Part shown: positions 1 to 52,679 of the stretch, in pieces
How positions within the stretch are numbered: the first letter of the stretch is position 1
Layout of the letters: every line of letters starts with the position of its first letter
Assembly (NCBI GenBank): GCA_001771985.1
Contig: MERG01000418.1
Location: forward strand, 1-52,679
Source of the DNA: Betaproteobacteria bacterium RIFCSPLOWO2_12_FULL_62_13
Lineage (GTDB): Bacteria; Pseudomonadota; Gammaproteobacteria; Burkholderiales; SG8-41
Direction: 5' to 3'
DNA length: 52,679 bases
The notes under the pieces: model-generated
What the model was told of the DNA's origin: nothing
Databases searched by the model: none
What the model saw: the letters and a program-made list of their open reading frames with translations, nothing else
Program-made: the position numbers and the translations under genes

Positions 1-1
1 C

Positions 2-235
2 AGGGTGGGCGATCGCCTCACCCTCGTGCGCGAACCCGACAATCCGCACGACGCGAACGCCGTGCGCATCGAGTGGAAAGGCCGCAAGCTCGGCTATGTC
101 CCGCGCCGCGACAACGTCCACCTCGCGCGCCAGATGGACCTGGGTGCCGCGGTGGAAGGGCGCATCACCGGCCTGCACAAGTACCGCAACGGCCGCACCC
201 GTGTAAGCTACGAGATTTCCATACCGCTGAAGTAA
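2..235 (+). CDS. HIRAN domain protein, C-terminal fragment (5' end outside the window)
   Basis: ORF is open to the window edge. LTLVREPDNPHDANAVRIEW..GRKLGYVPR matches the HIRAN signature as I recall it. Stop TAA at 233-235. Confidence 0.6.
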   Translation, partial: RVGDRLTLVREPDNPHDANAVRIEWKGRKLGYVPRRDNVHLARQMDLGAAVEGRITGLHKYRNGRTRVSYEISIPLK

Positions 236-321
236 ACGCCAAACCATCAGCCGCGATACCGCAAAGGAGGCAACATCGGCGTGCTCCGCAATCCGGTGGC
301 CCGCGCGAAAGCTTGAAAGGC

Positions 322-411
322 GTGACGGGTGACGGGTGACGGAAAGAGGTGACGGGTGAAGGGTCACGGGTCACGAGTCACGAGCCACGAGTCACGAGTC
401 ACGAGCCACGC
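322..411. repeat. Tandem heptad array forming an imperfect hairpin (GTGACGG units switching to GTCACGA/GCCACGA units)
   Basis: 13 consecutive 7-nt units, with one 6-nt unit at 343-348. The left half (322-362) and right half (363-411) are complementary in 5 of 7 positions per unit. The array ends 11 nt before ATG 422. Confidence 0.8.
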
Positions 412-421
412 TTTTCCCGCG

Positions 422-1615
422 ATGGAATACTTCTTCGCTACGTGCCCGCGGGGGCTGGAGCGCGTGCTCGCCGACGAGCTTGCCGCGCTCTCCGCACGCG
501 AGGTCAAGCCGGTTGATGGCGGCGTCGCATTCGCGGGCGAGCTCCCGCTGTGCTATGCCGTCAATCTCGAGAGCCGCGTCGCGAGCCGCGTGCTGTGGCG
601 GGTTGGAGAGGCCGGCTATCGCGACGAGCACGACGTATACGAAGCGGCGCGGGCGCTTCCCTGGCCACGCTGGTTCGACGTGCACTGTTCGATTCGCGTC
701 AACGTCACCGCCATCAGGTCGCCCCTCAAGAGCCTCGACTTTGCGACCCTCAGAATCAAGGATGCGGTTTGCGACGTTTTCCGCGCCGCGCGAAACAGGC
801 GGCCCGGCGTGGACACCGCCAGTCCCGACATCCGCATCCACGCCTTCCTGACCCGCGACGCGGCGACGTTTTACCTCGACACTTCAGGCGAAGCGCTGTT
901 CAAGCGCGGATGGCGCATCGCCCGGGGCGATGCGCCATTACGAGAGAATCTCGCAGCAGGGATATTAAAACTCACGGGATGGTCTGCGCCCACCCCGCTC
1001 TACGACCCCATGTGCGGCAGCGGCGCGTTCCTGGTGGAAGCGGCGATGATGGCGCTTGACATCGCGCCGGGCTTGAACCGTCGCTTCGGTTTTGAAAAGC
1101 TGGAAAGCTTCGACGCGAGAAAATGGTGTGTGCTTCGCGACCGGGCACTCGAGCGGAGGAAACTGCCTCAGGGGCTGCCAATCTTTGGCAGCGACAAATC
1201 CGGAACGATCGTCGGCGTCGCGCGCAAAAATCTCGAATCGGCCGGAATAGAAAGTGCCGTCCACCTCAAACAAATCGACATACTCGACGCGAGTCCGCCG
1301 TCCGAAGCCGGCATCATGATAATGAATCCACCTTATGGTGAGCGGCTCTCGGACCGGGAGGCGCTCGCCATGATCTATCCCAAGCTCGGCAACACGCTCA
1401 AGAAGCGCTTCGCAGGCTGGACGGCTTACATCCTGTCCGCCGACATGCGGCTGCCCAAGCTCATCGGCCTCGCGGCCTCCAGACGCACACCGCTCTACAA
1501 CGGGGCGCTGGAATGCCGGCTGTTCGAGTACAGGCTGGTGGCGGGCAGCCTGCGGCGCGGCAAGAGCTTCACTGCCAAGGACGCCAAGGGGCCAAGAGAG
1601 CCGAAAGAAATTTGA
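422..1615 (+). CDS. THUMP-domain class I SAM-dependent RNA methyltransferase (RlmL/UPF0020-like)
   Basis: The N-terminus MEYFFATCPRGLE.. is THUMP-like. SAM motif I is DPMCGSGAFLVEA and motif IV is NPPYGERL. I chose ATG 422 because codons 356-421 only translate the heptad array. Confidence 0.85.
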   Translation: MEYFFATCPRGLERVLADELAALSAREVKPVDGGVAFAGELPLCYAVNLESRVASRVLWRVGEAGYRDEHDVYEAARALPWPRWFDVHCSIRVNVTAIRSPLKSLDFATLRIKDAVCDVFRAARNRRPGVDTASPDIRIHAFLTRDAATFYLDTSGEALFKRGWRIARGDAPLRENLAAGILKLTGWSAPTPLYDPMCGSGAFLVEAAMMALDIAPGLNRRFGFEKLESFDARKWCVLRDRALERRKLPQGLPIFGSDKSGTIVGVARKNLESAGIESAVHLKQIDILDASPPSEAGIMIMNPPYGERLSDREALAMIYPKLGNTLKKRFAGWTAYILSADMRLPKLIGLAASRRTPLYNGALECRLFEYRLVAGSLRRGKSFTAKDAKGPREPKEI

Positions 1616-2022
1616 CTGGTCTCATGTCTTTCCGTTGACGAGTCCCATGAGCCCAATGCCTTGAATAACGCGCCGCATTGACGTGTCGATGACAGCCACC
1701 ACCACAACTCGATGGCACGCCACGACGTCGGGTCCCGTGCGGGCACGCCTATCCAGAGTATTAGACACCTGAGCGCCAGGAATGTCTAACCCGGGCCGAT
1801 CCGGGCCCCGCAACGGCTCAATGCTCAGCAATATTCTTCTCCTCGTGTTTTCCCAGCGATTGGGGGCTTGGGATGACCGCTGTCAACCTGAATGCTTGCC
1901 GCTGCGTTTGAGCGTACGCACAGTTCGCAAAGTAACGGCTCGGAAGATATAGCGCTGAGTGCGCGAGCCGCATGCGAATGGCAAACGTAGTTCACGAAAC
2001 CAACATCCCACAGGAGGGGGCC

Positions 2023-2439
2023 ATGGAAAGAGCACAAACATTGAAGATTCTCAACGCGCTTGCACACGGCGTGCACCCGGCGACGGGGGAGCAATTTGCC
2101 TCCGACAGTCCGTACCAGCATCCCGACACGGTGCGCGCACTGTTCGAGGCGATGCGCGCAGTCGAAAGCAACGGTGCGGCGCCTGCGGCACGAGGGCAGC
2201 CGGCAGCATCGCTCCCCGGAAACGCCGGATCGCGCTGGACTTCAGAAGAGGAGGAGCGCCTTGCGGCGGCATTCGACAGCGGACGGACGGTCGATGAACT
2301 CGCGCGCGAGCACAACCGTACCCGCGCCGCGATCGAGGCAAGATTGGTCAGGCTCGGGAAGCTCGATGCCTCAGCGGTGACCACGCCGCTGCGCTATCCG
2401 CCCAAATCGGGCGGGCGTTCCGCACAGAACAACGTGTGA
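2023..2439 (+). CDS. Hypothetical protein with a C-terminal SANT/Myb-like helix-turn-helix segment
   Basis: AGGAGGGGG lies 3 nt upstream of ATG 2023. RWTSEEEERLAAAFDSGRTVDELAREHNRTRAAIEARLVRLGKL resembles a Myb/SANT-type HTH. I recognise no firm family. Confidence 0.5.
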   Translation: MERAQTLKILNALAHGVHPATGEQFASDSPYQHPDTVRALFEAMRAVESNGAAPAARGQPAASLPGNAGSRWTSEEEERLAAAFDSGRTVDELAREHNRTRAAIEARLVRLGKLDASAVTTPLRYPPKSGGRSAQNNV

Positions 2440-2451
2440 CGGCGCGCGGGG

Positions 2452-2628
2452 CGTGACTCGGGAGGTCGTGAGTTCGGGAGATCGGGAGGTCGTGAGTTCG
2501 GGAGATCGGGAGATCGGGAGATCGTGAAATGGAAAGACCGTGAGTTCTGGAGATCGTGAAGAGTTGTATTTCCCTCTCCCGCTCTCACGCCCTCCCGGAA
2601 TTTGACGCTCTCGCGCCCTCACGCTGTG
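2452..2628. repeat. Octad (8-nt) tandem array with a complementary downstream arm
   Basis: About 14 units of CGGGAGGT/CGTGAGTT/CGGGAGAT lie at 2452-2562, including a perfect 24-nt duplication (2459-2482 = 2483-2506). The reverse complement of 2571-2628 reads CGGGAGGG CGTGAGAG CGGGAGAG, matching 6 of 8 positions per unit. It lies between convergent genes. Confidence 0.8.
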
Positions 2629-2644
2629 ATGGGATGTCCCGGCA

Positions 2645-3781
2645 TTAAACGATGTTCAGGTGCTCGATCCCCGTCATCACGTCCTTTTCCTTCGCTTCCT
2701 TGCCGTGCAGCTTGATCATCAGCCGCAGCTCGTTCACCGAGTCGGCGTTCCTGAGCCCATCCTCGTAGCTGATCAGACCCGCTTCGTAGAGCTCGAACAG
2801 ATGCTGGTCGAAAGTCTGCATGCCGAGCTCGCGCGATTTCGCCATGATCGCCTTGATCTCATGCACCTCGCCCTTGAAGATGAGATCCTGGATCAACGGC
2901 GAGTTGAGCATGATTTCCACCGCCGGCACGCGTCCCTTGCCGTCCTTCTTCGGGATCAGCCGCTGGGAAATGATCGCCCGGATGTTGAGCGAGAGATCCA
3001 TCAGGAGCTGGTGCCTGCGCTCTTCGGGGAAGAAGTTGATGATGCGGTCGAGCGCCTGGTTGGAGCTGTTGGCATGCAGCGTCGCCATGCACAGGTGGCC
3101 GGTTTCGGAGAAGGCGATCCCGTAGTCCATCGTGTCCCGGTCGCGGATCTCCCCGATGAGGATCACGTCCGGCGCCTGCCGCAGCGTGTTCTTGAGCGCG
3201 ACATGCCACGAATCGGTGTCGACCCCGACTTCGCGCTGTGTGACGACGCAGTTCTTGTGCTCGTGCACGAATTCGACCGGGTCTTCGATCGTGATGATAT
3301 GGCCGTAGCTGTTTTCATTGCGATAACCGGTCATCGCCGCAAGTGTGGTCGATTTGCCCTGACCCGTGCCGCCGACCATGATGATGAGACCGCGCTTGGT
3401 CATCACGAGGTCTTTCAGTATCGGCGGCAAACCCAGCTCTTCGACACTGGGGATCTTGGCATTGATGGTGCGCAGTACTATACCGATCCGACCCATTTGC
3501 ACAAAGCAGCTCACGCGGAAACGGCCGATGCCCCTCGGGCTGATCGCGAAATTGCACTCTTTGGTCGCCTCGAATTCCGCGACCTGCTTGTCGTTCATGA
3601 TGGAGTGCGAAAGCTCGACGGTATGCTGGGGCGTAAGCGGCTGGGAGGCCACCGGCGTCACCTTGCCGTCGACTTTGATCGCGGGAGGAAAACCGGCGGT
3701 AATAAAGAGGTCGGAGGCCTTCTTGTCCACCATTGCCTGCAGCAGGTCATTTATGAATTTGACTGCCTGATCTCGTTCCAT
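2645..3781 (-). CDS. pilU: Type IV pilus retraction ATPase PilU
   Basis: KASDLFITAGFPPAIKVDGK N-terminus and Walker A GGTGQGKST. It lies directly downstream of pilT on the same strand. Confidence 0.9.
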   Translation of the reverse strand: MERDQAVKFINDLLQAMVDKKASDLFITAGFPPAIKVDGKVTPVASQPLTPQHTVELSHSIMNDKQVAEFEATKECNFAISPRGIGRFRVSCFVQMGRIGIVLRTINAKIPSVEELGLPPILKDLVMTKRGLIIMVGGTGQGKSTTLAAMTGYRNENSYGHIITIEDPVEFVHEHKNCVVTQREVGVDTDSWHVALKNTLRQAPDVILIGEIRDRDTMDYGIAFSETGHLCMATLHANSSNQALDRIINFFPEERRHQLLMDLSLNIRAIISQRLIPKKDGKGRVPAVEIMLNSPLIQDLIFKGEVHEIKAIMAKSRELGMQTFDQHLFELYEAGLISYEDGLRNADSVNELRLMIKLHGKEAKEKDVMTGIEHLNIV

Positions 3782-3850
3782 ATGTCGCTCCTCAGGTGCG
3801 CCGGCCCGTAAAACGGTTGCTGCTGTTCCGCCGGGCGGGCATCTACCCCG

Positions 3851-4891
3851 TTACTTGAAGTTGTCCTTGTTGGCAGCTTTGCCCCGTGCTTCGTCTACGG
3901 AAATGACGTTGCGCTTGACCAGCTCCTGCAGGTTCTGGTCCAGCGTCTGCATGCCATACTGCTGGCCGGTCTGGATCGCCGAATACATCTGCGCCACCTT
4001 GCTCTCGCGGATGAGGTTGCGGATCGCCGGCGTGCCGATCATGATCTCATGCGCCGCGACGCGCGCGGCTCCGTCCTTGGTCTTGAGCAGCGTCTGCGAG
4101 ATCACCGCCCGCAAAGACTCGGACAGCATGGCGCGCATCATCTCCTTCTCTTCGGCCGGGAACACGTCGATGATGCGGTCGATGGTCTTGGCCGCGGAGC
4201 TCGTGTGCAGCGTGCCGAACACCAGGTGCCCGGTTTCGGCTGCCGTCATCGCCAGCCGGATGGTCTCCAGGTCGCGCATCTCGCCGACCAGGATGATATC
4301 CGGATCTTCGCGCAGCGCCGAGCGCAGCGCGTTCGCGAATGACAGCGTGTGCGGCCCCACCTCGCGCTGGTTGATGAGGCATTTCTTGCTTTCGTGCACG
4401 AATTCGATCGGGTCTTCCACCGTCAGGACGTGCGCGTGCTCGTTGTCGTTTATATGATCGATCATCGCCGCCAGCGTGGTGGACTTGCCTGAACCGGTAG
4501 GGCCTGTCACCAGCACGACTCCGCGCGGCTGGTTGGCGATATCAACAAAAGCCTTGGGCGCTTTGAGGTCCTGGAGCGAGAGCACCTTGGTGGGAATGGT
4601 CCGGAACGCGGCGCCCGCGCCGCGGTTCTGAACGAAGGCGTTGACCCGGAAGCGCGCGAGATTGGGAATCGCGAACGAGAAATCGCACTCGAGATTTTCC
4701 TCGTAGAACTTACGCTGGCCGTCGTTCATGATGTCGTAGACCAGGGCGTGCACATCCTTGTGCTCCATCGGCGGCAGGTTGATGCGCCGTATGTCGCCGT
4801 GCACGCGGATCATCGGCGGCAGGCCCGCCGAAAGATGAAGATCCGAGGCTTTGTTCTTGACCGAGAAGGCCAGCAGTTCAGCGATGTCCAT
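3851..4891 (-). CDS. pilT: Type IV pilus twitching motility ATPase PilT
   Basis: MDIAELLAFSVKNKASDLHLSAGLPPMIRVHGDIRR and Walker A GPTGSGKST. From ATG 4891 the protein is 346 aa. The 27 upstream codons of the tracked ORF look non-coding. Confidence 0.9.
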   Translation of the reverse strand: MDIAELLAFSVKNKASDLHLSAGLPPMIRVHGDIRRINLPPMEHKDVHALVYDIMNDGQRKFYEENLECDFSFAIPNLARFRVNAFVQNRGAGAAFRTIPTKVLSLQDLKAPKAFVDIANQPRGVVLVTGPTGSGKSTTLAAMIDHINDNEHAHVLTVEDPIEFVHESKKCLINQREVGPHTLSFANALRSALREDPDIILVGEMRDLETIRLAMTAAETGHLVFGTLHTSSAAKTIDRIIDVFPAEEKEMMRAMLSESLRAVISQTLLKTKDGAARVAAHEIMIGTPAIRNLIRESKVAQMYSAIQTGQQYGMQTLDQNLQELVKRNVISVDEARGKAANKDNFK

Positions 4892-4983
4892 TATAATGCT
4901 CCACCATGTAAGAAGCGGGTCTAAATACTGGCGATAACGGCCTGATTTTACTTCAAACACCCTTTCCCGCACTGCGCGAAATT

Positions 4984-5673
4984 ATGACAACAATTGCCGC
5001 CAACATGCAAGCTGTGCGCGATCGCATCGCATGTGCCGCGCAGGGCGCCGGGCGGCCGCCGTCCTCTATCGCGCTGATTGCAGTGAGTAAAACCTGGCCC
5101 GCGGAGTACATTGCCGCGGCGCACGCGTGCGGCCAGCGCGCGTTCGCCGAGAGTTACGCACAGGAGGCCATGGAGAAGATGAAGCCGCTCGCGCATCTGC
5201 CGCTCGAGTGGCACTTCATCGGGCCGCTCCAGAGCAACAAGACGCGCCCCATCGCCGAGCATTTCCACTGGGTGCACAGCGTGGAGCGCGAGAAGATCGC
5301 GGCACGACTGAACGAGGCGCGCCCCGAACGCCTGCCGCCGCTTAACGTTTGCATCCAGGTCAACGTAAGCGGCGAGGCAAGCAAGAGCGGGGTGGCGCCC
5401 GGTCAGGAGCCTGTCCTCGCGCGCGCCATCGCGGCCCTGCCGCGCCTCAGGCTGCGCGGATTGATGGCGATCCCCGAGCCGACGCGCGACGCGGGGCTTC
5501 AGCGCCGGCGTTTCGCGTTGCTGCGTGAACTCAAGGATGGACTCGTGGCAGCCGGTTTTGCCGTCGACACGCTCTCGATGGGCATGTCGGACGACCTCGA
5601 AGCGGCGATCCTCGAGGGCGCCACCATGGTGCGCGTCGGCACCGCCATCTTCGGCGAACGGATCAAGAGCTAA
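4984..5673 (+). CDS. yggS: YggS-family pyridoxal-phosphate homeostasis protein
   Basis: LIAVSKTWP (PLP lysine) and HFIGPLQSNK motifs. It sits in the conserved position between pilT and proC. Confidence 0.9.
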   Translation: MTTIAANMQAVRDRIACAAQGAGRPPSSIALIAVSKTWPAEYIAAAHACGQRAFAESYAQEAMEKMKPLAHLPLEWHFIGPLQSNKTRPIAEHFHWVHSVEREKIAARLNEARPERLPPLNVCIQVNVSGEASKSGVAPGQEPVLARAIAALPRLRLRGLMAIPEPTRDAGLQRRRFALLRELKDGLVAAGFAVDTLSMGMSDDLEAAILEGATMVRVGTAIFGERIKS

Positions 5674-5872
5674 CCGCAAAGGCGCGAAGGCGCAAAGAAA
5701 GCCTGGACTGTTATGAGACAAGACTATGGTTTATGCTAATGCACTACGGCCGTTTGCTTGTGAAGACTTCGCGGCCATGGTCACAAGCCCCGCCAACGCC
5801 ATCGCCTCCAATGCAATTGCTCATGTCTGTTTTTCTTTGCGTTTCCTTTGCGCCTTCGCGCCTTTGCGGTTA
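5671..5872. repeat. 27-bp perfect inverted repeat of AAGGCGC-type heptads flanking a 148-nt core
   Basis: TAACCGCAAAGGCGCGAAGGCGCAAAG at 5671-5697 equals the reverse complement of 5846-5872. The left arm begins with the yggS stop codon. The right arm ends 20 nt before the proC ATG. The core is visibly less GC-rich. Confidence 0.8.
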
Positions 5873-5892
5873 AGCATTTTTCGAGGAACGAA

Positions 5893-6705
5893 ATGACTGT
5901 TACATTTATCGGCGGCGGCAACATGGCGACCGCGATGATCGGCGGTCTGCTGAAGAAAGGATGGTCGGCGGACGCGATCCGCGTTGTCGAAATCGACGCC
6001 GGCGCGCGCGCGCGGCTCGCCCGCGAGCTGAAGGTGAAAGCCGTGGCCGAGCTTGGTCCGGACGCGGCCGGAGCAGAGTGCATCGTGCTCGCAGTCAAGC
6101 CCCAGCAGATGCGTGAGGCGGCCCGGGCATTGCATCCGATGCTCGCCTCCCAGCTTCTGGTCACAATTGCCGCCGGCATCGGGCTGCGGGACCTTTCGCG
6201 CTGGCTGGGCGGGTATCAGAGGCTCGTTCGCGTAATGCCCAATACGCCGGCCCTGGTGCTCGCCGGCATTTCGGGTCTTTGTGCGATGCCCGCCGTTTGC
6301 GCGGAAGACCGTGCGCGAGCAGAGGAAATCATGGGCGCGGTCGGCACCACGCTGTGGCTCGACCGCGAGGAGCAGATGGATGCGATCACTGCGGTCTCGG
6401 GCAGCGGGCCGGCCTACGTGTTTTACTTCATCGAAGCGCTGCAACTGGCGGCCTCCGAGCTCGGGTTCGAGGCGGCGGATGCGCGCCGTCTGGCGCTCGA
6501 AACTTTCGCCGGTGCCGTGAAACTCGCGCGGACGAGCGGCGAGGATCCCGCCACATTGCGCGCGCGTGTGACTTCCAAAGGCGGCACCACCGAGCGGGCG
6601 CTCGGCGTCATGGAAGCGCAGGCGCTCAAGGAAATCGTGGTGCGCGCGGTGCGCGCGGCCGCCGCGCGCTCGCGCGAACTGGGCGAGGAACTGGGCAGTC
6701 AATAA
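5893..6705 (+). CDS. proC: Pyrroline-5-carboxylate reductase
   Basis: MTVTFIGGGNMATAMIGGL Rossmann start and a GAGGA ribosome-binding site at 5884-5888. SKGGTTERAL motif near the C-terminus. Confidence 0.9.
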   Translation: MTVTFIGGGNMATAMIGGLLKKGWSADAIRVVEIDAGARARLARELKVKAVAELGPDAAGAECIVLAVKPQQMREAARALHPMLASQLLVTIAAGIGLRDLSRWLGGYQRLVRVMPNTPALVLAGISGLCAMPAVCAEDRARAEEIMGAVGTTLWLDREEQMDAITAVSGSGPAYVFYFIEALQLAASELGFEAADARRLALETFAGAVKLARTSGEDPATLRARVTSKGGTTERALGVMEAQALKEIVVRAVRAAAARSRELGEELGSQ

Positions 6706-7281
6706 ATGCTCGAGAACGCGCTGATATTCCTGGTGAACACCGTCTTCGGGCTGTTCACCATGGCGCTGCTGGTGCGCTTCTACGTGCAGTGGGCGCGCGC
6801 TCCCTACCGCAACCCGTTGTCCGAATTCCTGAGCGCGTTAACGGATTTTATGGTGCTTCCCGCGCGCCGCGTGATCCCCGGCCTGTGGGGGCTCGATCTC
6901 GCGACACTGGTGCTGGCGTGGCTGATCCAGCTCCTGGAATTATTCATCATATTCCTGATCAAAGGCCATCCGCTTGCCGCCGCCGGCAGCGCCTTCGTCG
7001 GACTTGCGTTGTTAGCGGGGCTCATGATCGTCAAGTTCGGACTCTACATCGTGATCGTTGTGGTGGTGGTCCAGGCAGTCATGTCCTGGATCAATCCCTA
7101 TACCCCGCTCGCACCGCTTTTCAACAGCATGAGCCGGCCATTCCTGCGGGTTTTCCAGAAGCTGATCCCGCCGATCGGCAACGTCGACCTGTCGCCGCTG
7201 TTCGTGATCGTCATCTGCCAGCTCCTGCTGATGCTGCCGGTCGCCTATCTCGAGATGACGCTCTCGCAATGGTTGGGATGA
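6706..7281 (+). CDS. yggT: YggT-family integral membrane protein
   Basis: The ATG immediately follows the proC stop codon. Hydrophobic 191-aa product in the conserved yggS-proC-yggT order. Confidence 0.85.
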   Translation: MLENALIFLVNTVFGLFTMALLVRFYVQWARAPYRNPLSEFLSALTDFMVLPARRVIPGLWGLDLATLVLAWLIQLLELFIIFLIKGHPLAAAGSAFVGLALLAGLMIVKFGLYIVIVVVVVQAVMSWINPYTPLAPLFNSMSRPFLRVFQKLIPPIGNVDLSPLFVIVICQLLLMLPVAYLEMTLSQWLG

Positions 7282-7583
7282 CCGGCTGGCACCGCTTCGA
7301 TCCCGATGCGCGGCGGCTCACGCTTACCGTTCATGTGCAACCCAATGCGGCCGCAAGCGCGGTCGCCGGAATCCACGGCGATGCGCTCAAGATCCGGATC
7401 GCGGCGCCTGCCGTCGACAACAAGGCGAATGCGGCGCTGATCGATTTTCTGCACCGTCTCCTGAATGTTCCCGCCTCGCAGATCAACCTTCGCCGAGGCG
7501 CGCACGGGCGGCGTAAGATCATCGAGATCACCAACGCCAACGCATCGCTGCTGACGCGTCTCAAGGCCGCCGTGGGGCAGTAG
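7269..7583 (+). CDS. yggU: DUF167 (YggU) family protein
   Basis: These are the last 104 codons of the long tracked ORF 6279..7583. AAPAVDNKANAALIDFL..RRGAHGRRKIIEI is YggU-like. An alternative ATG at 7278 overlaps the yggT stop (ATGA). Confidence 0.8.
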   Translation: MVGMTGWHRFDPDARRLTLTVHVQPNAAASAVAGIHGDALKIRIAAPAVDNKANAALIDFLHRLLNVPASQINLRRGAHGRRKIIEITNANASLLTRLKAAVGQ

Positions 7584-7596
7584 CACCGATCCTGGA

Positions 7597-7685
7597 GTGA
7601 CGGGTGATGAGTGACAAGTGAGCGGTGACGAGTGACGGGTGATGTAGTTACCCATTTCCCATTTCCGATTTCCTATTTACGATTT
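7597..7685. repeat. Two adjacent, different heptad arrays (GTGAYGR x7, then CCNATTT x5)
   Basis: 7597-7645 reads GTGACGG GTGATGA GTGACAA GTGAGCG GTGACGA GTGACGG GTGATGT. 7651-7685 reads CCCATTT CCCATTT CCGATTT CCTATTT ACGATTT. The second array overlaps the last codons and stop codon of the PLD gene. Confidence 0.75.
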
Positions 7686-9184
7686 TCGGGCGCTCCCCCG
7701 TCGGCGGCACCGTCCGTCCTCTGCCGCGCGGCGCGCTTTTCTTCTTCGGCCTCCCGTCTTCCTGCCGCGCGCAGCTCGCGCGATCTTACCAGGAGCGAAA
7801 CCGCAACCCAGGCGGCGAGCAGTGCCAGCGGAACGCCGACGACGAGCGGCCACAGCAAGGCGACGGCGGCGAACGCCAGCAGCGCAACGGCCACGCCGAG
7901 CATCGTACCGGCCTCGGCAGGCCCGAGCACGCGGCGATTGGTGATCGCCGCGCCCACGGTGTTTCCGAAACGCAGCGCCCCGGCCGCGGCGCGCGAGGCG
8001 CTGCCGCCGCGCGCCCGGCCGCGCCGGCGCGGCGCCGCCGGGCGCACGCGGTTACGCGCCGAGAGCACGATTTCGGTGGCGTTCGCGAGATCCTCCTCAT
8101 ACATTTGCTGCATCGCCACGGCGAAACGCTGATCCTCGACCGCGACATCGAGTTCGTAATTGCCGATCCAGCTCGACAAATTGAGATTGGACGAACCCAC
8201 GCGCGCCCAGCGGCCGTCGGCCACCGCGGTCTTCGCGTGCAGCATCGGACCATTCCACTCGAAGACCCGGATGCCGGCCTCGAGCAGCGGACGGTAACCG
8301 GAGCGCGACAGGGCCGAAAGCACCGGCAGATCGCTCGCACCGGGCACGAGCAGCCTCACATCCACGCCGTCCATCGCGGCTGCGCGCAGCGCCTGCACAT
8401 AGGGCGTGGTGCCGACAAAATAGGCGTCGGTGAGCCACAGTATGCGGCGCGCCATCGCCGCAATCAGCTGATCAAGGCGATAGAGCGCGGCGATATTCGG
8501 CGCCGTGGCGAGCACGCGCACCATCACTTCGCCTGCGGCAGCGATGGCGTCGGGATCGGTGAGCTCGTCTTCGGAAATCGGCCCACCAGCCGCCGCCCAA
8601 ACCTCGGCAAAAGCGCGTTCGATATCGGCGACTGCCGGACCGTGCACCTCGACCCCGGTGTCGCGCCACGGTTCAATCCCGCGCGCGGGGTCGCCGACCC
8701 ATCTGCGGCTCACGCACAACCCCGTCACGAAACCCACGCGGCCGTCCACCGCAATCATCTTGCGGTGGTCGCGCATCAGCCACCCGAACGGGCTGTCCAG
8801 CCGCGGCGGGCTGAAGCACCTCACCTCGCCGCCGGCAGCGATGAGCGGTTGCCACAGCCGCCGCGACGCTGCCCCGACGGCCCCCATCCAATCGTAGATC
8901 GCCCTGACACACACACCTTCGCGCGCCTTCGCTGCAAGCGCGGCGACGAATTCGCGCCCTATCCGGTCCTCGGCGATGATGTAGTTTTCGAAGTAGATCT
9001 TATGGGTGGCGGCGGCGATTGCCTCCAGCCAGGCCGGATAGTTTTCCGCGGCGTTTCTCAGTATCCGCACGCTGTTGTCCGGCACCAGGGGCGCGCCGGC
9101 GGCGCGCGAGAACGCCTGTTCGGCAAGCGCGCGAGCAAGCGGCATTGCCGGCGGCTCCAACTGCTTTGACCCGTATGGCTCCAC
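7673..9184 (-). CDS. Phospholipase D / cardiolipin synthase-like protein with C-terminal transmembrane segment
   Basis: Two HKD motifs (HRKMIAVDG and [20 protein letters not shown]). Hydrophobic stretch [31 protein letters not shown] near the C-terminus. Confidence 0.8.
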
Positions 9185-9313
9185 TACAAGGCCTCATTCA
9201 TACTGCGCGCCGCCGCGGCCTCAGACCGGTAATCTCGGGCATGTAGTACCGACCTGTCGGCCGCCAAGTGCCGCTCCCGCACTCGGCCGCTCTGCGGCAC
9301 CGAGTCGCGCCAC

Positions 9314-10768
9314 TTACATCAATATGATGTCGAACTGTTCCTGGTTGTACACCGTCTCGACCTGGAGCGACACCGGCTTGCCGATGAAGTCGGACAGTAT
9401 CGCCAGGCTCTGCGATTCCTCGTCCAGAAACAGGTCGATCACCTGCTGCGAGGCGAGGATGCGGAACTCGCGCGCGCTGAACTGGCGCGCCTCGCGCAGC
9501 AGTTCGCGCAGAATCTGGTAGCACACCGTCTGCGCGGTCTTCAGCTCCCCGCGGCCCTCGCACACCGGGCACGGCTCGCACAGCACGTGAGCCAGGCTCT
9601 CGCGCGTGCGCTTGCGCGTCATCTCCACCAGTCCGAGCTGGGTGAAGCCGTTCACCGTCATGCGCGTGCGGTCGCGCGCGAGGGCCTTGCGGAATTCATT
9701 GAGCACGGCGTTCTTGTGCTCCTCGGTGTCCATGTCGATGAAGTCGATGATGATGATGCCGCCCAGGTTTCTCAGCCGCAACTGGCGCGCGATCACCTGC
9801 GCCGCCTCGAGATTCGTCTTGAATATGGTGTCGTCGAAGCTGCGGCCGCCGACGAAACCCCCGGTGTTGACATCGATCGTGGTGAGCGCCTCGGTCTGGT
9901 CCACGATCAGGTAGCCGCCGGATTTCAGCTCCACGCGGCGCGCCAGCGCCTTCTCGATCTCGTCCTCGACTCCGTAGAGATCAAGCAACGGGCGCTCGCC
10001 CTGGTAGTGCTCGATCCGTTCGACCATCGTGGGCGTGAACTCCTGGGCGAAGGCTTGCATGCTCTGAAACGTCTCGTGCGAGTCGACCGGGATGCGGATC
10101 GTCTCCTCATGTACGAAATCGCGCAACACCCGCAGGCTGAGATTCAGGTCCTGATAGAGCAGCGTCAACGGAGCGGCCGTTTGCGCCCGCTCCTGGATGC
10201 CGCGCCAGAGCTTCCTCAGGTACTCGACGTCGGAAGCGAGTTCGCGGTCGGAAGCGGTTTCCGCCACGGTGCGGATGATGAAGCCGCCCTTCTCGTCGGG
10301 TGGCAGCACCTGCTGCAGTTTCTCGCGCAAGTGCTGGCGCTCTTCTTCGTCCTCGATGCGCTGCGAGATGCCGATGTGCGACTCCTGCGGCAAAAAGACC
10401 AGGAAGCGGCCGGCGATGCTGATCTGCGTCGAAAGGCGCGCGCCCTTGGTGCCGATCGGGTCCTTGACCACTTGCACCGTCAGGTTCTGGCCTTCGGCGA
10501 GGAGCTTTTCGATCGGCGTGCCGTGATCGCCGTTGTCCCGGCTGCTCCAGATGTCGGCCACGTGCAGGAATGCCGCGCGTTCACCCCCGATATCGACGAA
10601 GGCCGACTGCATCCCCGGCAGCACGCGGATCACCCGTCCCGTGTAGATGTTGCCGACGAGCCCGCGGGCCGAAGCGCGCTCGATATGCAGCTCCTGAGTG
10701 ACACCGTGTTCGATCACGGCGACGCGCGTCTCCTGCGGCGTGACGTTGATGAGGATTTCTTCAGTCAT
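9314..10768 (-). CDS. rng: Ribonuclease G
   Basis: S1 domain GNIYTGRVIRVLPGMQSAFVDIG followed by an RNase E/G catalytic core. 484 aa. It sits in the conserved rng-maf neighbourhood. Confidence 0.9.
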   Translation of the reverse strand: MTEEILINVTPQETRVAVIEHGVTQELHIERASARGLVGNIYTGRVIRVLPGMQSAFVDIGGERAAFLHVADIWSSRDNGDHGTPIEKLLAEGQNLTVQVVKDPIGTKGARLSTQISIAGRFLVFLPQESHIGISQRIEDEEERQHLREKLQQVLPPDEKGGFIIRTVAETASDRELASDVEYLRKLWRGIQERAQTAAPLTLLYQDLNLSLRVLRDFVHEETIRIPVDSHETFQSMQAFAQEFTPTMVERIEHYQGERPLLDLYGVEDEIEKALARRVELKSGGYLIVDQTEALTTIDVNTGGFVGGRSFDDTIFKTNLEAAQVIARQLRLRNLGGIIIIDFIDMDTEEHKNAVLNEFRKALARDRTRMTVNGFTQLGLVEMTRKRTRESLAHVLCEPCPVCEGRGELKTAQTVCYQILRELLREARQFSAREFRILASQQVIDLFLDEESQSLAILSDFIGKPVSLQVETVYNQEQFDIILM

Positions 10769-10793
10769 CGGGCCCGACGCGGGCTAGGAGTTT

Positions 10794-11026
10794 GCCGGAC
10801 CCCGGATCAGAGTCCGGGGCAAGCTTAACCCCGACAAACGCCTCAGGCAAAACCGCCTGCTGGAAAACAGCGAAAAAGGGACTTGAAAACACAAACTCGA
10901 CCCCGCTTTCATCGCCACTCGCAGGCCAACAGGGCGTGTTCTGTCAGATCTCATGCTTCAGGCGGTTTTGCTTTAACAGCCTGTCGGGCCTGCTAAGCTT
11001 GCCCCGGACTTGATCCGGGGTCCGAC
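10794..11026. mobile_element. MITE-like 233-nt element with about 35-bp terminal inverted repeats
   Basis: The left end is GCCGGACCCCGGATCAGAGTCCGGGGCAAGCTTAAC. The reverse complement of the right end is GTCGGACCCCGGATCAAGTCCGGGGCAAGCTTAGC. Inner segments are also complementary (GCAAAACCGCCTG at 10848-10860 against 10960-10972). It has no coding capacity. Confidence 0.55.
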
Positions 11027-11032
11027 GGGCTG

Positions 11033-11653
11033 CTAGAGCACTTCGATGTCGAACCTCTGCAGCAGCTCCGCGGTTTCAGCGAGCGGCAGCCCCATGATAC
11101 CCGAGTAGCTGCCGGTGATCCGCGTGACGAACGCCGCAGCGCGTCCCTGGATCGCGTAGGCGCCGGCCTTGTCGAACGGCTCGCCGCTTGCAATATAGCG
11201 CCGTGCTTCCGCTTCGGAAAGCGTCCGGAACTCGACCGACGATATCGAGACGCTGCTCTCCACCCGATCGCGCAAGGCGACCGCGACGGCGCTGATCACC
11301 CGGTGCTCCCGGCCCGCCAGCGCGGAAAGGATCTGCACGGCGTGCTCGGCGTCCTGCGGTTTGCCGATGATCTCGTCGCCGAGGACCACCGTCGTATCGG
11401 CGGCAAGAACCGGATACGGCTGCAGACGACGCGGCGCCAGCTTTTCGGCGGCGACCCGGGCCTTGGCACGGGCGATGCGCAGCACATATTCGGCGGCCGG
11501 CTCGCCGGCAAGCGGTGTTTCGTCGACGTCGATACCGCGTCGCGGATCCTCCCGCAGCAGCAGCAGCTCGAAGCCGACGCCGATCTGCTTCAACAGATCG
11601 CGCCGGCGCGGGCTGCGCGACGCAAGGTAGATGCGTTTGTCGCTAGTGCTCAT
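11033..11653 (-). CDS. maf: Maf-family nucleoside triphosphate pyrophosphatase
   Basis: IYLASRSPRRRDLLKQIG N-terminal motif and a KAGAYAIQG motif. 206 aa. Confidence 0.85.
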   Translation of the reverse strand: MSTSDKRIYLASRSPRRRDLLKQIGVGFELLLLREDPRRGIDVDETPLAGEPAAEYVLRIARAKARVAAEKLAPRRLQPYPVLAADTTVVLGDEIIGKPQDAEHAVQILSALAGREHRVISAVAVALRDRVESSVSISSVEFRTLSEAEARRYIASGEPFDKAGAYAIQGRAAAFVTRITGSYSGIMGLPLAETAELLQRFDIEVL

Positions 11654-11657
11654 TTTG

Positions 11658-11740
11658 TTGAGGGATTAGGGATCAGGGGCTAGGGACTAGTGCGAAACTC
11701 CGTAAGTGTGTTCTAGCCCCTAGCCTCTAGCCCCTATGGT
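11658..11740. repeat. Heptad hairpin (NNNAGGG x5, 20-nt loop, CTAGCCC x4)
   Basis: The left arm is TTGAGGG ATTAGGG ATCAGGG GCTAGGG ACTAGTG. The right arm is CTAGCCC CTAGCCT CTAGCCC CTATGGT. GGGGCTAG segments are complementary. The right arm overlaps the rlmH stop codon and its last 4 codons. Confidence 0.75.
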
Positions 11741-12206
11741 AAGGATGACCACTCAACATCGACACCGCACGATAGAGCTGTTCGGCAAGCACGATGCGCA
11801 CGAGTCCGTGCGGCAAAGTAAGCGGCGAAAGCGACCACACCAGGTCCGCCTGCTCCTTGAGCGCCGCCGCCGTGCCGTCGGCGCCGCCGATGATGAAAGC
11901 CACGTCGCGCCCCGCCCCGCGCCAGCGCGCTATGCTGTCGCAGAGTTGCCGCGTCGCGAAACTCTTGCCGCGCTCGTCGAGCACCACCTTGTAGCAGCCG
12001 CCCGGCAGCGCCGCGGCAATGCGCCTGTGCTCGGCCTGCAACGCACGCTGCACTGCGCCCGCGCCCGCACGGCTGCTGCGGACTTCCGGCTTGATTTCGA
12101 TCAGCGCGAGCCGCGCTTCCCGCGGCAGGCGCCGTGCGTATTCCTCGAAACCTGCCTCGATCCACGCCGGCATCCTGTGGCCGACCGTCACCGCCAGGAA
12201 TTTCAC
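11727..12206 (-). CDS. rlmH: 23S rRNA (pseudouridine1915-N3)-methyltransferase RlmH
   Basis: SPOUT-type sequence KFLAVTVGHRMPAWIEAGFEEYARRL...IIGGADG...LSLSPLTLPH. A GTG start at 12206 overlaps the rsfS stop codon (GTGA). 159 aa. Confidence 0.9.
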   Translation of the reverse strand: MKFLAVTVGHRMPAWIEAGFEEYARRLPREARLALIEIKPEVRSSRAGAGAVQRALQAEHRRIAAALPGGCYKVVLDERGKSFATRQLCDSIARWRGAGRDVAFIIGGADGTAAALKEQADLVWSLSPLTLPHGLVRIVLAEQLYRAVSMLSGHPYHRG

Positions 12207-12571
12207 GCGGCGTGGCGGGCACTGCCCGCACGTCCCCGCGCCCTGCGCGCCGGCGGGGCCCAGAGTTCTTCGAGGTTGTAATATTGGCGGATCGCCGGTT
12301 GCATGATGTGAACCACCACCGCCCCCAGGTCGACCAGTATCCACTCGCCGGCCCGTTCTCCCTCCACACCGTAGATGGTTGCGCCAAGCGCCTTCAGTTT
12401 TTCCTGGACGCTGTTGGAAAGCGCCTTGCTCTGGCGAGTGGAATCGGCGCTTGCGATGATGATTCTGTCAAACAGCGAAGTCATGCGCTTCACGTCCAGG
12501 ACCACGATGTCGCGCGCCTTGATGTCTTCGAGCGCGGCCACCGTGGCGTTCACCAGTTTGCCGATTCTCAT
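12203..12571 (-). CDS. rsfS: Ribosome silencing factor RsfS
   Basis: ALEDIKARDIVVLDV...FDRIIIASADSTRQ...GEWILVDLGAVVVHIM...YNLEELW. ATG 12571 is preceded by AGGAGG. Confidence 0.9.
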   Translation of the reverse strand: MRIGKLVNATVAALEDIKARDIVVLDVKRMTSLFDRIIIASADSTRQSKALSNSVQEKLKALGATIYGVEGERAGEWILVDLGAVVVHIMQPAIRQYYNLEELWAPPARRARGRAGSARHAA

Positions 12572-12623
12572 CAACCTCCTATTGAACCTCGTGCAAATGC
12601 GTGGCAGCGCGTCTGCACCTCGA

Positions 12624-12657
12624 ATCCCCCTTCTCCCCCCGGGAGAAGGGCGGGGAT
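12624..12657. repeat. C-run/G-run REP-like hairpin
   Basis: CCCTTCTCCC (12628-12637) pairs perfectly with GGGAGAAGGG (12641-12650) across a 3-nt loop. It resembles the hairpin at 25941-25980. Confidence 0.5.
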
Positions 12658-12691
12658 AAGGGATGAGCGGCATCGTGCATTCTTACCACGC

Positions 12692-13357
12692 TCATCCAAC
12701 GTACAATCCTTTCGCCTGAATATAATCGAGAACGGAGTCGGGAAGCAAATAACGGGGGCTTGCGCCCGAGCGCACGCAATCGCGGATCAGAGTGGCCGAA
12801 ATATCGAGCGCGGCGATCGCGATTACGACAATGCCGCCCGCTGGTGCGAGATGCACCGCGAGCGGCTGTTGCATCGTGCGGGAAGCGTATTCGCGCGCGA
12901 GCGGCTGCGGCATGCGGTCCTGCCAGATGTTGACCGGATAGCCCGGGCGGTGCGCCACCACGACGTGCGCAAGCCTGAAAAGCTCATGCCAGCGGCTCCA
13001 CGTCGCGAGATCGAGAAAGGCGTCGGCGCCGAGCAGCAGGCATATCGCACGCGTTGCCCCGACTTCCCGGCGCAACTCGCCGAGGGTATCCACCGTGTAA
13101 CCCGGCCCGTCGCGTCTGGTTTCACGATCATCGACCGTAAACAACCGGTTGTCCCCGATCGCGAGCCGCACCATCGCCAGCCGATGGGCGGCGGACACGT
13201 CAGGCGCGGCCCGATGCGGCGGCGTGCCGCTTGGAACGAAGCGCACGTGATCGAGTCTGAGCTTCTCCGCGACTTCCTGCGCGAGGCGCAGATGACCGAA
13301 GTGGATGGGGTCGAACGTCCCCCCGAGAACTCCGATCGGCGCGGTTGCGGTCACCAT
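12692..13357 (-). CDS. nadD: Nicotinate-nucleotide adenylyltransferase
   Basis: GVLGGTFDPIHFGHL nucleotidyltransferase motif. It sits in the conserved nadD-rsfS-rlmH order. Confidence 0.9.
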   Translation of the reverse strand: MVTATAPIGVLGGTFDPIHFGHLRLAQEVAEKLRLDHVRFVPSGTPPHRAAPDVSAAHRLAMVRLAIGDNRLFTVDDRETRRDGPGYTVDTLGELRREVGATRAICLLLGADAFLDLATWSRWHELFRLAHVVVAHRPGYPVNIWQDRMPQPLAREYASRTMQQPLAVHLAPAGGIVVIAIAALDISATLIRDCVRSGASPRYLLPDSVLDYIQAKGLYVG

Positions 13358-13371
13358 TCGTCAACCGCCGC

Positions 13372-13455
13372 GGAGAGGAGAAAAGAGAAAGGAGAAAGGA
13401 GTAGAGCGCCCCGCGCACGGTTTACACCCCTCTCTTCTCTTTCCTCTCCCCTCTC
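13372..13455. repeat. Polypurine arm / polypyrimidine arm hairpin (GGAGAAA-type heptads)
   Basis: 13372-13406 is GGAGAGGAGAAAAGAGAAAGGAGAAAGGAGTAGAG. 13427-13455 is CCCCTCTCTTCTCTTTCCTCTCCCCTCTC. The arms are complementary apart from A/G transitions. Confidence 0.75.
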
Positions 13456-13466
13456 GCTTCATATGA

Positions 13467-14819
13467 CTAGAGAACGAGTCTGCGTATATCCGAAAGCACG
13501 TTGCTCAGATAGGAGATGAAGCGCGCACCCTGAGCGCCGTCGATCACGCGGTGGTCGTAGGACAGCGACAGGGGCAGGATGAGGCGCGGCGTGAATTCCT
13601 TGCCGTTCCACAGCGGCTTCATCAGCGCCTTGCCGACCCCGAGAATCGCCACCTCAGGCGCGTTGATGATCGGCGTAAACATGGTGCCGCCGATGCCCCC
13701 CAGGCTGGAAATCGAAAAACACCCGCCCTGCAGGTCGGCTGGCGAAACCTTGCCGGTACGCATGCGCGCGCTTGCCTCTCCCAGCTCCTTGGCAAGTTCC
13801 AGCAGGCCTTTCTTGTCGACATCGCGGATCACCGGCACTACCAGGCCGTTCGGCGTGTCGACCGCGATGCCGATGTGATAGTACTGCTTCAGAATCAGGC
13901 TCTCGCCGTCCGCTGAAAGCGAAGCGTTGAACTGCGGGTGCTGCTTGAGCGCCACCACTGAAGCCTTCATCACGAAACCGAGCATGGTGAACTTGATGCC
14001 GCTTTTTCTCGCTTCCTCGGCCTGCGTCTTGCGGAACGCTTCGAGCTCCGTAATGTCGGCTTCGTCATGCTGCGTGACATGAGGAATGCTCACCCAGTTG
14101 CGATGGAGGTTGGCGCCGGACAGCTTCTTGATGCGCAACAACGGCTGCATCTGGATCGGCCCGAACTTCGCGAAATCCACCTGGGGCGGCGGCGGCACAC
14201 CGAAGCCGATGCCGCCTTCCGCAGCGCGCGGGCGGGCGAGCTCGGTCTTGATGTAATTCTGAACGTCTTCCTTGAGAATGCGCTCTTTCGCTCCCGTGCC
14301 TTTCACGCGCGAGAGATCCACGCCAAACTCGCGCGCGAGCCGCCGTACCGCGGGACTGGCGTGTGCCTTGCCAAAAGCGGCTTCGTCCACCCCCTCTTGT
14401 CTCCCCCCCTTAGCCAATGGGGGAGATGGGGGCGGTGCGGCTATGGCCGGCGGCGAAGCAACCGCAGGCTGCGGTGCGGCAAATCCCCCCGCTTCACCTC
14501 CCCGGTTGGGTGGGATTCCCGGCGCTGGAGGCGCCGCAACGGTGGTTGCGTTCTGCGCCGAGATAGCGGGAGCGCCATCAGCCGCCTCCAACAACAGCAC
14601 TAAGGTGCCTTCCGAAACCTTGTCGCCGACTTTGACGTTAAGTTCCTTCACCACACCGGCCGCGGGCGAAGGCACTTCCATCGTGGCCTTGTCGGACTCA
14701 AGCGTGATCAGGGAATCCTCTTTGCCGACAGTGTCGCCGGGCCTGACCAGAAGCTCGATCACCGGCACGTTCTTGAACTCGCCGATGTCGGGAACCTTGA
14801 CTTCCACCAAGTTGCTCAT
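13467..14819 (-). CDS. aceF: Pyruvate dehydrogenase E2, dihydrolipoyllysine-residue acetyltransferase (single lipoyl domain)
   Basis: Lipoyl motif [13 protein letters not shown]3-binding segment [16 protein letters not shown], and catalytic C-terminus [12 protein letters not shown]. Confidence 0.9.
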
Positions 14820-14835
14820 TATTGGCTCAACTTAA

Positions 14836-15105
14836 AGGATTGAGGTACTAGGATTGAGGATTGAGTTATTGATTCTTGCATAATGGGTTGACAAATAAGT
14901 GTCGTCCCCGCGAAGGCGGGGACCCATACTGAGCTGCCACGGAGACTGATGCGCCCTATGGATTCCCGTTTCCACGGGAATGACAACATGTCACTATTTC
15001 TGTCAACCACATATGCAAGGGTCAATAGTTCACATGCGCGCTTGACGCTTTTCCCTCAATCCTCGCTTCTCGATCCTCAATCCTCAATCCTAATACCTCA
15101 ATCCT
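14836..15105. repeat. 270-nt nested palindrome between aceE and aceF
   Basis: The outer AGGATTG heptad arms 14836-14865 and 15076-15105 are complementary at 29 of 30 positions. The middle arms 14875-14901 and 14992-15019 match at roughly 22 of 28. The inner unit is the two-hairpin element at 14901-14985. Confidence 0.85.
14901..14985. repeat. Two-hairpin REP-like element (copy 1)
   Basis: GTCCCCGC-GAAG-GCGGGGAC and ATTCCCG-TTTCCA-CGGGAAT hairpins are separated by a spacer. It has the same architecture as the reverse complement of 28541-28611. Confidence 0.7.
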
Positions 15106-15109
15106 GCCG

Positions 15110-17791
<2,682 letters not shown>

Positions 17792-17850
17792 CTTTGCGGG
17801 GCTACTGTGTTAGGTGATGTGGCACGTCGGTGCCCCGGGCCGGGGGACCG

Positions 17851-17859
17851 ATTATATCA
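17851..17859 (-). promoter_or_regulatory. Candidate extended -10 promoter element for aceE
   Basis: The reverse complement reads TGATATAAT (TGnTATAAT) about 60 nt upstream of the aceE ATG. I found no convincing -35. Confidence 0.35.
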
Positions 17860-17908
17860 CCGCGGTGCGGCGTTTCGCCGCATGCTGCGGCGCAGAAAAA
17901 CAGGAGAA

Positions 17909-18063
17909 GCTTTGCCGCAAAGGACGCTAAGAACGCCAAGGAAAAGCAATAATGCACCCTGTCAACAGATATTTCCCCAGTTCGCCCGAGTCGTCTGATG
18001 ACAAGTTGTCTTCAGATTTTTCTCTACATGCCGTTCCTTTCTTCGCGTCCTTGGCGGCAATGC
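17909..18063. repeat. Inverted AAGGACG-type heptad arms flanking an ~85-nt lower-GC core
   Basis: The left arm contains TTGCCGCAAAGGACGCTAAGAA (17912-17933). The reverse complement of the right arm contains TTGCCGCCAAGGACGCGAAGAA, with 2 mismatches. The right arm abuts the stop codon of the crotonase remnant. Confidence 0.7.
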
Positions 18064-18064
18064 T

Positions 18065-18457
18065 TTAATGGCCTGTAAATTTCGCGGGGCGTTTTTCGAG
18101 AAAGGCGCGCATGCCTTCCTTCTGGTCAGCGGTAGCAAAGGCGAGCGCAAAAAGACTGCTTTCCAATACGCAGGCATTGCCAAGATCGAGGTCGTGGCCG
18201 CGCTGCGCAGCCTGCTTCGCAAGCCGCACCGCCACGGGGCCTTTGGCGGCGATCGCTCGCGCCATCTCCAGGCCCTTTTCCTTGAGTTCGGCGGCGGCAT
18301 AGACGTGATTGGCGAGGCCGATACGAACCGCTTCGTCGGCTTTAACGTGGCGGGCGGTCGTCAGTAATTCGAGAGCCATGGGCGCGCTCGGGCGGTTGAC
18401 CGTGAGAAGATAAATCTCCGTCTCGGGCTGCTCGAGCAGAATGTTTTGGAATGCCAT
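18065..18457 (-). pseudogene. Enoyl-CoA hydratase/isomerase (crotonase) with a large internal in-frame deletion
   Basis: The N-terminus MAFQNILLEQPETEIYLLTVNRP joins directly to the C-terminal third ..LELLTTARHVKADEAVRIGLANHV...QKEGMRAFLEKRPAKFTGH. That leaves 130 aa against the roughly 260 aa typical of crotonases. The oxyanion-hole region is absent. Confidence 0.6.
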
Positions 18458-18675
18458 CGTCAATACCCTTTGTGGAAAATCAAACTTTTCCTGCATTGGA
18501 ACCTGGAATGGATCTTGATAATATTGTCGTCGAACTCAAGCAGCAGGTGAGCCAGCGTACGCCGCCGTGCAGTCCACCGCGAAGGCATGTTGCAGCTTAT
18601 CCTGTGTGAAGTGCCGTTGCAGACTTTGCGCGTCGTGAACAACATGCCAGGATTTTCGGTTGACCCGGACCGAGC

Positions 18676-21024
18676 ATGATTATCCTGCACGCCGCGACCC
18701 GCGGTGACAAGCTACTCGTTTGGGGTGAAGCACCCACCGGCGCCGCGCGTCCCAGGGCGGGACGCCGATCCCGCACAAAAGGGCCGGCTGCTCGGCGTTA
18801 CCCTTATGACGCGGGTGCCGTCATCCTTTGTTCCGCCCTACACACTGCCGTGCCGGGACTCAAGCCAGGCGCAAAACGCGCAGAGCAGGTGGTATTGTGG
18901 TTGCCCACGCGCGGCGATGTGCCCTTGGCATCCAGCGCACTGATCGCCGAGCCGTCCGACGCGAGGCTGCCGCAGCGACTTGCGCCGTGGCGCGTCACCG
19001 GACTGCAGCTTGAAATGGACCAGGTCATCGAGCTGCTCTGCGCGTGCATGAGAAAGCAGGCCCTCGCGCCGGGCGTGGTGGTTGGATGCGACCTCGGCTG
19101 CTGGGCCACTGCGTTGCGCTTTGCCGGATCTGTCATTGCACGCGAGCGTTATCTGCCGGGAGTAATGCAATCGCAAGGCGTCTACTACGCCCGCTGGGAA
19201 CCGGTTATCGAGGGTCCGGACGCGCGCCGGCTTGCGGCGCTCGTGCAGCAGATGCCCGCAGCTTCGAGGGCATTGTCTGACGACAACGGTTCTCCGCCGC
19301 AATTAGCGCCGTCAGCCATCGTGAACGCCGTCGTGGCCGGGATGGTCGACAGGCTTGTCCGCCGGGGCACCGGCGCCGAGGTCTCGGCTGGTCACGAAAA
19401 GAAGAAGACCGCGCACGCGACGGAGCGCTTCGCAAGCGTCCACGACCATTGGCTGCATGCGCTGCGCACCGCGGATGGCGCGATGGGAGGAGACCCCGCC
19501 GCACTCGCGCACTTCGCCGCGCAGGTGCGGGAATGGCAGCGGCCGATCACGCTGGCGACCACCTCGCCCCTGCGCCTGTGCTTTCGTTTGGAGGACCCCG
19601 ACGAACCTGAGCACGCCGAAAAAGACGCCGCCGATGGCGCTTCGGGCGGCGCTTGGCACGTGCGTTACCTGCTGCAGGCGGCAGACGATCCGAGCCTCCT
19701 CATTCAGGTCGCGGATGCGTGGCGCGGGCGGCGCGGCGCTGAAGCGCCATGGCGCCGATCTGCGCGAGTATCTCCTGTCCTCGCTCGGCCAGGCGGCGGC
19801 AATTTCTGATCGCATCGCGGGGAGCCTCAAGTCGAGCGAACCCTCGGGATATGAGCTCGACGCCGCAGGCGCACATGATTTCCTCACAAAAACGGCCATG
19901 GCGCTGGAAGCGGGCGGATTCGGCGTCATGTTGCCTGCCTGGTGGACGCGGAAAGGCACGAAGCTGCGGCTCACCGTGCACGCCAACGTCAAAAGCCCGA
20001 AACTATCCGGAAGCACGGGGCTCGCCCTCGATGAAATTGTGCACGTGGATTGGGAGGTCGCGCTGGGCGGCGAGCCCATCAGTCTGCGGGAGCTTGAGGC
20101 GCTTGCGCGATTGAAGGCCCCGTTGGTGAGGCTGCGCGGCCAGTGGGTGGAGATGAGCGCGCAGGAAATCCGCGCTGCGCTGGAATTCTGGCACGCCAAA
20201 GCTGACCGCGAGACAACGGTGCGGGGACTGGTGCGCCTGTCGCTCGGTGTCGAGGACTCGGTTGGGCAACTCGCGATTGGCGGCGTCACCGCCAGCGGCT
20301 GGGTCGGCGAATTGCTCGACAAGCTCGCGGGCGCGGACTCATATCAGGAACTGCCGCCGCCCGAAGGGCTCGCCGCCGAGTTGCGTCCCTATCAGGTGCG
20401 GGGCTACTCGTGGCTCGCGCAACTTCGGCAGTGGGAACTGGGGGCATGTCTTGCCGATGACATGGGACTGGGCAAGACCGTTCCGGAAAGCTCGCGCGGC
20501 TCACCGAAATGCTGGAAGAAGTCATCGCTGAGGACGAGCGGGCGCTGGTATTCAGTCAATTCGCCGAGATGGGCGAGATCCTGCGCCGCCACCTGCAGGA
20601 GACTTTCGGACGGGAAATCCTATTCCTGCATGGCGGCGTGACCCGGAAGCAGCGCGACAGAATGGTGGAACGCTTCCAGGACGGCGACGCCGCACCGCCG
20701 GTTTTCCTGCTGTCGCTCAAGGCCGGGGGCACCGGACTCAATCTTACCGGCGCAAACCATGTCTTCCATTTCGACCGCTGGTGGAATCCGGCGGTGGAAA
20801 ACCAGGCGACCGACCGGGCGTTTCGCATCGGGCAGACCAGGAACGTGCAGGTGCACAAGTTCATTTGCGCCGGTACTCTCGAAGACAAAATCGACGAGAT
20901 GATCGAGCGCAAGAAGCAGATCTCCGAGAAAGCGGTGGGTGCCGGCGAGGGCTGGCTCACCGAGCTCTCTACCCGCGAATTGAAGGAAATATTCGCGTTG
21001 CGCAAGGAAGCCGTCGCCGAATAG
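18676..21024 (+). pseudogene. SNF2-family helicase (DUF3670-type N-terminus), frameshifted and missing most of the ATPase N-lobe
   Basis: The gene is in three frames. Frame 1 runs 18676 to ~19730, frame 2 runs to ~20480 and ends at motif [10 protein letters not shown], and frame 1 runs from 20482 ([13 protein letters not shown] then the helicase-C motifs [15 protein letters not shown] and [11 protein letters not shown]). The DExH box and motif III are absent. Confidence 0.75.
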
Positions 21025-21041
21025 AGCGAAAGGAAAAACTG

Positions 21042-21941
21042 ATGGCGCGCCGCTGGTACCCGGAATTCTTTTATCAGCCTTCGCGGCCGCGGGCCGCGCG
21101 CGGCGGCATCAAGGCGCAGACGAAGCGCGGCGGCTTCGGGCAAAGCTGGTGGGCGAAGCGCTGGATCGGCGTGCTGGAGAATTTTGATATCGGCGCACGC
21201 TTGGGTCGCGGTCGTTCCTACGCGCGTTCCGGGCAGGTATTGGACCTCAGGGTGGCCGAGGGCCACGTGACCGCCAGGGTGCAAGGCTCGCGCCCGCAAC
21301 CCTATGGCGTCAGTATCAAGGTCAAAACCCTCACGAAGGGCCACTGGGAAAAGCTTGCCGGTGCCCTGGGCAACCAGGCCATTTTTGCCGCCAAGCTCCT
21401 CACCGGAGAAATGCCCGAAAACATCGAAGAGGCGTTCAAGACGGCCGGATTGTCGCTCTTTCCGGAGAAAAGCCGCGACCTTGAAACCGACTGCACGTGC
21501 CCCGATTGGTCCAACCCCTGCAAGCACATCGCCGCGGTCTACTACCTTCTCGGCGAGGAATTCGACCACGATCCGTTCCTGATTTTCAAGCTGCGTGGCA
21601 TGGACCGCAAGCGGTTCGTCGAACTGCTTGGTGCAGGAGGCGCTAAGCCGCCGAAGAAAACGCGCGTACCGGAAGCGCCATCGTCTGTGCCGTTATCCGC
21701 GGAACCCGAAGCGTTCTGGGGCCTTGCCGCCTCAACCGATTTCGACTTGGGCGAGGTGTCCATACCGCCCGTTTCCGCAACGCTCGTGAAGCGTCTCGGT
21801 AACTTCCCGCTGTGGCGCGCCGAAGAGGGCCTGCTGCAAGCGCTGCAACCTTTATACGCCGCCGCGGCGCCGGCGGGGCTGAAGGTGGTTTTGGGAGAAC
21901 CGCCGCAACGCGAAGCAGGTAGCCCGGATGGAATGAAATGA
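21042..21941 (+). CDS. SWIM zinc-finger protein (usual partner of the SNF2 helicase)
   Basis: CTCPDWSNPCKHIAAVYY is a CxC..CxH SWIM motif. ATG 21042 lies 18 nt after the helicase stop codon. The last codons run into the REP at 21919. Confidence 0.85.
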   Translation: MARRWYPEFFYQPSRPRAARGGIKAQTKRGGFGQSWWAKRWIGVLENFDIGARLGRGRSYARSGQVLDLRVAEGHVTARVQGSRPQPYGVSIKVKTLTKGHWEKLAGALGNQAIFAAKLLTGEMPENIEEAFKTAGLSLFPEKSRDLETDCTCPDWSNPCKHIAAVYYLLGEEFDHDPFLIFKLRGMDRKRFVELLGAGGAKPPKKTRVPEAPSSVPLSAEPEAFWGLAASTDFDLGEVSIPPVSATLVKRLGNFPLWRAEEGLLQALQPLYAAAAPAGLKVVLGEPPQREAGSPDGMK

Positions 21942-21989
21942 AATCCGGGGAACGTGATCCCGGAATTCGCTGCGCTTCTTCCGGGCTAC
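21919..21989. repeat. REP-like element, GTAGCCCGGAT...ATCCGGGG...CCGGGCTAC type (full copy)
   Basis: GTAGCCCGGA (21919-21928) pairs with TCCGGGCTAC (21980-21989). There is an inner hairpin CCCGGAT..ATCCGGG. The first 33 nt recur at 41854-41886 with 2 mismatches. Confidence 0.65.
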
Positions 21990-22117
21990 GCCTGCGTTAG
22001 CACGACGAACCGAGAACCCCCTCACAACCTACCCACGCAACACTTCCCTCTCGCTTCGGGCCACGCAGCGGCATTATCCGCCAAATGACGCGGTGACCGA
22101 TCAAGCCACCCGACGCA

Positions 22118-22654
22118 CTACCCTGCGGTCACGAAAAGCGTGGCGGTGTCCACGGCGAAGGACGTCGCTCCTCTACGCCCTTCGCGGCTGTAGATCTCGA
22201 TCTGCCGGGACTGCGGGTACACGATCCACGCCTCGACCGCGCCGGCGTTGACGTAAGCCATCGCCTTCTCGCGCAGCTTGGGCAGCGCGTTGCTTGCCGA
22301 CACGATTTCCACGCAAAGTTCCGGCGCGCTGGACAGAGGCATTTCCTCGGGATGCGCCGCGAGGTAGCTCTCGGAGCACCAGGCGACATCGGGTGCGCGT
22401 ACCCCGATGGACGTTGCGACACCCACCTCGGCCATCGTGTGCCCGCCGAGCGCTTTTCGCAGCGCCTCGGCAACGCGCATGGCGGCGATCCCATGGCTCT
22501 TGCCGACCGGGCTCATCAGTATCTCCCCCCACTCGGTGAGTTCGATCTTTCCGGCGACGTCCTCGAAAGTCGGGTCAGCGCACAAGGCTTGCCAGCGCCT
22601 GGCGAGCTGATCCGGCGCCAAGGGGGCTTCGATCGTTTCGGCAGTTACAGACAT
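22118..22654 (-). CDS. Uma2-family (DUF820) endonuclease
   Basis: PD-(D/E)xK-like core APDVAW...PELCVEIVSASN. I chose ATG 22654 (MSVTAETIE) over the longer tracked ORF. Confidence 0.75.
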   Translation of the reverse strand: MSVTAETIEAPLAPDQLARRWQALCADPTFEDVAGKIELTEWGEILMSPVGKSHGIAAMRVAEALRKALGGHTMAEVGVATSIGVRAPDVAWCSESYLAAHPEEMPLSSAPELCVEIVSASNALPKLREKAMAYVNAGAVEAWIVYPQSRQIEIYSREGRRGATSFAVDTATLFVTAG

Positions 22655-22731
22655 GGCTGGGCATTCCCGCTTCGCCGGGCCGCCGTCAGTCTCTCGACGC
22701 CGACGATCCTGCGGCACCCGGCGCTACCAGT

Positions 22732-22917
22732 TTACCACCATTGCCGGCAGCTCCAGGCAAGAGGGTCGGCTGCGTCACCCGCTCGGGCGGCGTGCAATCG
22801 CTCATGACGCGCCTTCCCGGCGCAGGCGAAGTCCTCCCGTTCGGGCTGCGCCACGGTCTTTTCATAGGCGGCGCGCAAGTCGCCGACCTCGGGGTCGCTG
22901 TATTCGAGGATCCGCAT
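22732..22917 (-). CDS. Small ORF of unknown function, possibly the stump of a deleted gene
   Basis: 61 codons starting 15 nt downstream of the SDR stop codon. Only the first ~30 residues (MRILEYSDPEVGDLRAAYEKTVAQPEREDF) look protein-like. The ribosome-binding site is weak. Confidence 0.25.
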   Translation of the reverse strand: MRILEYSDPEVGDLRAAYEKTVAQPEREDFACAGKARHERLHAARAGDAADPLAWSCRQWW

Positions 22918-22931
22918 GAAATCAGTCCGGA

Positions 22932-23699
22932 TTACTTCGCCGCCATGCGCATCGCGCCATCGAGGCGGATCACTTCCCCGTTGAGCATGGGATTTTCAAT
23001 GATGTGCCGCGCGAGCGCCGCATATTCTTCAGGCTTGCCCAGCCGCGGCGGAAACGGGATCTGCGCGCCGAGCGATGCCCGAACTTCGTCGCTGAAACCC
23101 GCCATCATGGGCGTTTCGAAAATCCCCGGCGCGATGGTCATCACGCGAATACCCAACCTTGCGAGCTCGCGCGCAATGGGCAACGTCATGCCGACGACGC
23201 CGGCTTTGGAGGCGCTGTAGGCGGCTTGGCCGATCTGGCCTTCGAAGGCTGCGATCGAGGCGGTGTTGATGATCACCCCGCGCTCGCCATCGGCGTTGGG
23301 CGCATTCGCCGCCATCGCCTGCGCGGCGAGACGGATCACGTTGAAGGTGCCGACGAGGTTGATCTGAAGCGTGCGGTTGAAGGATTCGAGATCGTGCGGG
23401 CCGTTGTTGCCGAGCACACGCTCGGCAGTGGCGATGCCGGCACAGTGGATCGCGCCGTGCAGCGCGCCGAATCTCATCAGCGCCGCGTCCACCGCGGTCT
23501 TGACCGGAGCCTCCAGCGTCACGTCTGCGGCAGCGAAAAAAACGCTCGCACCGAGATCGCCCGCCAGTTTGTTGCCCGCCTGCACGTTCACGTCGACGAC
23601 CACCACCTTGCCGCCGCGCTCAACCAGCAACCGAACGGTGGCGGCGCCAAGTCCGGAACCCCCGCCGCTCACAAGAAACGTGTTGTTCCTGATCTGCAT
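22932..23699 (-). CDS. SDR-family 3-hydroxyacyl-CoA dehydrogenase (HSD17B10 / type II-like)
   Basis: VSGGGSGLG cofactor motif, catalytic YSASKAG, and [13 protein letters not shown] near the C-terminus. 255 aa. Confidence 0.88.
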
Positions 23700-23732
23700 G
23701 GAATGCCGCTCGGAAAATGAAAAAATTCGAGG

Positions 23733-24216
23733 TCAGTCATACTTGCGGGTGTCGTCGATGACCTTGCCGTCGTTGGGCAGGCTGCCGAGCGGTTTGAACG
23801 CGACTTCGCCGCGCAGATTGCACACGGCGCGGATCGACGCGGTGATCGCCTGCGCCAGCGACGTCACCAGCACCTCGCCCACCCACGCCATCGGCAGGTA
23901 CGACAGGATGTCATCCTCCGGCCCCAAATTGTCGAAGCCGCGGCCGATTGTCGCCGATGATGGCGAGGTTATGGCCGCGCCGAAACCCCAGGGCCGCAAG
24001 CCCGCACGCCAAGGCGCGCACCTCCTCGGCCGCCTGCGACCAGGTCCACGTCTGCCAGATGCCGTAATCCTTTTCCCGGATTGCGGGCCGCTCGCCGCGT
24101 TCGCGCGCGTGCTCCAGCAGCAGCTTGGGGAACGTATCCGGCGCAGGAACGCTCGCGTCAGGACCCTGCGACAGCTTGTTATCCGCAATCATGGGCCGGC
24201 GTCTGCCTTGTTCCAT
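23733..24216 (-). pseudogene. Remnant of an AMP-dependent acyl-CoA synthetase/ligase
   Basis: About 100 N-terminal residues (LLEHARERGERPAIREKDYGIWQTWTWSQAAEEVRALACGLAALGFRRGHNLAIIGDNRP) shift frame into short internal and C-terminal scraps (LSYLPMAWVGE ... LPNDGKVIDDTRKYD). About 160 codons remain from an enzyme family that normally exceeds 500 aa. Confidence 0.6.
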
Positions 24217-24238
24217 CTCGTGATGGCCGTCGATTCCA

Positions 24239-24559
24239 CTACAGCCCGACGACCTGGTTGGCGATGTCTATGGTGATCTTGATCTTGCCGATTGCCCTGC
24301 CGGTGCAGCGCACGAACTTGTTTGCCCACGCGGTATTGGCGGCGAAAGCCTGAGCCCCGTAGGCCATCGCGATGCGCACAACCTTGTCGGCCAGCGCTGC
24401 CGTGCCGACCCGGCGCGCCGCTTCGCAGCCGGTATTGACATATTCCTCGTCGATCCAATGCCGGGCCTGTTCCCAGGTCATGTCCGCCGTGTCGGCATCG
24501 ACCAATTCGAACAGGTATGCCTGGTCACGGCCGAAGCTCACGGTTATGTGATGCTCCAT
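24239..24559 (-). CDS. Hypothetical protein (106 aa)
   Basis: Clean ORF downstream of prpC with ordinary amino-acid composition. I recognise no family. Confidence 0.5.
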   Translation of the reverse strand: MEHHITVSFGRDQAYLFELVDADTADMTWEQARHWIDEEYVNTGCEAARRVGTAALADKVVRIAMAYGAQAFAANTAWANKFVRCTGRAIGKIKITIDIANQVVGL

Positions 24560-24648
24560 ATCATCGTTTCCCTTCGGTGGCGATCACGCCAGATGCCAGA
24601 TGCCGGACGTCAGGCGACTCTGTCGTCTGACGGCTGACGTGGTGCGGT

Positions 24649-25806
24649 TCAATTGCGCTCGCTCATCGACACAAACTTTCTTGGCTCCGGCCCGGTGTAG
24701 ACCGCAGTGGGGCGGATGATCTTGTTGTCGATCCTCTGCTCGATCACATGCGCGGCCCAGCCCGCAGTGCGGGAGATGACGAAGATCGGCGTGAACATCG
24801 CGGTCGGGACGCCCATCCGGTGGTAGGACACCGCGGAGAACCAGTCGAGATTGGCGAACATCTTTTTCTCGCGCATCATGACGGCCTCGATGCGATCGGC
24901 CACCTCGAACATCTTCATGTCGGCCGCGTCCTTCGAGAGCGTGCGCGCGACTTCCTTGATGATCTTGTTGCGCGGGTCGGCGATGGTGTAGACCGGGTGG
25001 CCGAAGCCGATCACCACCTCCTTGTTGCGCAGGCGCGTGACGATGTCGTTTTCCGCTTCGTCGGGCGTCTCGTAGCGGTTCATCACTTCAAAGCCCACTT
25101 CGTTCGCGCCGCCGTGCTTGGGGCCTCTCAAGGCCCCGATCGCGCCGGTGATCGCCGAATACATGTCCGAGCCGGTGCCGGCCACCACCCGCGCCGCAAA
25201 GGTCGAGGCGTTGAATTCGTGCTCGGCGTAGAGGTTGAGGGAAGTGTGCATCGCGCGCACCCACAGCGCTTTCGCCGGGCGCCCGTGCAGCAGATGCAGG
25301 AAATGCCCGGCGATCGAATCATCCTCAGTCTCAACCTCGATGCGCCGCCCATTGTGGCTGTAGTGATACCAGTAGAGGAGGATCGAGCCGAACGATGCCA
25401 TGAGCCGATCGGCGATGTCGCGCGCGCCGGCCAAATGGTGGTCGTCTTTTTCGGGCACTGCGGTGCCGAGCGCCGAGCAGCCGGTGCGCATAACGTCCAT
25501 CGGATGGGCGCCTGCCGGAATCTGTTCCAGCACGTTGCGCACGATCGCAGGCAGCCCACGCAGCGACTGCAGCTTCGCCTTGTAGTTGCGAAGCTCCGCG
25601 CTACTGGGGAGCTTCCCGTGCACCAGCAGATAGGCGATCTCCTCGAACTCGCACTGCTCGGCGATGTCGAGGATGTCATAGCCCCGGTAGTGCAGGTCGT
25701 TGCCGCTGCGGCCCACCGTGCACAGCGCGGTGCTGCCCGCCGCCACACCGGACAATGCGACCGACTTCTTGGGCTTCGAAACAGCGGATGCTTCATGCGT
25801 GTCCAT
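24649..25806 (-). CDS. prpC: 2-methylcitrate synthase / citrate synthase (PrpC-type)
   Basis: [39 protein letters not shown] and GFGHPVYT citrate-synthase motifs. 385 aa. No prpB or prpD is adjacent. Confidence 0.88.
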
Positions 25807-25940
25807 GGTGTCTCCTTCGCGTCTGCCAAGGGGCGTTCTTGCCCGTTTGGGTAGTGCCAGCGTATGCGATACATTGAAGCGATGCTGTCATCTGGAGGAC
25901 AATTACTACTGAGCGTCGCGAAAATACCCGACGCCGCTCG

Positions 25941-25980
25941 GCCCTCACCCCCGCCCCTCTCCCACAGGGCGAGGGGAGAT
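25941..25980. repeat. C-run/G-run REP-like hairpin
   Basis: GCCCCTCTCCCACAGGGCGAGGGGAG. The stems CCCCTC/GAGGGG and TCCC/GGG belong to the same class as 12624-12657. Confidence 0.45.
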
Positions 25981-26030
25981 TTGTGGTGCGCGCGGGTTGT
26001 CGCCCACTTGCACTAGCCTCAATTGGCCCC

Positions 26031-26705
26031 ATGCGCTCATTAGATGAAATGCTCGCCTTGAGTCCGTGGATACGGGACCTCGAGCCCGGGCAGATGGCGC
26101 GCGTCCGCGCCGCGACCGTCACACGGGAATTTGAAGCCGGCAGCTACGTGTGCCGAAAAGACCAACGCTGCGACGCCTGGATCGGCGTCATTGATGGACT
26201 GGTCAAGCTGAGCTGTATCGCCCGCTCCGGCAAGTCGGTGACTTTGGCCGGCATCACCGCTGGGAGCTGGTTCGGGGAAGGATCGGTGCTCAAGCGAGAA
26301 CGGCGGAAGTACGATGTCGTCGCCCTGCGCGGTTCGCGCATCGCGTTCATGCCGGAGGCTACGTTTCGCTGGCTGCTCGACACCAGCCTTTCTTTCAACC
26401 GCTTTCTGATCCTGCAACTGAACGAGCGCCTTGGCCAGTTCATCGGCATGGTCGAGCACGACCGGCTGCTCGAACCCGACGCCCGTGTCGCTCGCGCGCT
26501 CGCGGCGCTGTTCAACCCCGTCCTGTATCCCGGATCCGAACCCCGGATCCAGATCTCGCAAGAAGAGCTTGGCTACCTGGCCGGCACCTCGCGGCAACGG
26601 GTCAACCAGGCCCTGCACGTGCTCAAAAAGGCCGGCCTCGTCAAAGTCGACTACAGCCTGATCACCGTCCTCGATCTCGACGGCCTGCGCTCCTTCGACC
26701 CGTGA
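26031..26705 (+). CDS. Crp/Fnr-family transcriptional regulator
   Basis: cNMP-binding-like fold (GSWFGEGSVL..R.YDVVAL) and a C-terminal HTH ISQEELGYLAGTSRQRVNQALHVLKKAGLV. I preferred ATG 26031 to GTG 25983 because the GTG lies inside the REP. Confidence 0.85.
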   Translation: MRSLDEMLALSPWIRDLEPGQMARVRAATVTREFEAGSYVCRKDQRCDAWIGVIDGLVKLSCIARSGKSVTLAGITAGSWFGEGSVLKRERRKYDVVALRGSRIAFMPEATFRWLLDTSLSFNRFLILQLNERLGQFIGMVEHDRLLEPDARVARALAALFNPVLYPGSEPRIQISQEELGYLAGTSRQRVNQALHVLKKAGLVKVDYSLITVLDLDGLRSFDP

Positions 26706-26723
26706 GGGGCTGACCGGCCGCCG

Positions 26724-29700
26724 CTACATGTTGCGGCGGTACTGGCCGCCCACTTCGAACAACGCCTGCGTGATCTGACCGAGCGAGGCAACGCGCACCG
26801 TGTTCATCAGTTCCGCAAACACGTTGCCCCCGGCAAGCGCGACCTGCTGCAGGCTCTGGAGCGCCGCTGGCGCCGCCTGCTTGTGGCACGCCTGGAATTC
26901 CCCCAGGCGCCTGATCTGGACTTGTTTTTCTTCCTCGGTCGAGCGGGCGAGCTGGATCGTATCGCTCGCCGCCACCGGGTCCGGATTAAGGAAGGTGTTC
27001 ACACCGACGATCGGCAGCCGCCCGTCGTGCTTGAGGGTTTCGTAGTAGAGCGATTCTTCCTGGATCCTGCCGCGCTGGTAGCCGGTCTCCATTGCGCCCA
27101 GCACGCCGCCGCGCTCGGCAATGCGCTCGAACTCCTTGAGCACCGCCTCTTCGACCAGCGCTGTAAGCTCCTCGATGATGAACGAGCCCTGGTTCGGGTT
27201 TTCGTTCCTGGCAAGGCCCCACTCGCGGTTGATGATGAGCTGGATCGCCATGGCGCGCCTGACCGACTCTTCGGTAGGCGTGGTGATCGCCTCGTCGTAG
27301 GCATTGGTGTGCTGGCTGTTGCAGTTGTCGTAGGCGCCGGTCAGCGCCTGCAGCGTGGTGCGGATATCGTTGAAGTCCATTTCCTGCGCGTGAAGCGAAC
27401 GGCCCGAGGTCTGCGTGTGATACTTGAGCTTTTGCGAGCGCTCGTTGGCTCCGTGGTAGTCGCGCATCGCGATCGCCCAGATCCGACGCGCCACGCGTCC
27501 CAGCACCGAGTATTCGGCGTCCATCCCGTTACTGAAGAAGAACGAAAGGTTGGGTGCGAAGTCGTCGATGTGCATGCCGCGCGCGAGGTACGACTCGACG
27601 TAGGTGAAACCGTTGGCGAGCGTGAAAGCAAGCTGCGAAATCGGGTTCGCCCCGGCTTCCGCGATGTGGTAGCCGGATATCGACGCCGAGTAGAAGTTCC
27701 TGACCTCGTTGTGAACGAAGAACTCCTGGATATCGCCCATCATCTTCAACGCGAACTCGGTCGAGAAGATGCAGGTATTCTGGCCCTGGTCCTCCTTCAG
27801 GATGTCGGCCTGCACCGTGCCGCGCACCGTGGCGAGCGTCCATTCCCGGATTTTCTGCGCCTCGTCCTCGGTCGCTTCGCGCCCGTTATCGCGGCGGAAC
27901 GTGTCGATCTGCTGGTCGATTGCGGTATTGAGGAACATCGCCAGGATGGTCGGCGCCGGGCCGTTGATCGTCATCGACACCGAGGTCATCGGATGGCACA
28001 GGTCGAAGCCCTCGTAGAGCGCCTTCATGTCCTCGAGCGTGGCGATCGAGACGCCGGAGTTGCCGATCTTGCCGTAGATGTCAGGCCGCTCGTCCGGATC
28101 GCAGCCGTAGAGCGTGACCGAATCGAACGCGGTGGAGAGCCGCTTCGCCTCGGAATCGCGCGACAGATACTTGAAGCGGCGATTGGTGCGGAACGGATCA
28201 CCCTCGCCCGCGAACATCCGCGTGGGATCTTCGCTCTCGCGTTTGAAGGCGAACACGCCGGCGGTGAACGGGAATGACCCGGGCACGTTTTCCAGCAGAA
28301 GCCACTTCACGATTTCGCCCTCGTCTTCGTAGCGCGGCAGCGCGACTTTGGGAATCCTGGTTCCCGACAGCGTGGCGTGGCCTAGCCGCGTGCGGATCTC
28401 ACGGCCGCGGATTTTCACAACGTACTCGTCGCCGGCGTAGGTCGCGCGCGTACGCGGCCACAGCTCGAGCAGTTTCCTGGAGCGTGCGTCGAGCGCGGCA
28501 TCGCGCGCGGCAATGAGTGCGTCGAGCTCTGCCGCAATCTTGTCAGTCCCGTGTATAGGGGAATCCAACGGGTCCTCCGCATTGCCGGATCCCCGCCTGC
28601 GCGGGGATGACGGCGCTTCGAGCAACATGTTCTTCGCTGCCGTCAGTTGCTGGCGCTCGCGCGCAATCCGCGCCTGGTGGCCGGCCTTCGCATGATAGGT
28701 GCGCACCGTTTCGGCGATCTCGGCAAGATAGCGCGTGCGCGCCGGCGGCACGATTTGTGTAGTCGCGCTCGAGCACCTGACCGCAACCGGAGCAAGCGCG
28801 CCCGGCGTGAGCTTGAGGCCGCGCGCAGCGAGCGTGACGCCGATTGCCTGGTAGAGCGCGGTGACGCCGTCGTCATTGAAGCGCGCTGCGATGGTGCCGA
28901 ACACCGGCATGTCTTCGGGCGGCTCGCGGAATGCCTTGCGGTTGCGCTGTACCTGCTTGCGCACGTCGCGAAGCGCGTCCTGCGCGCCTTTGCGATCGAA
29001 CTTGTTGATCGCCACAAACTGCGCGAAATCGAGCATGTCGATCTTTTCGAGCTGGCTTGCGGCGCCATACTCGGGCGTCATGACATAGAGCGCCACATCG
29101 ACCAGCGGCATGATCGCGGCATCGCCCTGGCCAATCCCCGGAGTCTCGATCATGACCAGATCAAAGCCCGCGATCTTGCACGCGGCGATCACCTCCGGCA
29201 GGCACGGCGACATCCCGCCGCCGCCGGCGCGGGTCGCGAGTGAGCGCATGTAGATCGAGGGGCTGGCGATTGCGTTCATGCGGATGCGGTCGCCGAGCAG
29301 CGCGCCGCCACTCTTGCGCCGTGACGGGTCGACAGCAATCAGCGCAATCCGGAGGCTGTCGTGCTGGTCGAACCGGAAGCGGCGCACCAGCTCATCGGTG
29401 AGCGAGGACTTGCCGGAACCGCCGGTGCCGGTGATGCCGAGCACCGGCACGTTCGTGATGCGGGCTGCGCGCGCGAGCAGCTCCTGGCGCAGACCCTTTT
29501 CGCACTGCGCGTTCTCGAGCGTGGTAATGAACGCCGCAAGCTGGCGGCGCTCCCCGCTTGCGATGCCGTCGAGGCTCACCGGCACGTGCCGGGCGGGATC
29601 GAAGTCGCACACTGCAAGCATGTCGTCGATCATGCCTTGCAGCCCCATGCGCGCGCCGTCTTCCGGTGAATAGAGGCGCGCAATGCCGTAGGCGTGAAGC

Positions 29701-30053
29701 TCCGCCATTTCGGAGGGCACGATCACGCCGCCGCCGCCGCCGAACACCTTGATGTGGGCGCCGCCGCGTTCGCGCAGCAGGTCGATCATGTATTTGAAAA
29801 ATTCGACATGGCCGCCCTGGTAGGAGGAAACCGCGATGCCCTGCACGTCCTCGTCGAGCGCGGCGGTGACGATCTCCTCGACCGAACGGTTGTGGCCGAG
29901 GTGAATGACCTCGGCGCCGCTTGCCTGCACGATGCGGCGCACAATGTTGATCGAGGCGTCGTGCCCGTCGAACAGGCTCGCCGCGGTAATGAAGCGGATC
30001 TTGTGCGTGGCCTGATCGGCCTTGCCTGCCGCCTGCACGCTCAAATCGGTCAC
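26724..30053 (-). CDS. icmF: Fused isobutyryl-CoA mutase IcmF (B12 domain + MeaB-like GTPase + mutase domain)
   Basis: B12 motif [17 protein letters not shown]-loop [17 protein letters not shown], and a long C-terminal methylmalonyl-CoA-mutase-like substrate domain. 1109 aa. Confidence 0.92.
28541..28611. repeat. Two-hairpin REP-like element (copy 2) embedded in frame in icmF
   Basis: The reverse complement is GTCATCCCCGCGCAGGCGGGGATCC..TGGATTCCCCTATACACGGGACTGACA. It aligns end to end with 14901-14985 apart from a shorter spacer. It is translated as [23 protein letters not shown]. Confidence 0.7.
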
Positions 30054-30068
30054 GATTTGCCTCCGCCG

Positions 30069-31040
30069 TCACTCCATCTTGATTCCAGCCTCACGCGCGA
30101 GCCTGCCCTTCTTCACCACCTCGGCCTTGATATACGCTGTAAAGTCGTCCGGCGACGCGCTGGCGGTCAGTTCGACGCCCATGTCGAGAAAGCGGTTGCG
30201 CAGCTCCGCAATGCGGACGACTTTGGCGACTTCCGCGTACAACCGGGCAAGTATTTCACGCGGCGTTCCCGCGGGCGCCACCAGTCCGTTGAACGTGATG
30301 TCCTCAAAGCCCGGCACCCCCGCCTCGTCTATGGTCGGCAGATCAGGAAAGAGCGGGGACCGTTTGCGGCTGGTGACCGCAAGCCCTCTTAACTTGCCGG
30401 CCTTCACGTGAGGCGCCGAGGTGCTCACCTGGTCGAACATCATGGTGACCTGCCCGCTGATCACGTCCACGATTGCCTGGGCGTTGCCTTTGTAAGGCAC
30501 GTGGAGCATTTTCAAGCCCACATGACGGTTGAAAAGCTCGGCTGCCATGTGCCCGGTTCCGCCCGTGCCCGCCGAGGCGTAGGAGATTTCGCCCGGCCGC
30601 GTTTTGGCGAGCGCAATCAGCTCTTTCACCGAGCGCACCGGAAGCGCGGGATTCACGACGAGCACCTGCGGCACGAGGCAGGTGAGCGAGACGCCCGCAA
30701 AGTCTTTCAGCGGATCGTAGCCGGGGTTCGACACGAGCGAAGGCACAACGGCAAACGTGTTCGCCATTGCCAGCAGCGTGTAGCCGTCAGGTGCGGATTT
30801 TGCGACAATGTGGGTGCCTACCAGGCCGCTTGCTCCGGGACGGTTGTCGACGATGACCTGCTGCCCGAGGCTTTGGGTGAGCCGCTGCGCAACCGCGCGC
30901 GCGACGAGATCCACGTTTCCCCCCGGGGCGAAGGGCACAATGACCCGAACCGCACGCGTCGGATAACTTCCCTGGGCCTGCGCGCCGGCAGCGCAGATGG
31001 TCGTAAACGCAGCCGCAACAATCATGCTCGCCTGCTTCAT
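30069..31040 (-). CDS. Bug/TctC-family tripartite tricarboxylate transporter substrate-binding protein
   Basis: Signal peptide followed by YPTRAVRVIVPFAPGGNVD. 323 aa. No tctA or tctB is adjacent. Confidence 0.88.
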   Translation of the reverse strand: MKQASMIVAAAFTTICAAGAQAQGSYPTRAVRVIVPFAPGGNVDLVARAVAQRLTQSLGQQVIVDNRPGASGLVGTHIVAKSAPDGYTLLAMANTFAVVPSLVSNPGYDPLKDFAGVSLTCLVPQVLVVNPALPVRSVKELIALAKTRPGEISYASAGTGGTGHMAAELFNRHVGLKMLHVPYKGNAQAIVDVISGQVTMMFDQVSTSAPHVKAGKLRGLAVTSRKRSPLFPDLPTIDEAGVPGFEDITFNGLVAPAGTPREILARLYAEVAKVVRIAELRNRFLDMGVELTASASPDDFTAYIKAEVVKKGRLAREAGIKME

Positions 31041-31089
31041 GTTTCCCTCCTCTCCGAGGGGCGTGCGCGGGGAGGCGCCCGCCGCTCAG

Positions 31090-32895
31090 TCACTGGTTGT
31101 CGACACGCATTTTAACGTAGGAACCGGGGGCGTCCTCGAGCGCTTTCAACTTGCCTTTGCCCGGCTCGCGCGCGGGCACTTTTTCGCCGCTGCGCCTGGC
31201 GATCCATTTTCCCCAATCGGTCCACCACGAACCGGGGTGCCGGGTGGCGTGTTTGAGCCAGGCGTCGGGACCGTCAGACAGATCCTCATTCGTCCAGTAA
31301 CAGTACTTGTTGGCGGCGGGCGGGTTGATGATGCCGGCAATGTGTCCCGAGCCGCCGAGCACAAAACGCACCGGGCTCTTCAGAAGCTTCGCGCCGCGAT
31401 AAGTCGAGTTCCAGGGCGCGATGTGGTCCTCGATGGTCGAAATGAAGTACGCCGGGGCGCTTGCCCGCCCCACATCGATCGGCACGCCGGCGAGCGTGAT
31501 GCCGCCCGGTTTGCTAAGCAGGTTCTTCAGGTACATGTTGCGCAAATAGAAGCTGTGCATCGAAGCCGGCATGCGGGTCGAATCCGAGTTCCAATAGAGC
31601 AGGTCGAACGGGAAGGGGTCTTTCCCGAGCAGATAATTGCTGACGACAAACGACCAGATAAGGTCGTTCGCACGCAGCATGTTGAAGCTGGTGGCCATCT
31701 CGGAGCCTTCAAGATAGCCGCGCTTTTTCATGCGCTCTTCGAGCGCGGCGATCTGTTCTTCATCGATGAACACCTCGAGCTCGCCGGGTTCGGAGAAATC
31801 GATCATGGCAACGAAGAACGCCGCGCTGTGGATGCGCTTGTCCTTGTTCGCCGCAAGGTAGCCCAGCGCACACGCAAGCAGCGTGCCGCCGAGGCAGTAG
31901 CCGATCACGTTGGCGGTGGGCTCCCCGGTCGCCCGCTCCACGGCGTCGAGCGCGGCCAGCGCGCCCTCCGTGAGGTAATCGTCGAAGCCCTTGTGCGCGA
32001 GGCGCTCGTCGGGGTTGACCCAGGAAATCACGAATACGGTATGCCCCTGCTCCAAGGCCCACCTGATGAACGAGTTGTTCTCGCGCAGATCGAGAATATA
32101 GTACTTGTTGATCCATGGCGGAATGATCAGCAGCGGCCGCGCATACACCTGCTCGGTGAGCGGCTGGTACTGGATGAGCTGCAGCAACTCGTTCTGGAAC
32201 ACCACCTTGCCTCGGGTCACCGCGATGTTCCCGCCCAGGCGGAAGGCTTCGGTATCCGTCATTTTCACGCGCAGTTCGCCGCCATTGCCGCGCGTCAGAT
32301 CCTCCAGCAGGTTGTTGAGTCCCCGCACGAGGTTCTGTCCTCCGGAGGTCACGGTCTCGCGCAGCACCTCGGGATTGGTGAAGAGAAAATTGGACGGCGA
32401 CAGGGCGTCGATGTACTGCCGCGTGTAAAAGTCGACTTTCTTCGCGGTCTTGTCGTCGAGACCTTCGATGTTGCCCAGCGTCTGGTGCAGGTGCTTGGCG
32501 GCGACGAGGTAAGACTGCTTTATATAATCAAAGAGGAAGTTCTTTTCCCAATCCTCGTGCCGGAAGCGGCGATCGCCCTTGGGCAGCTCGACCACCGGCT
32601 TCACCTCCTGGCCCACGAGCTTGAGCATCGAGTTCTGCCACACCGCCATGTAGTCCTGCCAGAACTTCATCTGCGCCTCGGCGAGCCGGAATGGATCGGC
32701 GAGCATCCCGCTCCACGCCTCGAAAAACGCCCGCGCGATGCCGAGTTCGTCGTTGACAGTGAGCGGCGCGCCGTTGGCGCGGCGCTCCAGGAAGCGGGTA
32801 ATGAGCTGCCCGCTTTTCAGGGCGATATCGGCGTAGAGCTTCGCCAGCTCGGCGGGATCGGCCTGCGGCCGCTCGGTCTGCTGGGTCGCGGTCAT
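31090..32895 (-). CDS. phaC: Class I poly(R)-hydroxyalkanoate synthase
   Basis: Lipase-box GYCLGG with the catalytic Cys. 601 aa. WNSDSTRMP and GHIAGIINPP motifs. Confidence 0.9.
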   Translation of the reverse strand: MTATQQTERPQADPAELAKLYADIALKSGQLITRFLERRANGAPLTVNDELGIARAFFEAWSGMLADPFRLAEAQMKFWQDYMAVWQNSMLKLVGQEVKPVVELPKGDRRFRHEDWEKNFLFDYIKQSYLVAAKHLHQTLGNIEGLDDKTAKKVDFYTRQYIDALSPSNFLFTNPEVLRETVTSGGQNLVRGLNNLLEDLTRGNGGELRVKMTDTEAFRLGGNIAVTRGKVVFQNELLQLIQYQPLTEQVYARPLLIIPPWINKYYILDLRENNSFIRWALEQGHTVFVISWVNPDERLAHKGFDDYLTEGALAALDAVERATGEPTANVIGYCLGGTLLACALGYLAANKDKRIHSAAFFVAMIDFSEPGELEVFIDEEQIAALEERMKKRGYLEGSEMATSFNMLRANDLIWSFVVSNYLLGKDPFPFDLLYWNSDSTRMPASMHSFYLRNMYLKNLLSKPGGITLAGVPIDVGRASAPAYFISTIEDHIAPWNSTYRGAKLLKSPVRFVLGGSGHIAGIINPPAANKYCYWTNEDLSDGPDAWLKHATRHPGSWWTDWGKWIARRSGEKVPAREPGKGKLKALEDAPGSYVKMRVDNQ

Positions 32896-32913
32896 ACTGA
32901 CAATCCTTGCGTG

Positions 32914-33975
32914 TTACGGTGCCGCCCGGCGCACGAAGCGGTATACGCCGTTCGCATCGTCCACACGATCGAGCGTGCCGCAACGCATCAGATGGTTGAG
33001 ATGGGCGATCGCCTCGCCCATGGCAAACACCACGTGGTAGTCGTCGAGCTTGCGGTCGAACAGTTCGGGGAGCACTTCCGCCGCAGTCTGCGGGCGGCCA
33101 CAAACGGCTGTGAGCCGCTCCAGCCGCGAGCGGTGGTGGCAATCGAGTTCGGCGATGCGCGCTCTCATGCCTTGAAATGGCAGGCCGTGCGAAGGCAGCA
33201 CCAGCGTATCCGGCGGAAGCTCTTTGAACTGCTCCAGCGAATCGAGGAACTCCCCCACGGGATCGCCGTCCGGCTCCATGGGCCACACGCTGACGTTGGT
33301 GCTGATCCGCGGCAGCAGCATGTCCCCGGATATCAGCACGCCCAGCTTGTCGCAATAAAGCGCAGCGTGTTCCGGCGAATGGCCGTGACCGACGATGACG
33401 CGCCAGGTGTTCTGCCCGGCGATAAGGCGTTCGCCGTGCCTGATTCGGCGATAGGCCTCAGGCAAGGAAGGCACGCCGCGCCGGTAGTGGCCTTCATGCG
33501 AATTCAGTGCGCCAAGGCGCGCCGGGTCGAGCCCATGCCGTTGGTGCAGCGTATGCAGCGCAGCGTGGTTGGCGCCCGCGACGCGGTGGTAGACCGCGTG
33601 CGCGTGGGCGTATTCCGAGTATGTCATCCATGGGCTGAGCCCGAATTTCTCACAGAGCCACGCGGCGAGCCCGATGTGATCCGGGTGGCAGTGGGTAACG
33701 ATAAGCCTCTGTACTGGTCGCCGGTCGAGGCATCCCGCGAGAACTTGCTCCCATAACTCACGCGTGGTGGCCGTTCCCAAGCCGCAGTCGACAATGGTCC
33801 AGCCATCACCGTCGCCGAGCAGCCACAAATTGACGTGTTCCAGCGCGAAGGGCAGCGGCATCCGCACCCAGAATACGCCGGCAGCGACCTGCTTTGTAGC
33901 GCCAAGGGCAGGCGCGTCCCGAAAGGGGTAGCTGAGGGAGGGCGTCGCCCTCCAGGATTGGCGTGCCGCTTGCAT
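32914..33975 (-). CDS. MBL-fold metallo-hydrolase
   Basis: THCHPDHIG (HxHxDH) motif and a downstream GHSPEH. 353 aa. First gene of the minus-strand operon. Confidence 0.85.
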   Translation of the reverse strand: MQAARQSWRATPSLSYPFRDAPALGATKQVAAGVFWVRMPLPFALEHVNLWLLGDGDGWTIVDCGLGTATTRELWEQVLAGCLDRRPVQRLIVTHCHPDHIGLAAWLCEKFGLSPWMTYSEYAHAHAVYHRVAGANHAALHTLHQRHGLDPARLGALNSHEGHYRRGVPSLPEAYRRIRHGERLIAGQNTWRVIVGHGHSPEHAALYCDKLGVLISGDMLLPRISTNVSVWPMEPDGDPVGEFLDSLEQFKELPPDTLVLPSHGLPFQGMRARIAELDCHHRSRLERLTAVCGRPQTAAEVLPELFDRKLDDYHVVFAMGEAIAHLNHLMRCGTLDRVDDANGVYRFVRRAAP

Positions 33976-33981
33976 ATTTTT

Positions 33982-33999
33982 CTTGACGTTTACGTAAAT
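33982..33999. promoter_or_regulatory. Candidate LiuR operator, box 1 (CTTGACGTTTACGTAAAT)
   Basis: Imperfect palindrome TTGACGT-TT-ACGTAAA, 6 nt from the MBL start codon. It shares 14 contiguous nt with box 2. Confidence 0.55.
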
Positions 34000-34053
34000 G
34001 AAAGTATAAGCTCGCTAAGAATCGGATATTACACGCTTATATTGCGGAGCACA

Positions 34054-34455
34054 ATGGCTCAGACTTATTCGATAAGGGAACTCGCCAAGGAATTCGGAGT
34101 GACCACTCGCACCATCCGCCACTACGAGGAGCAGGGGCTGCTCAATCCAAAACGTGAAGGCATGAACCGGGTCTTCAGCAACCGCGATCGGGTCAGGCTC
34201 AAGCTCTCGCTGCGCGGGAAGCGGCTGGGATTCTCGCTCAACGAAATCCGGGAACTGTTCGAGCTCTATGATCTCTCCAAGGATGAAAAAAGACAACTTG
34301 AGGAATTCCTCGATAAACTCGAAAAGCGGCGCGTTATTCTGGAGCAGCAGCGCGAAGATGTCGAGATCATGCTGAATGAGATCAGTTTTTTCGCGAATCA
34401 ATGCCGCCGCCTGCTCGCCAACGGTGGCCGCGAAACGACGGAGAAAGCGGCATGA
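34054..34455 (+). CDS. liuR: MerR-family transcriptional regulator, LiuR-like
   Basis: YSIRELAKEFGVTTRTIRHYEEQGLL MerR HTH. It lies immediately upstream of ivd. 133 aa from ATG 34054. Confidence 0.85.
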   Translation: MAQTYSIRELAKEFGVTTRTIRHYEEQGLLNPKREGMNRVFSNRDRVRLKLSLRGKRLGFSLNEIRELFELYDLSKDEKRQLEEFLDKLEKRRVILEQQREDVEIMLNEISFFANQCRRLLANGGRETTEKAA

Positions 34456-34594
34456 TGAATTAAAGTAAGCGCACACTTATGGGTTGCCTTCACGTTGAGG
34501 TCATTTCTTGAACCCTCTGATTTGGGTGGCGTAGGTTACGACAAACTGTCAGAACCGGTCTTTTCAACATGTTACTGAAATCCGCTATTGGCAA

Positions 34595-34612
34595 GTTAAC
34601 GTAAACGTCAAG
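34595..34612. promoter_or_regulatory. Candidate LiuR operator, box 2 (reverse complement CTTGACGTTTACGTTAAC)
   Basis: Read on the + strand it is GTTAACGTAAACGTCAAG, 5 nt upstream of the ivd ATG. It has the same orientation and spacing relative to its gene as box 1 has to the MBL gene. Confidence 0.55.
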
Positions 34613-34617
34613 ACGAG

Positions 34618-35784
34618 ATGTTCCATTATCCTTCTCTCGACTTCTGCCTCGGCGAATCCGTGGATATTCTGCGCCAAACGGTGCAGACGTTCGCCGGACG
34701 CGTAATAGCCCCGCGCGCGGCCGAGATCGACCGCACCAACGATTTTCCGCGCGATCTGTGGCGCAAGCTCGGCGAACTGGGCCTGTTCGGCATTACGGTC
34801 GAGGAGGAGCTTGGCGGCACCAACATGGGATATCTCGCCCATATCATTGTGATGGAGGAAATCAGCCGCGGCTCCGCTTCGGTCGGGCTTTCCTACGGCG
34901 CGCACTCCAATCTGTGCGTGAACCAGATCCGCCGTAACGGCAGCGCGGAACAGAAGCGCCGCTATTTGCCCCGGCTCATCTCCGGCGAGCATGTGGGCGC
35001 ACTGGCGATGAGCGAGCCCGGCGCCGGTTCAGACGTCATCAGCATGCGGCTGCGGGCTGACAGGCACGGCGATCGCCACATCCTGAACGGGAGCAAGATG
35101 TGGATCACCAATGGTCCCGATGCCGACGTTCTCGTCGTTTACGCCAAGACGGATCCCGCTCGCGGCGCGCAAGGCATCAGCGCCTTTATCATCGAAAGTA
35201 CATTCAAAGGCTATTCCACGGCCCAAAAGCTCGACAAGCTCGGCATGCGCGGCTCCAACACCTGCGAACTTGTGTTTCAGGATTGCGAAGTGCCCGACGA
35301 GAACCTACTGGGCGCGGTTGGAAAGGGCGCCGAAGTGCTGATGAGCGGTCTCGACTACGAGAGAGCGGTGCTCGCCGGCGGGCCGCTCGGCATCATGCAG
35401 GCATGCATGGACACGGTGCTTCCCTACGTTCACGAACGCAGGCAGTTCGGGCAGGCGATCGGCGAATTCCAGTTGATGCAGGGCAAGCTCGCCGACATGT
35501 ATACCACCATGAGCGCCTGCCGCGCCTATGTTTACGCCGTGGGCCGCGCCTGCGATGCCGGCCGCGTGACCCGCAAGGACGCCGCCGGTGCCATACTCTA
35601 CGCAGCGGAAAAAGCGACTTGGATGGCCCTGGAAGCTATTCAGGCACTGGGCGGCATGGGCTATATCAGCGAATCGCCCACCGGCCGGCTGCTGCGCGAC
35701 GCGAAGCTTTATGAAATCGGGGCGGGCACTTCGGAGATCCGACGGTGGTTGATTGGAAGGGAACTCTACGAGCAAACGCGCTGA
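34618..35784 (+). CDS. ivd: Isovaleryl-CoA dehydrogenase
   Basis: Acyl-CoA dehydrogenase fold. [20 protein letters not shown]-terminus and [11 protein letters not shown] near the C-terminus, typical of IVD/LiuA. Confidence 0.92.
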
Positions 35785-35905
35785 TGTCTCGCCGCCCCGA
35801 TTTCGTTACTGGCAACTCTAACTATGTTCATCGTTTATGCCGCTGACCGGCAGCGGAATCAGCAGCATGAGGTGACCACTAACTCACACGAGAAATCAAC
35901 GAGAC

Positions 35906-37093
35906 ATGACCAATGACCCGGTAGTCATCGTCAGTGCCGCACGCACGCCAATCGGCGGATTCATGGGGAATCTCAAGGCGCTCGCCGCACCCGAGCTCGG
36001 CGCGGTCGCGATCCGTGCCGCAGTCGATCGCGCGGGCGTTAGACCCGACGAAGTACAGGAAGTAATCATGGGCAACGTATTGCCCGCAGGCCAGGGCCAG
36101 GCGCCGGCGCGGCAGGCGGCGCTCGGCGCGGGGCTTCCGCCGGCGGTCGGCTGCATGACCATCAACAAGGTGTGCGGTTCCGGCATGAAGGCAGCGATGC
36201 TCGCGTACGATCTTATTACGCTCGGCACCAACGACATCATGACAGCGGGCGGCATGGAAAGCATGTCGAACGCGCCCTACCTTCTACCCAAGGCACGCGG
36301 CGGCTTGCGCCTCGGCCATGGCGAAGTCAAGGACCACATGTTCCTCGACGGACTGGAGGATGCCTACGACCGTGGCCGCCTCATGGGCATCTTCGCTGAA
36401 GATTGCGCCGCAAGATACCAGTTCTCGCGCGAAGCGCAGGACCGCTGTGCGATCACTTCCCTGACCCGCGCGCAGGCCGCAACCAGAAATGGCAGCTTTA
36501 CGGCGGAAATTGTTCCAGTGAAAATTACCGGGAGCAAGACCGAAACCACGGTGACGATCGACGAGCAACCGCTCAAGGCGAACCTCGACAAGATCCCGCG
36601 GCTCAAGCCTGTTTTCAGGAAAGACGGCACCGTGACGCCCGCCAACTCGAGTTCGATTTCCGACGGTGCAGCCGCCATGGTGCTGATGAAGCTGTCAGAG
36701 GCTGAGAAACGCGGCATCCGGCCGCTCGCGAAAGTCGTCGCCTGCGCCGCACATTCGCAGGAACCGCAGTGGTTCACGACCGCACCGGTCGGCGCAATCC
36801 GAAAACTCTTTGAAAAAACCGGCTGGGACGCGAAAACGACCGATCTCTTCGAGATCAACGAAGCATTCGCGGTGGTGGCGATGGCAGCGATGCAGGACCT
36901 CGAACTGCCGCAAGACAAGGTCAACGTCCACGGCGGTGCGTGCGCGCTGGGGCACCCGTTAGGCGCATCGGGGGCGCGCATCATGGTGACACTGCTTGCC
37001 GCCCTCGAAAAATACGGACTGAAGCGCGGCATCGCAAGCCTGTGCATCGGGGGCGGTGAAGCGACCGCGATCGCGCTCGAGCGGATGAGCTAG
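35906..37093 (+). CDS. Acetyl-CoA C-acetyltransferase (thiolase II)
   Basis: Active-site NKVCGSGMKA, then NVHGGACALGHPLGASG and CIGGGEATA. 395 aa. Confidence 0.92.
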   Translation: MTNDPVVIVSAARTPIGGFMGNLKALAAPELGAVAIRAAVDRAGVRPDEVQEVIMGNVLPAGQGQAPARQAALGAGLPPAVGCMTINKVCGSGMKAAMLAYDLITLGTNDIMTAGGMESMSNAPYLLPKARGGLRLGHGEVKDHMFLDGLEDAYDRGRLMGIFAEDCAARYQFSREAQDRCAITSLTRAQAATRNGSFTAEIVPVKITGSKTETTVTIDEQPLKANLDKIPRLKPVFRKDGTVTPANSSSISDGAAAMVLMKLSEAEKRGIRPLAKVVACAAHSQEPQWFTTAPVGAIRKLFEKTGWDAKTTDLFEINEAFAVVAMAAMQDLELPQDKVNVHGGACALGHPLGASGARIMVTLLAALEKYGLKRGIASLCIGGGEATAIALERMS

Positions 37094-37173
37094 TGATGGG
37101 TGATGGGTGATGGGTCATGAGTGATCAATGTTCTTACGCATTCCCCATTACTCATTGCCCATTACTCATTACC
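37093..37173. repeat. Heptad hairpin (GTGATGG x5, 15-nt loop, CCCATTA-type x4)
   Basis: The left arm is GTGATGG GTGATGG GTGATGG GTCATGA GTGATCA. The right arm is CCCCATT ACTCATT GCCCATT ACTCATT ACC. The array starts on the G of the thiolase TAG stop codon. Confidence 0.8.
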
Positions 37174-37213
37174 ACGCAATGATAAGCAGGAAACTGGTGC
37201 ACTGAGAGGCGGC

Positions 37214-37816
37214 ATGCCGAATCCAATCGACTTCTACTTCGATTTCTCTTCGCCCTACGGCTACTTCGCAAGCACCCGGATTGACGCCATCGCGGCAAAC
37301 CACGGGCGCGAGGTAGTCTGGCGCCCGATCCTGCTCGGTGCGATATTCAAGATCACCGGCCAGCAGCCGTTGCCGACAATTCCGCTGAAGGGCAGCTACG
37401 CGAAGCACGACCTCGCTCGCTCGGCGCGGATTTTCGGCGTGCCGTTCAAGATACCGTCAAAATTTCCGGTCGCGGGGCAGGCGCCGAGCCGCGCCTTCTA
37501 CTGGGTCGGCGACCGCGATCCGGCGCTCGCCAGGAAGCTCGCGCAGGCGCTTTATCGCGCCTATTTCGCGGAAGACCGCGATATTTCCAGCGCGGAGGTC
37601 ACCGCCAACGTCGCAGCCAAACTCGGGCTCAACCGCGACGAAGTAGTGCAGGCGTTGAACGAGCCTGCGGTCAAAGAACGCCTCAAGACCGAAGTCGACG
37701 CCGCGATCGAGCGCGGCGTTTTCGGCTCCCCATACATCATCATCGACGGCGAGCCGTTCTGGGGCTCCGATCGGCTCGACCAGGTGGAGAAGTGGCTTGC
37801 GACGGGGGGTTGGTGA
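37214..37816 (+). CDS. DsbA-like 2-hydroxychromene-2-carboxylate isomerase family protein
   Basis: [17 protein letters not shown]-terminal motif and C-terminal [27 protein letters not shown] ribosome-binding site before ATG 37214. Confidence 0.85.
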
Positions 37817-37830
37817 GAGGAGGAATCGTC

Positions 37831-38346
37831 ATGCGCGACAGACTCGAAGCCATTCAAGCGAACATCGTGACGCTGAAGATCGACGCCATCGTCAATGCCG
37901 CGAATACGACGCTGCTGGGCGGCGGTGGCGTCGACGGCGCCATTCACCGCGCCGCCGGGCCGGAGCTCCTCGCCGAGTGCCGCGCGCTCGGCGGCTGCCC
38001 GACCGGTGAAGCCCGAATCACCAAAGGTTACAAACTGCCCGCGAAATACGTGATCCACACCGTAGGCCCGGTGTGGCGCGGCGGCCATCACCGCGAACCG
38101 GAACTGCTTGCCTCGTGCTACCGGACGAGCCTCACGCTCGCCGCGGGGCACGGCGTGAAGACCATCGCATTCCCGGCAATCAGCTGTGGTGCATACGGCT
38201 ATCCGCTTGAAGCTGCGGTGCAGGTCGCGGTGCGCGAGTGTGCAGGCTTTGCGGCTGCCAATCCCGTACCGGAGAAAATCACCTTTGCCTGCTTCGACCG
38301 CGCCATGTTCGATCTGTATCGCGCCGAGCTCGATCGGCTGTCATGA
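37831..38346 (+). CDS. Macro-domain protein (O-acetyl-ADP-ribose deacetylase, YmdB-like)
   Basis: [24 protein letters not shown] and [13 protein letters not shown] motifs. GAGAGGAGG ribosome-binding site. The stop codon overlaps the liuB ATG (ATGA). Confidence 0.88.
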
Positions 38347-39950
38347 CCGTCATCAAATCGAAGCTCAAGCCGCAGTCTGAGGAATTCAAAGTTGCGGCCC
38401 GCGCCATGCAGGCGCTGGTGGACGACCTCGACGCCAGGCTCGCCGCGGTGCGACAGGGTGGCGCAGCGCCAGCGCGCGCCAGACACCAGGCGCGCGGCAA
38501 GCTGCTTGCACGCGAGCGCATCGGCGCGCTGCTCGACCCAGGCGCGCCATTCCTGGAACTGTCCCCCCTTGCAGCCTGGGAAGTCTACGATGAAGTGGTG
38601 CCCGCAGCGGGCATCATCACCGGCGTGGGCCGGGTGAATGGCCGTGACTGCGTCGTGATAGCCAATGACGCGACGGTGAAAGGCGGCACGTACTATCCGC
38701 TCACGGTGAAGAAGCACCTGCGCGCGCAGCAAATCGCGCTCGAGAACCGGCTGCCCTGCATCTATCTTGTCGATTCCGGCGGCGCGCACCTGCCAAGCCA
38801 GGACGAGGTGTTTCCCGACCGCGATCACTTCGGGCGCATCTTCTACAATCAGGCCAACATGTCGGCGGCGGGCGTCGCACAAATCGCCGTGGTGATGGGT
38901 TCATGCACCGCGGGCGGAGCGTACGTGCCGGCGATGTCGGATGAGACCATCATCGTCAGGAACCAGGGCACGATCTTCCTCGCCGGTCCGCCGCTCGTGA
39001 AGGCCGCCACCGGAGAATCAGTGACGGCGGAAGAACTGGGGGGCGCCGACGTGCACACCCGCATATCGGGCGTCGCCGATCATCTCGCCGAGGATGACCG
39101 TCATGCGCTGGAACTGGCACGGCGGGCAGCCGGGAACCTCAACCGCGCAGATCGAGCCGGGCTTGATCTGCGCGAGCCGCGCGAACCGCTCTACGATCCC
39201 GCCGAGCTCTACGGCGCGATTCCGCAAAGCACGCGCACGCCTTTCGACGTGCGCGAGGTCATCGCTCGCATCGTCGATGCGAGCGAGTTTGACGAATTCA
39301 AGAGCCGCTACGGCGCGACCCTGGTGTGCGGCTTTGCCCGCATCGGGGGTTTTCCCGTCGGGATCATCGCCAACAACGGCATCCTGTTCTCGGAATCCGC
39401 ACTCAAGGGCACGCACTTCATCCAACTGTGCTGCCAGCGCGGCATCCCGCTCGCGTTCCTGCAGAACATCAGCGGGTTCATGGTCGGAAAGAAATATGAG
39501 GCCGCAGGCATCGCCAAGGACGGCGCCAAGATGGTGACCGCGGTCGCCTGCGCGAAAGTGCCCAAGTTCACCGTCATCATCGGCGGCAGCTTCGGCGCCG
39601 GCAACTACGGCATGTGCGGCCGCGCCTTTGGTCCGCGCTTTCTCTGGAGCTGGCCCAATGCGAGGATTTCGGTGATGGGCGGCGAACAGGCCGCCAACGT
39701 GCTGGCGCAGGTCAGGCGCGAGGCGCTCGAGAGCCAAGGAAAAAAATGGAGCGCCGAGCAGGAGGAAAAATTCAAGGCGCCGATCCTCGAGCAATATGCA
39801 CGGCAGTCCAGCGCCTGGTATGCCAGCGCGCGGCTGTGGGACGACGGTGTAATCGATCCCGGGGATACGCGCAAGGTGCTGGCGCTCGGCATTGCCGCAA
39901 GTCTCAACGCCCCGGTCGAAAAGACGAATTTCGGGGTGTTCAGAATGTAG
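38343..39950 (+). CDS. liuB: Methylcrotonoyl-CoA carboxylase, carboxyltransferase (beta) subunit
   Basis: 535 aa. [29 protein letters not shown] and [14 protein letters not shown] are typical of MccB/LiuB. Confidence 0.92.
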
Positions 39951-39952
39951 CA

Positions 39953-40072
39953 GTGAGGACCGGGGAGTGAGGACTCAGGACTGAGGACTGAGGATCCAGA
40001 ACATTGCTGGCATTCGGAGTAGCAACATCAGGTTGAGTATGTTTTCCTTGGCGTCTTTGGCGTCTTGGCGGT
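39953..40072. repeat. Two heptad arrays (NNNAGGA x6 at 39953-39994; CTTGGCG-type at 40046-40072)
   Basis: The first array reads GTGAGGA CCGGGGA GTGAGGA CTCAGGA CTGAGGA CTGAGGA. The second reads CCTTGGCGTCTTTGGCGTCTTGGCGG. They lie between liuB and liuE. Confidence 0.7.
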
Positions 40073-40093
40073 GATAGATTTTCAGGATTTCGC

Positions 40094-41005
40094 ATGAAGT
40101 TACCTGGTAGAGTCAAGCTGGTGGAAGTCGGTCCGCGCGACGGGCTGCAGAACGAGCCGGCGCCGGTTTCCGCCGAAGTGAAGATCGAACTCATCCACCG
40201 GCTGCAGGAGGCGGGGCTTTCCGTGATCGAGGCGACCGCTTTCGTGTCACCCAAGTGGGTGCCGCAAATGGCCGACAACGCCGAAGTGATGGCCGGCATC
40301 CGGCGCAAGCCCGGCGTGTCGTATCCCGTTCTGGTGCCGAACAAGAAAGGCCTCGACGCGGCGATCGCGGCAGGCGCCCAAGAGGTCGTAGTGTTTGGTG
40401 CGGCAACCGAAAGCTTTTCGAAGCGCAATACCAACTGCACGATTGCGGAGGGGCTGGCGCGTTTCTCCGAAGTCGGCAAGGAAGCGCTGGCGCACGGGCT
40501 CAAGGTGCGCGGCGACATCTCGGTCTGCCTCGGCTGCCCGTACGAAGGCGAAGTAAAGCCGCAGGCGGTGGTGCGCGTCGCGCGCGAACTCGATCAGATG
40601 GGCTGCTACGAGATCACGATTGCCGACACGATCGGCGTGGGCACACCGGGCGGCACGCGGGCGGTGCTCGAGGCGGCGATGAAGCATATCCCGGTCGAGC
40701 GGCTGGCCAGCCACTTCCACGACACCTACGGCCAGGCGCTTGCCAACATCTAGGCCGCGCTCGAGTGCGGCATGGCAACCTTCGACAGTTCGGTGGCGGG
40801 CCTGGGCGGCTGTCCCTACGCCAAGGGCGCAACCGGCAACGTCGCGACCGAAGACGTGCTCTATATGCTGAACGGCCTCGGTATCAAGACCGGTGTCGAC
40901 ATGCACAAGCTCATCGCTGCCGGCGAGTATATCTGCGGCGTGCTCGGCCGGCCCACTCATTCCAAGGCCGCGCGTGCGTTGATGGCGAAGTCCAAGGCCG
41001 CATGA
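40094..41005 (+). pseudogene. liuE: Hydroxymethylglutaryl-CoA lyase interrupted by an in-frame TAG at 40751-40753
   Basis: [10 protein letters not shown] and [13 protein letters not shown][27 protein letters not shown]. Both tracked ORFs (40094..40753 and 40772..41005) are in the same frame. Homologues carry Tyr or Leu at this position, as I recall. Confidence 0.8.
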
Positions 41006-41196
41006 TGGAAACCGAAATTCCCGTCGCCTCGCCTTGCGTAAAGGTCTGCGGAATGGACGACATACTCGGTTACTGCGTCGGTTGTTACCGCACGCTGACC
41101 GAGATCGCGGAGTGGCCGCAGTATTCGAATACTCAGAAACTGGAAGTGCTCGCGCGCACGCAAGTGCGCCGCGCCGCGGCCGAAGCCCGCAACTGA
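41002..41196 (+). CDS. DUF1289 domain protein (Cys-rich)
   Basis: [29 protein letters not shown] 41002 overlaps the liuE stop codon. These are the last 64 codons of tracked ORF 40255..41196. Confidence 0.75.
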
Positions 41197-41212
41197 TCTT
41201 CCCGGAGCCGTC

Positions 41213-41767
41213 ATGCCGTTATCCGAACCCACACCCCGCAAGCTCATCCACCGGCGCGCCATCGAATGCAAGGGCTACGAGCGCGCGGACGGCCTGTGGG
41301 ATATCGAGGCGCATTTGGTCGACACCAAGACCCAGCTCCACACGCGTCGGCACGGCGGACGCCCGCGCGAGCCCGGTGAACCCGTCCACGACATGTGGCT
41401 GCGCCTCACCATCGACCTCGACATGAAAGTGCACGATGCCGAAGCGGTAACGGACAGCGGACCGTACCCCCACTGCGGCGACATCACGCCCAATTTCAAG
41501 AGGCTGATCGGCGTCACGATCGGGCCCGGCTGGCGCAGGAAGACGCTCGAACTCTTGGGCGGAATCAAGGGCTGCACCCACCTCGTCGAACTGCTGGGCC
41601 CCCTCGGTACGACAGCGTTCCAGGCCACCGGGCGGGCGCGCGACGCGCGCAACGCCGGCAAGCCCATCCTGAAGAAACCGTACCAGCTTAACGCCTGCCA
41701 CGTCTACAAGGACGACTCCGACGCGGTGCGCGAGCGCTGGCCACAGTTCTACACCGGCCCGAAGTAA
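41213..41767 (+). CDS. DUF2889 domain protein
   Basis: 184 aa. I associate the GIKGCTHLVELLGPL motif with DUF2889 (recall-based). Confidence 0.7.
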   Translation: MPLSEPTPRKLIHRRAIECKGYERADGLWDIEAHLVDTKTQLHTRRHGGRPREPGEPVHDMWLRLTIDLDMKVHDAEAVTDSGPYPHCGDITPNFKRLIGVTIGPGWRRKTLELLGGIKGCTHLVELLGPLGTTAFQATGRARDARNAGKPILKKPYQLNACHVYKDDSDAVRERWPQFYTGPK

Positions 41768-41818
41768 GAGTGCCTAACATAATGACCCGCACACGTGGTT
41801 CATTATGTTAGGCACTCT
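41767..41818 (+). terminator. Perfect 19-bp AT-rich hairpin immediately after the DUF2889 stop codon
   Basis: AGAGTGCCTAACATAATGA (41767-41785) pairs perfectly with TCATTATGTTAGGCACTCT (41800-41818) across a 14-nt loop. No U-tract follows it. Confidence 0.45.
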
Positions 41819-41853
41819 AAGGCCGTCGCTTGGCGTCGCGTCACCGAGCTCGC

Positions 41854-41886
41854 GTAGCCCGGATAGAATGACATGAAATCCGGGGA
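41854..41886. repeat. REP-like element, GTAGCCCGGAT type (left half only)
   Basis: GTAGCCCGGATAGAATGACATGAAATCCGGGGA matches 21919-21951 with 2 mismatches. The closing CCGGGCTAC arm is absent. Confidence 0.6.
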
Positions 41887-41921
41887 CACGCATTCTCAGT
41901 CCTCAGCACTCCCGCACTGCT

Positions 41922-42545
41922 TTATATCGCTCCCGCCTTGCGCAGCAGCTCGGCGACCGCTTCCGCCATGCGCCGGTAGCCTTTGGCGTTGGGATGGATG
42001 GGATCGGCCTTCATGTCGGGGGAATACAGCACGCTGGTGACGATCTTGCCTTCGTAGGGGATGTTGAACTCCTTTGCGATTTCCGCGTAGAACTCCGGCG
42101 CGCTAGAAATCAATGACGGCTGCGGAACGCCCATCAGTACTACCGCAATGCCGCGATCCTTGATTGTCTTGACGATCTGGCGCAGGTTGGACTTGATCTC
42201 CGCCGTGTTCACCTTGCGCAGCATATCGTTGCCGCCGAGACACACGATCACGAGCTGCGGCTGGTGTTCGCCAATTACGTCCGGCAGCCGCTGCAGACCC
42301 TGCGCCGTCACCTCGCCCGGCACACCGGAGCCGATAACCTGCCGTCCGGTGAGTTGTGCCAGCATCGCCGGATAACTTTCATGCATTGCTGCGCCGGTGC
42401 CGTAGGTGAGGCTGTCGCCAAAGGCAACGATCACGTCCGCGCTTGCGAGTTTCGGCAATTTCGGCACCTTCTCGCCGCAGCCGGCAAGCAGCGCGAAAAA
42501 TAACGCCGCCCACAGCCAGCCATTGCGTATCACGGGTCTTCTCAA
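41922..42545 (-). CDS. SGNH/GDSL-family arylesterase (TesA-like), lipoprotein signal
   Basis: LLAGCG lipobox, FGDSLTYG (block I), GGNDMLR (block III) and a DPIHPN-type block V. Confidence 0.85.
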   Translation of the reverse strand: MRRPVIRNGWLWAALFFALLAGCGEKVPKLPKLASADVIVAFGDSLTYGTGAAMHESYPAMLAQLTGRQVIGSGVPGEVTAQGLQRLPDVIGEHQPQLVIVCLGGNDMLRKVNTAEIKSNLRQIVKTIKDRGIAVVLMGVPQPSLISSAPEFYAEIAKEFNIPYEGKIVTSVLYSPDMKADPIHPNAKGYRRMAEAVAELLRKAGAI

Positions 42546-42626
42546 TCGCGCCTCCCTCGATGATCATCGCGCAGGATCTTGCGAGCGGTATTGTAGCCCG
42601 GGATGCTACGCTACCAGGTTGACATA

Positions 42627-42660
42627 TTGATGCATGTGATGCAGGCTTTGATGCATGCGA
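42627..42660 (+). promoter_or_regulatory. Direct 13-nt repeats with ATGCAT cores, candidate VapB operator
   Basis: TTGATGCATGTGA (42627-42639) and TTGATGCATGCGA (42648-42660). TTGACA lies at 42619-42624. The second repeat covers the vapB ATG. Confidence 0.45.
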
Positions 42661-42891
42661 ACCACTGTCCGTCTCGACGAGCGCCTGCTCGCGGAGGCCA
42701 AAAAGTACGCGGCCGAATCGGGCCGGACGCTCACTTCCCTCCTGGAAGATGCGCTCCGGGAGACGCTTGCCCGCCGCCGGGCACACGCAAGAACAAAGCC
42801 CGCCCGCCTCAAGACCGTGAAGGGAAGCGGTGTCCGGCCGGGCGTGGATCTGGACGATACCGCATCGCTTCTCGATCTGATGGAGTCCTGA
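42655..42891 (+). CDS. vapB: Type II antitoxin, VapB-like (ribbon-helix-helix)
   Basis: MRTTVRLDERLLAEAKKYAAESGRTLTSLLEDALRE is a typical RHH antitoxin N-terminus. It lies directly upstream of a PIN toxin. Confidence 0.8.
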   Translation: MRTTVRLDERLLAEAKKYAAESGRTLTSLLEDALRETLARRRAHARTKPARLKTVKGSGVRPGVDLDDTASLLDLMES

Positions 42892-42907
42892 ACTGTTCCT
42901 CCCGGAC

Positions 42908-43321
42908 GTGAACGTACTCGTATACGCGCACCGCGAGGATACGGCACATCATGCGGAGTGCCATCGCTGGCTGGAAACCGCCATCAACGGCGACGAGGCC
43001 TACGGCATCTCGGAACTGGTACTGAGCGGATTCGTTCGGGTCGTCACGCATCCCAAGGTCTTCACGAAGCCGAGCAGGATCGCAGACGCACTTACGTTCG
43101 CCGATCAGCTTCGCAACCGGCCGAACTGTGTCCTGGTCGCGCCCGGGCCACGGCACTGGGAAATCTTCTGCCGGCTGTGCACCGAGAGTGGCGTGAAAGG
43201 CAATCTCGTGCCCGACGCTTATCTCGCCGCCCTCGCAATCGAGTCGGGCTGCGAATGGGTCACCACCGATCGGGACTTCAGCAGGTTCATAGGCCTGCGG
43301 TGGCGCCATCCTGTGGAATAG
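42908..43321 (+). CDS. vapC: PIN-domain VapC ribonuclease toxin (start uncertain)
   Basis: VNVLVYAHRED..., C-terminal VTTDRDF. The conserved first Asp (LFLPD) lies upstream of GTG 42908, where only CTG 42893 is available as a start. Confidence 0.8.
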   Translation: MNVLVYAHREDTAHHAECHRWLETAINGDEAYGISELVLSGFVRVVTHPKVFTKPSRIADALTFADQLRNRPNCVLVAPGPRHWEIFCRLCTESGVKGNLVPDAYLAALAIESGCEWVTTDRDFSRFIGLRWRHPVE

Positions 43322-43387
43322 AAGAGACGGTGACTCCGTTCGCACGGGACCGCCTCGGGTGTGCATTGAATTACCAATCTCTCGTGA

Positions 43388-44857
43388 CTAATGCCGGCTC
43401 GCCCGCCGCAGCTCCCGTAGGATCACCCGTGCGGCGTTGGCACCAGCCGCGCCCGCGATGCTCCCGCCCGGATGCGTGCCCGGGCCGCAGAGGTAGAGCC
43501 CCGCGATCGGCGTGCGGTAGCTTGCCCAACCGGGGATCGGCCGCATCCACAGCGCCTGGTCGAGCGCGAGCTCCGCGTGGTATGCCTGGCCCTCAGGAAA
43601 GCCGTACACCTCTTCCAAGTCGTGCGGCGAGAGCACGCTGCGCTCCACAGTCGCCGCGTCAAGGCCCGGCAGGTGCTGCGACAGCATTTCCACGACGAGG
43701 TTGCCGAGCGCGACGCAGCGCGCCTCGTCCCATTCCCCATCCGCAAGCGCGTATGGCGCGTACTGCACGTGCACCTCGACGCGATGCCGGCCGTCGGGGC
43801 TCGGTCCGTCGCTGCGCGCCTCGAGGTACGGTGCGCGCGAGACGCGCCCATACTTTGCGTCATCGTAGGCCCGCTCGATGTAGTCGAGAGACGGGGCCGC
43901 GATGAGCGTGGCAAACCCGGGCGCTCGCTCGAGCGTGAGCGTCACGCGGGCGACAACGCCGCGGCAGCGGATGTGCCGGACCGCGTGGACCACATCCGGG
44001 TCGAGCCATCCGGGATCGATAAGCCCGAGAAGCGTGCGCTTTGGATCGACGCCTGAGACGACGAGCGAGGCAGGAATCTCCTCCCCGCTCGCCAGCACGA
44101 CGCTGGCGACACGACCCTCGCGCACGGCAATCCGCGCGACCTCGGCCCCGCGGCGAATCTCGACGCCGGGCAGCTCCGCTAATACGCGCCCGAGGTTGGA
44201 GAGCGGCGGACGGAAGACCCCGGTCGGGCTCCCCACGTGATGATGCAGCAGGCGAAACACCGTGCCTCCGGAGCGCGGCCCCTGATGCAAATGCATGACG
44301 CCCGCCGCACCGAGGATGGCCTTGAGTGCATCGTTCTCGAACCAGTCGTCGAGAATATCCGCCACCGGCATCGGCAGCAGGCGCAGGAGGTCTTCGATCC
44401 CTTGCCTTCCGAGCCGCCGAACCCGGAGCCCGAGCCCCGCCAGTTGCGCGAGATCGCCGAGCGCGCGACCCATGAGATCCGGCGGCGGCGCCGTGTAGAG
44501 TGTTTCGAGCAGGCGCGCAAGCCGCCCCATGCGCTTGCAGAACGCGGGCCAGTTCGCCGCATCGCGCGGGCTCACTCGCCGGATCGCCTCGATCGAACGC
44601 GCCATGTTGTGCCACAACTCGAGGCGGCCGCCGTCAGGAAGCGGTGCGGTGGCCCACGGGTCGGGGCGATGGATCCTTAATCCGCGGCCTTCCAGCGCAA
44701 GTTCGCGCACGATTCGCGGCGGGATCCATCCGATGTCGGCCGGCGGATCGTGGCGCAAGCCGTCCTCATCGAGGACGAGCACGCGATTACCGGCGCGCGC
44801 GAGGTATTGCGCGCAAACGAGTTCATTCACGCCGGCACCGATTACGAGCGCGCTCAC
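43388..44857 (-). CDS. PYROXD2/CrtI-like oxidoreductase paralogue with degenerate dinucleotide-binding motif
   Basis: It is colinear with 45552..47156 (shared blocks DYIERAYDDAKYG, VQYAPY, GLYLCGPGTHPGG). Its N-terminus reads VIGAGVNELVCAQYLARAG and lacks the E..IGG motif. Confidence 0.8.
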   Translation of the reverse strand: MSALVIGAGVNELVCAQYLARAGNRVLVLDEDGLRHDPPADIGWIPPRIVRELALEGRGLRIHRPDPWATAPLPDGGRLELWHNMARSIEAIRRVSPRDAANWPAFCKRMGRLARLLETLYTAPPPDLMGRALGDLAQLAGLGLRVRRLGRQGIEDLLRLLPMPVADILDDWFENDALKAILGAAGVMHLHQGPRSGGTVFRLLHHHVGSPTGVFRPPLSNLGRVLAELPGVEIRRGAEVARIAVREGRVASVVLASGEEIPASLVVSGVDPKRTLLGLIDPGWLDPDVVHAVRHIRCRGVVARVTLTLERAPGFATLIAAPSLDYIERAYDDAKYGRVSRAPYLEARSDGPSPDGRHRVEVHVQYAPYALADGEWDEARCVALGNLVVEMLSQHLPGLDAATVERSVLSPHDLEEVYGFPEGQAYHAELALDQALWMRPIPGWASYRTPIAGLYLCGPGTHPGGSIAGAAGANAARVILRELRRASRH

Positions 44858-44903
44858 GCGTAGTCCCTCAACAAGAATGAATTACGATCGGCGAAAACCC
44901 GCA

Positions 44904-45326
44904 TCAATTCCCACTCGCGCCCGCGATCGAGGTAAGGCGCTCGAGGATGAGCCCGTGAAAATAGTCGGCCGGCGTCTGGAAGCGCCAGCCGAGATGGCGC
45001 TCGCAACTCGCGCAGAGGGCAATCTTCCAGGCGTAGCCCTTGAACCACGTGTGCGCTTCGGTGGCCTCGCCGATGGCGATGCAGCCGCCGGCCTCGTGGA
45101 AGCAGCCGATCCTGAAGGTATAACCGCCGGGATTGGTGCACTTGTGCTCGTGCCCGCCATTGACCTGGATTCGTTCGTCCTGGTGAGTGATGAGATGCCG
45201 GCAAAGCGCGCAGAACAGGCGTTTTTCTTTCTTCGCCTTGTCCTGGACGCTGGGGGCAATCTGACTCTGGCCCGCGGTTGCGCCGCGCCGGTCGAAGAAC
45301 ACCAGATCAGGAAACGCCAGCTCCAT
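44904..45326 (-). CDS. Bacterial cereblon-like CULT-domain protein
   Basis: Two CxxC pairs (CALC, CASC) and HTWFKGYAWKIALCASCERHLGWRF. This matches the Magnetospirillum MsCI4 / human CRBN thalidomide-binding domain as I recall it, including all three cage Trp. 140 aa from ATG 45326. Confidence 0.85.
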   Translation of the reverse strand: MELAFPDLVFFDRRGATAGQSQIAPSVQDKAKKEKRLFCALCRHLITHQDERIQVNGGHEHKCTNPGGYTFRIGCFHEAGGCIAIGEATEAHTWFKGYAWKIALCASCERHLGWRFQTPADYFHGLILERLTSIAGASGN

Positions 45327-45342
45327 AGCAAGCTCCGAAGAA

Positions 45343-45389
45343 CCTATCTCAATAATAGACGCGTGATGCGTGCCTATTACTGAGATAGG
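45343..45389 (-). promoter_or_regulatory. 47-nt AT-rich palindrome 17 nt upstream of the cereblon-like gene
   Basis: CCTATCTCAATAATAG (45343-45358) pairs with CTATTACTGAGATAGG (45374-45389) at 15 of 16 positions. The 15-nt spacer ACGCGTGATGCGTGC is itself palindromic. Confidence 0.5.
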
Positions 45390-45551
45390 TCTTATGCAAG
45401 GATAGCTTCGGATCCGCCGCCTGGCCAGTTGATACGCGTCATGGCACCCAACTGTGCGGGCTTCGAGCCATCGGTCCGGCCTGAATGCCGCGCGGCACAG
45501 CACCGAGTTGCGATCGGCCTTCGAACCTCGTCGTCGGGGCTGGCGCTTGCC

Positions 45552-47156
45552 TCACGCGCCGGCCCGCAGAATCACCAGCGCGGCATTCCGCCCGGAGGCG
45601 CCCATCACTCCGCCGCCGGGGTGCGTCCCCGAGCCGCACTGGTAGAGCCCGCGGATGGGCGTCTTGTACTGGGCCCACGCGGGCACCGGCCGCAGGAAAA
45701 ACATCTGCTGCAACGTGAGCTCACCCTGGAAGATGTTCCCCTCGGATAAGCCCACGATGTGCTCGATGTCAGCCGGGGTGATCACCTGCCGGTGGAGGAT
45801 CGCCGACTTGATGTTGGGCGCATACTCGGCGAGGGTATCGATCACCGCATCACCGAACGCCTCGCGCCGCGCGTTGGTCCAGCCGCCGTTCACGTGATAC
45901 GGCGCGTACTGCACGAAGATCGACATGACATGCTTTCCCGGCGGCGCCATCGAGGGATCGATCATCGACGGAATAACGATGTCGAGGTACGGGCGGCGTG
46001 AGAAGTTCCCGTACTTGGCGTCGTCGTAGGCGCGCTCGAGGTAGTCTGTGCTCGGGCTGATGGAAATCGCGCCGCGCAGACATGCCCTGAGCCGGGTCGA
46101 AGCGTGCGGCCCCCTGCCCGGCAGGCAAGAGAAGTTCGGCAACTCCCCGAGCGCGAGGTTGACCTTGCCCGACGAGCCGCGGAACCTGTAGCGCTGGATC
46201 GCCTCGACGAAATCGCCGGGAAGATGCTTTTCTCCTGCAAGCTGGAGAAACGTGCGGCGCGGATCGGCGCCCGAGACCACGAGCTTCCCCCGGATCTCCT
46301 CGCCGCTCTCGAGCACGACGCCCGTGGCGCGGCCGTTCGCGAGCAGCACCTGTGCGACTGGCGCGTTCGTGCGGATCTCCGCGCCTGACGCCCGCGCCGC
46401 CCCCGCGATTGCCTCGGCTACCGACCCATTTCCGCCCTTGGCGAACCCCCAGGCGCGGAACACACCATCGATCTCGCCCATATAGTGGTGCAGCAGCACA
46501 TAGGCGGTGCCGGGCGAGCGCGGCCCGAGCAGCGTGCCAATGATGCCGCTCGCGGATTTCGTCGCTTTGAGCGCCTCCGTCTCGAACCATTCGTCGAGAT
46601 AATCGGCCGCGCTCATCGTGAGTAGCTTGCAGAGCGCGTGGAACTTCCTCGCGCCGAGGCCGCGCAAATGCCGGGTGAGCCGCGCGAGCCCGAGTAAGTC
46701 GCGCGGCGCGAGCGACCCCGGGTCGGGCGGCACCATGCCGAGCAGCGGCTTCACGGCGCGCGCCATCTCGTGCATGAGACGGCCGAACTCCTCAACGGCC
46801 TCCGCGTCGCGGAGCGAGTGGCGGGCCAACTCGCGGCGGTTCTGGTCGTGGTCGTTCCACTGCGCGAGATAGTCGCCATTCGGAAGCGGCGTCAGCGTGC
46901 TTTCGAGCGGCAGAATGTGCAGGCCGTGACGCGGCAGATCGAGATCGCGAATGATCTCCGGCCGCAGGAGGCTCACGACGTACGAAAATACGGAGAACTT
47001 GAAGCCGGGGAAGACTTCTTCGGTAACCGCCGCGCCCCCTATCTGCTCGCGCCGCTCGAGCACAAGCACCCGCCTCCCGGCGCGTGCGAGATATGCCGCG
47101 CACACCAGCCCGTTATGCCCGCCGCCGATTACGATTACGTCGTAGGGAGTAGCCAT
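45552..47156 (-). CDS. PYROXD2/CrtI-like NAD(P)/FAD-dependent oxidoreductase
   Basis: YDVIVIGGGHNGLVCAAYLARAG...LERREQIGGAA Rossmann motifs and C-terminal GLYQCGSGTHPGGGV. 534 aa. Confidence 0.88.
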   Translation of the reverse strand: MATPYDVIVIGGGHNGLVCAAYLARAGRRVLVLERREQIGGAAVTEEVFPGFKFSVFSYVVSLLRPEIIRDLDLPRHGLHILPLESTLTPLPNGDYLAQWNDHDQNRRELARHSLRDAEAVEEFGRLMHEMARAVKPLLGMVPPDPGSLAPRDLLGLARLTRHLRGLGARKFHALCKLLTMSAADYLDEWFETEALKATKSASGIIGTLLGPRSPGTAYVLLHHYMGEIDGVFRAWGFAKGGNGSVAEAIAGAARASGAEIRTNAPVAQVLLANGRATGVVLESGEEIRGKLVVSGADPRRTFLQLAGEKHLPGDFVEAIQRYRFRGSSGKVNLALGELPNFSCLPGRGPHASTRLRACLRGAISISPSTDYLERAYDDAKYGNFSRRPYLDIVIPSMIDPSMAPPGKHVMSIFVQYAPYHVNGGWTNARREAFGDAVIDTLAEYAPNIKSAILHRQVITPADIEHIVGLSEGNIFQGELTLQQMFFLRPVPAWAQYKTPIRGLYQCGSGTHPGGGVMGASGRNAALVILRAGA

Positions 47157-47216
47157 CAGGTTTTCTTCATTTCGGCGTCACGAAAACCCCCGTGCCACCG
47201 GAACAACGCAGATATA

Positions 47217-47498
47217 CTAACTCCGTCCACGAAGCTGCTCGGCGATGTCTTCGTAAATTGTCTGGCGAGGTCCAACGGCAATGATTCTGATAGTCCGCTG
47301 TCCGCGGTCGACTGCGTAGATGATACGAAACCGCCGCACTTTGAATTTCAGGTACGCCGCAAGCTCGCGTTGAAGAGGCTCGCCGCAGCTCGGGTCGGCG
47401 GCAATCGCGCGTATGGCTTGCTTGACCCCGCGCTTGATGCTCGGTGGAAGATGTCGGATGGTTTCGGCAGCCGCGGGCGCGATAACGAGCTTCATCAC
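47217..47498 (-). CDS. RelE/ParE-family type II toxin
   Basis: 93 aa. KFKVRRFRIIYAVDRGQRTIRIIAVGPR core. Its start overlaps the antitoxin stop codon by 4 nt. Confidence 0.85.
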   Translation of the reverse strand: MMKLVIAPAAAETIRHLPPSIKRGVKQAIRAIAADPSCGEPLQRELAAYLKFKVRRFRIIYAVDRGQRTIRIIAVGPRQTIYEDIAEQLRGRS

Positions 47499-47797
47499 GT
47501 GCGCACGCGCGTGCGCTTCTTCGCCCCCCGGAGCGGCTCTCCGAACACCTCTTCAAAAGAAAGTCCCTTACCGCCTCTCGCAAAGTACCGTTCGCTGTCG
47601 CGGATCTGCCTCATCAGCCGCTGATCGCTCAGGACATCCAGCGTTTCCTTGAGGCGCTCATACTCGTCGTAAGCCACCAGCACGGCGGCAGGCTTGCCGT
47701 TGCGCGTGACGACGACCTCTTCTTCGCGTTCCACGACGCCGGTTACCAGTTCCGGCAACCGTGCTTTCACCTCCGAGATCGGCAAGGTCTTCGCCAT
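47495..47797 (-). CDS. Phd/YefM-family type II antitoxin
   Basis: MAKTLPISEVKARLPELV..EEEVVVTRNGKPAAVLVAYDEYERLKETLD is the canonical Phd/YefM fold sequence. Confidence 0.85.
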   Translation of the reverse strand: MAKTLPISEVKARLPELVTGVVEREEEVVVTRNGKPAAVLVAYDEYERLKETLDVLSDQRLMRQIRDSERYFARGGKGLSFEEVFGEPLRGAKKRTRVRT

Positions 47798-47828
47798 GAT
47801 TGCAATCCACCGTGTGAACGAATTGATG

Positions 47829-47844
47829 GACCAGAATTCTGGTC
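47829..47844. promoter_or_regulatory. Perfect 16-bp palindrome upstream of phd, candidate TA operator
   Basis: GACCAGAATTCTGGTC lies 32-47 nt upstream of the antitoxin ATG. Confidence 0.45.
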
Positions 47845-47944
47845 TATGCGCATTTTATGGCCGTTGTTCTTCGGCGGTCAACGCCGCCCGAGGCACGCGG
47901 CGCACAAGAGCCCGTTGTCCACGTTCCGGCAGGCGAACGCCCTA

Positions 47945-48934
47945 TCATTTGACGACCAGACCGACTTCCTTGACCAACTTCGCCCAGCGTTCGGTTTCGG
48001 ACTCGACGAACGCGGTGAAGGCTTCCGGCGATTTGCTGGCAACTACGTCCGCCCCAACGTTGGCCACGCGCTTTTTGACGTCCGCGCGCTCCAGCACGTT
48101 GATAGTCGCGCCGTAGAATTTGGCCACGATCGGTCGCGGCGTGCCTTTCGGGAAAAACAGGCCCTGCCACGTGCCGGTAGTCATGCTGGGGAAGCCTGAT
48201 TCCGCCAGAGTCGGTACATCCGGGAACTCCGCCTGGCGCTTGGGCGCGATGACGGCGAGTATCTTGAGCCTGCCTGACTTGACGTGGGTCATCGAGGCCG
48301 AAAGCGTCGAGAACGTAAGCTGAACCTCACTGGCGAGCACGGCGAGCGTCGAAGGCGCGCCACCCTTGAAAGGAATATGCACCAGGTCGATGCCCGCGGC
48401 GCGCATGAAGAATTCCATCTGGAGCTGGTTGACGCTACCGGTGCCGGAGGAACCATAGTTGAGCTTGCCAGGCCGGGCCTTGGCGTAGTTGATCAGTTCT
48501 TTTACCGAATTGACGGGTAGCGTGGGATTAATAGTCAGCGACCCGGGCACATCCGCCACCTGGGTTACCCCGATGAAGTCGCGCGTTGGCTTGAGCGGGG
48601 ACCTGAGGTAGACGCTCGGATTGATCGACATGACCCCGACGCTGCCAAAGAGGAAGGTGTGGCCATCGGCAACAGCGCTTGCGGCGATCTGCGCACCAAC
48701 ATTGCCGTCCGCGCCAGCGCGATTGTCCACCACAATCTGCTGGCCGAGCTCTTCGCTCAATCGGGACGAGATGATGCGGCCGATGATATCCGAAGCGCCG
48801 CCGGGAGAGAACGGGACGACCATACGTAGCGGACGCGTCGGATAGTTGGCAGTAGCCTGGGCTGCTGCGGCCGCGCCCGCTCCCATCAAGACGCAGGCGG
48901 TAAAAAGTACGATTCCATAGCCGGTATGCTTCAC
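47945..48934 (-). CDS. Bug/TctC-family substrate-binding protein
   Basis: YPTRPLRMVVPFSPGGASD follows a signal peptide. I chose GTG 48934 (preceded by AGGAGC) to avoid overlap with the next gene. 329 aa. Confidence 0.85.
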   Translation of the reverse strand: MKHTGYGIVLFTACVLMGAGAAAAAQATANYPTRPLRMVVPFSPGGASDIIGRIISSRLSEELGQQIVVDNRAGADGNVGAQIAASAVADGHTFLFGSVGVMSINPSVYLRSPLKPTRDFIGVTQVADVPGSLTINPTLPVNSVKELINYAKARPGKLNYGSSGTGSVNQLQMEFFMRAAGIDLVHIPFKGGAPSTLAVLASEVQLTFSTLSASMTHVKSGRLKILAVIAPKRQAEFPDVPTLAESGFPSMTTGTWQGLFFPKGTPRPIVAKFYGATINVLERADVKKRVANVGADVVASKSPEAFTAFVESETERWAKLVKEVGLVVK

Positions 48935-48953
48935 GTCTCTGCTCCTATTGTTA

Positions 48954-49871
48954 TCAGTTTTCTTTTTTTCCCTGAGTATGAGCCTGAGTCTGTTCTTCGT
49001 GGATTCGCCTGAGGGCGTGGAGCCCTTCAAAAACGACGCCGGAGCCGCCTCCAGTGAAGCCAACCTCGAAGGCTTCAAGGAGCTGCGCCATGGTCGCTCC
49101 CAGGTTGAGTGCTTTCTTGGTGTGTAGATAGACCTCCTCGCTTCGCCCTTGAAAAGCGAGAATCAACAGCATGGCCATTTCCCTTCGAATAGGGTCCAAA
49201 AAGCATTGCTTTTCTTCAAAGACCCCCCAGGCTAACCTGGCATAGCCCTCGACGAAGTCGGGATCCAGCTTCGCGGCGAAGGCCAGATCGTTCCTCACCC
49301 GCTCTCCGCCTTCCTCGTCGGGGTAGTACTTTTCAAGCATACGGCTGATCTTTTCTTCTCGCGTCCCGGAAGCGTTCCCGACGTCCCCTTTCCCCTCCTT
49401 CTTCGTACCGGGCTTGTATGGCCCCAACTGAACCCACTTGCCGGTCCAAGGGCTGTCCTGACAGCCAGGTTTGATCCCCTCATCCCACATGCGCTTGAGC
49501 GCTTGCATGCCATTGATGAGCACCGGTCCGCCTCCAGCAATGTGGCCCGCCTCGTAAGCCTCCAACATCTGCTCGTAGGTGGCGCCCATCATGACCCCTT
49601 TCTTGCCTTGGTGGTAACAGCCCGGCCTATCCCTGAAGGCGAGAAGGACAGAAATCAGCATATTTCTTGTCATGTGGTCCAAGTGACGTGGCTTATCCTT
49701 GAAAAACCCCCAGCCCATGGTCAGACGCACGTCAAAGTAATCGGGATCCAATTCGAAACCGAAATGATTCACACTGTAGTGCTTGGTGATTGAATCAGGA
49801 TCCATGTTCCGATCACGTACGTGTTTCTCGATAAGACGGGCAACCTTCTGTTCACGTGTCTCGTCAGCCAT
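48954..49871 (-). CDS. Tandem carboxymuconolactone decarboxylase (CMD/AhpD-like) domain protein
   Basis: The two halves are visibly paralogous (REQKVARLIEKH...GMQALKRMWDEG against REEKISRMLEKYY...GLHALRRIHEE). AAGGAGA ribosome-binding site. Confidence 0.75.
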   Translation of the reverse strand: MADETREQKVARLIEKHVRDRNMDPDSITKHYSVNHFGFELDPDYFDVRLTMGWGFFKDKPRHLDHMTRNMLISVLLAFRDRPGCYHQGKKGVMMGATYEQMLEAYEAGHIAGGGPVLINGMQALKRMWDEGIKPGCQDSPWTGKWVQLGPYKPGTKKEGKGDVGNASGTREEKISRMLEKYYPDEEGGERVRNDLAFAAKLDPDFVEGYARLAWGVFEEKQCFLDPIRREMAMLLILAFQGRSEEVYLHTKKALNLGATMAQLLEAFEVGFTGGGSGVVFEGLHALRRIHEEQTQAHTQGKKEN

Positions 49872-50268
49872 CCGTTATCTCCTTGGGGTCGGTTTTCCTT
49901 GTTGCATGGTTAGCACATGCCACGGCGACTGCAAGTAGCAATGCCGCAAGCATTCAAATTTTGGGTGGGGCCGTTTAACGCTGGCATAAAGCTTGGATAC
50001 TGTCAACGGCCCATTGGAATAGCACTGCTGTTTTGCGAGCAAGCCTTTCGCTACTGCGGCTGCTATTCCAACGGGGTCCGAGGTGAATGGGCCGCATTAC
50101 AGCAGCGCAAAGCGATGGTGCGCCGGATTGATTTTCTTATCGCTGAGCCATCGCGGTAGATACGGTTTACTTTTTGACACCGAACAGGATTGAGTTGAGG
50201 GCCAGCGCGCTGATACTATTGTTGGCGCTGGCCCATACGCCTAATGACCACCGCGAGGAGGATAAATC

Positions 50269-51234
50269 ATGTGGCATCTTGTCAAACTGCTGGGCGCCGT
50301 TTTTTTCGGTGCTGTGGCAACGGCTGTCGCAAGCCAGAACTATCCGACCAAACCCATCCGTATGATTGTGCCGTTCGTTGCCGGCGGTTCCTACGACGCC
50401 ATCGCTCGCCTCGTCGCACAGCCGATGAGCGAAGAATGGAAGCAGCAGATTGTGGTCGACAACCGCCCCGGTGCGACCGGCATCATCGGTACCGAGCTAG
50501 CCGCACGAGCGGCGCCGGACGGTTACACCATTGCGATGTTCGGCGGCAATCAGACCCTCAATCCCGTGGTGCGTAGCAAGCTGCCGTACGACATGCTGAG
50601 AGACTTTGCGCCTATTACGCGCATCGCACTGTTGGGCAACGTTATCACCGTTCACCCCTCGGTTCCCGCGAAAAGCCTCAAGGAGTTCGTCGCGCTGCTC
50701 AAGGCCAACCCGGGCAAATATCATTATGGCTCAGGCGGTATCGCTGGCGCTACGCACTTCGCGAGCCTGCAGTTCACTTTGATGACAGGTGTAAACGTCG
50801 TGCACGTCCCGTACAAGGGCGGCGGGCTGTCGGTGACCGGGCTACTCGCTAATGAAGTGCAAATGATGATGGTGAATATTCTCTCAGCCAAGCCCCAGAT
50901 CAAGGCTGGTAGGCTGCGCGGGCTGGCTGTGGCGGCGAAAAAGCGTTCGGCGGCACTACCCGACATTCCCACTACTGCGGAAGCTGGCCTCCCCGGCTAC
51001 GAATATATTCAATGGTACGGGATCTTCGCGCCGGCAGGCACACCCAAACCGGTGCTCGCCAAGCTGCACGCCGAGATCAGCCGCGTCGTGTCGCTGCCAG
51101 ATATCAAGACTAAGCTGGCCACTCAAGGTGTAGAGCCGATGCTCGAAACACCCCAAGACCTTGCAGCGTTCGTCAAGCAGGACATCGAAACAAACCGCAA
51201 AATCGCGAAAGCCACCGGCATTCAGGCGGAATAG
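50269..51234 (+). CDS. Bug/TctC-family substrate-binding protein
   Basis: YPTKPIRMIVPFVAGGSYD follows a signal peptide. GAGGAGG ribosome-binding site. 321 aa. Confidence 0.9.
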   Translation: MWHLVKLLGAVFFGAVATAVASQNYPTKPIRMIVPFVAGGSYDAIARLVAQPMSEEWKQQIVVDNRPGATGIIGTELAARAAPDGYTIAMFGGNQTLNPVVRSKLPYDMLRDFAPITRIALLGNVITVHPSVPAKSLKEFVALLKANPGKYHYGSGGIAGATHFASLQFTLMTGVNVVHVPYKGGGLSVTGLLANEVQMMMVNILSAKPQIKAGRLRGLAVAAKKRSAALPDIPTTAEAGLPGYEYIQWYGIFAPAGTPKPVLAKLHAEISRVVSLPDIKTKLATQGVEPMLETPQDLAAFVKQDIETNRKIAKATGIQAE

Positions 51235-51272
51235 GTAGCAGCAGAGCTATTCCCCATGTCATTGGAGGAACC

Positions 51273-52193
51273 TTAGACGCGAGCAGATCGTAAAGAGAGC
51301 CCGAGCATCTTCCGGGCTTCGTCGGGTGATGCTATCTCACGCCCCAACTGGCGGGCAATGTTAGCGATTCGCTCCACCATTTGCGCGTTGCTCTCGGCTG
51401 GGACGCCGTCCCAGTAAAACGGATTGTCTTCCATGCCGACACGAACGTGGCCGCCCATCGCTATTGCGTAGGCAGCCATAGCGAGTTGATCCTTGGTAGT
51501 AGCGCGGCCCTTCACGCCGCACCAGACGGCTACTTGCCACATAGCACCTTGGGGCATGAGCTTCAAACGCGCGAGCAATTCGTCAATATTAGCTGGACCC
51601 GACATTCCGCCCCTGCCCGCGAAAAAACAGGTGAGCCAGTATGGCTTGTCAACGAGTCCCCTGTCTTCCAGCCACTGGAGATTGAAAAAGGAGCCACTGT
51701 TCCAGACCTCGAACGCGGGCTTAACGCCCTTCTCACAGCACAAGCGCATGTCCCTCTCGAACTCTTCCCGCGTGCCGTGGATGTATATATGCCGTTGAAC
51801 GCGGACAAAGTCCAATGCGTTGAGCGAAAAAGCGATCATCTCAGGCTTTTCAATTCCCAGATCAAACGTCTGTTGCGTTTGTCCAGGGGGACGAGCCCTT
51901 GAAGTGAGTTGGCGAGGGAAATAGGGGCGTCCATCCTGTCCATGTTCGTAAATAATATCGGCGCCTTGTCGAATGAGTTCAGCAACCTCTAGCCAACCCC
52001 CCACACCGGTTGAGTGGGGAGGTGCTCCCTCCTTGGAGTGAGGCTCATGTACGTGCGCCACGGAAGCCCCGGCATCGCGCGCCTGGCGCACAGAATCAGC
52101 GATTTCCTTGGCCGTCTTTGGAACGCGCAACCCCTCCACACCTTCATAGCCCTCTTCCCAGGCTGTAGCGCAGGTGATGATCAGCTTGTCCAT
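51273..52193 (-). CDS. BKACE-family (3-keto-5-aminohexanoate cleavage, DUF849) enzyme
   Basis: MDKLIITCA...PKTAKEIADSVRQARDAGASVAHVH matches the BKACE N-terminal pattern as I recall it. 306 aa. AGGAGAGG ribosome-binding site. Confidence 0.8.
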   Translation of the reverse strand: MDKLIITCATAWEEGYEGVEGLRVPKTAKEIADSVRQARDAGASVAHVHEPHSKEGAPPHSTGVGGWLEVAELIRQGADIIYEHGQDGRPYFPRQLTSRARPPGQTQQTFDLGIEKPEMIAFSLNALDFVRVQRHIYIHGTREEFERDMRLCCEKGVKPAFEVWNSGSFFNLQWLEDRGLVDKPYWLTCFFAGRGGMSGPANIDELLARLKLMPQGAMWQVAVWCGVKGRATTKDQLAMAAYAIAMGGHVRVGMEDNPFYWDGVPAESNAQMVERIANIARQLGREIASPDEARKMLGLSLRSARV

Positions 52194-52292
52194 TCAGAGC
52201 CTCTCCTGTGTAATTATGTCTCAGCGACCCAACGCAATGCGGCTTGAGTCTAGTTGCGCCTCATAGGCTCCGTCAAGAAACTGAAACCGTGA

Positions 52293-52500
52293 TACGAACA
52301 GCTCGGCAGCCGATGCCCGCGCAAATGCGCCGGAATAGCCGATCCTCTCGAATGGCCCCGCTGCAAGGGACCGATGCGCGTCATCGCCCTGTTCGAGGAG
52401 CCCGATGTCGTGCGACGCATTCTCAAGCACTTGGGGCTCTGGGCGCCCAAGCCTTGCCCGCCTACGCGAGCCTGTCGCCCACTTACCATCCTGTGCCGGA
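52293..52500 (+). pseudogene. Short fragment resembling the C-terminal block of an IS91-family (HUH/Y2) transposase
   Basis: The frame-3 translation is CPRKCAGIADPLEWPRCKGPMRVIALFEEPDVVRRILKHLGLWAPKPCPP. I associate the C..C-MR(V/I)IA-I-EP-VI-(K/R)IL-HLGL pattern with that family. Only about 70 codons remain, with no start codon. This is recall-based. Confidence 0.35.
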
Positions 52501-52679
52501 CATCGCCTGAGCGCGCTGGCGCGCCGGAGCTTGACCCGGCGCGCCCGGCGAGATCACGTCTTGCCATAACGCCCGCCCGTGCACGTCGCGGCCCGCGTGC
52601 AGGCGATCGAGCGCCCAGATCGCGCCGGCGGCCCCAAAATAGAGAGTCGTGACGCCGTCCGCCACGCCGTCGTCCAGAG

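Follow-up and report, generated by a model that had tools for sequence, protein, structure and literature searches.

Tandem heptad arrays, mostly arranged as complementary pairs, occupy intergenic gaps in an uncultured betaproteobacterial lineage

The window, i.e. the whole stretch of 52,679 nucleotides analyzed here (contig MERG01000418.1), carries short tandem arrays in 10 of its approximately 21 co-directional or convergent gaps of at least 60 nt. The ten loci are given below, z being the folding score obtained with RNAfold against dinucleotide shuffles.

g1, 322..411, + strand: GTGACGG array (322-362) followed by a GTCACGA array (363-411), between a HIRAN gene (stop 233-235) and rlmL (ATG 422); TRF period 7, 7.9 and 6.9 copies; z -2.2/-3.6; partner specificity marginal.
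g2, 2458..2628, convergent gap from hyp138 to pilT: 12 octads TCGGGAGA/TCGTGAGT (2458-2556), then C-rich CTCTCCCG/CTCTCACG (2568-2628); TRF period 8, 12.4 copies; z -3.8.
g3, 5671..5872, + strand, yggS-proC gap: 30-nt arms (5671-5700 and 5843-5872), 97% complementary, of AAGGCGC/CGCAAAGG units around a 142-nt unique core; the arm begins with the 3 nt of the yggS stop TAA; z -6.8.
g4, 7595..7685, convergent gap from yggU to PLD: 7 GTGAYGR units (7595-7642), then 4-5 CCNATTT units (7651-7685) overlapping the PLD stop (7673-7675); called by TRF; z 0.1/-0.2.
g5, 11661..11736, - strand, rlmH-maf gap: NNNAGGG array (11661-11690) against CTAGCCC (11713-11736), with 24-nt arms 79% complementary; on the sense strand, the first unit contains the rlmH stop; called by TRF; z -2.6/-3.8; partner-specific.
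g6, 13373..13455, - strand, aceF-nadD gap: GGAGAAA-type array against a CT-rich array; called by TRF; z -3.5/-3.8; partner-specific.
g7, 14836..15105, - strand, aceE-aceF gap: AGGATTG arm (14836-14865) and CCTCAAT arm (15054-15105), with a 189-nt structured core and 30-nt arms 97% complementary; z -10 to -12.
g8, 17907..18065, - strand, following the ech stop and preceding a conserved aceE TATAAT box: inverted CCAAGGACGC-type arms (17907-17933 and 18039-18065) around a 105-nt core; z about -5.
g9, 37093..37173, + strand, gap from a thiolase gene to a DsbA-like gene: 4.7 copies of GTGATGG (37093-37125) against 5.7 of CCCATTA/CTCATTR (37134-37173); called by TRF; stop TAG overlapping the first unit and ATG at 37178; z -6.1 on + and -1.9 on -.
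g10, 39954..40072, + strand: 5.9 copies of CTGAGGA (39954-39994) and 2.9 of CTTGGCGT (40047-40072), two non-complementary arrays from different unit families; called by TRF; z 0.1/1.6.

The period of these arrays is highly specific. Indeed, the window contains 16 period-7 arrays of at least 3 copies while 0.37 is expected from 30 block-wise dinucleotide shuffles, and 2 period-8 arrays against 0.17 expected; all other periods stand at chance level in the same comparison. A sequence-only reading had listed arrays at the ten loci, and TRF recovers period-7 or period-8 arrays at nine of them at the positions given there. The exception is g8 (17909-18063), where TRF calls no tandem repeat and which is a 27-nt inverted repeat, 89% complementary, with a loose periodicity of approximately 9 nt only. 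Five independent assemblies are 99.4-100% identical and three of them carry the arrays across the loci that they cover (in L084, g7 falls on an N-run, and the short L085 reaches none of the arrays). Furthermore, four related genomes hold arrays in the same gaps. The heptad arrays are therefore not an assembly artefact; they are real and lineage-wide, in line with the earlier proposal of a process filling the spacers of this lineage with periodic, mostly self-complementary arrays. The low-complexity ORFs found at these places are by-products of reading through the arrays, as had been surmised.

The arms were also said to be complementary throughout, and this stands at eight of the ten loci. Folding exceeds dinucleotide shuffles with z of -5 or lower at g3, g7, g8, and g9 and between -2 and -4 at g1, g2, g5, and g6; at g4 (7593-7690) and g10 (39950-40075) z is near 0, with no hairpin beyond shuffles. 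When partners are swapped between loci, pairing proves strong and partner-specific at six loci: own-arm pairing is 2-3 times that of swapped arms at g3, g5, g6, g7, and g9, and is strong at g8, which also cross-pairs with g3 and g10. Only a marginal preference appears at g1 and g2, and the swap reveals no own-partner preference at g10 or at g4, where the own partner is the worst among all combinations. The g10 5' arm finds its best partner in the g7 3' arm, and the g8 5' arm in the g10 3' arm. The g4 arrays have the appearance of a g9-type pair that has decayed. GTGAYGR units are shared by g1, g4, and g9, TGAGGAY units by g7 and the first array of g10, and AAGGCGC/CCAAGGACGC units by g3, g8, and the second array of g10. 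Since three families recur in the window, the units are not strictly locus-specific as first thought; the arrays nevertheless do not reduce to one consensus.

The recurrence of a few unit families in the window, in relatives and on unrelated metagenome contigs, at unrelated gaps, could be taken as the trace of dispersed mobile elements (REP/REPIN mobilized by a RAYT transposase, or MITEs) whose ends are repetitive by chance. The 27-30-nt inverted arms enclosing 105-210-nt cores at g3, g7, and g8 would fit such elements, and a REP-like GTAG...CTAC palindrome lies elsewhere in the window (21919-21989). However, the cores are unique among all sequences compared, no shared consensus extends beyond the short units, and the arrays have neither GTAG heads nor target-site duplications. 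They are inherited vertically at orthologous sites with turnover of units, changing by unit-length steps, and some units were apparently seeded by the local stop-codon context (in L001, GAG TAA TGG giving GTAATGG), so that a mobile origin appears extremely improbable. REPs, which RAYT mobilizes, are built on a genome-wide consensus of approximately 20-40 nt that carries a GTAG head, and REP/BIME/REPIN sequences of Enterobacteria and Pseudomonas stabilize upstream mRNA segments. The window arrays resemble them in being intergenic, placed after stop codons, hairpin-forming, and presumably transcribed within operons, and differ from them by the lack of a consensus, the absence of a tandem-unit-free palindrome, and change by unit slippage; REP/BIME/REPIN are their nearest functional analogue.

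The arrays adjoin stop and start codons, an observation that the measurements bear out. At nine of ten loci, the first arm starts between the inside of the stop codon and 18 nt after it; at g1, it starts 86 nt past the HIRAN stop and 5 nt past that of a possible 11-codon mini-ORF. In seven of eight co-directional gaps, 4-21 nt separate the end of the second arm from the following start codon. The approximately six divergent gaps contain no period-7 or period-8 array. The polarity is almost invariable, with 26 G-first arms and 1 C-first arm among the window and AceF loci and 9 against 0 on GTGAYGG-array contigs from an unrelated metagenome sample (Wilcoxon p 0.003-0.009). Shine-Dalgarno strength downstream of the hairpins does not differ significantly from that of other genes.

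This placement is relevant to the role of terminator or insulator that had been suggested. In such a role, possibly bidirectional, long stems would replace the hairpin-plus-U-tract type in a GC-rich genome, and a weak RNA:DNA hybrid would form over the pyrimidine-rich 3' arm. All loci lie downstream of stop codons, two between convergent genes; g8 has the ech stop on one side and the aceE TATAAT box on the other, and a T5 run follows 11 nt past its stem. T4-T5 runs occur 0-11 nt past the stems at g1, g3, g4, g8, and g10, and the window shows no excess of canonical terminators (16 and 13 versus 16.0 and 16.8 expected). On the other hand, with the next start only 4-21 nt past the stem at seven of eight co-directional loci, there is no room for a promoter: the downstream genes must therefore be transcribed through the stem, which is unlikely to be an efficient terminator. 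Several stems lie inside conserved operon junctions such as aceE-aceF and rlmH-maf, which measure 2-17 nt in relatives, and the terminator scan of the window calls none of the array loci. A stem-loop directly past the stop with some T runs nearby is shared with intrinsic terminators and with RNase III or exonuclease-barrier stem-loops, but the window stems are much longer, periodic, and regularly mismatched, with no adjacent U-tract found by the scan and the next start immediately beyond. Altogether, we consider termination unlikely.

A DNA-level element, i.e. protein-binding iterons, cruciforms, or G-quadruplex/i-motif repeats acting on replication, supercoiling, or nucleoid structure, would account for the regular unit spacing. 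The GGG-N4 units at g5, g2, and the GTGAYGG arrays could form G4, and the Xanthomonas and Nostoc repeats fold as G4 in vitro (PMC4692102). The mismatches give no clear preference for RNA: on the sense strand, G.T outnumber A.C mismatches by 29 to 17 (5 to 0 at g9), while no more than 10 of 20 gaps have the lower MFE on the sense strand (mean -4.8 kcal/mol), so that sense-strand wobble is a weak indication of an RNA-level fold. Yet four G3 tracts occur at only approximately 2 of 10 loci, units 7 bp apart do not keep to the phase of the DNA helix, and placement follows stop and start codons. Moreover, units differ by locus and turn over at orthologous sites with pairing kept, which argues against one sequence-specific binding protein. 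Such an element is in our view very unlikely.

The comparison of strains and relatives sheds light on how the arrays change. Strains sharing 99.6% identity show indels of a single 8-nt unit confined to one arm: L082 carries an additional octad and exchanged unit variants in the 5' arm of g2 only, and L081 an additional octad in the 5' arm of g3 only, while the g8 gap is hypervariable. These one-arm indels in near-identical strains indicate active slippage at the arrays. In the closest relatives (L001, L033, L016, and L007), the same gaps hold arrays with different copy numbers and often different units, and arms expand independently and are often unequal (11 units versus 4, and 9 perfect units versus 4, in L033). 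Three operon junctions were compared with those of more distant relatives, which mostly show 2-17 nt where the window lineage holds hairpins of 73-290 nt. These short junctions include aceE-aceF (16-17 nt in L002, L003, and L004), rlmH-maf (overlapping codons in relatives), and maf-rng; as several lack a hairpin in relatives, no ancestral function was required there.

Hairpin gain in such short junctions, unit-length polymorphism, unequal arms, and the missing complementarity at g4 and g10 are all expected if the arrays are a functionless by-product of the mutational regime of the lineage, in which high heptad slippage and template switching across quasi-palindromes inflate spacers and selection removes just the harmful ones. 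The widespread heptanucleotide SSR excess attributed to polymerase slippage points the same way (Mrazek 2007, as cited in PMC4692102 and PMC4679880). This neutral explanation nonetheless leaves unaccounted for the near-absolute G-first polarity, which a strand-symmetric mutational process does not predict, and the partner-specific complementarity and covariation that persist at aceF-nadD over distances of approximately 70-80% amino acid identity. There, the orthologous g6 stem in 8 genomes comprises 26 pairs, 12 of them with changes on both sides, and 87% of cells are paired versus 77% when shuffled (0 of 500 shuffles reach 87%) and 38-63% when the partner is slid. A hairpin at the aceE-aceF junction, furthermore, is found in betaproteobacteria of other orders: that of Ca. 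Dactylopiibacterium (L057) is periodic, that of Uliginosibacterium (L064) is not. A purely neutral origin thus seems somewhat unlikely.

Among known systems, the closest case is that of the Xanthomonas GGGAATC inverted heptamers. These and the Nostoc GGGGA(C/T)T repeats form tandem SSRs of 2-26 units (Rehm et al. 2015, PMC4692102), approximately 90% intergenic, nearest the 5' neighboring ORF, and rare between divergent genes; they are transcribed, with no function identified, and 70-75 cases per genome have a plus-strand array followed by a convergent minus-strand array (PMC4692102). We read these plus-then-minus pairs as the same G-first arrangement of G-rich intergenic heptads. The window differs by having at least six unit types, mostly not G4-capable, instead of one dominant unit per genome, by pairs spanning the whole stop-to-start spacer, by 8-nt units and large unique cores, and by its host, an uncultured betaproteobacterium of a different phylum-level lineage. 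Intergenic period-7 arrays are likewise shared with cyanobacterial STRR heptamers and with the long SSRs over-represented in prokaryotes, where period 7 is favored, Burkholderia (Betaproteobacteria) is among the richest genomes, and polymerase slippage is proposed (Mrazek et al. 2007, as cited in PMC4692102 and PMC4679880); as cited there, these surveys describe arrays without two-array complementary pairing, polarity, or stem conservation. Finally, the TAACTGA direct repeats of marine Beggiatoaceae are abundant intergenic heptamer arrays abutting coding regions, with one unit in forward orientation upstream of start codons and a single inverted case reported (PMC4679880); unlike the window arrays, they are not hairpin pairs.

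The explanation that we tentatively prefer is that of paired heptad microsatellites that fold on themselves and would be transcribed as stem-loops between cistrons or at 3' ends, with a function that we infer. Short heptad and occasionally octad units would multiply and contract by replication slippage, giving a G/purine-rich array just past the stop codon and then a nearly complementary C/pyrimidine-rich array that ends shortly ahead of the following start codon or the stop of a convergent gene; the whole untranslated spacer could therefore fold into one long imperfect stem-loop. The fold would matter in the transcript, where it may compact the expanded spacer and hold the stop and the next start close. 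With the G-arm first, the C-rich arm would never be naked RNA long enough for Rho loading, and stems of 25-45 bp would be expected to act as barriers to 3' exonucleases or as substrates of RNase III, these Rho, RNase III, and coupling rationales being general knowledge. Complementarity of the arms would then be kept by selection for folding, possibly aided by quasi-palindrome template switching.

The class has been described before: over-represented intergenic heptanucleotide SSRs and the Xanthomonas GGGAATC arrays, which occur as convergent inverted pairs, were already published (PMC4692102). What is new here is the occurrence of one-arm unit indels in strains, of short junctions in relatives, and of compensatory changes at aceF-nadD, together with the G-first polarity, the absence from divergent gaps, and the start codons just past the stem.

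Housekeeping genes make up the window, a chromosomal segment of 63% GC. Those named by Pfam and by the gene calls of identical contigs include rlmL, pilT/pilU-like, yggS-proC-yggT-yggU, a PLD-family protein, rng, maf, rlmH, rsfS, nadD, aceF and aceE, as well as phaC and a cluster for leucine and fatty-acid catabolism. Across its whole length, no match to Rfam 15 at the gathering score and no tRNA was found. Some of its coding regions are possibly disrupted: an enoyl-CoA hydratase ORF (18065-18496) matches no more than the C-terminal 40% of its Pfam model, an SNF2-like helicase (18676-21941) is apparently spread over four ORFs (no-hit 377 aa, DUF3670, Helicase_C and SWIM), and an HMG-CoA lyase lies in two overlapping frames (40094-40753 and 40255-41196). 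In addition, a 15-mer, ACGTAAACGTCAAGA, occurs in two copies (about 33976-34000 and 34593-34617), each immediately upstream of the start codon of one gene of a divergent pair, a metallo-beta-lactamase-fold gene (start 33975, minus strand) and an acyl-CoA dehydrogenase gene (start 34618). The 15-mer is probably a regulator site common to the catabolic cluster. The loci considered here consist of a 5' arm, a core or loop and a 3' arm.

The ten loci of the window
322-411: g1, co-directional gap
2458-2628: g2, convergent gap
5671-5872: g3, co-directional gap
7595-7685: g4, convergent gap
11661-11736: g5, rlmH-maf
13373-13455: g6, aceF-nadD
14836-15105: g7, aceE-aceF
17907-18065: g8, ech-aceE
37093-37173: g9, co-directional gap
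39954-40072: g10, co-directional gap

The sequence-only reading had described each of these gaps as filled by tandem heptads or octads. TRF calls period-7/8 arrays at nine of the ten, in the places claimed; the exception is g8, which is an inverted repeat only, with a loose 9-nt period. The arrays also exceed shuffled controls, with 16 period-7 arrays of at least three copies in the window where block-wise dinucleotide shuffles give 0.37, and two period-8 arrays against 0.17, the remaining periods being at chance. Complementarity of the arms, the second element of the claim, stands out from dinucleotide-shuffled folds at eight loci (hairpin z <= -5 at g3, g7, g8 and g9, and -2 to -4 at g1, g2, g5 and g6) but gives no signal at g4 and g10. 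When each 5' arm was paired with each 3' arm in a partner-swap matrix, the own partner was 2-3 times better than swapped ones at g3, g5, g6, g7 and g9 and marginally better at g1 and g2; at g4 the own pairing was the worst of all combinations, the 3' arms of g3 and g10 equalled its own as partners of the g8 5' arm, and the best partner of the g10 5' arm was the 3' arm of g7. A unit unique to each locus had also been proposed. The ten loci indeed have no common consensus, but three unit families recur and cross-pair, and cross-pairing between loci is confined to them; GTGAYGR is common to g1, g4 and g9.

An assembly artefact is refuted by five independent metagenome assemblies, all 99.4-100% identical to the window and encoding the same Maf protein, and by four related MAGs. 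In three of these near-identical strains (L081, L082 and L083), arrays are present at all the loci that the assemblies cover; a fourth, L084, has a 100-N run (2950-3049) exactly over the aceE-aceF array, and the fifth, L085, is a 918-nt contig that covers maf and part of the maf-rng gap only. Elsewhere in the window, the convergent gap directly after a DUF2889 gene holds an ordinary non-periodic hairpin (41767-41818; 22-nt arms, 95% complementary, 8-nt loop), and thus not every post-stop stem of this genome is heptad-built.

The two arms follow a fixed order, a point absent from the sequence-only reading. At all eight complementary loci of the window the G/purine-rich array lies 5' of the C/pyrimidine-rich one, and because this reads the same on both strands, arm order is independent of gene direction. 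Taking all period-7/8 arrays of the window and of 80 AceF loci, 26 arms are G-first and one is C-first, a count that includes orthologous, non-independent loci and corresponds to about 13 hairpins against one. The same orientation appears in metagenomes, where a scan for (GTGAYGG)3 matched more than 120 contigs of 34-73% GC: among the 66 arrays with usable flanks, a strong Watson-Crick partner lies downstream in nine and upstream in none, and duplex energies are better for downstream than for upstream flanks (p 0.003-0.009). Three of these contigs (L096, L117 and L140) resemble g9, with a stop codon, (GTGATGG)n, a short loop and then CCCATTA/CTCATTA units, and paired heptad arrays therefore occur beyond this lineage.

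The claim that the arrays abut codons was borne out. The first arm begins between the stop codon itself and 18 nt past it at nine of the ten loci; at g1 it begins 86 nt past the stop of the HIRAN gene. This HIRAN-domain gene (2-235, Pfam E 5e-16) is cut by the window start, and between it and g1 lies an 11-codon mini-ORF (GTG at 281 to TGA at 314-316), preceded by a strong AAGGAGG (264-270) and ending 5 nt before the array; it may encode a leader peptide or have arisen by chance. Of the eight co-directional gaps, seven leave 4-21 nt between the second arm and the start codon that follows; the exception is g8, whose second arm ends 124 nt upstream of aceE, before a TATAAT box that all relatives keep. 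At g2 and g4, the convergent gaps, the second arm extends to the stop of the opposing gene. Period-7/8 arrays are found in none of about six divergent gaps, and the co-directional or convergent gaps of at least 60 nt, about 21 in all, hold 10 of them, an avoidance of divergent gaps that is suggestive only (Fisher p about 0.06).

Stems directly behind stop codons might be leaky or bidirectional terminators, and a terminator role had been among the functions first offered. The space from stem to start is too short for a promoter, so the downstream genes must be transcribed through the stems, which argues against efficient termination. Furthermore, a scan for terminators (GC-rich stem, 3-8 nt loop, U-tract) called none of the ten loci, its sites in the window being at chance level, and we regard even the leaky or bidirectional version as distinctly unlikely.

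An AceF query of the genome collection gave no species-level match; the closest sequences (75-82% identity) belong to uncultured Betaproteobacteria MAGs from groundwater and sediment, L001 (JACQOK01), L033 (MERI01), L016 (MEQT01) and L007 (JANNHN01), followed by the more distant Burkholderiales MAGs L002-L004, L009, L011 and L070. All of them keep the order ech-aceE-aceF-nadD-(rsfS)-rlmH-maf-rng-PLD-(yggT-proC-yggS)-pilT, so that orthologous gaps can be compared one by one. As the sequence-only reading had proposed to check, the four nearest relatives have arrays in these gaps, of varying length and sequence. Period-7/8 arrays reach 0.24-1.3 per kb in this array-rich clade and at most 0.1 in most other AceF loci, with 0.18 in Ca. 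Dactylopiibacterium (L057) and 0.16 in L004. At three junctions the hairpins of this lineage measure 73-290 nt; since the same junctions are tight in distant relatives, the structures were gained inside operon junctions. Among relatives, the architecture of a gap is kept while its unit changes, as listed below.

Junction lengths in distant relatives and array units by gap
aceE-aceF: 16-17 nt in distant relatives; unit AGGATTG in the window and L001, GTGAAGGA in L033
rlmH-maf: 5-16 nt in distant relatives, overlapping ATGA in L007; unit GGGCTAG in the window, GTAATGG in L001, AGGATTG in L016 and L033
maf-rng: 2-20 nt in distant relatives
aceF-nadD: unit GAGAGGN in the window and L033, GTGATGA/GTGCAGA in L001, L016, L007, L002, L011 and L070

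The aceF-nadD stem, the one locus to which a formal covariation test was applied, is found in 8 of 11 genomes. Its RNAalifold consensus is a 26-pair stem in which 12 pairs are kept with changes on both sides; 87% of cells are paired, where column shuffles give 77% with none of 500 reaching the observed value, and pairing drops to 38-63% once partners are slid by 1-3 columns. By this test, pairing at the locus is kept through compensatory changes, as in a conserved RNA stem-loop. Further afield, periodic G-first hairpins occur occasionally: Ca. Dactylopiibacterium carries AGGGGGA/TTCGCCC units at aceE-aceF and CCCACTC elsewhere (930-958; 9919-9988), and L004 carries GTAAGCG-type units at yggS-proC (10118-10143). 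In Uliginosibacterium (L064), the hairpin at the aceE-aceF junction is non-periodic. G-first periodic hairpins are thus graded over Betaproteobacteria and not the property of one clade.

Differences between near-identical strains reveal how the arrays change. Three of the ten loci (g2, g3 and g8) vary: the 5' arm of g3 has one more AAGGCGCA octad in L081, and that of g2 one more octad in L082 with TCGGGAGA and TCGTGAGT variants swapped, the 3' arm being the same in both cases. At g8, the ech-aceE gap (17812-18131) differs from L082, L083 and L084, strains otherwise 99.6% identical, by about 25 substitutions or indels over its 320 nt, where the remaining sequence differs by roughly 0.3%; at least two of the arm changes yield G.U, not A.C, on the sense strand, and the hypervariability could stem from a recombination tract or from a mutation rate that is raised at this place. 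In relatives, too, one arm has clearly grown without the other, as in L033, where nine perfect AATCCTG units face four AGGATYN units and eleven GAGAGGC units face about four CCTCTCT-type units. The arrays are active microsatellites, each arm slipping independently. At g5, the last bases of rlmH lie within the array, and a 1-nt deletion at 11730 (within 11720-11730) in L081 moves the stop and alters the RlmH C-terminus (161 aa vs 159 aa called); the protein ends in YHRG* in the window and in YHRE* in relatives, a difference in the last residue.

These loci are therefore paired heptad microsatellites that grow by slippage, are inherited vertically and turn over in unit and copy number, and their arms keep partner-specific complementarity and a fixed order within transcribed post-stop spacers. 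Complementarity may be kept by selection or, alternatively, by quasi-palindrome template switching, a process known in E. coli; because the arms change independently, one at a time, such copying, if it takes place, is not required. A purely neutral mutational by-product would account for growth by slippage; set beside the strict polarity and the covariation, we consider it unlikely.

Two gaps contain structures of another kind. The maf-rng gap (10769-11032) holds a 264-nt non-periodic nested inverted repeat (MFE -149 kcal/mol, z -9.6) with arms of 64 and 66 nt, which align over 67 columns with 8 mismatches; since this junction measures 2-63 nt in all relatives, the repeat resembles an insertion of a structured or MITE-like element. 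In g7, the 189-nt core (14866-15054) carries inverted ends of 32 nt (14862-14893 and 15001-15032, with 78% complementarity) and a pair of tight GC hairpins, one of which, CCCCGC-CTTC-GCGGGG, has TTATTTGTCAAC after it on the sense strand. The core is single-copy in the sequences compared and identical in three strains, and may be either a terminator-promoter module or an element that inserted into the loop. A search of the window and the fetched loci found no second copy of this core, of those of g3 and g8 or of the maf-rng insert, and within these sequences the multi-copy cores expected of a MITE are therefore absent; no target-site duplication was evident.

Among known systems, REP, BIME and REPIN elements are genome-wide imperfect palindromes of about 20-40 nt with a GTAG head, and the arrays have neither feature, in agreement with the earlier view that they are not dispersals of one REP/MITE consensus. 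Outside the ten loci, the window does contain a sole REP-like GTAG...CTAC palindrome (21919-21989), which begins GTAGCCCGGATG, ends CCGGGCTAC and has a 9-nt loop between 31-nt arms of 74% complementarity. Its gap is convergent, flanked by the SWIM-domain ORF and a gene for a Uma2-family endonuclease. No RAYT (IS200/IS605-like) transposase was found among the ORFs scanned in these 52.7 kb of the genome. The defining features of canonical terminators and of Rfam families are likewise lacking, and a literature search by unit sequence matched unrelated plant primers only.

The closest likeness is with heptanucleotide SSRs. According to Mrazek (2007), as summarised in PMC4692102 and PMC4679880, in many prokaryotes no class of long SSR is more over-represented than the heptanucleotides; Burkholderia, Xanthomonas and cyanobacteria rank among the richest carriers, and polymerase slippage was proposed for the excess. 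Each Xanthomonas genome has about 185 GGGAATC arrays, some 90% of them intergenic, at a mean of 28 nt from the 5' neighbouring ORF and rare in divergent gaps; 70-75 convergent plus/minus pairs are potential stem-loops, the same genes flank arrays of variable length and sequence in two species, and the arrays are transcribed but no function was found (Rehm et al., PMC4692102). The window loci match this type in tandem heptads, post-stop intergenic site, convergent order and variation in relatives, and depart from it in a single defining feature, the GGGNATC/GGGGAYT unit with at least four G3 tracts. Such tracts occur only at g5 (GGGATTA/GGGATCA...) and g2, and the AGGATTG, AAGGCGC, GGAGAAA and CTGAGGA units are not G4 motifs. 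The loci are hence a variation on known, unexplained heptameric SSR pairs, with several unit families, in an uncultured betaproteobacterial lineage and spanning stop to start; what they add is polarity, covariation and recent gain in operon junctions.

From these features we infer, tentatively and with opinion close to evenly divided, that the transcript is the relevant molecule and that its fold makes a long untranslated spacer tolerable or useful. A C-rich stretch of 100-300 nt that is left untranslated within an operon would offer Rho a place to load. If the G-arm leads, the C-arm would be captured on emerging, and the reverse order would leave it exposed. Periodic arms could zip in any register, stems of 25-45 bp would be expected to act as 3' exonuclease barriers or RNase III substrates, and a stem from stop to start would hold both codons adjacent. 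A bolder reading joins zipper, Rho hiding, bridging and tuning, and takes fixed-polarity self-complementary heptad pairs for a widespread, unrecognised class of evolvable intercistronic RNA elements. Here, a register-tolerant periodic zipper would fold co-transcriptionally and hide its rut-like C-rich arm from Rho, stop-start bridging would let junctions grow from a few to hundreds of nucleotides without polarity or lost translational coupling, and slippage would tune stem length, and with it relative cistron expression, over short evolutionary time-scales. This joint reading is a long shot.

Other comparisons discriminate little. Sense-strand mismatches (G.T 29 vs A.C 17) are weak evidence for RNA over DNA, and the sense MFE is below the antisense in 10 of 20 gaps (mean -4.8 kcal/mol), with a large effect at aceF-nadD, g9 and g10. 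The corresponding metagenome count of 32 to 5 was set aside as confounded: only perfect G-arms had been searched for, and a ratio of roughly 5 to 2 already follows from the composition of the C-arms. Shine-Dalgarno strength 3' of the hairpins is not significantly lower, and its trend was dropped as evidence for coupling. A three-frame stop-codon trap, suggested by TGA/TAG in many G-arm units, which a period of 7 would bring into every frame, was rejected since stop triplets are a by-product of composition (19 of 38 units vs 18.0 expected from letter-shuffled units). CsrA-type GGA decoys and G4 were discarded as a general explanation, most units having no such motifs.

In practical terms, the arrays break short-read assemblies, as in the N-gap of L084, and affect annotation through spurious low-complexity ORFs and misplaced start codons. 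The lineage also offers an unusually clean system, with many loci beside housekeeping genes, several unit families, orthologous gaps of graded divergence and strain polymorphism. Its regularities, namely strict G-first polarity, stop-to-start stems, covariation and gain in tight operon junctions, can tell a purely mutational origin from a role at the RNA level, be it in Rho shielding, in translational coupling or in the processing or stability of mRNA.

Follow-up and report, generated by a model that had tools for sequence, protein, structure and literature searches.

Nested repeat layers and a long predicted hairpin in the aceE–aceF spacer of a Betaproteobacteria bacterium

The spacer between aceE and aceF, the E1 and E2 genes of pyruvate dehydrogenase (PDH), is read here, with a probability of about 0.55, as a composite of three independent nested repeat layers, i.e., tolerated repeat DNA that is looped out of the aceEF mRNA. 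The locus joins known kinds of element, namely a heptanucleotide-repeat hairpin and a REPIN, plus one middle layer that is unexplained. The features discussed below are collected in Table 1, in which the window denotes the whole stretch of DNA that was analyzed (52,679 nt of contig MERG01000418.1).

The outer layer is a hairpin of short tandem repeats, in which a purine array begins 4 nt past the aceE stop codon and its complement lies near the aceF start. Hairpins of this class usually start at stop codons with the purine arm first (48:2 among the matches listed in the metagenome scan described below), their arms lengthen and shorten by slippage, and their repeat unit turns over between loci and species. 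The middle layer is an imperfect inverted repeat of about 35–45 nt, present as a single copy in the sequence searched, and the inner layer is a REPIN, a small mobile REP doublet duplicated by RAYT transposases. According to the proposed mechanism, the spacer would be transcribed with aceEF and would fold in vivo into a helix of ~100 bp, with 270 nt looped out and the aceE stop and aceF start ~20 nt apart across the stem base, and translation of aceF could stay coupled to that of aceE across the stem. If the spacer influenced mRNA processing or the E1:E2 ratio at all, it would do so incidentally.

Table 1. Genes and repeat features of the window, and aceE–aceF gaps of three relatives (z, folding score).
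Feature	Position	Strand	Details
aceE, pyruvate dehydrogenase E1, 893 aa	15110–17791	minus	TIGR00759, 1507.6 bits (cut-off 859.9)
aceF, dihydrolipoyllysine acetyltransferase E2, 450 aa	13467–14819	minus	TIGR01348, 606.7 bits (cut-off 552.1)
Purine-rich array (AGGATTG) × 7.4, 52 nt, 5′ arm on mRNA	15054–15105	minus	begins 4 nt past aceE stop
Unique 21-nt stretch	15033–15053		largely unpaired in predicted fold
Middle inverted repeat, right arm	14986–15032		
REPIN (REP doublet)	14901–14985		REP1 14901–14928, spacer 14929–14959, REP2 14960–14985 inverted
Middle inverted repeat, left arm	14866–14900		TTATTGATTCTTGCATAATGGGTTGACAAATAAGTG
Pyrimidine-rich array (CAATCCT) × 4.3 on mRNA strand, 3′ arm	14836–14865	minus	ends 16 nt ahead of aceF ATG
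Degenerate REPIN copy	28540–28607	minus	linker between MeaB and mutase domains of IcmF; ORF 26724–30053
Sister heptad arrays GTGACGG / GTCACGA	315–410	plus	spacer between co-directional genes
Sister structure, octamer arms (CGCAAAGG)	5668–5875	plus	arms 30 nt, 97% complementary; 142-nt interior
Sister heptad arrays GAGTGAC / CCCATTT	7595–7685	plus	between convergent genes
Sister hairpin GGGAYTA / CTAGCCC	11661–11736	minus	fills rlmH–maf spacer, overlaps rlmH stop codon
Sister hairpin AGGAGAA / CCTCTCT	13376–13455	minus	aceF–nadD spacer
Sister hairpin, arms of ~9-nt period	17906–18066	minus	begins at stop of enoyl-CoA hydratase-like gene upstream of aceE
Sister hairpin GTGATGG / CCCATTA	37093–37173	plus	begins at upstream TAG, ends 7 nt before next ATG
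L084 aceE–aceF gap			191 nt; z = −8.4
L085 aceE–aceF gap			159 nt; z = −4.2
L061 aceE–aceF gap			about 145 nt; z = −8.1

The spacer and its predicted fold

The aceE stop codon (TAA, 15112–15110) and the aceF ATG (14819–14817) enclose a spacer of 290 nt (14820–15109). Among 60 relatives in which both gene ends could be placed, the median gap is 24 nt, and it reaches at least 100 nt in five and at least 250 nt in one. The initial annotation, which had called the E1–E2 gap unusually long and proposed a comparison of its length across related genomes, is thereby upheld.

Short-read assemblers struggle with palindromes and tandem repeats, which would speak for an assembly artefact, i.e., a chimeric or fold-back contig. 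However, the exact AceF protein is also encoded on two further contigs in metagenome assemblies from different ENA samples, both 99.67% identical to the window overall and both with SNPs in aceE and aceF. The region 14820–15109 shows zero differences among the three assemblies, despite 0.33% divergence elsewhere. Since three independent assemblies carry an identical 290-nt spacer next to genes that differ by SNPs, misassembly, which the initial annotation had named as a possible refutation, is very unlikely, to the point of being negligible; the palindrome is, moreover, imperfect and asymmetric, and analogous structures occur in the aceE–aceF gap of relatives.

The spacer RNA folds in the mRNA sense with −139 kcal/mol, compared with −84.3 ± 4.7 for dinucleotide shuffles (z = −11.7; z = −9.7 with a separate shuffle set). 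The predicted structure is one nearly continuous helix, with 101 base pairs in the stop-to-start fold; the intercistronic fold that the initial annotation had suggested thus predicts the "one very long stem-loop" it had envisaged. Across the stem base, the aceE stop and the aceF start are separated by 4 + 16 = 20 nt, and ~20 nt is a normal intercistronic distance for this gene pair. The structure is asymmetric owing to the unpaired 21-nt stretch and the extra heptads at 15054–15075, and this stretch may be the remnant of an original hairpin loop.

The three layers

Nested inverted repeats in three layers had been described at this locus from the letters alone, and the outer, middle, and inner layers were all recovered within 14836–15105. 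The REPIN lies at the apex of the middle palindrome, and the middle palindrome occupies one side of the heptad-hairpin loop.

The outer inverted repeat (14836–14865 / 15076–15105) consists of 30-nt arms that are 97% complementary. The 29/30 match of the AGGATTG arms therefore stands as first described, but the aceE-side array extends beyond 30 nt to 52 nt, or 7.4 units, of which the outer 30 nt (15076–15105) pair with 14836–14865. Tandem Repeats Finder assigns both arms a period of 7, with 4.3 and 7.4 copies. Because both genes lie on the minus strand, the AGGATTG array, read from 15105 down to 15054, is the 5′ arm in the mRNA. The arms have the properties of paired-heptamer SSRs, being intergenic, comprising at least two units each, and converging on opposite strands. 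The idea that the heptads close all three reading frames was rejected, since the array at aceE–aceF blocks just two of them; nor is such a three-frame stop-codon property special, as it follows from purine richness anyway.

The middle layer contains CTTGCATAnnnGGTTGACA once per strand, at 14875–14893 and 15001–15019, with 0.00 occurrences expected by chance, and the extended arms (14862–14893 / 15001–15032) are 78% complementary over 32 nt; arms of ~28 nt had been noted initially. No other copy of these arms was found in the window, in the 205 retrieved loci and plasmids (both searched with BLAST), or in JGI metagenomes, in which the pattern TTGAYYCTTGCATANNNGGTTGACA gave zero matches. The middle arms are not part of the REPIN, as other REPIN copies occur without them. 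If the repeat is taken to start at ATTGA, AGTT is present at both of its ends (14863–14866 and 15026–15029) as a candidate 4-bp target-site duplication, although these letters could just as well belong to a longer inverted repeat. The middle layer could have arisen by local inverted duplication, or its arms could be the termini of a rare MITE.

REPINs are inverted REP doublets that form hairpins and are duplicated by RAYT transposases (Bertels and Rainey; bioRxiv 10.1101/2021.07.10.451892). By its sequence, the inner unit is a REPIN that fits this published definition: like REPINs in general, it comprises two inverted REPs that flank a variable spacer and each contain a short palindrome, with a total length of ~85 nt. 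REP1 and REP2 are inverted copies of GTCRTYCCCGYG...CGGGRAYCCA that lie 31 nt apart, and they contain perfect 8-bp stems, GTCCCCGC/GCGGGGAC in 14901–14928 and ATTCCCGT/ACGGGAAT in 14960–14985. The REP at aceE–aceF is close to the Neisseria REP 21-mer ATTCCCGCGCAGGCGGGAATC. A search of plasmid records with the spacer interior returned matches to 14901–14985 only, at 74–77% identity, from Azospirillum, Novosphingobium, and Sphingopyxis. An alignment of five REPIN copies from four genomes shows invariant columns in both REPs (CGTCATCCCCGCGAAGGCGGGGATCCA ... TGGATTCCCGCTTTCGCGGGAATGACRA), which are conserved in Alpha- and Betaproteobacteria, and unrelated spacers and flanks. The "REP-like" label originally given to this two-hairpin unit was correct.

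The 52.7-kb window holds one intact and one degenerate REPIN copy, the latter in the interdomain linker of icmF, which encodes the fused isobutyryl-CoA mutase IcmF. Compared with the spacer copy, it matches at 20/22 positions in hairpin 1 and 22/26 in hairpin 2, and its own spacer is shorter and diverged. The claim that the inner unit recurs inside icmF therefore holds insofar as a related copy is present there, but that copy is degenerate. REPINs almost always lie outside genes, whereas one of the two copies in the window lies inside a coding region. RAYTs, the Y1 transposases cognate to REPINs, are single-copy.

The initial suggestion of an element within an element, and with it the nested-insertion reading, is supported by these findings: the REPIN recurs alone elsewhere with other flanks, and the heptad arms represent a generic class of hairpin. 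We infer the order of insertion solely from the independence of the layers. An "empty" allele, i.e., the heptad hairpin without its interior, was not found.

The hairpin class of the outer arms

The hairpin formed by the outer arms belongs to a widespread class that is generic across spacers and organisms. In the window, 18 of the 22 arrays with a period of 7–9 are intergenic, although intergenic DNA accounts for 16% of the sequence (binomial p = 2.5e-11; Tandem Repeats Finder). Most of these arrays form adjacent, roughly complementary pairs, yielding hairpins that fill a spacer, and such pairs fold as hairpins at no fewer than seven spacers besides aceE–aceF. The repeat unit changes from locus to locus (GTGACGG, GGGAYTA, AGGAGAA, GTGATGG, and the octamer of Table 1). 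Two other arrays vary in length among the three strains, each by exactly one unit (+8 nt at 5686 and +7 nt at 24591), which is a signature of slippage.

A metagenome scan for (AGGATTG)x3 returned at least 120 loci, with 128 arrays among the matches listed. In these listed matches, a complementary array lies downstream in 48 cases and upstream in two, i.e., the purine arm comes first, and the ratio is 39 to 1 for listed arrays that have 400 nt or more of sequence to either side. Of the 17 co-directional cases among the matches listed, 13 have a purine arm that starts no more than 8 nt from the upstream stop, and this stop often falls inside the first repeat unit, as in TGAGGATTG or TAGGATTG. 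Plausibly, the purine-first rule arises because arrays nucleate at the stop codon and Shine-Dalgarno region, and because an inverted copy survives only on the non-coding side. The flanking genes of the listed hairpins, assigned by the codon-position GC method, are co-directional in 21 cases, convergent in six, and divergent in two, a split close to ordinary expectation; an excess of convergent pairs obtained with a longest-ORF method was discarded, since the purine arm itself ends open frames.

Two candidate signs of RNA-level function were tried on the class and dropped. The position of the purine arm at the 5′ side of the mRNA is uninformative, as the reverse complement has the same arrangement. 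G-U wobble gives conflicting results: stability in the window favors the sense strand at five hairpins and the antisense strand at one, with two ties, whereas among 17 metagenome hairpins between co-directional genes the antisense strand is more stable in 12 and the sense strand in four. Selection on pairing is likewise not backed by compensatory changes. In a strain allele of the sister hairpin at 17895–18070 with ~10% divergence, the pairing decays, with one compensatory pair and several disruptive changes, and the fold is weaker by 16–18 kcal/mol.

The same observations bear on an action at the DNA level, in which cruciform extrusion, or the binding of nucleoid or topology proteins by the palindrome, would affect supercoiling or replication rather than RNA. 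BIMEs, for instance, bind IHF and gyrase. The wobble asymmetry of the class does not favor the transcript strand, as expected of DNA-level or neutral structure, and the purine-first arrangement is identical on both strands. However, a protein-binding motif was not identified, and the anchoring of the arms to stop codons points to gene boundaries or translation rather than chromosome structure, which leaves this explanation with little probability.

An excess of heptanucleotide repeats in certain bacteria was reported in 2007, reportedly by Mrazek et al. The genera concerned, as far as the 2007 work is cited in the consulted parts of PMC4692102 and PMC4679880, include Burkholderia and Xanthomonas, along with cyanobacteria. 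The portion of Rehm et al. (2015; PMC4692102) drawn on here describes paired convergent heptamer arrays (GGGAATC) in Xanthomonas, at 70–75 per genome, and proposes slippage as their origin. The present arrays resemble those, as described in that portion, in being intergenic tandem heptamers of variable copy number. They differ from the Xanthomonas arrays in that the repeat unit varies among loci, and in that AGGATTG contains GG only, lacks a G3 tract, and does not conform to GGGNATC, so that the G-quadruplex idea is inapplicable here. The purine-first rule (48:2 among the matches listed), the stop-codon anchoring, and the loop cargo described below come from this analysis and not from the consulted portion of PMC4692102.

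The same spacers were compared in relatives. The nearest relatives outside the species cluster have at most 79% AceF identity over the full length and share with the window the gene order ECH-aceE-aceF-nadD-rsfS-rlmH-maf-rng. Repeat-arm hairpins with GTGAACG-type units, which begin 4–5 nt past the stop, occupy the aceE–aceF gap in L084 and L085, two of the three nearest relatives retrieved, and in L061, a more distant genome. The L084 loop holds REP-like hairpins of a family different from that in the window. In the aceF–nadD gap, the window, L083, and L084 have a purine/pyrimidine hairpin and L085 has GGTGAGC heptads, and the rlmH–maf gap of L085 has AGGATTG arms (AGGATYR). Hairpins thus recur at the same junctions with other units, which indicates that position is conserved and sequence turns over. 

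With these comparisons, the whole 270 nt can be weighed as a single MITE that was inserted as a unit with the heptad arrays as its terminal inverted repeats. Such an element would account automatically for the inward-pointing AGGATTG arrays and for terminal inverted repeats of the observed quality (78% over 32 nt in the middle layer and 97% over 30 nt in the outer one). It would also fit the AT-rich composition of the spacer (48% GC compared with 63% for the window), the occurrence of AGGATTG arms at a different locus in L085, and the difference between the repeat unit at aceE–aceF and that of the nearest relatives. However, the loops of AGGATTG hairpins among the matches listed are mostly 6–86 nt long and share no sequence, so these hairpins do not represent a MITE whose core is conserved; at aceE–aceF, the outer arms are 210 nt apart, in the long tail of loop lengths among these matches. 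Furthermore, the arms differ in length by whole repeat units, the middle part has no second copy in any of the collections searched, and the REPIN is found elsewhere without the other layers. A single MITE is therefore improbable.

Loop cargo is common in the class, comprising four-helix-bundle genes as well as the REP-like hairpins of L084. Among the matches listed, AGGATTG hairpins with loops of 350–540 nt hold a TIGR02436 gene in the loop (103–129 bits, cut-off 24); this family, named "four helix bundle protein", is also known as the 23S rRNA intervening-sequence protein and is related to Avd. A sample drawn independently of the repeats comprised 14 TIGR02436 genes on plasmids of cultured cyanobacteria, Azospirillum, and Gemmatirosa and one incidental metagenome case. 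Inverted arrays of 7–8-nt repeats flank twelve of these 15 genes, such that the purine arm precedes the start and the pyrimidine arm directly follows the stop, and the genes often lie between members of one operon, e.g., cas10–cmr3 and cas6–cas4. A literature search found no paper that links repeat-arm hairpins with TIGR02436 genes. By tblastn, the window, including the aceE–aceF loop, contains no TIGR02436 gene, so the finding bears on the nature of the outer arms and not on the cargo at aceE–aceF.

As in 23S rRNA intervening sequences (S23p ORF), a stem of flanking complementary sequences loops out the cargo, and the long loops of the hairpin class often carry the same gene family, TIGR02436. 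In contrast to those sequences, the context at aceE–aceF is mRNA and the loop lacks a four-helix-bundle gene. Tentatively, and against the odds, tandem-repeat-arm hairpins might be a distinct and widespread device, a stop-anchored, purine-first "loop-out slot" in operon spacers, whose cargo form with a four-helix-bundle gene would be the mRNA counterpart of rRNA intervening sequences; aceE–aceF would then be a slot with REPIN-in-palindrome cargo, and arms would be swapped by copy-paste. The four-helix-bundle protein or the arms may help such a slot to spread or persist. If this were true, the swap from GTGAACG in relatives to AGGATTG here would reflect copy-paste mobility of the arms and not local slippage, and the device may not have been described as such before.

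Looping out, possible regulation, and significance

Imperfect palindromes of 100–300 nt between cistrons are known as Correia/NEMIS in Neisseria, ERIC/IRU and YPAL in enterobacteria, and REP/BIME in E. coli (malE–malF), and they have been shown to fold in mRNA and to be cleaved or to stabilize the upstream cistron. The aceE–aceF spacer is, like these, an imperfect palindrome between cistrons that is predicted to fold in mRNA. It differs in having no sequence relation to them and no Rfam match, and whereas they are single elements, it consists of three nested layers, a composite not seen in multiple copies. By analogy, cleavage or stabilization of the aceEF mRNA by the spacer would be possible, and the spacer is probably co-transcribed with aceEF.

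These precedents, in which palindromic repeats alter neighboring cistrons (Correia/NEMIS, ERIC, REP/BIME), lend some weight to a dedicated post-transcriptional control element of PDH, i.e., a stability barrier or a processing site for RNase III or RNase E that would have been selected to set the E1:E2 ratio. Such an element would be in keeping with the very stable stem and its near-perfect 30-bp outer helix, with the same kind of hairpin at the junction in L084, L085, and L061, and with the better folding of the sense strand here, where the mRNA-sense strand in the window folds 8.6 kcal/mol better than the antisense strand. However, the same hairpin class occurs in unrelated spacers (rlmH–maf, aceF–nadD, and others) and in many organisms, the interior consists of generic mobile or unique repeats with no conserved motif, and the closest relatives, with 83% identical AceE, have short aceE–aceF gaps. 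Moreover, the wobble signal is not strand-consistent across the class, and the sister hairpin loses about 16–18 kcal/mol in the divergent allele with little compensation.

Consensus signals in the gap argue in the same direction. No sigma-70 promoter (−35 and −10 hexamers at 16–18 nt spacing) was found in it, and its two TTGACA hexamers point inwards without a −10 partner. A search of both strands of 14600–15300 for a short GC-rich stem-loop followed by a U-tract gave no intrinsic terminator-like site; the RNA 3′ of the spacer stem reads UUUAAGUUGAGCC. An Rfam 15 covariance-model search with E up to 10 gave no match in the spacer and two chance-level matches, both inside aceE. Additionally, the gap contains no credible ORF, only short, unsupported ones. 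A control element of this kind is thus doubtful, and on sequence grounds a dedicated role in setting E1:E2 levels is not favored, even though the recurrence of hairpins at the aceE–aceF junction despite sequence turnover could mean that the structure is selected and not merely tolerated.

Looping out of tolerated repeat DNA, the reading preferred here, would explain why the tight aceE–aceF junction takes up self-folding DNA but apparently hardly any other kind, and why the enlarged aceE–aceF gaps of other lineages are mostly self-folding.

For the locus itself, the outcome is deflationary: a striking palindrome in an essential operon amounts to stacked repeat DNA of kinds common in the genome, and transcript data should precede any annotation of the spacer as a PDH regulator. 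It also suggests that tight operon junctions can absorb hundreds of bases when the insert folds back and leaves stop and start adjacent. The regularities of the hairpin class are the more interesting result, since the 48:2 orientation among the matches listed, the anchoring to stop codons, the turnover of units at conserved positions, and the four-helix-bundle genes in loops offer concrete, testable ways into an excess of heptanucleotide repeats that has long been noted, but not explained, in the intergenic DNA of bacteria.

Palindromes and repeat arrays in the window

Between maf and the RNase G gene, the 264-nt spacer is filled by another palindrome, about 280 nt long (10769-11048), which is nested, has arms of about 65 nt and folds at -152 kcal/mol on the mRNA strand; it is not composed of heptads and bears no sequence relation to the palindrome between aceE and aceF. 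A further palindrome is built from octamer-repeat arms (see table), the interior of which is 142 nt long and AT-richer, and the upstream TAA stop falls inside this structure. In the region 39951-40093, the stop codon of the preceding gene marks the start of a heptad array (5.9 units of TGAGGAC), which is followed, ahead of the next gene, by a non-complementary 9-mer array, CTTGGCGT; the region folds at -41.9 kcal/mol on the plus (mRNA) strand versus -19.4 kcal/mol on the minus strand. Separately, in the spacer 2440-2644, the 8-mer TCGGGAGA is repeated 12.4 times in a long array (2458-2556), scored alternatively as four copies of a 24-mer; an inverted partner of this array was not noted.

Variation within the species and among relatives

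Compared with the window, strain L081, another metagenome assembly of the species, has one additional 8-nt unit at 5686 in the octamer structure, one additional GATGCCG heptad within the 24591 array (24588-24604), and a 1-nt deletion at 11730 in the heptad arm lying across the rlmH stop codon. Strain L082, a further assembly of the species, diverges by about 10% and carries a 6-nt insertion in the stretch matching 17800-18130 only, against 0.3% elsewhere, and this pattern looks like a recombined allele. The divergent stretch spans the repeat-arm hairpin upstream of aceE, and its L082 version folds 16-18 kcal/mol more weakly.

Also upstream of aceE, the enoyl-CoA hydratase-like ORF at 18065-18496 (minus strand) encodes only 143 aa and aligns to the Pfam ECH_1 profile from position 148 to 250 only; because the syntenic counterpart in the relative L084 is 261 aa long, the copy in the window may be truncated or frameshifted.

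The sole relative with an aceE-aceF gap of comparable length is a Gallionellaceae MAG (L023, 3678-3995), in which 317 nt are flanked by a 16-nt inverted repeat, placed directly after the stop (CAGGGCATTGAAAAAC) and directly before the start (GTTTTTCAATACCCTG). The overall fold of this gap is just modestly more stable than that of shuffles (z = -2.4).

REPINs of the aceE-aceF family were found within annotated genes in two examples, namely icmF of the window and the ileS coding sequence of Sphingopyxis indica plasmid pMC4 (L214, 30815-30891). The closest AceE relative, L001, has a REP-like palindrome, CCCTCTCCCTCAATCCCTCCCCCAAGGGGGGAGGG, in the linker region of aceF (around 6980-7040), shortly followed by a TGA triplet; this palindrome may be an in-gene repeat insertion.

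Four-helix-bundle genes in hairpin loops

In metagenome and plasmid loci, genes of TIGR02436, the four helix bundle/23S rRNA intervening-sequence/Avd-like protein family, occupy hairpin loops, and the arms of these hairpins consist of tandem repeats of 7-8 nt in inverted orientation. A literature search found no paper connecting these genes with repeat-arm hairpins.

Octamer-repeat arms of the window and TIGR02436 genes
Feature	Locus	Coordinates	Remark
Octamer-repeat arms CGCAAAGG	window	5668-5875	30 nt, 97% complementary
TIGR02436 loop gene	L128	1498-1986	metagenome
TIGR02436 loop gene	L160	2003-2447	metagenome
TIGR02436 loop gene	L175	4870-5282	metagenome
TIGR02436 loop gene	L194	1121-1519	metagenome
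TIGR02436 loop gene	L203	4195-4715	metagenome
TIGR02436 loop gene	L117	3901-4224	metagenome
TIGR02436 genes examined	L206-L211, L215-L222		plasmids

The arms are made of another repeat unit at each locus, and the loop genes are frequently lodged between two genes of a single operon (cas10-cmr3, cas6-cas4 and nrdB/nrdA). In a sample chosen independently of the repeat, bracketing of TIGR02436 genes by repeat arms was clear in 12 of 15.

Follow-up and report, generated by a model that had tools for sequence, protein, structure and literature searches.

A head-to-head pair of CGTC-tagged REP units read in frame within the IcmF linker of an uncultured Burkholderiales bacterium: probably a tolerated loop and an old shared polymorphism

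The window, that is, the whole 52,679-nt stretch of DNA that was analysed, carries the gene icmF for a fused isobutyryl-CoA mutase/GTPase (Table 1). Pfam domains of the protein are B12-binding (residues 20-120), MeaB (172-404) and MM_CoA_mutase (575-1102). A palindromic doublet is read through in frame as S482-D504, 23 residues of IcmF, in the linker between the MeaB-like GTPase and the mutase domain. An earlier note on this DNA had claimed the same in-frame place, at an estimated 481-505, and both the Pfam domains and a crystal structure (below) bear this out. It had given the element as 28541-28611; the sequence is as described there, and with the CGTC tag (28612-28609) the start moves one base further out, to 28612. 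The window also holds an intergenic doublet of the same family and a single unit of a second family, called type C here.

Table 1. Repeat units, their host gene and related features in the window
Feature	Position	Strand	Description
icmF (fused isobutyryl-CoA mutase/GTPase), host of the element	26724..30053	-	intact ORF, 1109 aa (ORF list)
In-gene doublet, tag included	28541-28612, 72 bases	-	head-to-head pair of hairpin units
Left unit with CGTC tag, CGTCATCCCCGCGCAGGCGGGGATCCGG	28585..28612	-	perfect 8-bp stem, 4-nt loop; encodes (P481)S482-G490
Spacer between in-gene units, CAATGCGGAGGACCCGT	28568..28584, 17 nt	-	differs from copy to copy
Right unit, inverted, TGGATTCCCCTATACACGGGACTGACA	28541..28567	-	partly decayed; encodes L496-D504
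Intergenic head-to-head doublet, same family	14901..14985	+	between ORFs 13467-14819 (-) and 15110-17791 (-)
Long near-perfect palindrome, ~270 nt	14836..15105	.	ends are GATTGAG heptamer arrays; intergenic doublet at its tip
Single unit of second family, type C	12620..12665	.	hairpin CCCTTCTCCC..GGGAGAAGGG plus tail GGGGATAAGGG; intergenic

The hairpin of the in-gene left unit was stable in MFE and centroid folds alike. The right unit retains about 6 of 8 stem pairs and stands 1 mismatch from the dRS3 form ATTCCC-N8-GGGAAT. The sequence between the units was different in every allele compared. The mRNA fold over the insert was unexceptional against shuffles (z = -1.13), no intrinsic terminator or promoter was found within the insert, and no Rfam family matched anywhere in the window. 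No target-site duplication or direct repeat flanks either window copy or any of 12 other in-gene alleles.

The earlier note had described a REP-like two-hairpin element related, with a shorter spacer, to the intergenic doublet, and this relationship was confirmed. The left unit GTCATCCCCGCGCAGGCGGGGATCC (28587-28611, minus strand) matched 14901-14925 (plus strand) at 22 of 25 positions, and the right unit (28541-28567, minus strand) matched 14959-14985 (plus strand) at 23 of 27. The spacer between the matched units is 19 nt in the gene and 33 nt between genes. Degenerate patterns of the two units matched only at these two places in 52.7 kb, against chance expectations of 0.00 and 0.01 (100 shuffles); the patterns were derived from those same two copies and hence are not independent of them. 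These are the only two doublets of the family across the 52.7 kb of this genome, both are head-to-head dimers, and they have a common stem subtype, TCCCCGCG..CGCGGGGA. Of the two intergenic units, the right one matches the dRS3-type ATTCCC-N8-GGGAAT exactly, and the left one reads TGTCGTC, with CGTC contained in it. The ssDNA fold of this doublet had z = -3.98. The long palindrome around it is an inverted repeat with 30-nt arms, 97% complementary, and its ssDNA fold reached -69.2 kcal/mol (z = -11.2). Type C is a genuine dispersed repeat, and in other lineages its family occupies the IcmF site.

By its sequence, the element is a member of the CGTC-tagged REP family, which is represented by dRS3/NTS in Neisseria and by Ssn-related motifs more widely. 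The published SRM pattern, applied as HGTCWYN(0-2)YYVSBRHN(0-5)WNVSBRGN(0-2)RNCYNB, matched the in-gene left unit and no other place in the window, where 0.31 matches were expected; it matched neither the right unit of the in-gene doublet nor the left unit of the intergenic one. This match, together with the metagenome occurrences given below, supports the family independently of the two window copies. Compared with the 28-nt NTS CGTCATTCCCGCGMAVGCGGGAATCYRG, the left unit was identical at 26/28 positions. Both differences form one compensatory pair, with C.G in the stem here where NTS has T.A, so that the match lies outside the authors' one-mismatch criterion with the structure retained. The in-gene element is a related subtype, not Neisseria NTS/dRS3 itself. 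The same 25-mer unit pattern was found in at least 120 metagenome contigs, and L092 carries five units in a cluster. Among 87 sampled metagenome copies, C preceded GTC in 47, and 38 were head-to-head doublets (inverted partner within 130 nt); G followed the partner's GAC in 23 of these 38. Tags of in-gene units (n = 21) were CGTC in 15 and TGTC in 4, with mutated tags in L081_R and L089_L. A search with the consensus insert peptide (5.8-billion-protein database, doubled 50-aa query) returned 2 candidates and was uninformative on the number of carriers.

Published work groups dRS3 of Neisseria with RPE-6 of Rickettsia as a single CGTC-tagged family, with RPE-6 as CGTC-1 and RPE-4 as CGTC-4, and describes CGTC REPs as mostly dimeric and head-to-head (Di Nocera, De Gregorio and Rocco 2013, PMC3733652). 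In the SRM/Ssn system the motif typically flanks a gene for a single-domain GIY-YIG protein (cd10448), and the nuclease Ssn cleaves single-stranded DNA beside the hairpin (Chenal et al. 2025, PMC11893778). As in CGTC-1/dRS3/SRM, the present units are GC-rich hairpins of 20-30 nt with a CGTC tag and an ATYCC..GGRAT core. They occur mainly as head-to-head dimers with variable spacers, are dispersed intergenically, and occasionally form in-gene dimers that encode 20-30 residues, as CGTC-1 does. Small GIY-YIG genes are likewise flanked by units on related contigs. Single-domain GIY-YIG genes (~95 aa) were present on 5 of 120 unit-carrying contigs among the matches listed. The four such proteins tested matched Pfam PF01541 (E 1e-13 to 1e-19), and units directly flank the genes in L189, L147 and L208. 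A weak screen (a consensus sequence combined with a regular expression) detected no Ssn-like or RAYT-like ORF in the window or the icmF loci, which cover a fraction of each genome; the same consensus did detect the GIY-YIG genes in metagenome loci. The doublet architecture had at first suggested the REPIN/RAYT class (Bertels and Rainey 2011, PMC3116915), in which two inverted REP units also form the population unit. This class was ruled out by the tag, which is GTAG in REPINs and RAYT-associated REPs and CGTC here; the gene seen with the units on related contigs encodes a GIY-YIG nuclease. Bacterial MITEs (Correia/NEMIS, ERIC, RUP) are also small, non-coding, palindromic and dispersed, and are sometimes co-transcribed or located in ORFs. 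However, MITEs have IS terminal inverted repeats and target-site duplications, whereas the present units are autonomous hairpins; the MITE class was ruled out by the lack of such duplications at either window copy.

The crystal structure of IcmF from C. metallidurans (PDB 4xc6) aligned with residues 15-1109 at 1749 bits. The alignment gaps, 9 + 14 = 23 residues, lie exactly at the element, and the crystal has a short turn there. AlphaFold modelled a helix at 442-479, coil at 480-501 and a helix at 502-520, with pLDDT below 50 at residues 485-499. On this model the insert is predicted to be a disordered surface loop joining two long linker helices, which agrees with the surface loop that had been proposed as a structural check. 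The peptide encoded here is SSPRRRGS...LDSPIHGTD; that of relatives is SSPRKRGSS...LDSRLRGNDE. A homologous peptide without the nucleotide palindrome, the observation that the earlier note had set against a repeat origin, occurred only in visibly decayed copies of this same element (L089 and the right units of the present allele and of L085), and thus does not refute a repeat origin.

The site was compared in 121 IcmF sequences (72-100% identical). A CGTC-type insert was present in 53, the site was empty in 37, type C occupied 17, nested repeats 3, and 11 were other or decayed. The 53 CGTC-type alleles are all read in the same frame. In P0004 (80% identity) the left unit is identical over 25 nt, and in P0002 (87% identity) a type B left unit is combined with a nested repeat; both inserts share the junction and the frame of the present allele. 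States differ between close relatives: P0007 is filled and P0023 empty at 95.9% identity, and P0014 has type B where P0032 has type C at 98.2% identity. IcmF loci of relatives at no more than 73% identity, among the matches listed, were almost all empty. At least 35 state changes were needed on the linker-free tree, against 58 when states were shuffled; the tree is a neighbour-joining tree without support values, and the count may be inflated.

At the DNA level, 13 homologue alleles were compared. L083 and L084 have 20 mismatches in the first 60 nt downstream of the insert, whereas the rate elsewhere is 0.45 mismatches per 30 nt, and L089 and L090 show raised divergence over ~330 nt upstream. 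In two pairs the insert coincides with one edge of the divergent patch. Simple insertion or excision between close filled and empty alleles was ruled out by their flanks, in which ~12 nt on each side differ too; no clean empty target was recovered for the present allele. These divergent patches point to allele exchange by recombination; the comparison sequences are all metagenome assemblies, in which strain chimeras could mimic mosaic tracts.

Taken together, we consider it probable (about 0.8) that an in-frame head-to-head dimer of CGTC REPs is tolerated as a disordered loop and is an old shared polymorphism, switched mostly by short-patch recombination. The dimer sits at the turn that joins the two long linker helices of IcmF, and the enzyme would tolerate it as a hydrophilic, disordered loop of 23 residues. 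The element can be translated, as its frame is free of stops and three divides its tag-to-tag length. The length from GTC to GAC was 3n+1 in 8/8 single in-gene doublets with DNA, which makes the tag-to-tag length a multiple of three, while genomic doublets showed no length-phase bias (17/11/10). Repeats elsewhere in the genome were presumably the source of the original insertion, by way of the copying mechanism of the family. The present copy would be one allele of an old polymorphism widespread in uncultured Burkholderiales, rather than a recent gain of this lineage. Across lineages the same loop is empty or contains the CGTC family, an unrelated palindromic repeat, doubles or nested mixtures. 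It would have moved as a cassette by short-patch homologous recombination, with some separate insertions; most switches of state are probably due to recombination rather than transposition. This copy, with its left unit intact and its right unit decayed, is probably now inherited passively.

Instead of descent and recombination, the site could be a targeted hot spot on which CGTC dimers and type C landed many times independently, which we regard as somewhat unlikely. Type C lies at three nucleotide positions (in L084, in L090 and nested in L086/P0012), a double insert exists in L091, and between 1 and 10 flank residues precede the element among alleles. TruB (PMC3733652 table, locus L133) and dnaE2 (same table) are similar cases, each in several species. 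The left junction CC/GTCATCC is common to the alleles with DNA, except L049, whose different junction favours independent landing. The single frame and the common junction fit one ancient insertion and, equally, site-specific targeting, but both follow more simply from descent. The state also carries phylogenetic signal (35 steps against 58), the closest switches have flanking divergent patches indicative of imported DNA rather than clean insertion, and neither a target motif nor a target-site duplication is visible. The same nested cassette was found in the divergent backbones of P0002 and P0012. A variant of recombination at a hot spot, in which hairpins recognised by Ssn act as breakpoints in the IcmF loop, promote cassette exchange and attract further repeats, would make these in-gene NTS-like units mirror the role proposed for dRS3/NTS around Neisseria genes; we consider it unlikely.

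The element could alternatively be domesticated, either as a useful flexible linker or for a signal at the DNA or RNA level, for example an Ssn target that promotes allele exchange or an mRNA hairpin that affects translation. In-gene units were 76-100% identical, against 46-73% at fourfold sites of the host gene. Across the 21 in-gene units, 90.5% of stem cells were paired, and base pairing is kept through compensatory changes, which were seen at two positions of the stem (a score reached in 0/500 shuffles). The encoded peptide, on the other hand, flips Pro/Arg between subtypes. Judged from these substitutions, constraint appears to act on the DNA and not on the peptide. In Neisseria, NTS and Ssn modulate the integration of transforming DNA, and genes adjoining dRS3 are more diverse (PMC11893778). 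The patch edges at the insert in two pairs also speak for such a role. However, conservation above neutral is also expected of young copies, or of a pool refreshed and kept uniform by a partner protein. The insert is missing from 37/121 homologues, from the crystallised enzyme and from all distant IcmFs, several copies are decaying (the present right unit, L085 and L089), the peptide changes radically between subtypes, and the mRNA gave neither an exceptional fold nor a terminator-like site. Nothing points to a separate function of the loop, and domestication seems quite improbable.

A recent, lineage-specific insertion into icmF from a copy like the intergenic one is already largely refuted and very improbable; the earlier note had proposed a check for lineage specificity. 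The common stem subtype of the two window copies and the perfect hairpin of the left unit would be in keeping with it. Nevertheless, P0004 and P0002 are already filled at that junction and in that frame, the state is common to 53/121 homologues, and decay of the right unit takes time. Coincidence or artefact, meaning an ordinary variable linker with palindromic GC-rich codons or a mis-assembled repeat, could appeal to the variable linker length of IcmFs (1084-1146 aa across homologues) but is hardly credible and already refuted, since both ends match the intergenic copy and the published motif, the same units are intergenic in many genomes, the stems covary, a 100% identical protein (P0001) lies on an independently stored ENA contig, and units of 25-28 nt are below typical assembly k-mers.

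As in Rickettsia, palindromic repeats lie here in frame in the gene of a functional protein and are tolerated as an extra loop. The observations expected of a coding RPE were made here as well: an in-frame palindrome, an intact 1109-aa ORF, a 23-residue gap against 4xc6 and 37 empty homologues. RPE-1, the classic coding RPE, is Rickettsia-specific and, at about 100-150 nt, longer than this element. Rickettsia palindromic elements were reportedly described by Ogata et al. 2000. In Rickettsia many genes carry one insertion each, whereas here one gene site holds several families in many lineages. The comparison with Rickettsia, offered earlier as a parallel, appears to be more than analogy: RPE-6 is placed in the CGTC family, and in-frame CGTC-1 dimers of R. 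conorii encode SFPRKRES...LDSRFRGND (PMC3733652, Additional file 3), judged from the published peptides nearly the same sequence as the IcmF insert and in the same frame. The view that such an insert is unusual in a free-living type of genome did not hold. In-frame CGTC and GTAG REPs are published for Sphingomonas wittichii, Sphingopyxis alaskensis, Erythrobacter litoralis, Rhodopseudomonas palustris, Thauera and others, and in-frame CGTC dimers with the same peptide were already known in other genes, free-living bacteria included (PMC3733652). The present case differs from the published CGTC-1 cases in its host, an uncultured Burkholderiales, and in its gene, as IcmF is absent from the published host genes. 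With icmF, a further host gene joins a phenomenon already known, and turnover at the site is unusually fast.

The insert is a clean case of a non-coding palindromic repeat that has come to be part of a protein, and it comes from outside the intracellular bacteria in which this effect is best known. Its position at the tip of a helical hairpin is also structurally favourable, since structures of the enzyme have been solved. The empty, filled, swapped, doubled and nested loops of close relatives are a natural experiment for rates of gain, decay and exchange, and the site could serve to test whether Ssn nucleases, with the hairpins that they target, favour recombination outside Neisseria as well. 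In annotation, peptides like SSPRKRGS...LDSRLRGND in conserved proteins are translated repeats and no new domain. As a minor observation, the empty loop of L088, GCGGGCAAACCCGC, may itself form a hairpin that attracts repeats.

The in-frame element in icmF reads GTCATCCCCGCGCAGGCGGGGATCC-(19 nt)-TGGATTCCCCTATACACGGGACTGACA on the reverse complement, and its intergenic copy reads GTCGTCCCCGCGAAGGCGGGGACCC-(33 nt)-TGGATTCCCGTTTCCACGGGAATGACA. Both consist of two GC-rich, mutually inverted hairpins, forming a head-to-head dimer. Alignment of the two copies gave 22/25 identical positions for the left units and 23/27 for the right units, and the spacers were unrelated in sequence. Degenerate unit patterns (3 mismatches allowed) matched at these two places alone in the 52,679-nt window, with 0.00 and 0.01 matches expected from shuffles. 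These patterns were built from the two window copies themselves, so outside support was sought. The left-unit pattern was present in at least 120 metagenome contigs, and an independently published motif matches the in-gene left unit alone in the window. The similarity between the two-hairpin copies described in the earlier note is confirmed.

CGTC-tagged REPs, among which head-to-head dimers predominate, were defined by Di Nocera et al. 2013 and include the Neisseria dRS3 repeats as CGTC-1 elements (PMC3733652). dRS3, ATTCCC-N8-GGGAAT, was extended by Chenal et al. 2025 to the 28-nt NTS CGTCATTCCCGCGMAVGCGGGAATCYRG, which SsnA, a 94-aa GIY-YIG nuclease, cleaves as single-stranded DNA; the same work defined a degenerate Ssn-related motif, SRM (PMC11893778). 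With its preceding C, the in-gene left unit reads CGTCATCCCCGCGCAGGCGGGGATCCGG and is identical to the NTS at 26/28 positions. The two mismatches are partners in a single stem pair, changed from T.A to C.G. This unit is the sole SRM match in the window (0.31 expected), and the intergenic copy has an exact dRS3 as its right unit. The NTS and SRM matches confirm a REP-like in-frame element and assign it to the CGTC-tagged family. The suggested parallel with Rickettsia palindromic elements probably reflects real relatedness, as Rickettsia conorii RPE-6 is CGTC-1 and RPE-4 is CGTC-4 (PMC3733652), with like peptides in R. conorii. Among 87 elements sampled from 80 metagenome contigs, 38 were head-to-head doublets of 59-134 nt, 47 carried a C before GTC, and 23 of the 38 doublets carried a G after the partner's GAC, dimer and tag traits in line with both papers (PMC3733652, PMC11893778).

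A single-domain GIY-YIG protein of ~95 aa was encoded on 5 of the 120 contigs listed (674 kb) with the left-unit pattern; the four tested of these five matched Pfam PF01541 (E 1e-13 to 1e-19). A repeat unit lies on each side of the gene at locus L189, and at L147 and L208 unit and ORF are 8 nt and 54 nt apart, respectively, the NTS-ssnA-NTS layout of PMC11893778. The upstream part of these ORFs reads VIPAKAGIH or PAPAFAGT because the stop-free stretch extends into a repeat unit. No Ssn-type GIY-YIG gene was found in the 52,679-nt window, and no Rfam family matches the element. It was rejected as a REPIN in the strict sense, the tag being CGTC rather than GTAG and no RAYT gene being seen in the window, and as a MITE, a target-site duplication being absent.

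Coordinates of the element, its host gene and related repeats in the window and in metagenome loci
Feature	Sequence	Position	Strand
In-gene element	window	28541-28611	-
Intergenic copy	window	14901-14985	+
icmF ORF (1109 aa)	window	26724-30053	-
B12-binding, MeaB and methylmalonyl-CoA mutase domains	IcmF protein	20-120, 172-404, 575-1102	
Palindrome around intergenic copy	window	14836-15105	
Short-period tandem arrays	window	315-420, 2450-2569, 7597-7644	
30-nt inverted repeat	window	5671-5700 / 5843-5872	
33-nt repeat	window	21919-21951, 41854-41886	
Single type C unit	window	12620-12665	
ORF call crossing type C unit	window	12203-12673	-
Two tandem CGTC doublets in icmF	L091 (P0036)	1949-2105	
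Type B doublet with nested type C-like hairpin in icmF	L086 (P0002)	1903-1996	
Five type A units	L092	6797-7019	
GIY-YIG (Ssn-type) gene flanked by unit	L189	1279-1697	
GIY-YIG (Ssn-type) gene flanked by unit	L147	1141-1656	
GIY-YIG (Ssn-type) gene flanked by unit	L208	3806-4154	
Unit within TruB doublet	L133 (VFQO010006810.1)	1133-1157	

The window's IcmF matched the Cupriavidus metallidurans enzyme (PDB 4xc6, 1093 residues) over its full length with 1749 bits. The element is translated as residues S482-D504, and the alignment placed 9 + 14 = 23 extra residues exactly there, where the crystallised enzyme has only QGAGHE. In the structural paper, the fragment of this enzyme comprising the linker and substrate-binding domain begins at residue 443 (PMC10481361). 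An AlphaFold2 model from a 97-sequence alignment (mean pLDDT 74.7) gave a helix at 442-479, a coil at 480-501 and a helix at 502-520, with pLDDT below 50 at 485-499. From this coil between two helices, the insert is predicted to cap a helical hairpin of the interdomain linker as its disordered tip, in agreement with the surface loop considered in the earlier note.

The best 120 homologues, which have 72-100% identity and come almost entirely from MAGs of uncultured Burkholderiales or Betaproteobacteria, were aligned, and the loop state was read from the region between the two helices in 121 sequences including the window's IcmF. The loop was empty in 37, with a 9-residue turn such as LKAGKEAR or LAAAGKPAG. 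A translated CGTC dimer occupied it in 53, either type A (SSPRKRGSS..LDSRLRGNDE) or type B (SSRRKPGSS..LDSGVRRNDE), so the idea of a lineage-specific insertion is not supported. Type C, an unrelated Pro/Gly-rich insert (e.g. PLPLSRGERGS..LPPGEGPGMRE), was found in 17, nested B and C mixtures in 3, and other or decayed inserts in 11. Type C, too, belongs to the dispersed palindromic repeats; it is a CCCTCTCCC..GGGAGAGGG hairpin carrying a GGGGTGAGGG tail, and intergenic copies of it lie in the window and in unrelated genomes (L006, L046). Distant IcmFs of named genera were without these insert peptides, the exception being locus L049; therefore, the empty loop is the ancestral state. One allele, L091, carries two tandem CGTC doublets in a 61-residue loop, and in L086 the spacer of a type B doublet contains a nested type C-like hairpin. 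In another lineage, the same loop of L003 and P0092 holds yet another insert, which does not look palindromic (..AGDYSKQLKEKGGVADTEFAQQLKE.. and ..MAGYEKPLLKSGHVADSEAATQLDGAIH..).

Loop states were interleaved on a neighbour-joining tree built without the linker; this tree has no support values, so change counts are rough. Fitch parsimony required at least 35 changes for five states, compared with 58 on average when labels were shuffled, and 15 compared with 32 for empty versus filled. These counts indicate inheritance within clades plus frequent change. Homologues P0007 (filled) and P0023 (empty) share 95.9% protein identity outside the linker and 95.8% nucleotide identity. For P0014/P0032 and P0045/P0081, each a type B allele paired with a type C allele, protein identity outside the linker was 98.2% and 95.2%, and nucleotide identity 97.6% and 91.4%, respectively.

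DNA was compared for 12 homologue alleles plus L049. Except for L049, type A and B alleles use one reading frame and one left junction, ..CC|G TCA TCC C..; the first copy in L091 reads GT|G TCA TCC. The GTC-to-GAC length was 3n+1 in 8/8 single in-gene doublets (67, 67, 67, 70, 70, 73, 79 and 94), making the tag-to-tag length a multiple of three, and genomic doublets had no such bias. No clean indel separates filled from empty relatives: in place of the 27-nt empty loop stands the element, and ~12 nt of flank to either side of it differ as well. Between L083 and L084, mismatches averaged 0.45 per 30 nt overall versus 20 over the 60 nt immediately downstream of the insert; they were elevated over ~330 nt upstream in L089/L090 and within ~30 nt only in L081/L082. 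A nested cassette (..PPSYLPPQAGEGD.G.RRNDE) is common to two divergent backbones, P0002 and P0012. The divergent patches, unclean indels and shared cassette point to movement of the loop by short-patch homologous recombination, which we infer with the caveat that metagenome strain chimeras could mimic such mosaics. Under the same caveat, independent insertions also appear to have taken place: type C occupies three distinct nucleotide positions, one in L084, one in L090 and a nested one in L086, and the left junction of L049 is not the shared one, with two residues instead of five separating the conserved Met from the element. Most likely, the element is a tolerated passenger repeat; it would be one allele of an old loop polymorphism whose alleles recombination would reshuffle. 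That the hairpins themselves promote recombination of the loop seems unlikely.

Fourfold-degenerate sites between host genes were 46-73% identical, and the 25-nt units mostly 76-100%; the window's IcmF and P0004 have an identical left unit and 53% identity at fourfold sites. Across 21 in-gene units, stem cells were paired at 90.5%, versus 81.8% with shuffled partners and 17-50% when the pairing register was shifted by 1-3 columns. Double changes alternate at two stem positions (C.G 8 versus U.A 7; G.C 11 versus C.G 8), and the covariation score was reached by 0/500 shuffles. With these compensatory changes, Pro and Arg trade places in the encoded peptide (SPRKRGS versus SRRKPGS). What is conserved is therefore the palindrome at the DNA level rather than the peptide. 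A genomic repeat pool that is the source of the copies, or that refreshes them, would lead to such conservation if its own partner protein keeps the pool uniform; a function in IcmF is not required. Decay is visible in the window's right unit (~6/8 pairs), the L085 right unit and both L089 units. The mRNA fold of the window's insert was no better than shuffles (z = -1.13), and this insert contains no terminator-like site.

In-frame CGTC dimers in protein genes are already known. R. conorii has SFLRKQES..LDSRFRGND and SFPRKRES..LDSRFRGND, S. wittichii dnaE2 has SFPRKRES..VDSRFREND, and further cases occur in S. alaskensis, E. litoralis, R. palustris and C. burnetii, with all three frames used (PMC3733652 Additional file 3). 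The view that such an insertion is unusual in this kind of genome is therefore not supported. The same table lists dnaE2 and TruB as occupied in several species, with TruB inserts at residues 169-177 in S. alaskensis and 164-190 in E. litoralis, and no mutase among its host genes. In our random sample of 87 copies, the TruB pseudouridine synthase of L133 carries an in-frame doublet, read in the antisense frame as a 23-residue insert, between TruB_N (48-178) and TruB_C_2 (216-274). TruB seems to be another protein that is occupied recurrently, and from these cases repeated occupation of a permissive interdomain loop is not unique to IcmF. What is new is IcmF as a host gene and the dense evidence that two unrelated repeat families, CGTC (subtypes A and B) and type C, turn over at a single site.

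Other repeats accompany these elements. The five clustered units of L092 occupy one intergenic region ~3 kb upstream of an icmF gene itself bearing a type A doublet, resembling the clustered arrangement described in Neisseria. The window's single type C unit (CCCTTCTCCCCCCGGGAGAAGGG + GGGGATAAGGG tail) lies between nadD-like and rsfS-like genes, and the ORF call crossing it does so as a probably spurious N-terminal extension. The intergenic CGTC doublet is the tip of a near-perfect ~270-nt palindrome whose outer arms are GGATTGA/GATTGAG heptamer arrays, with 97% complementarity over 30-nt arms; its ssDNA fold has an energy of -69.2 kcal/mol (z = -11.2). The palindrome may be a composite element of larger size, or a regulatory region that is prone to cruciform formation and separates two genes on the same strand. 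The intergenic tandem arrays (7-mers GTGACGG/GTCACGA, 8-mers TCGGGAGA) and the inverted repeat (97% complementary, arms 142 nt apart) resemble these heptamer arms, and all three may be one class of feature. The 33-nt repeat, in two 94% identical copies, starts with GTAG followed by a CCCGGAT..ATCCGGG hairpin and may be a GTAG-tagged REP of the RAYT-associated class, which would bring GTAG, CGTC and type C families together in one genome.
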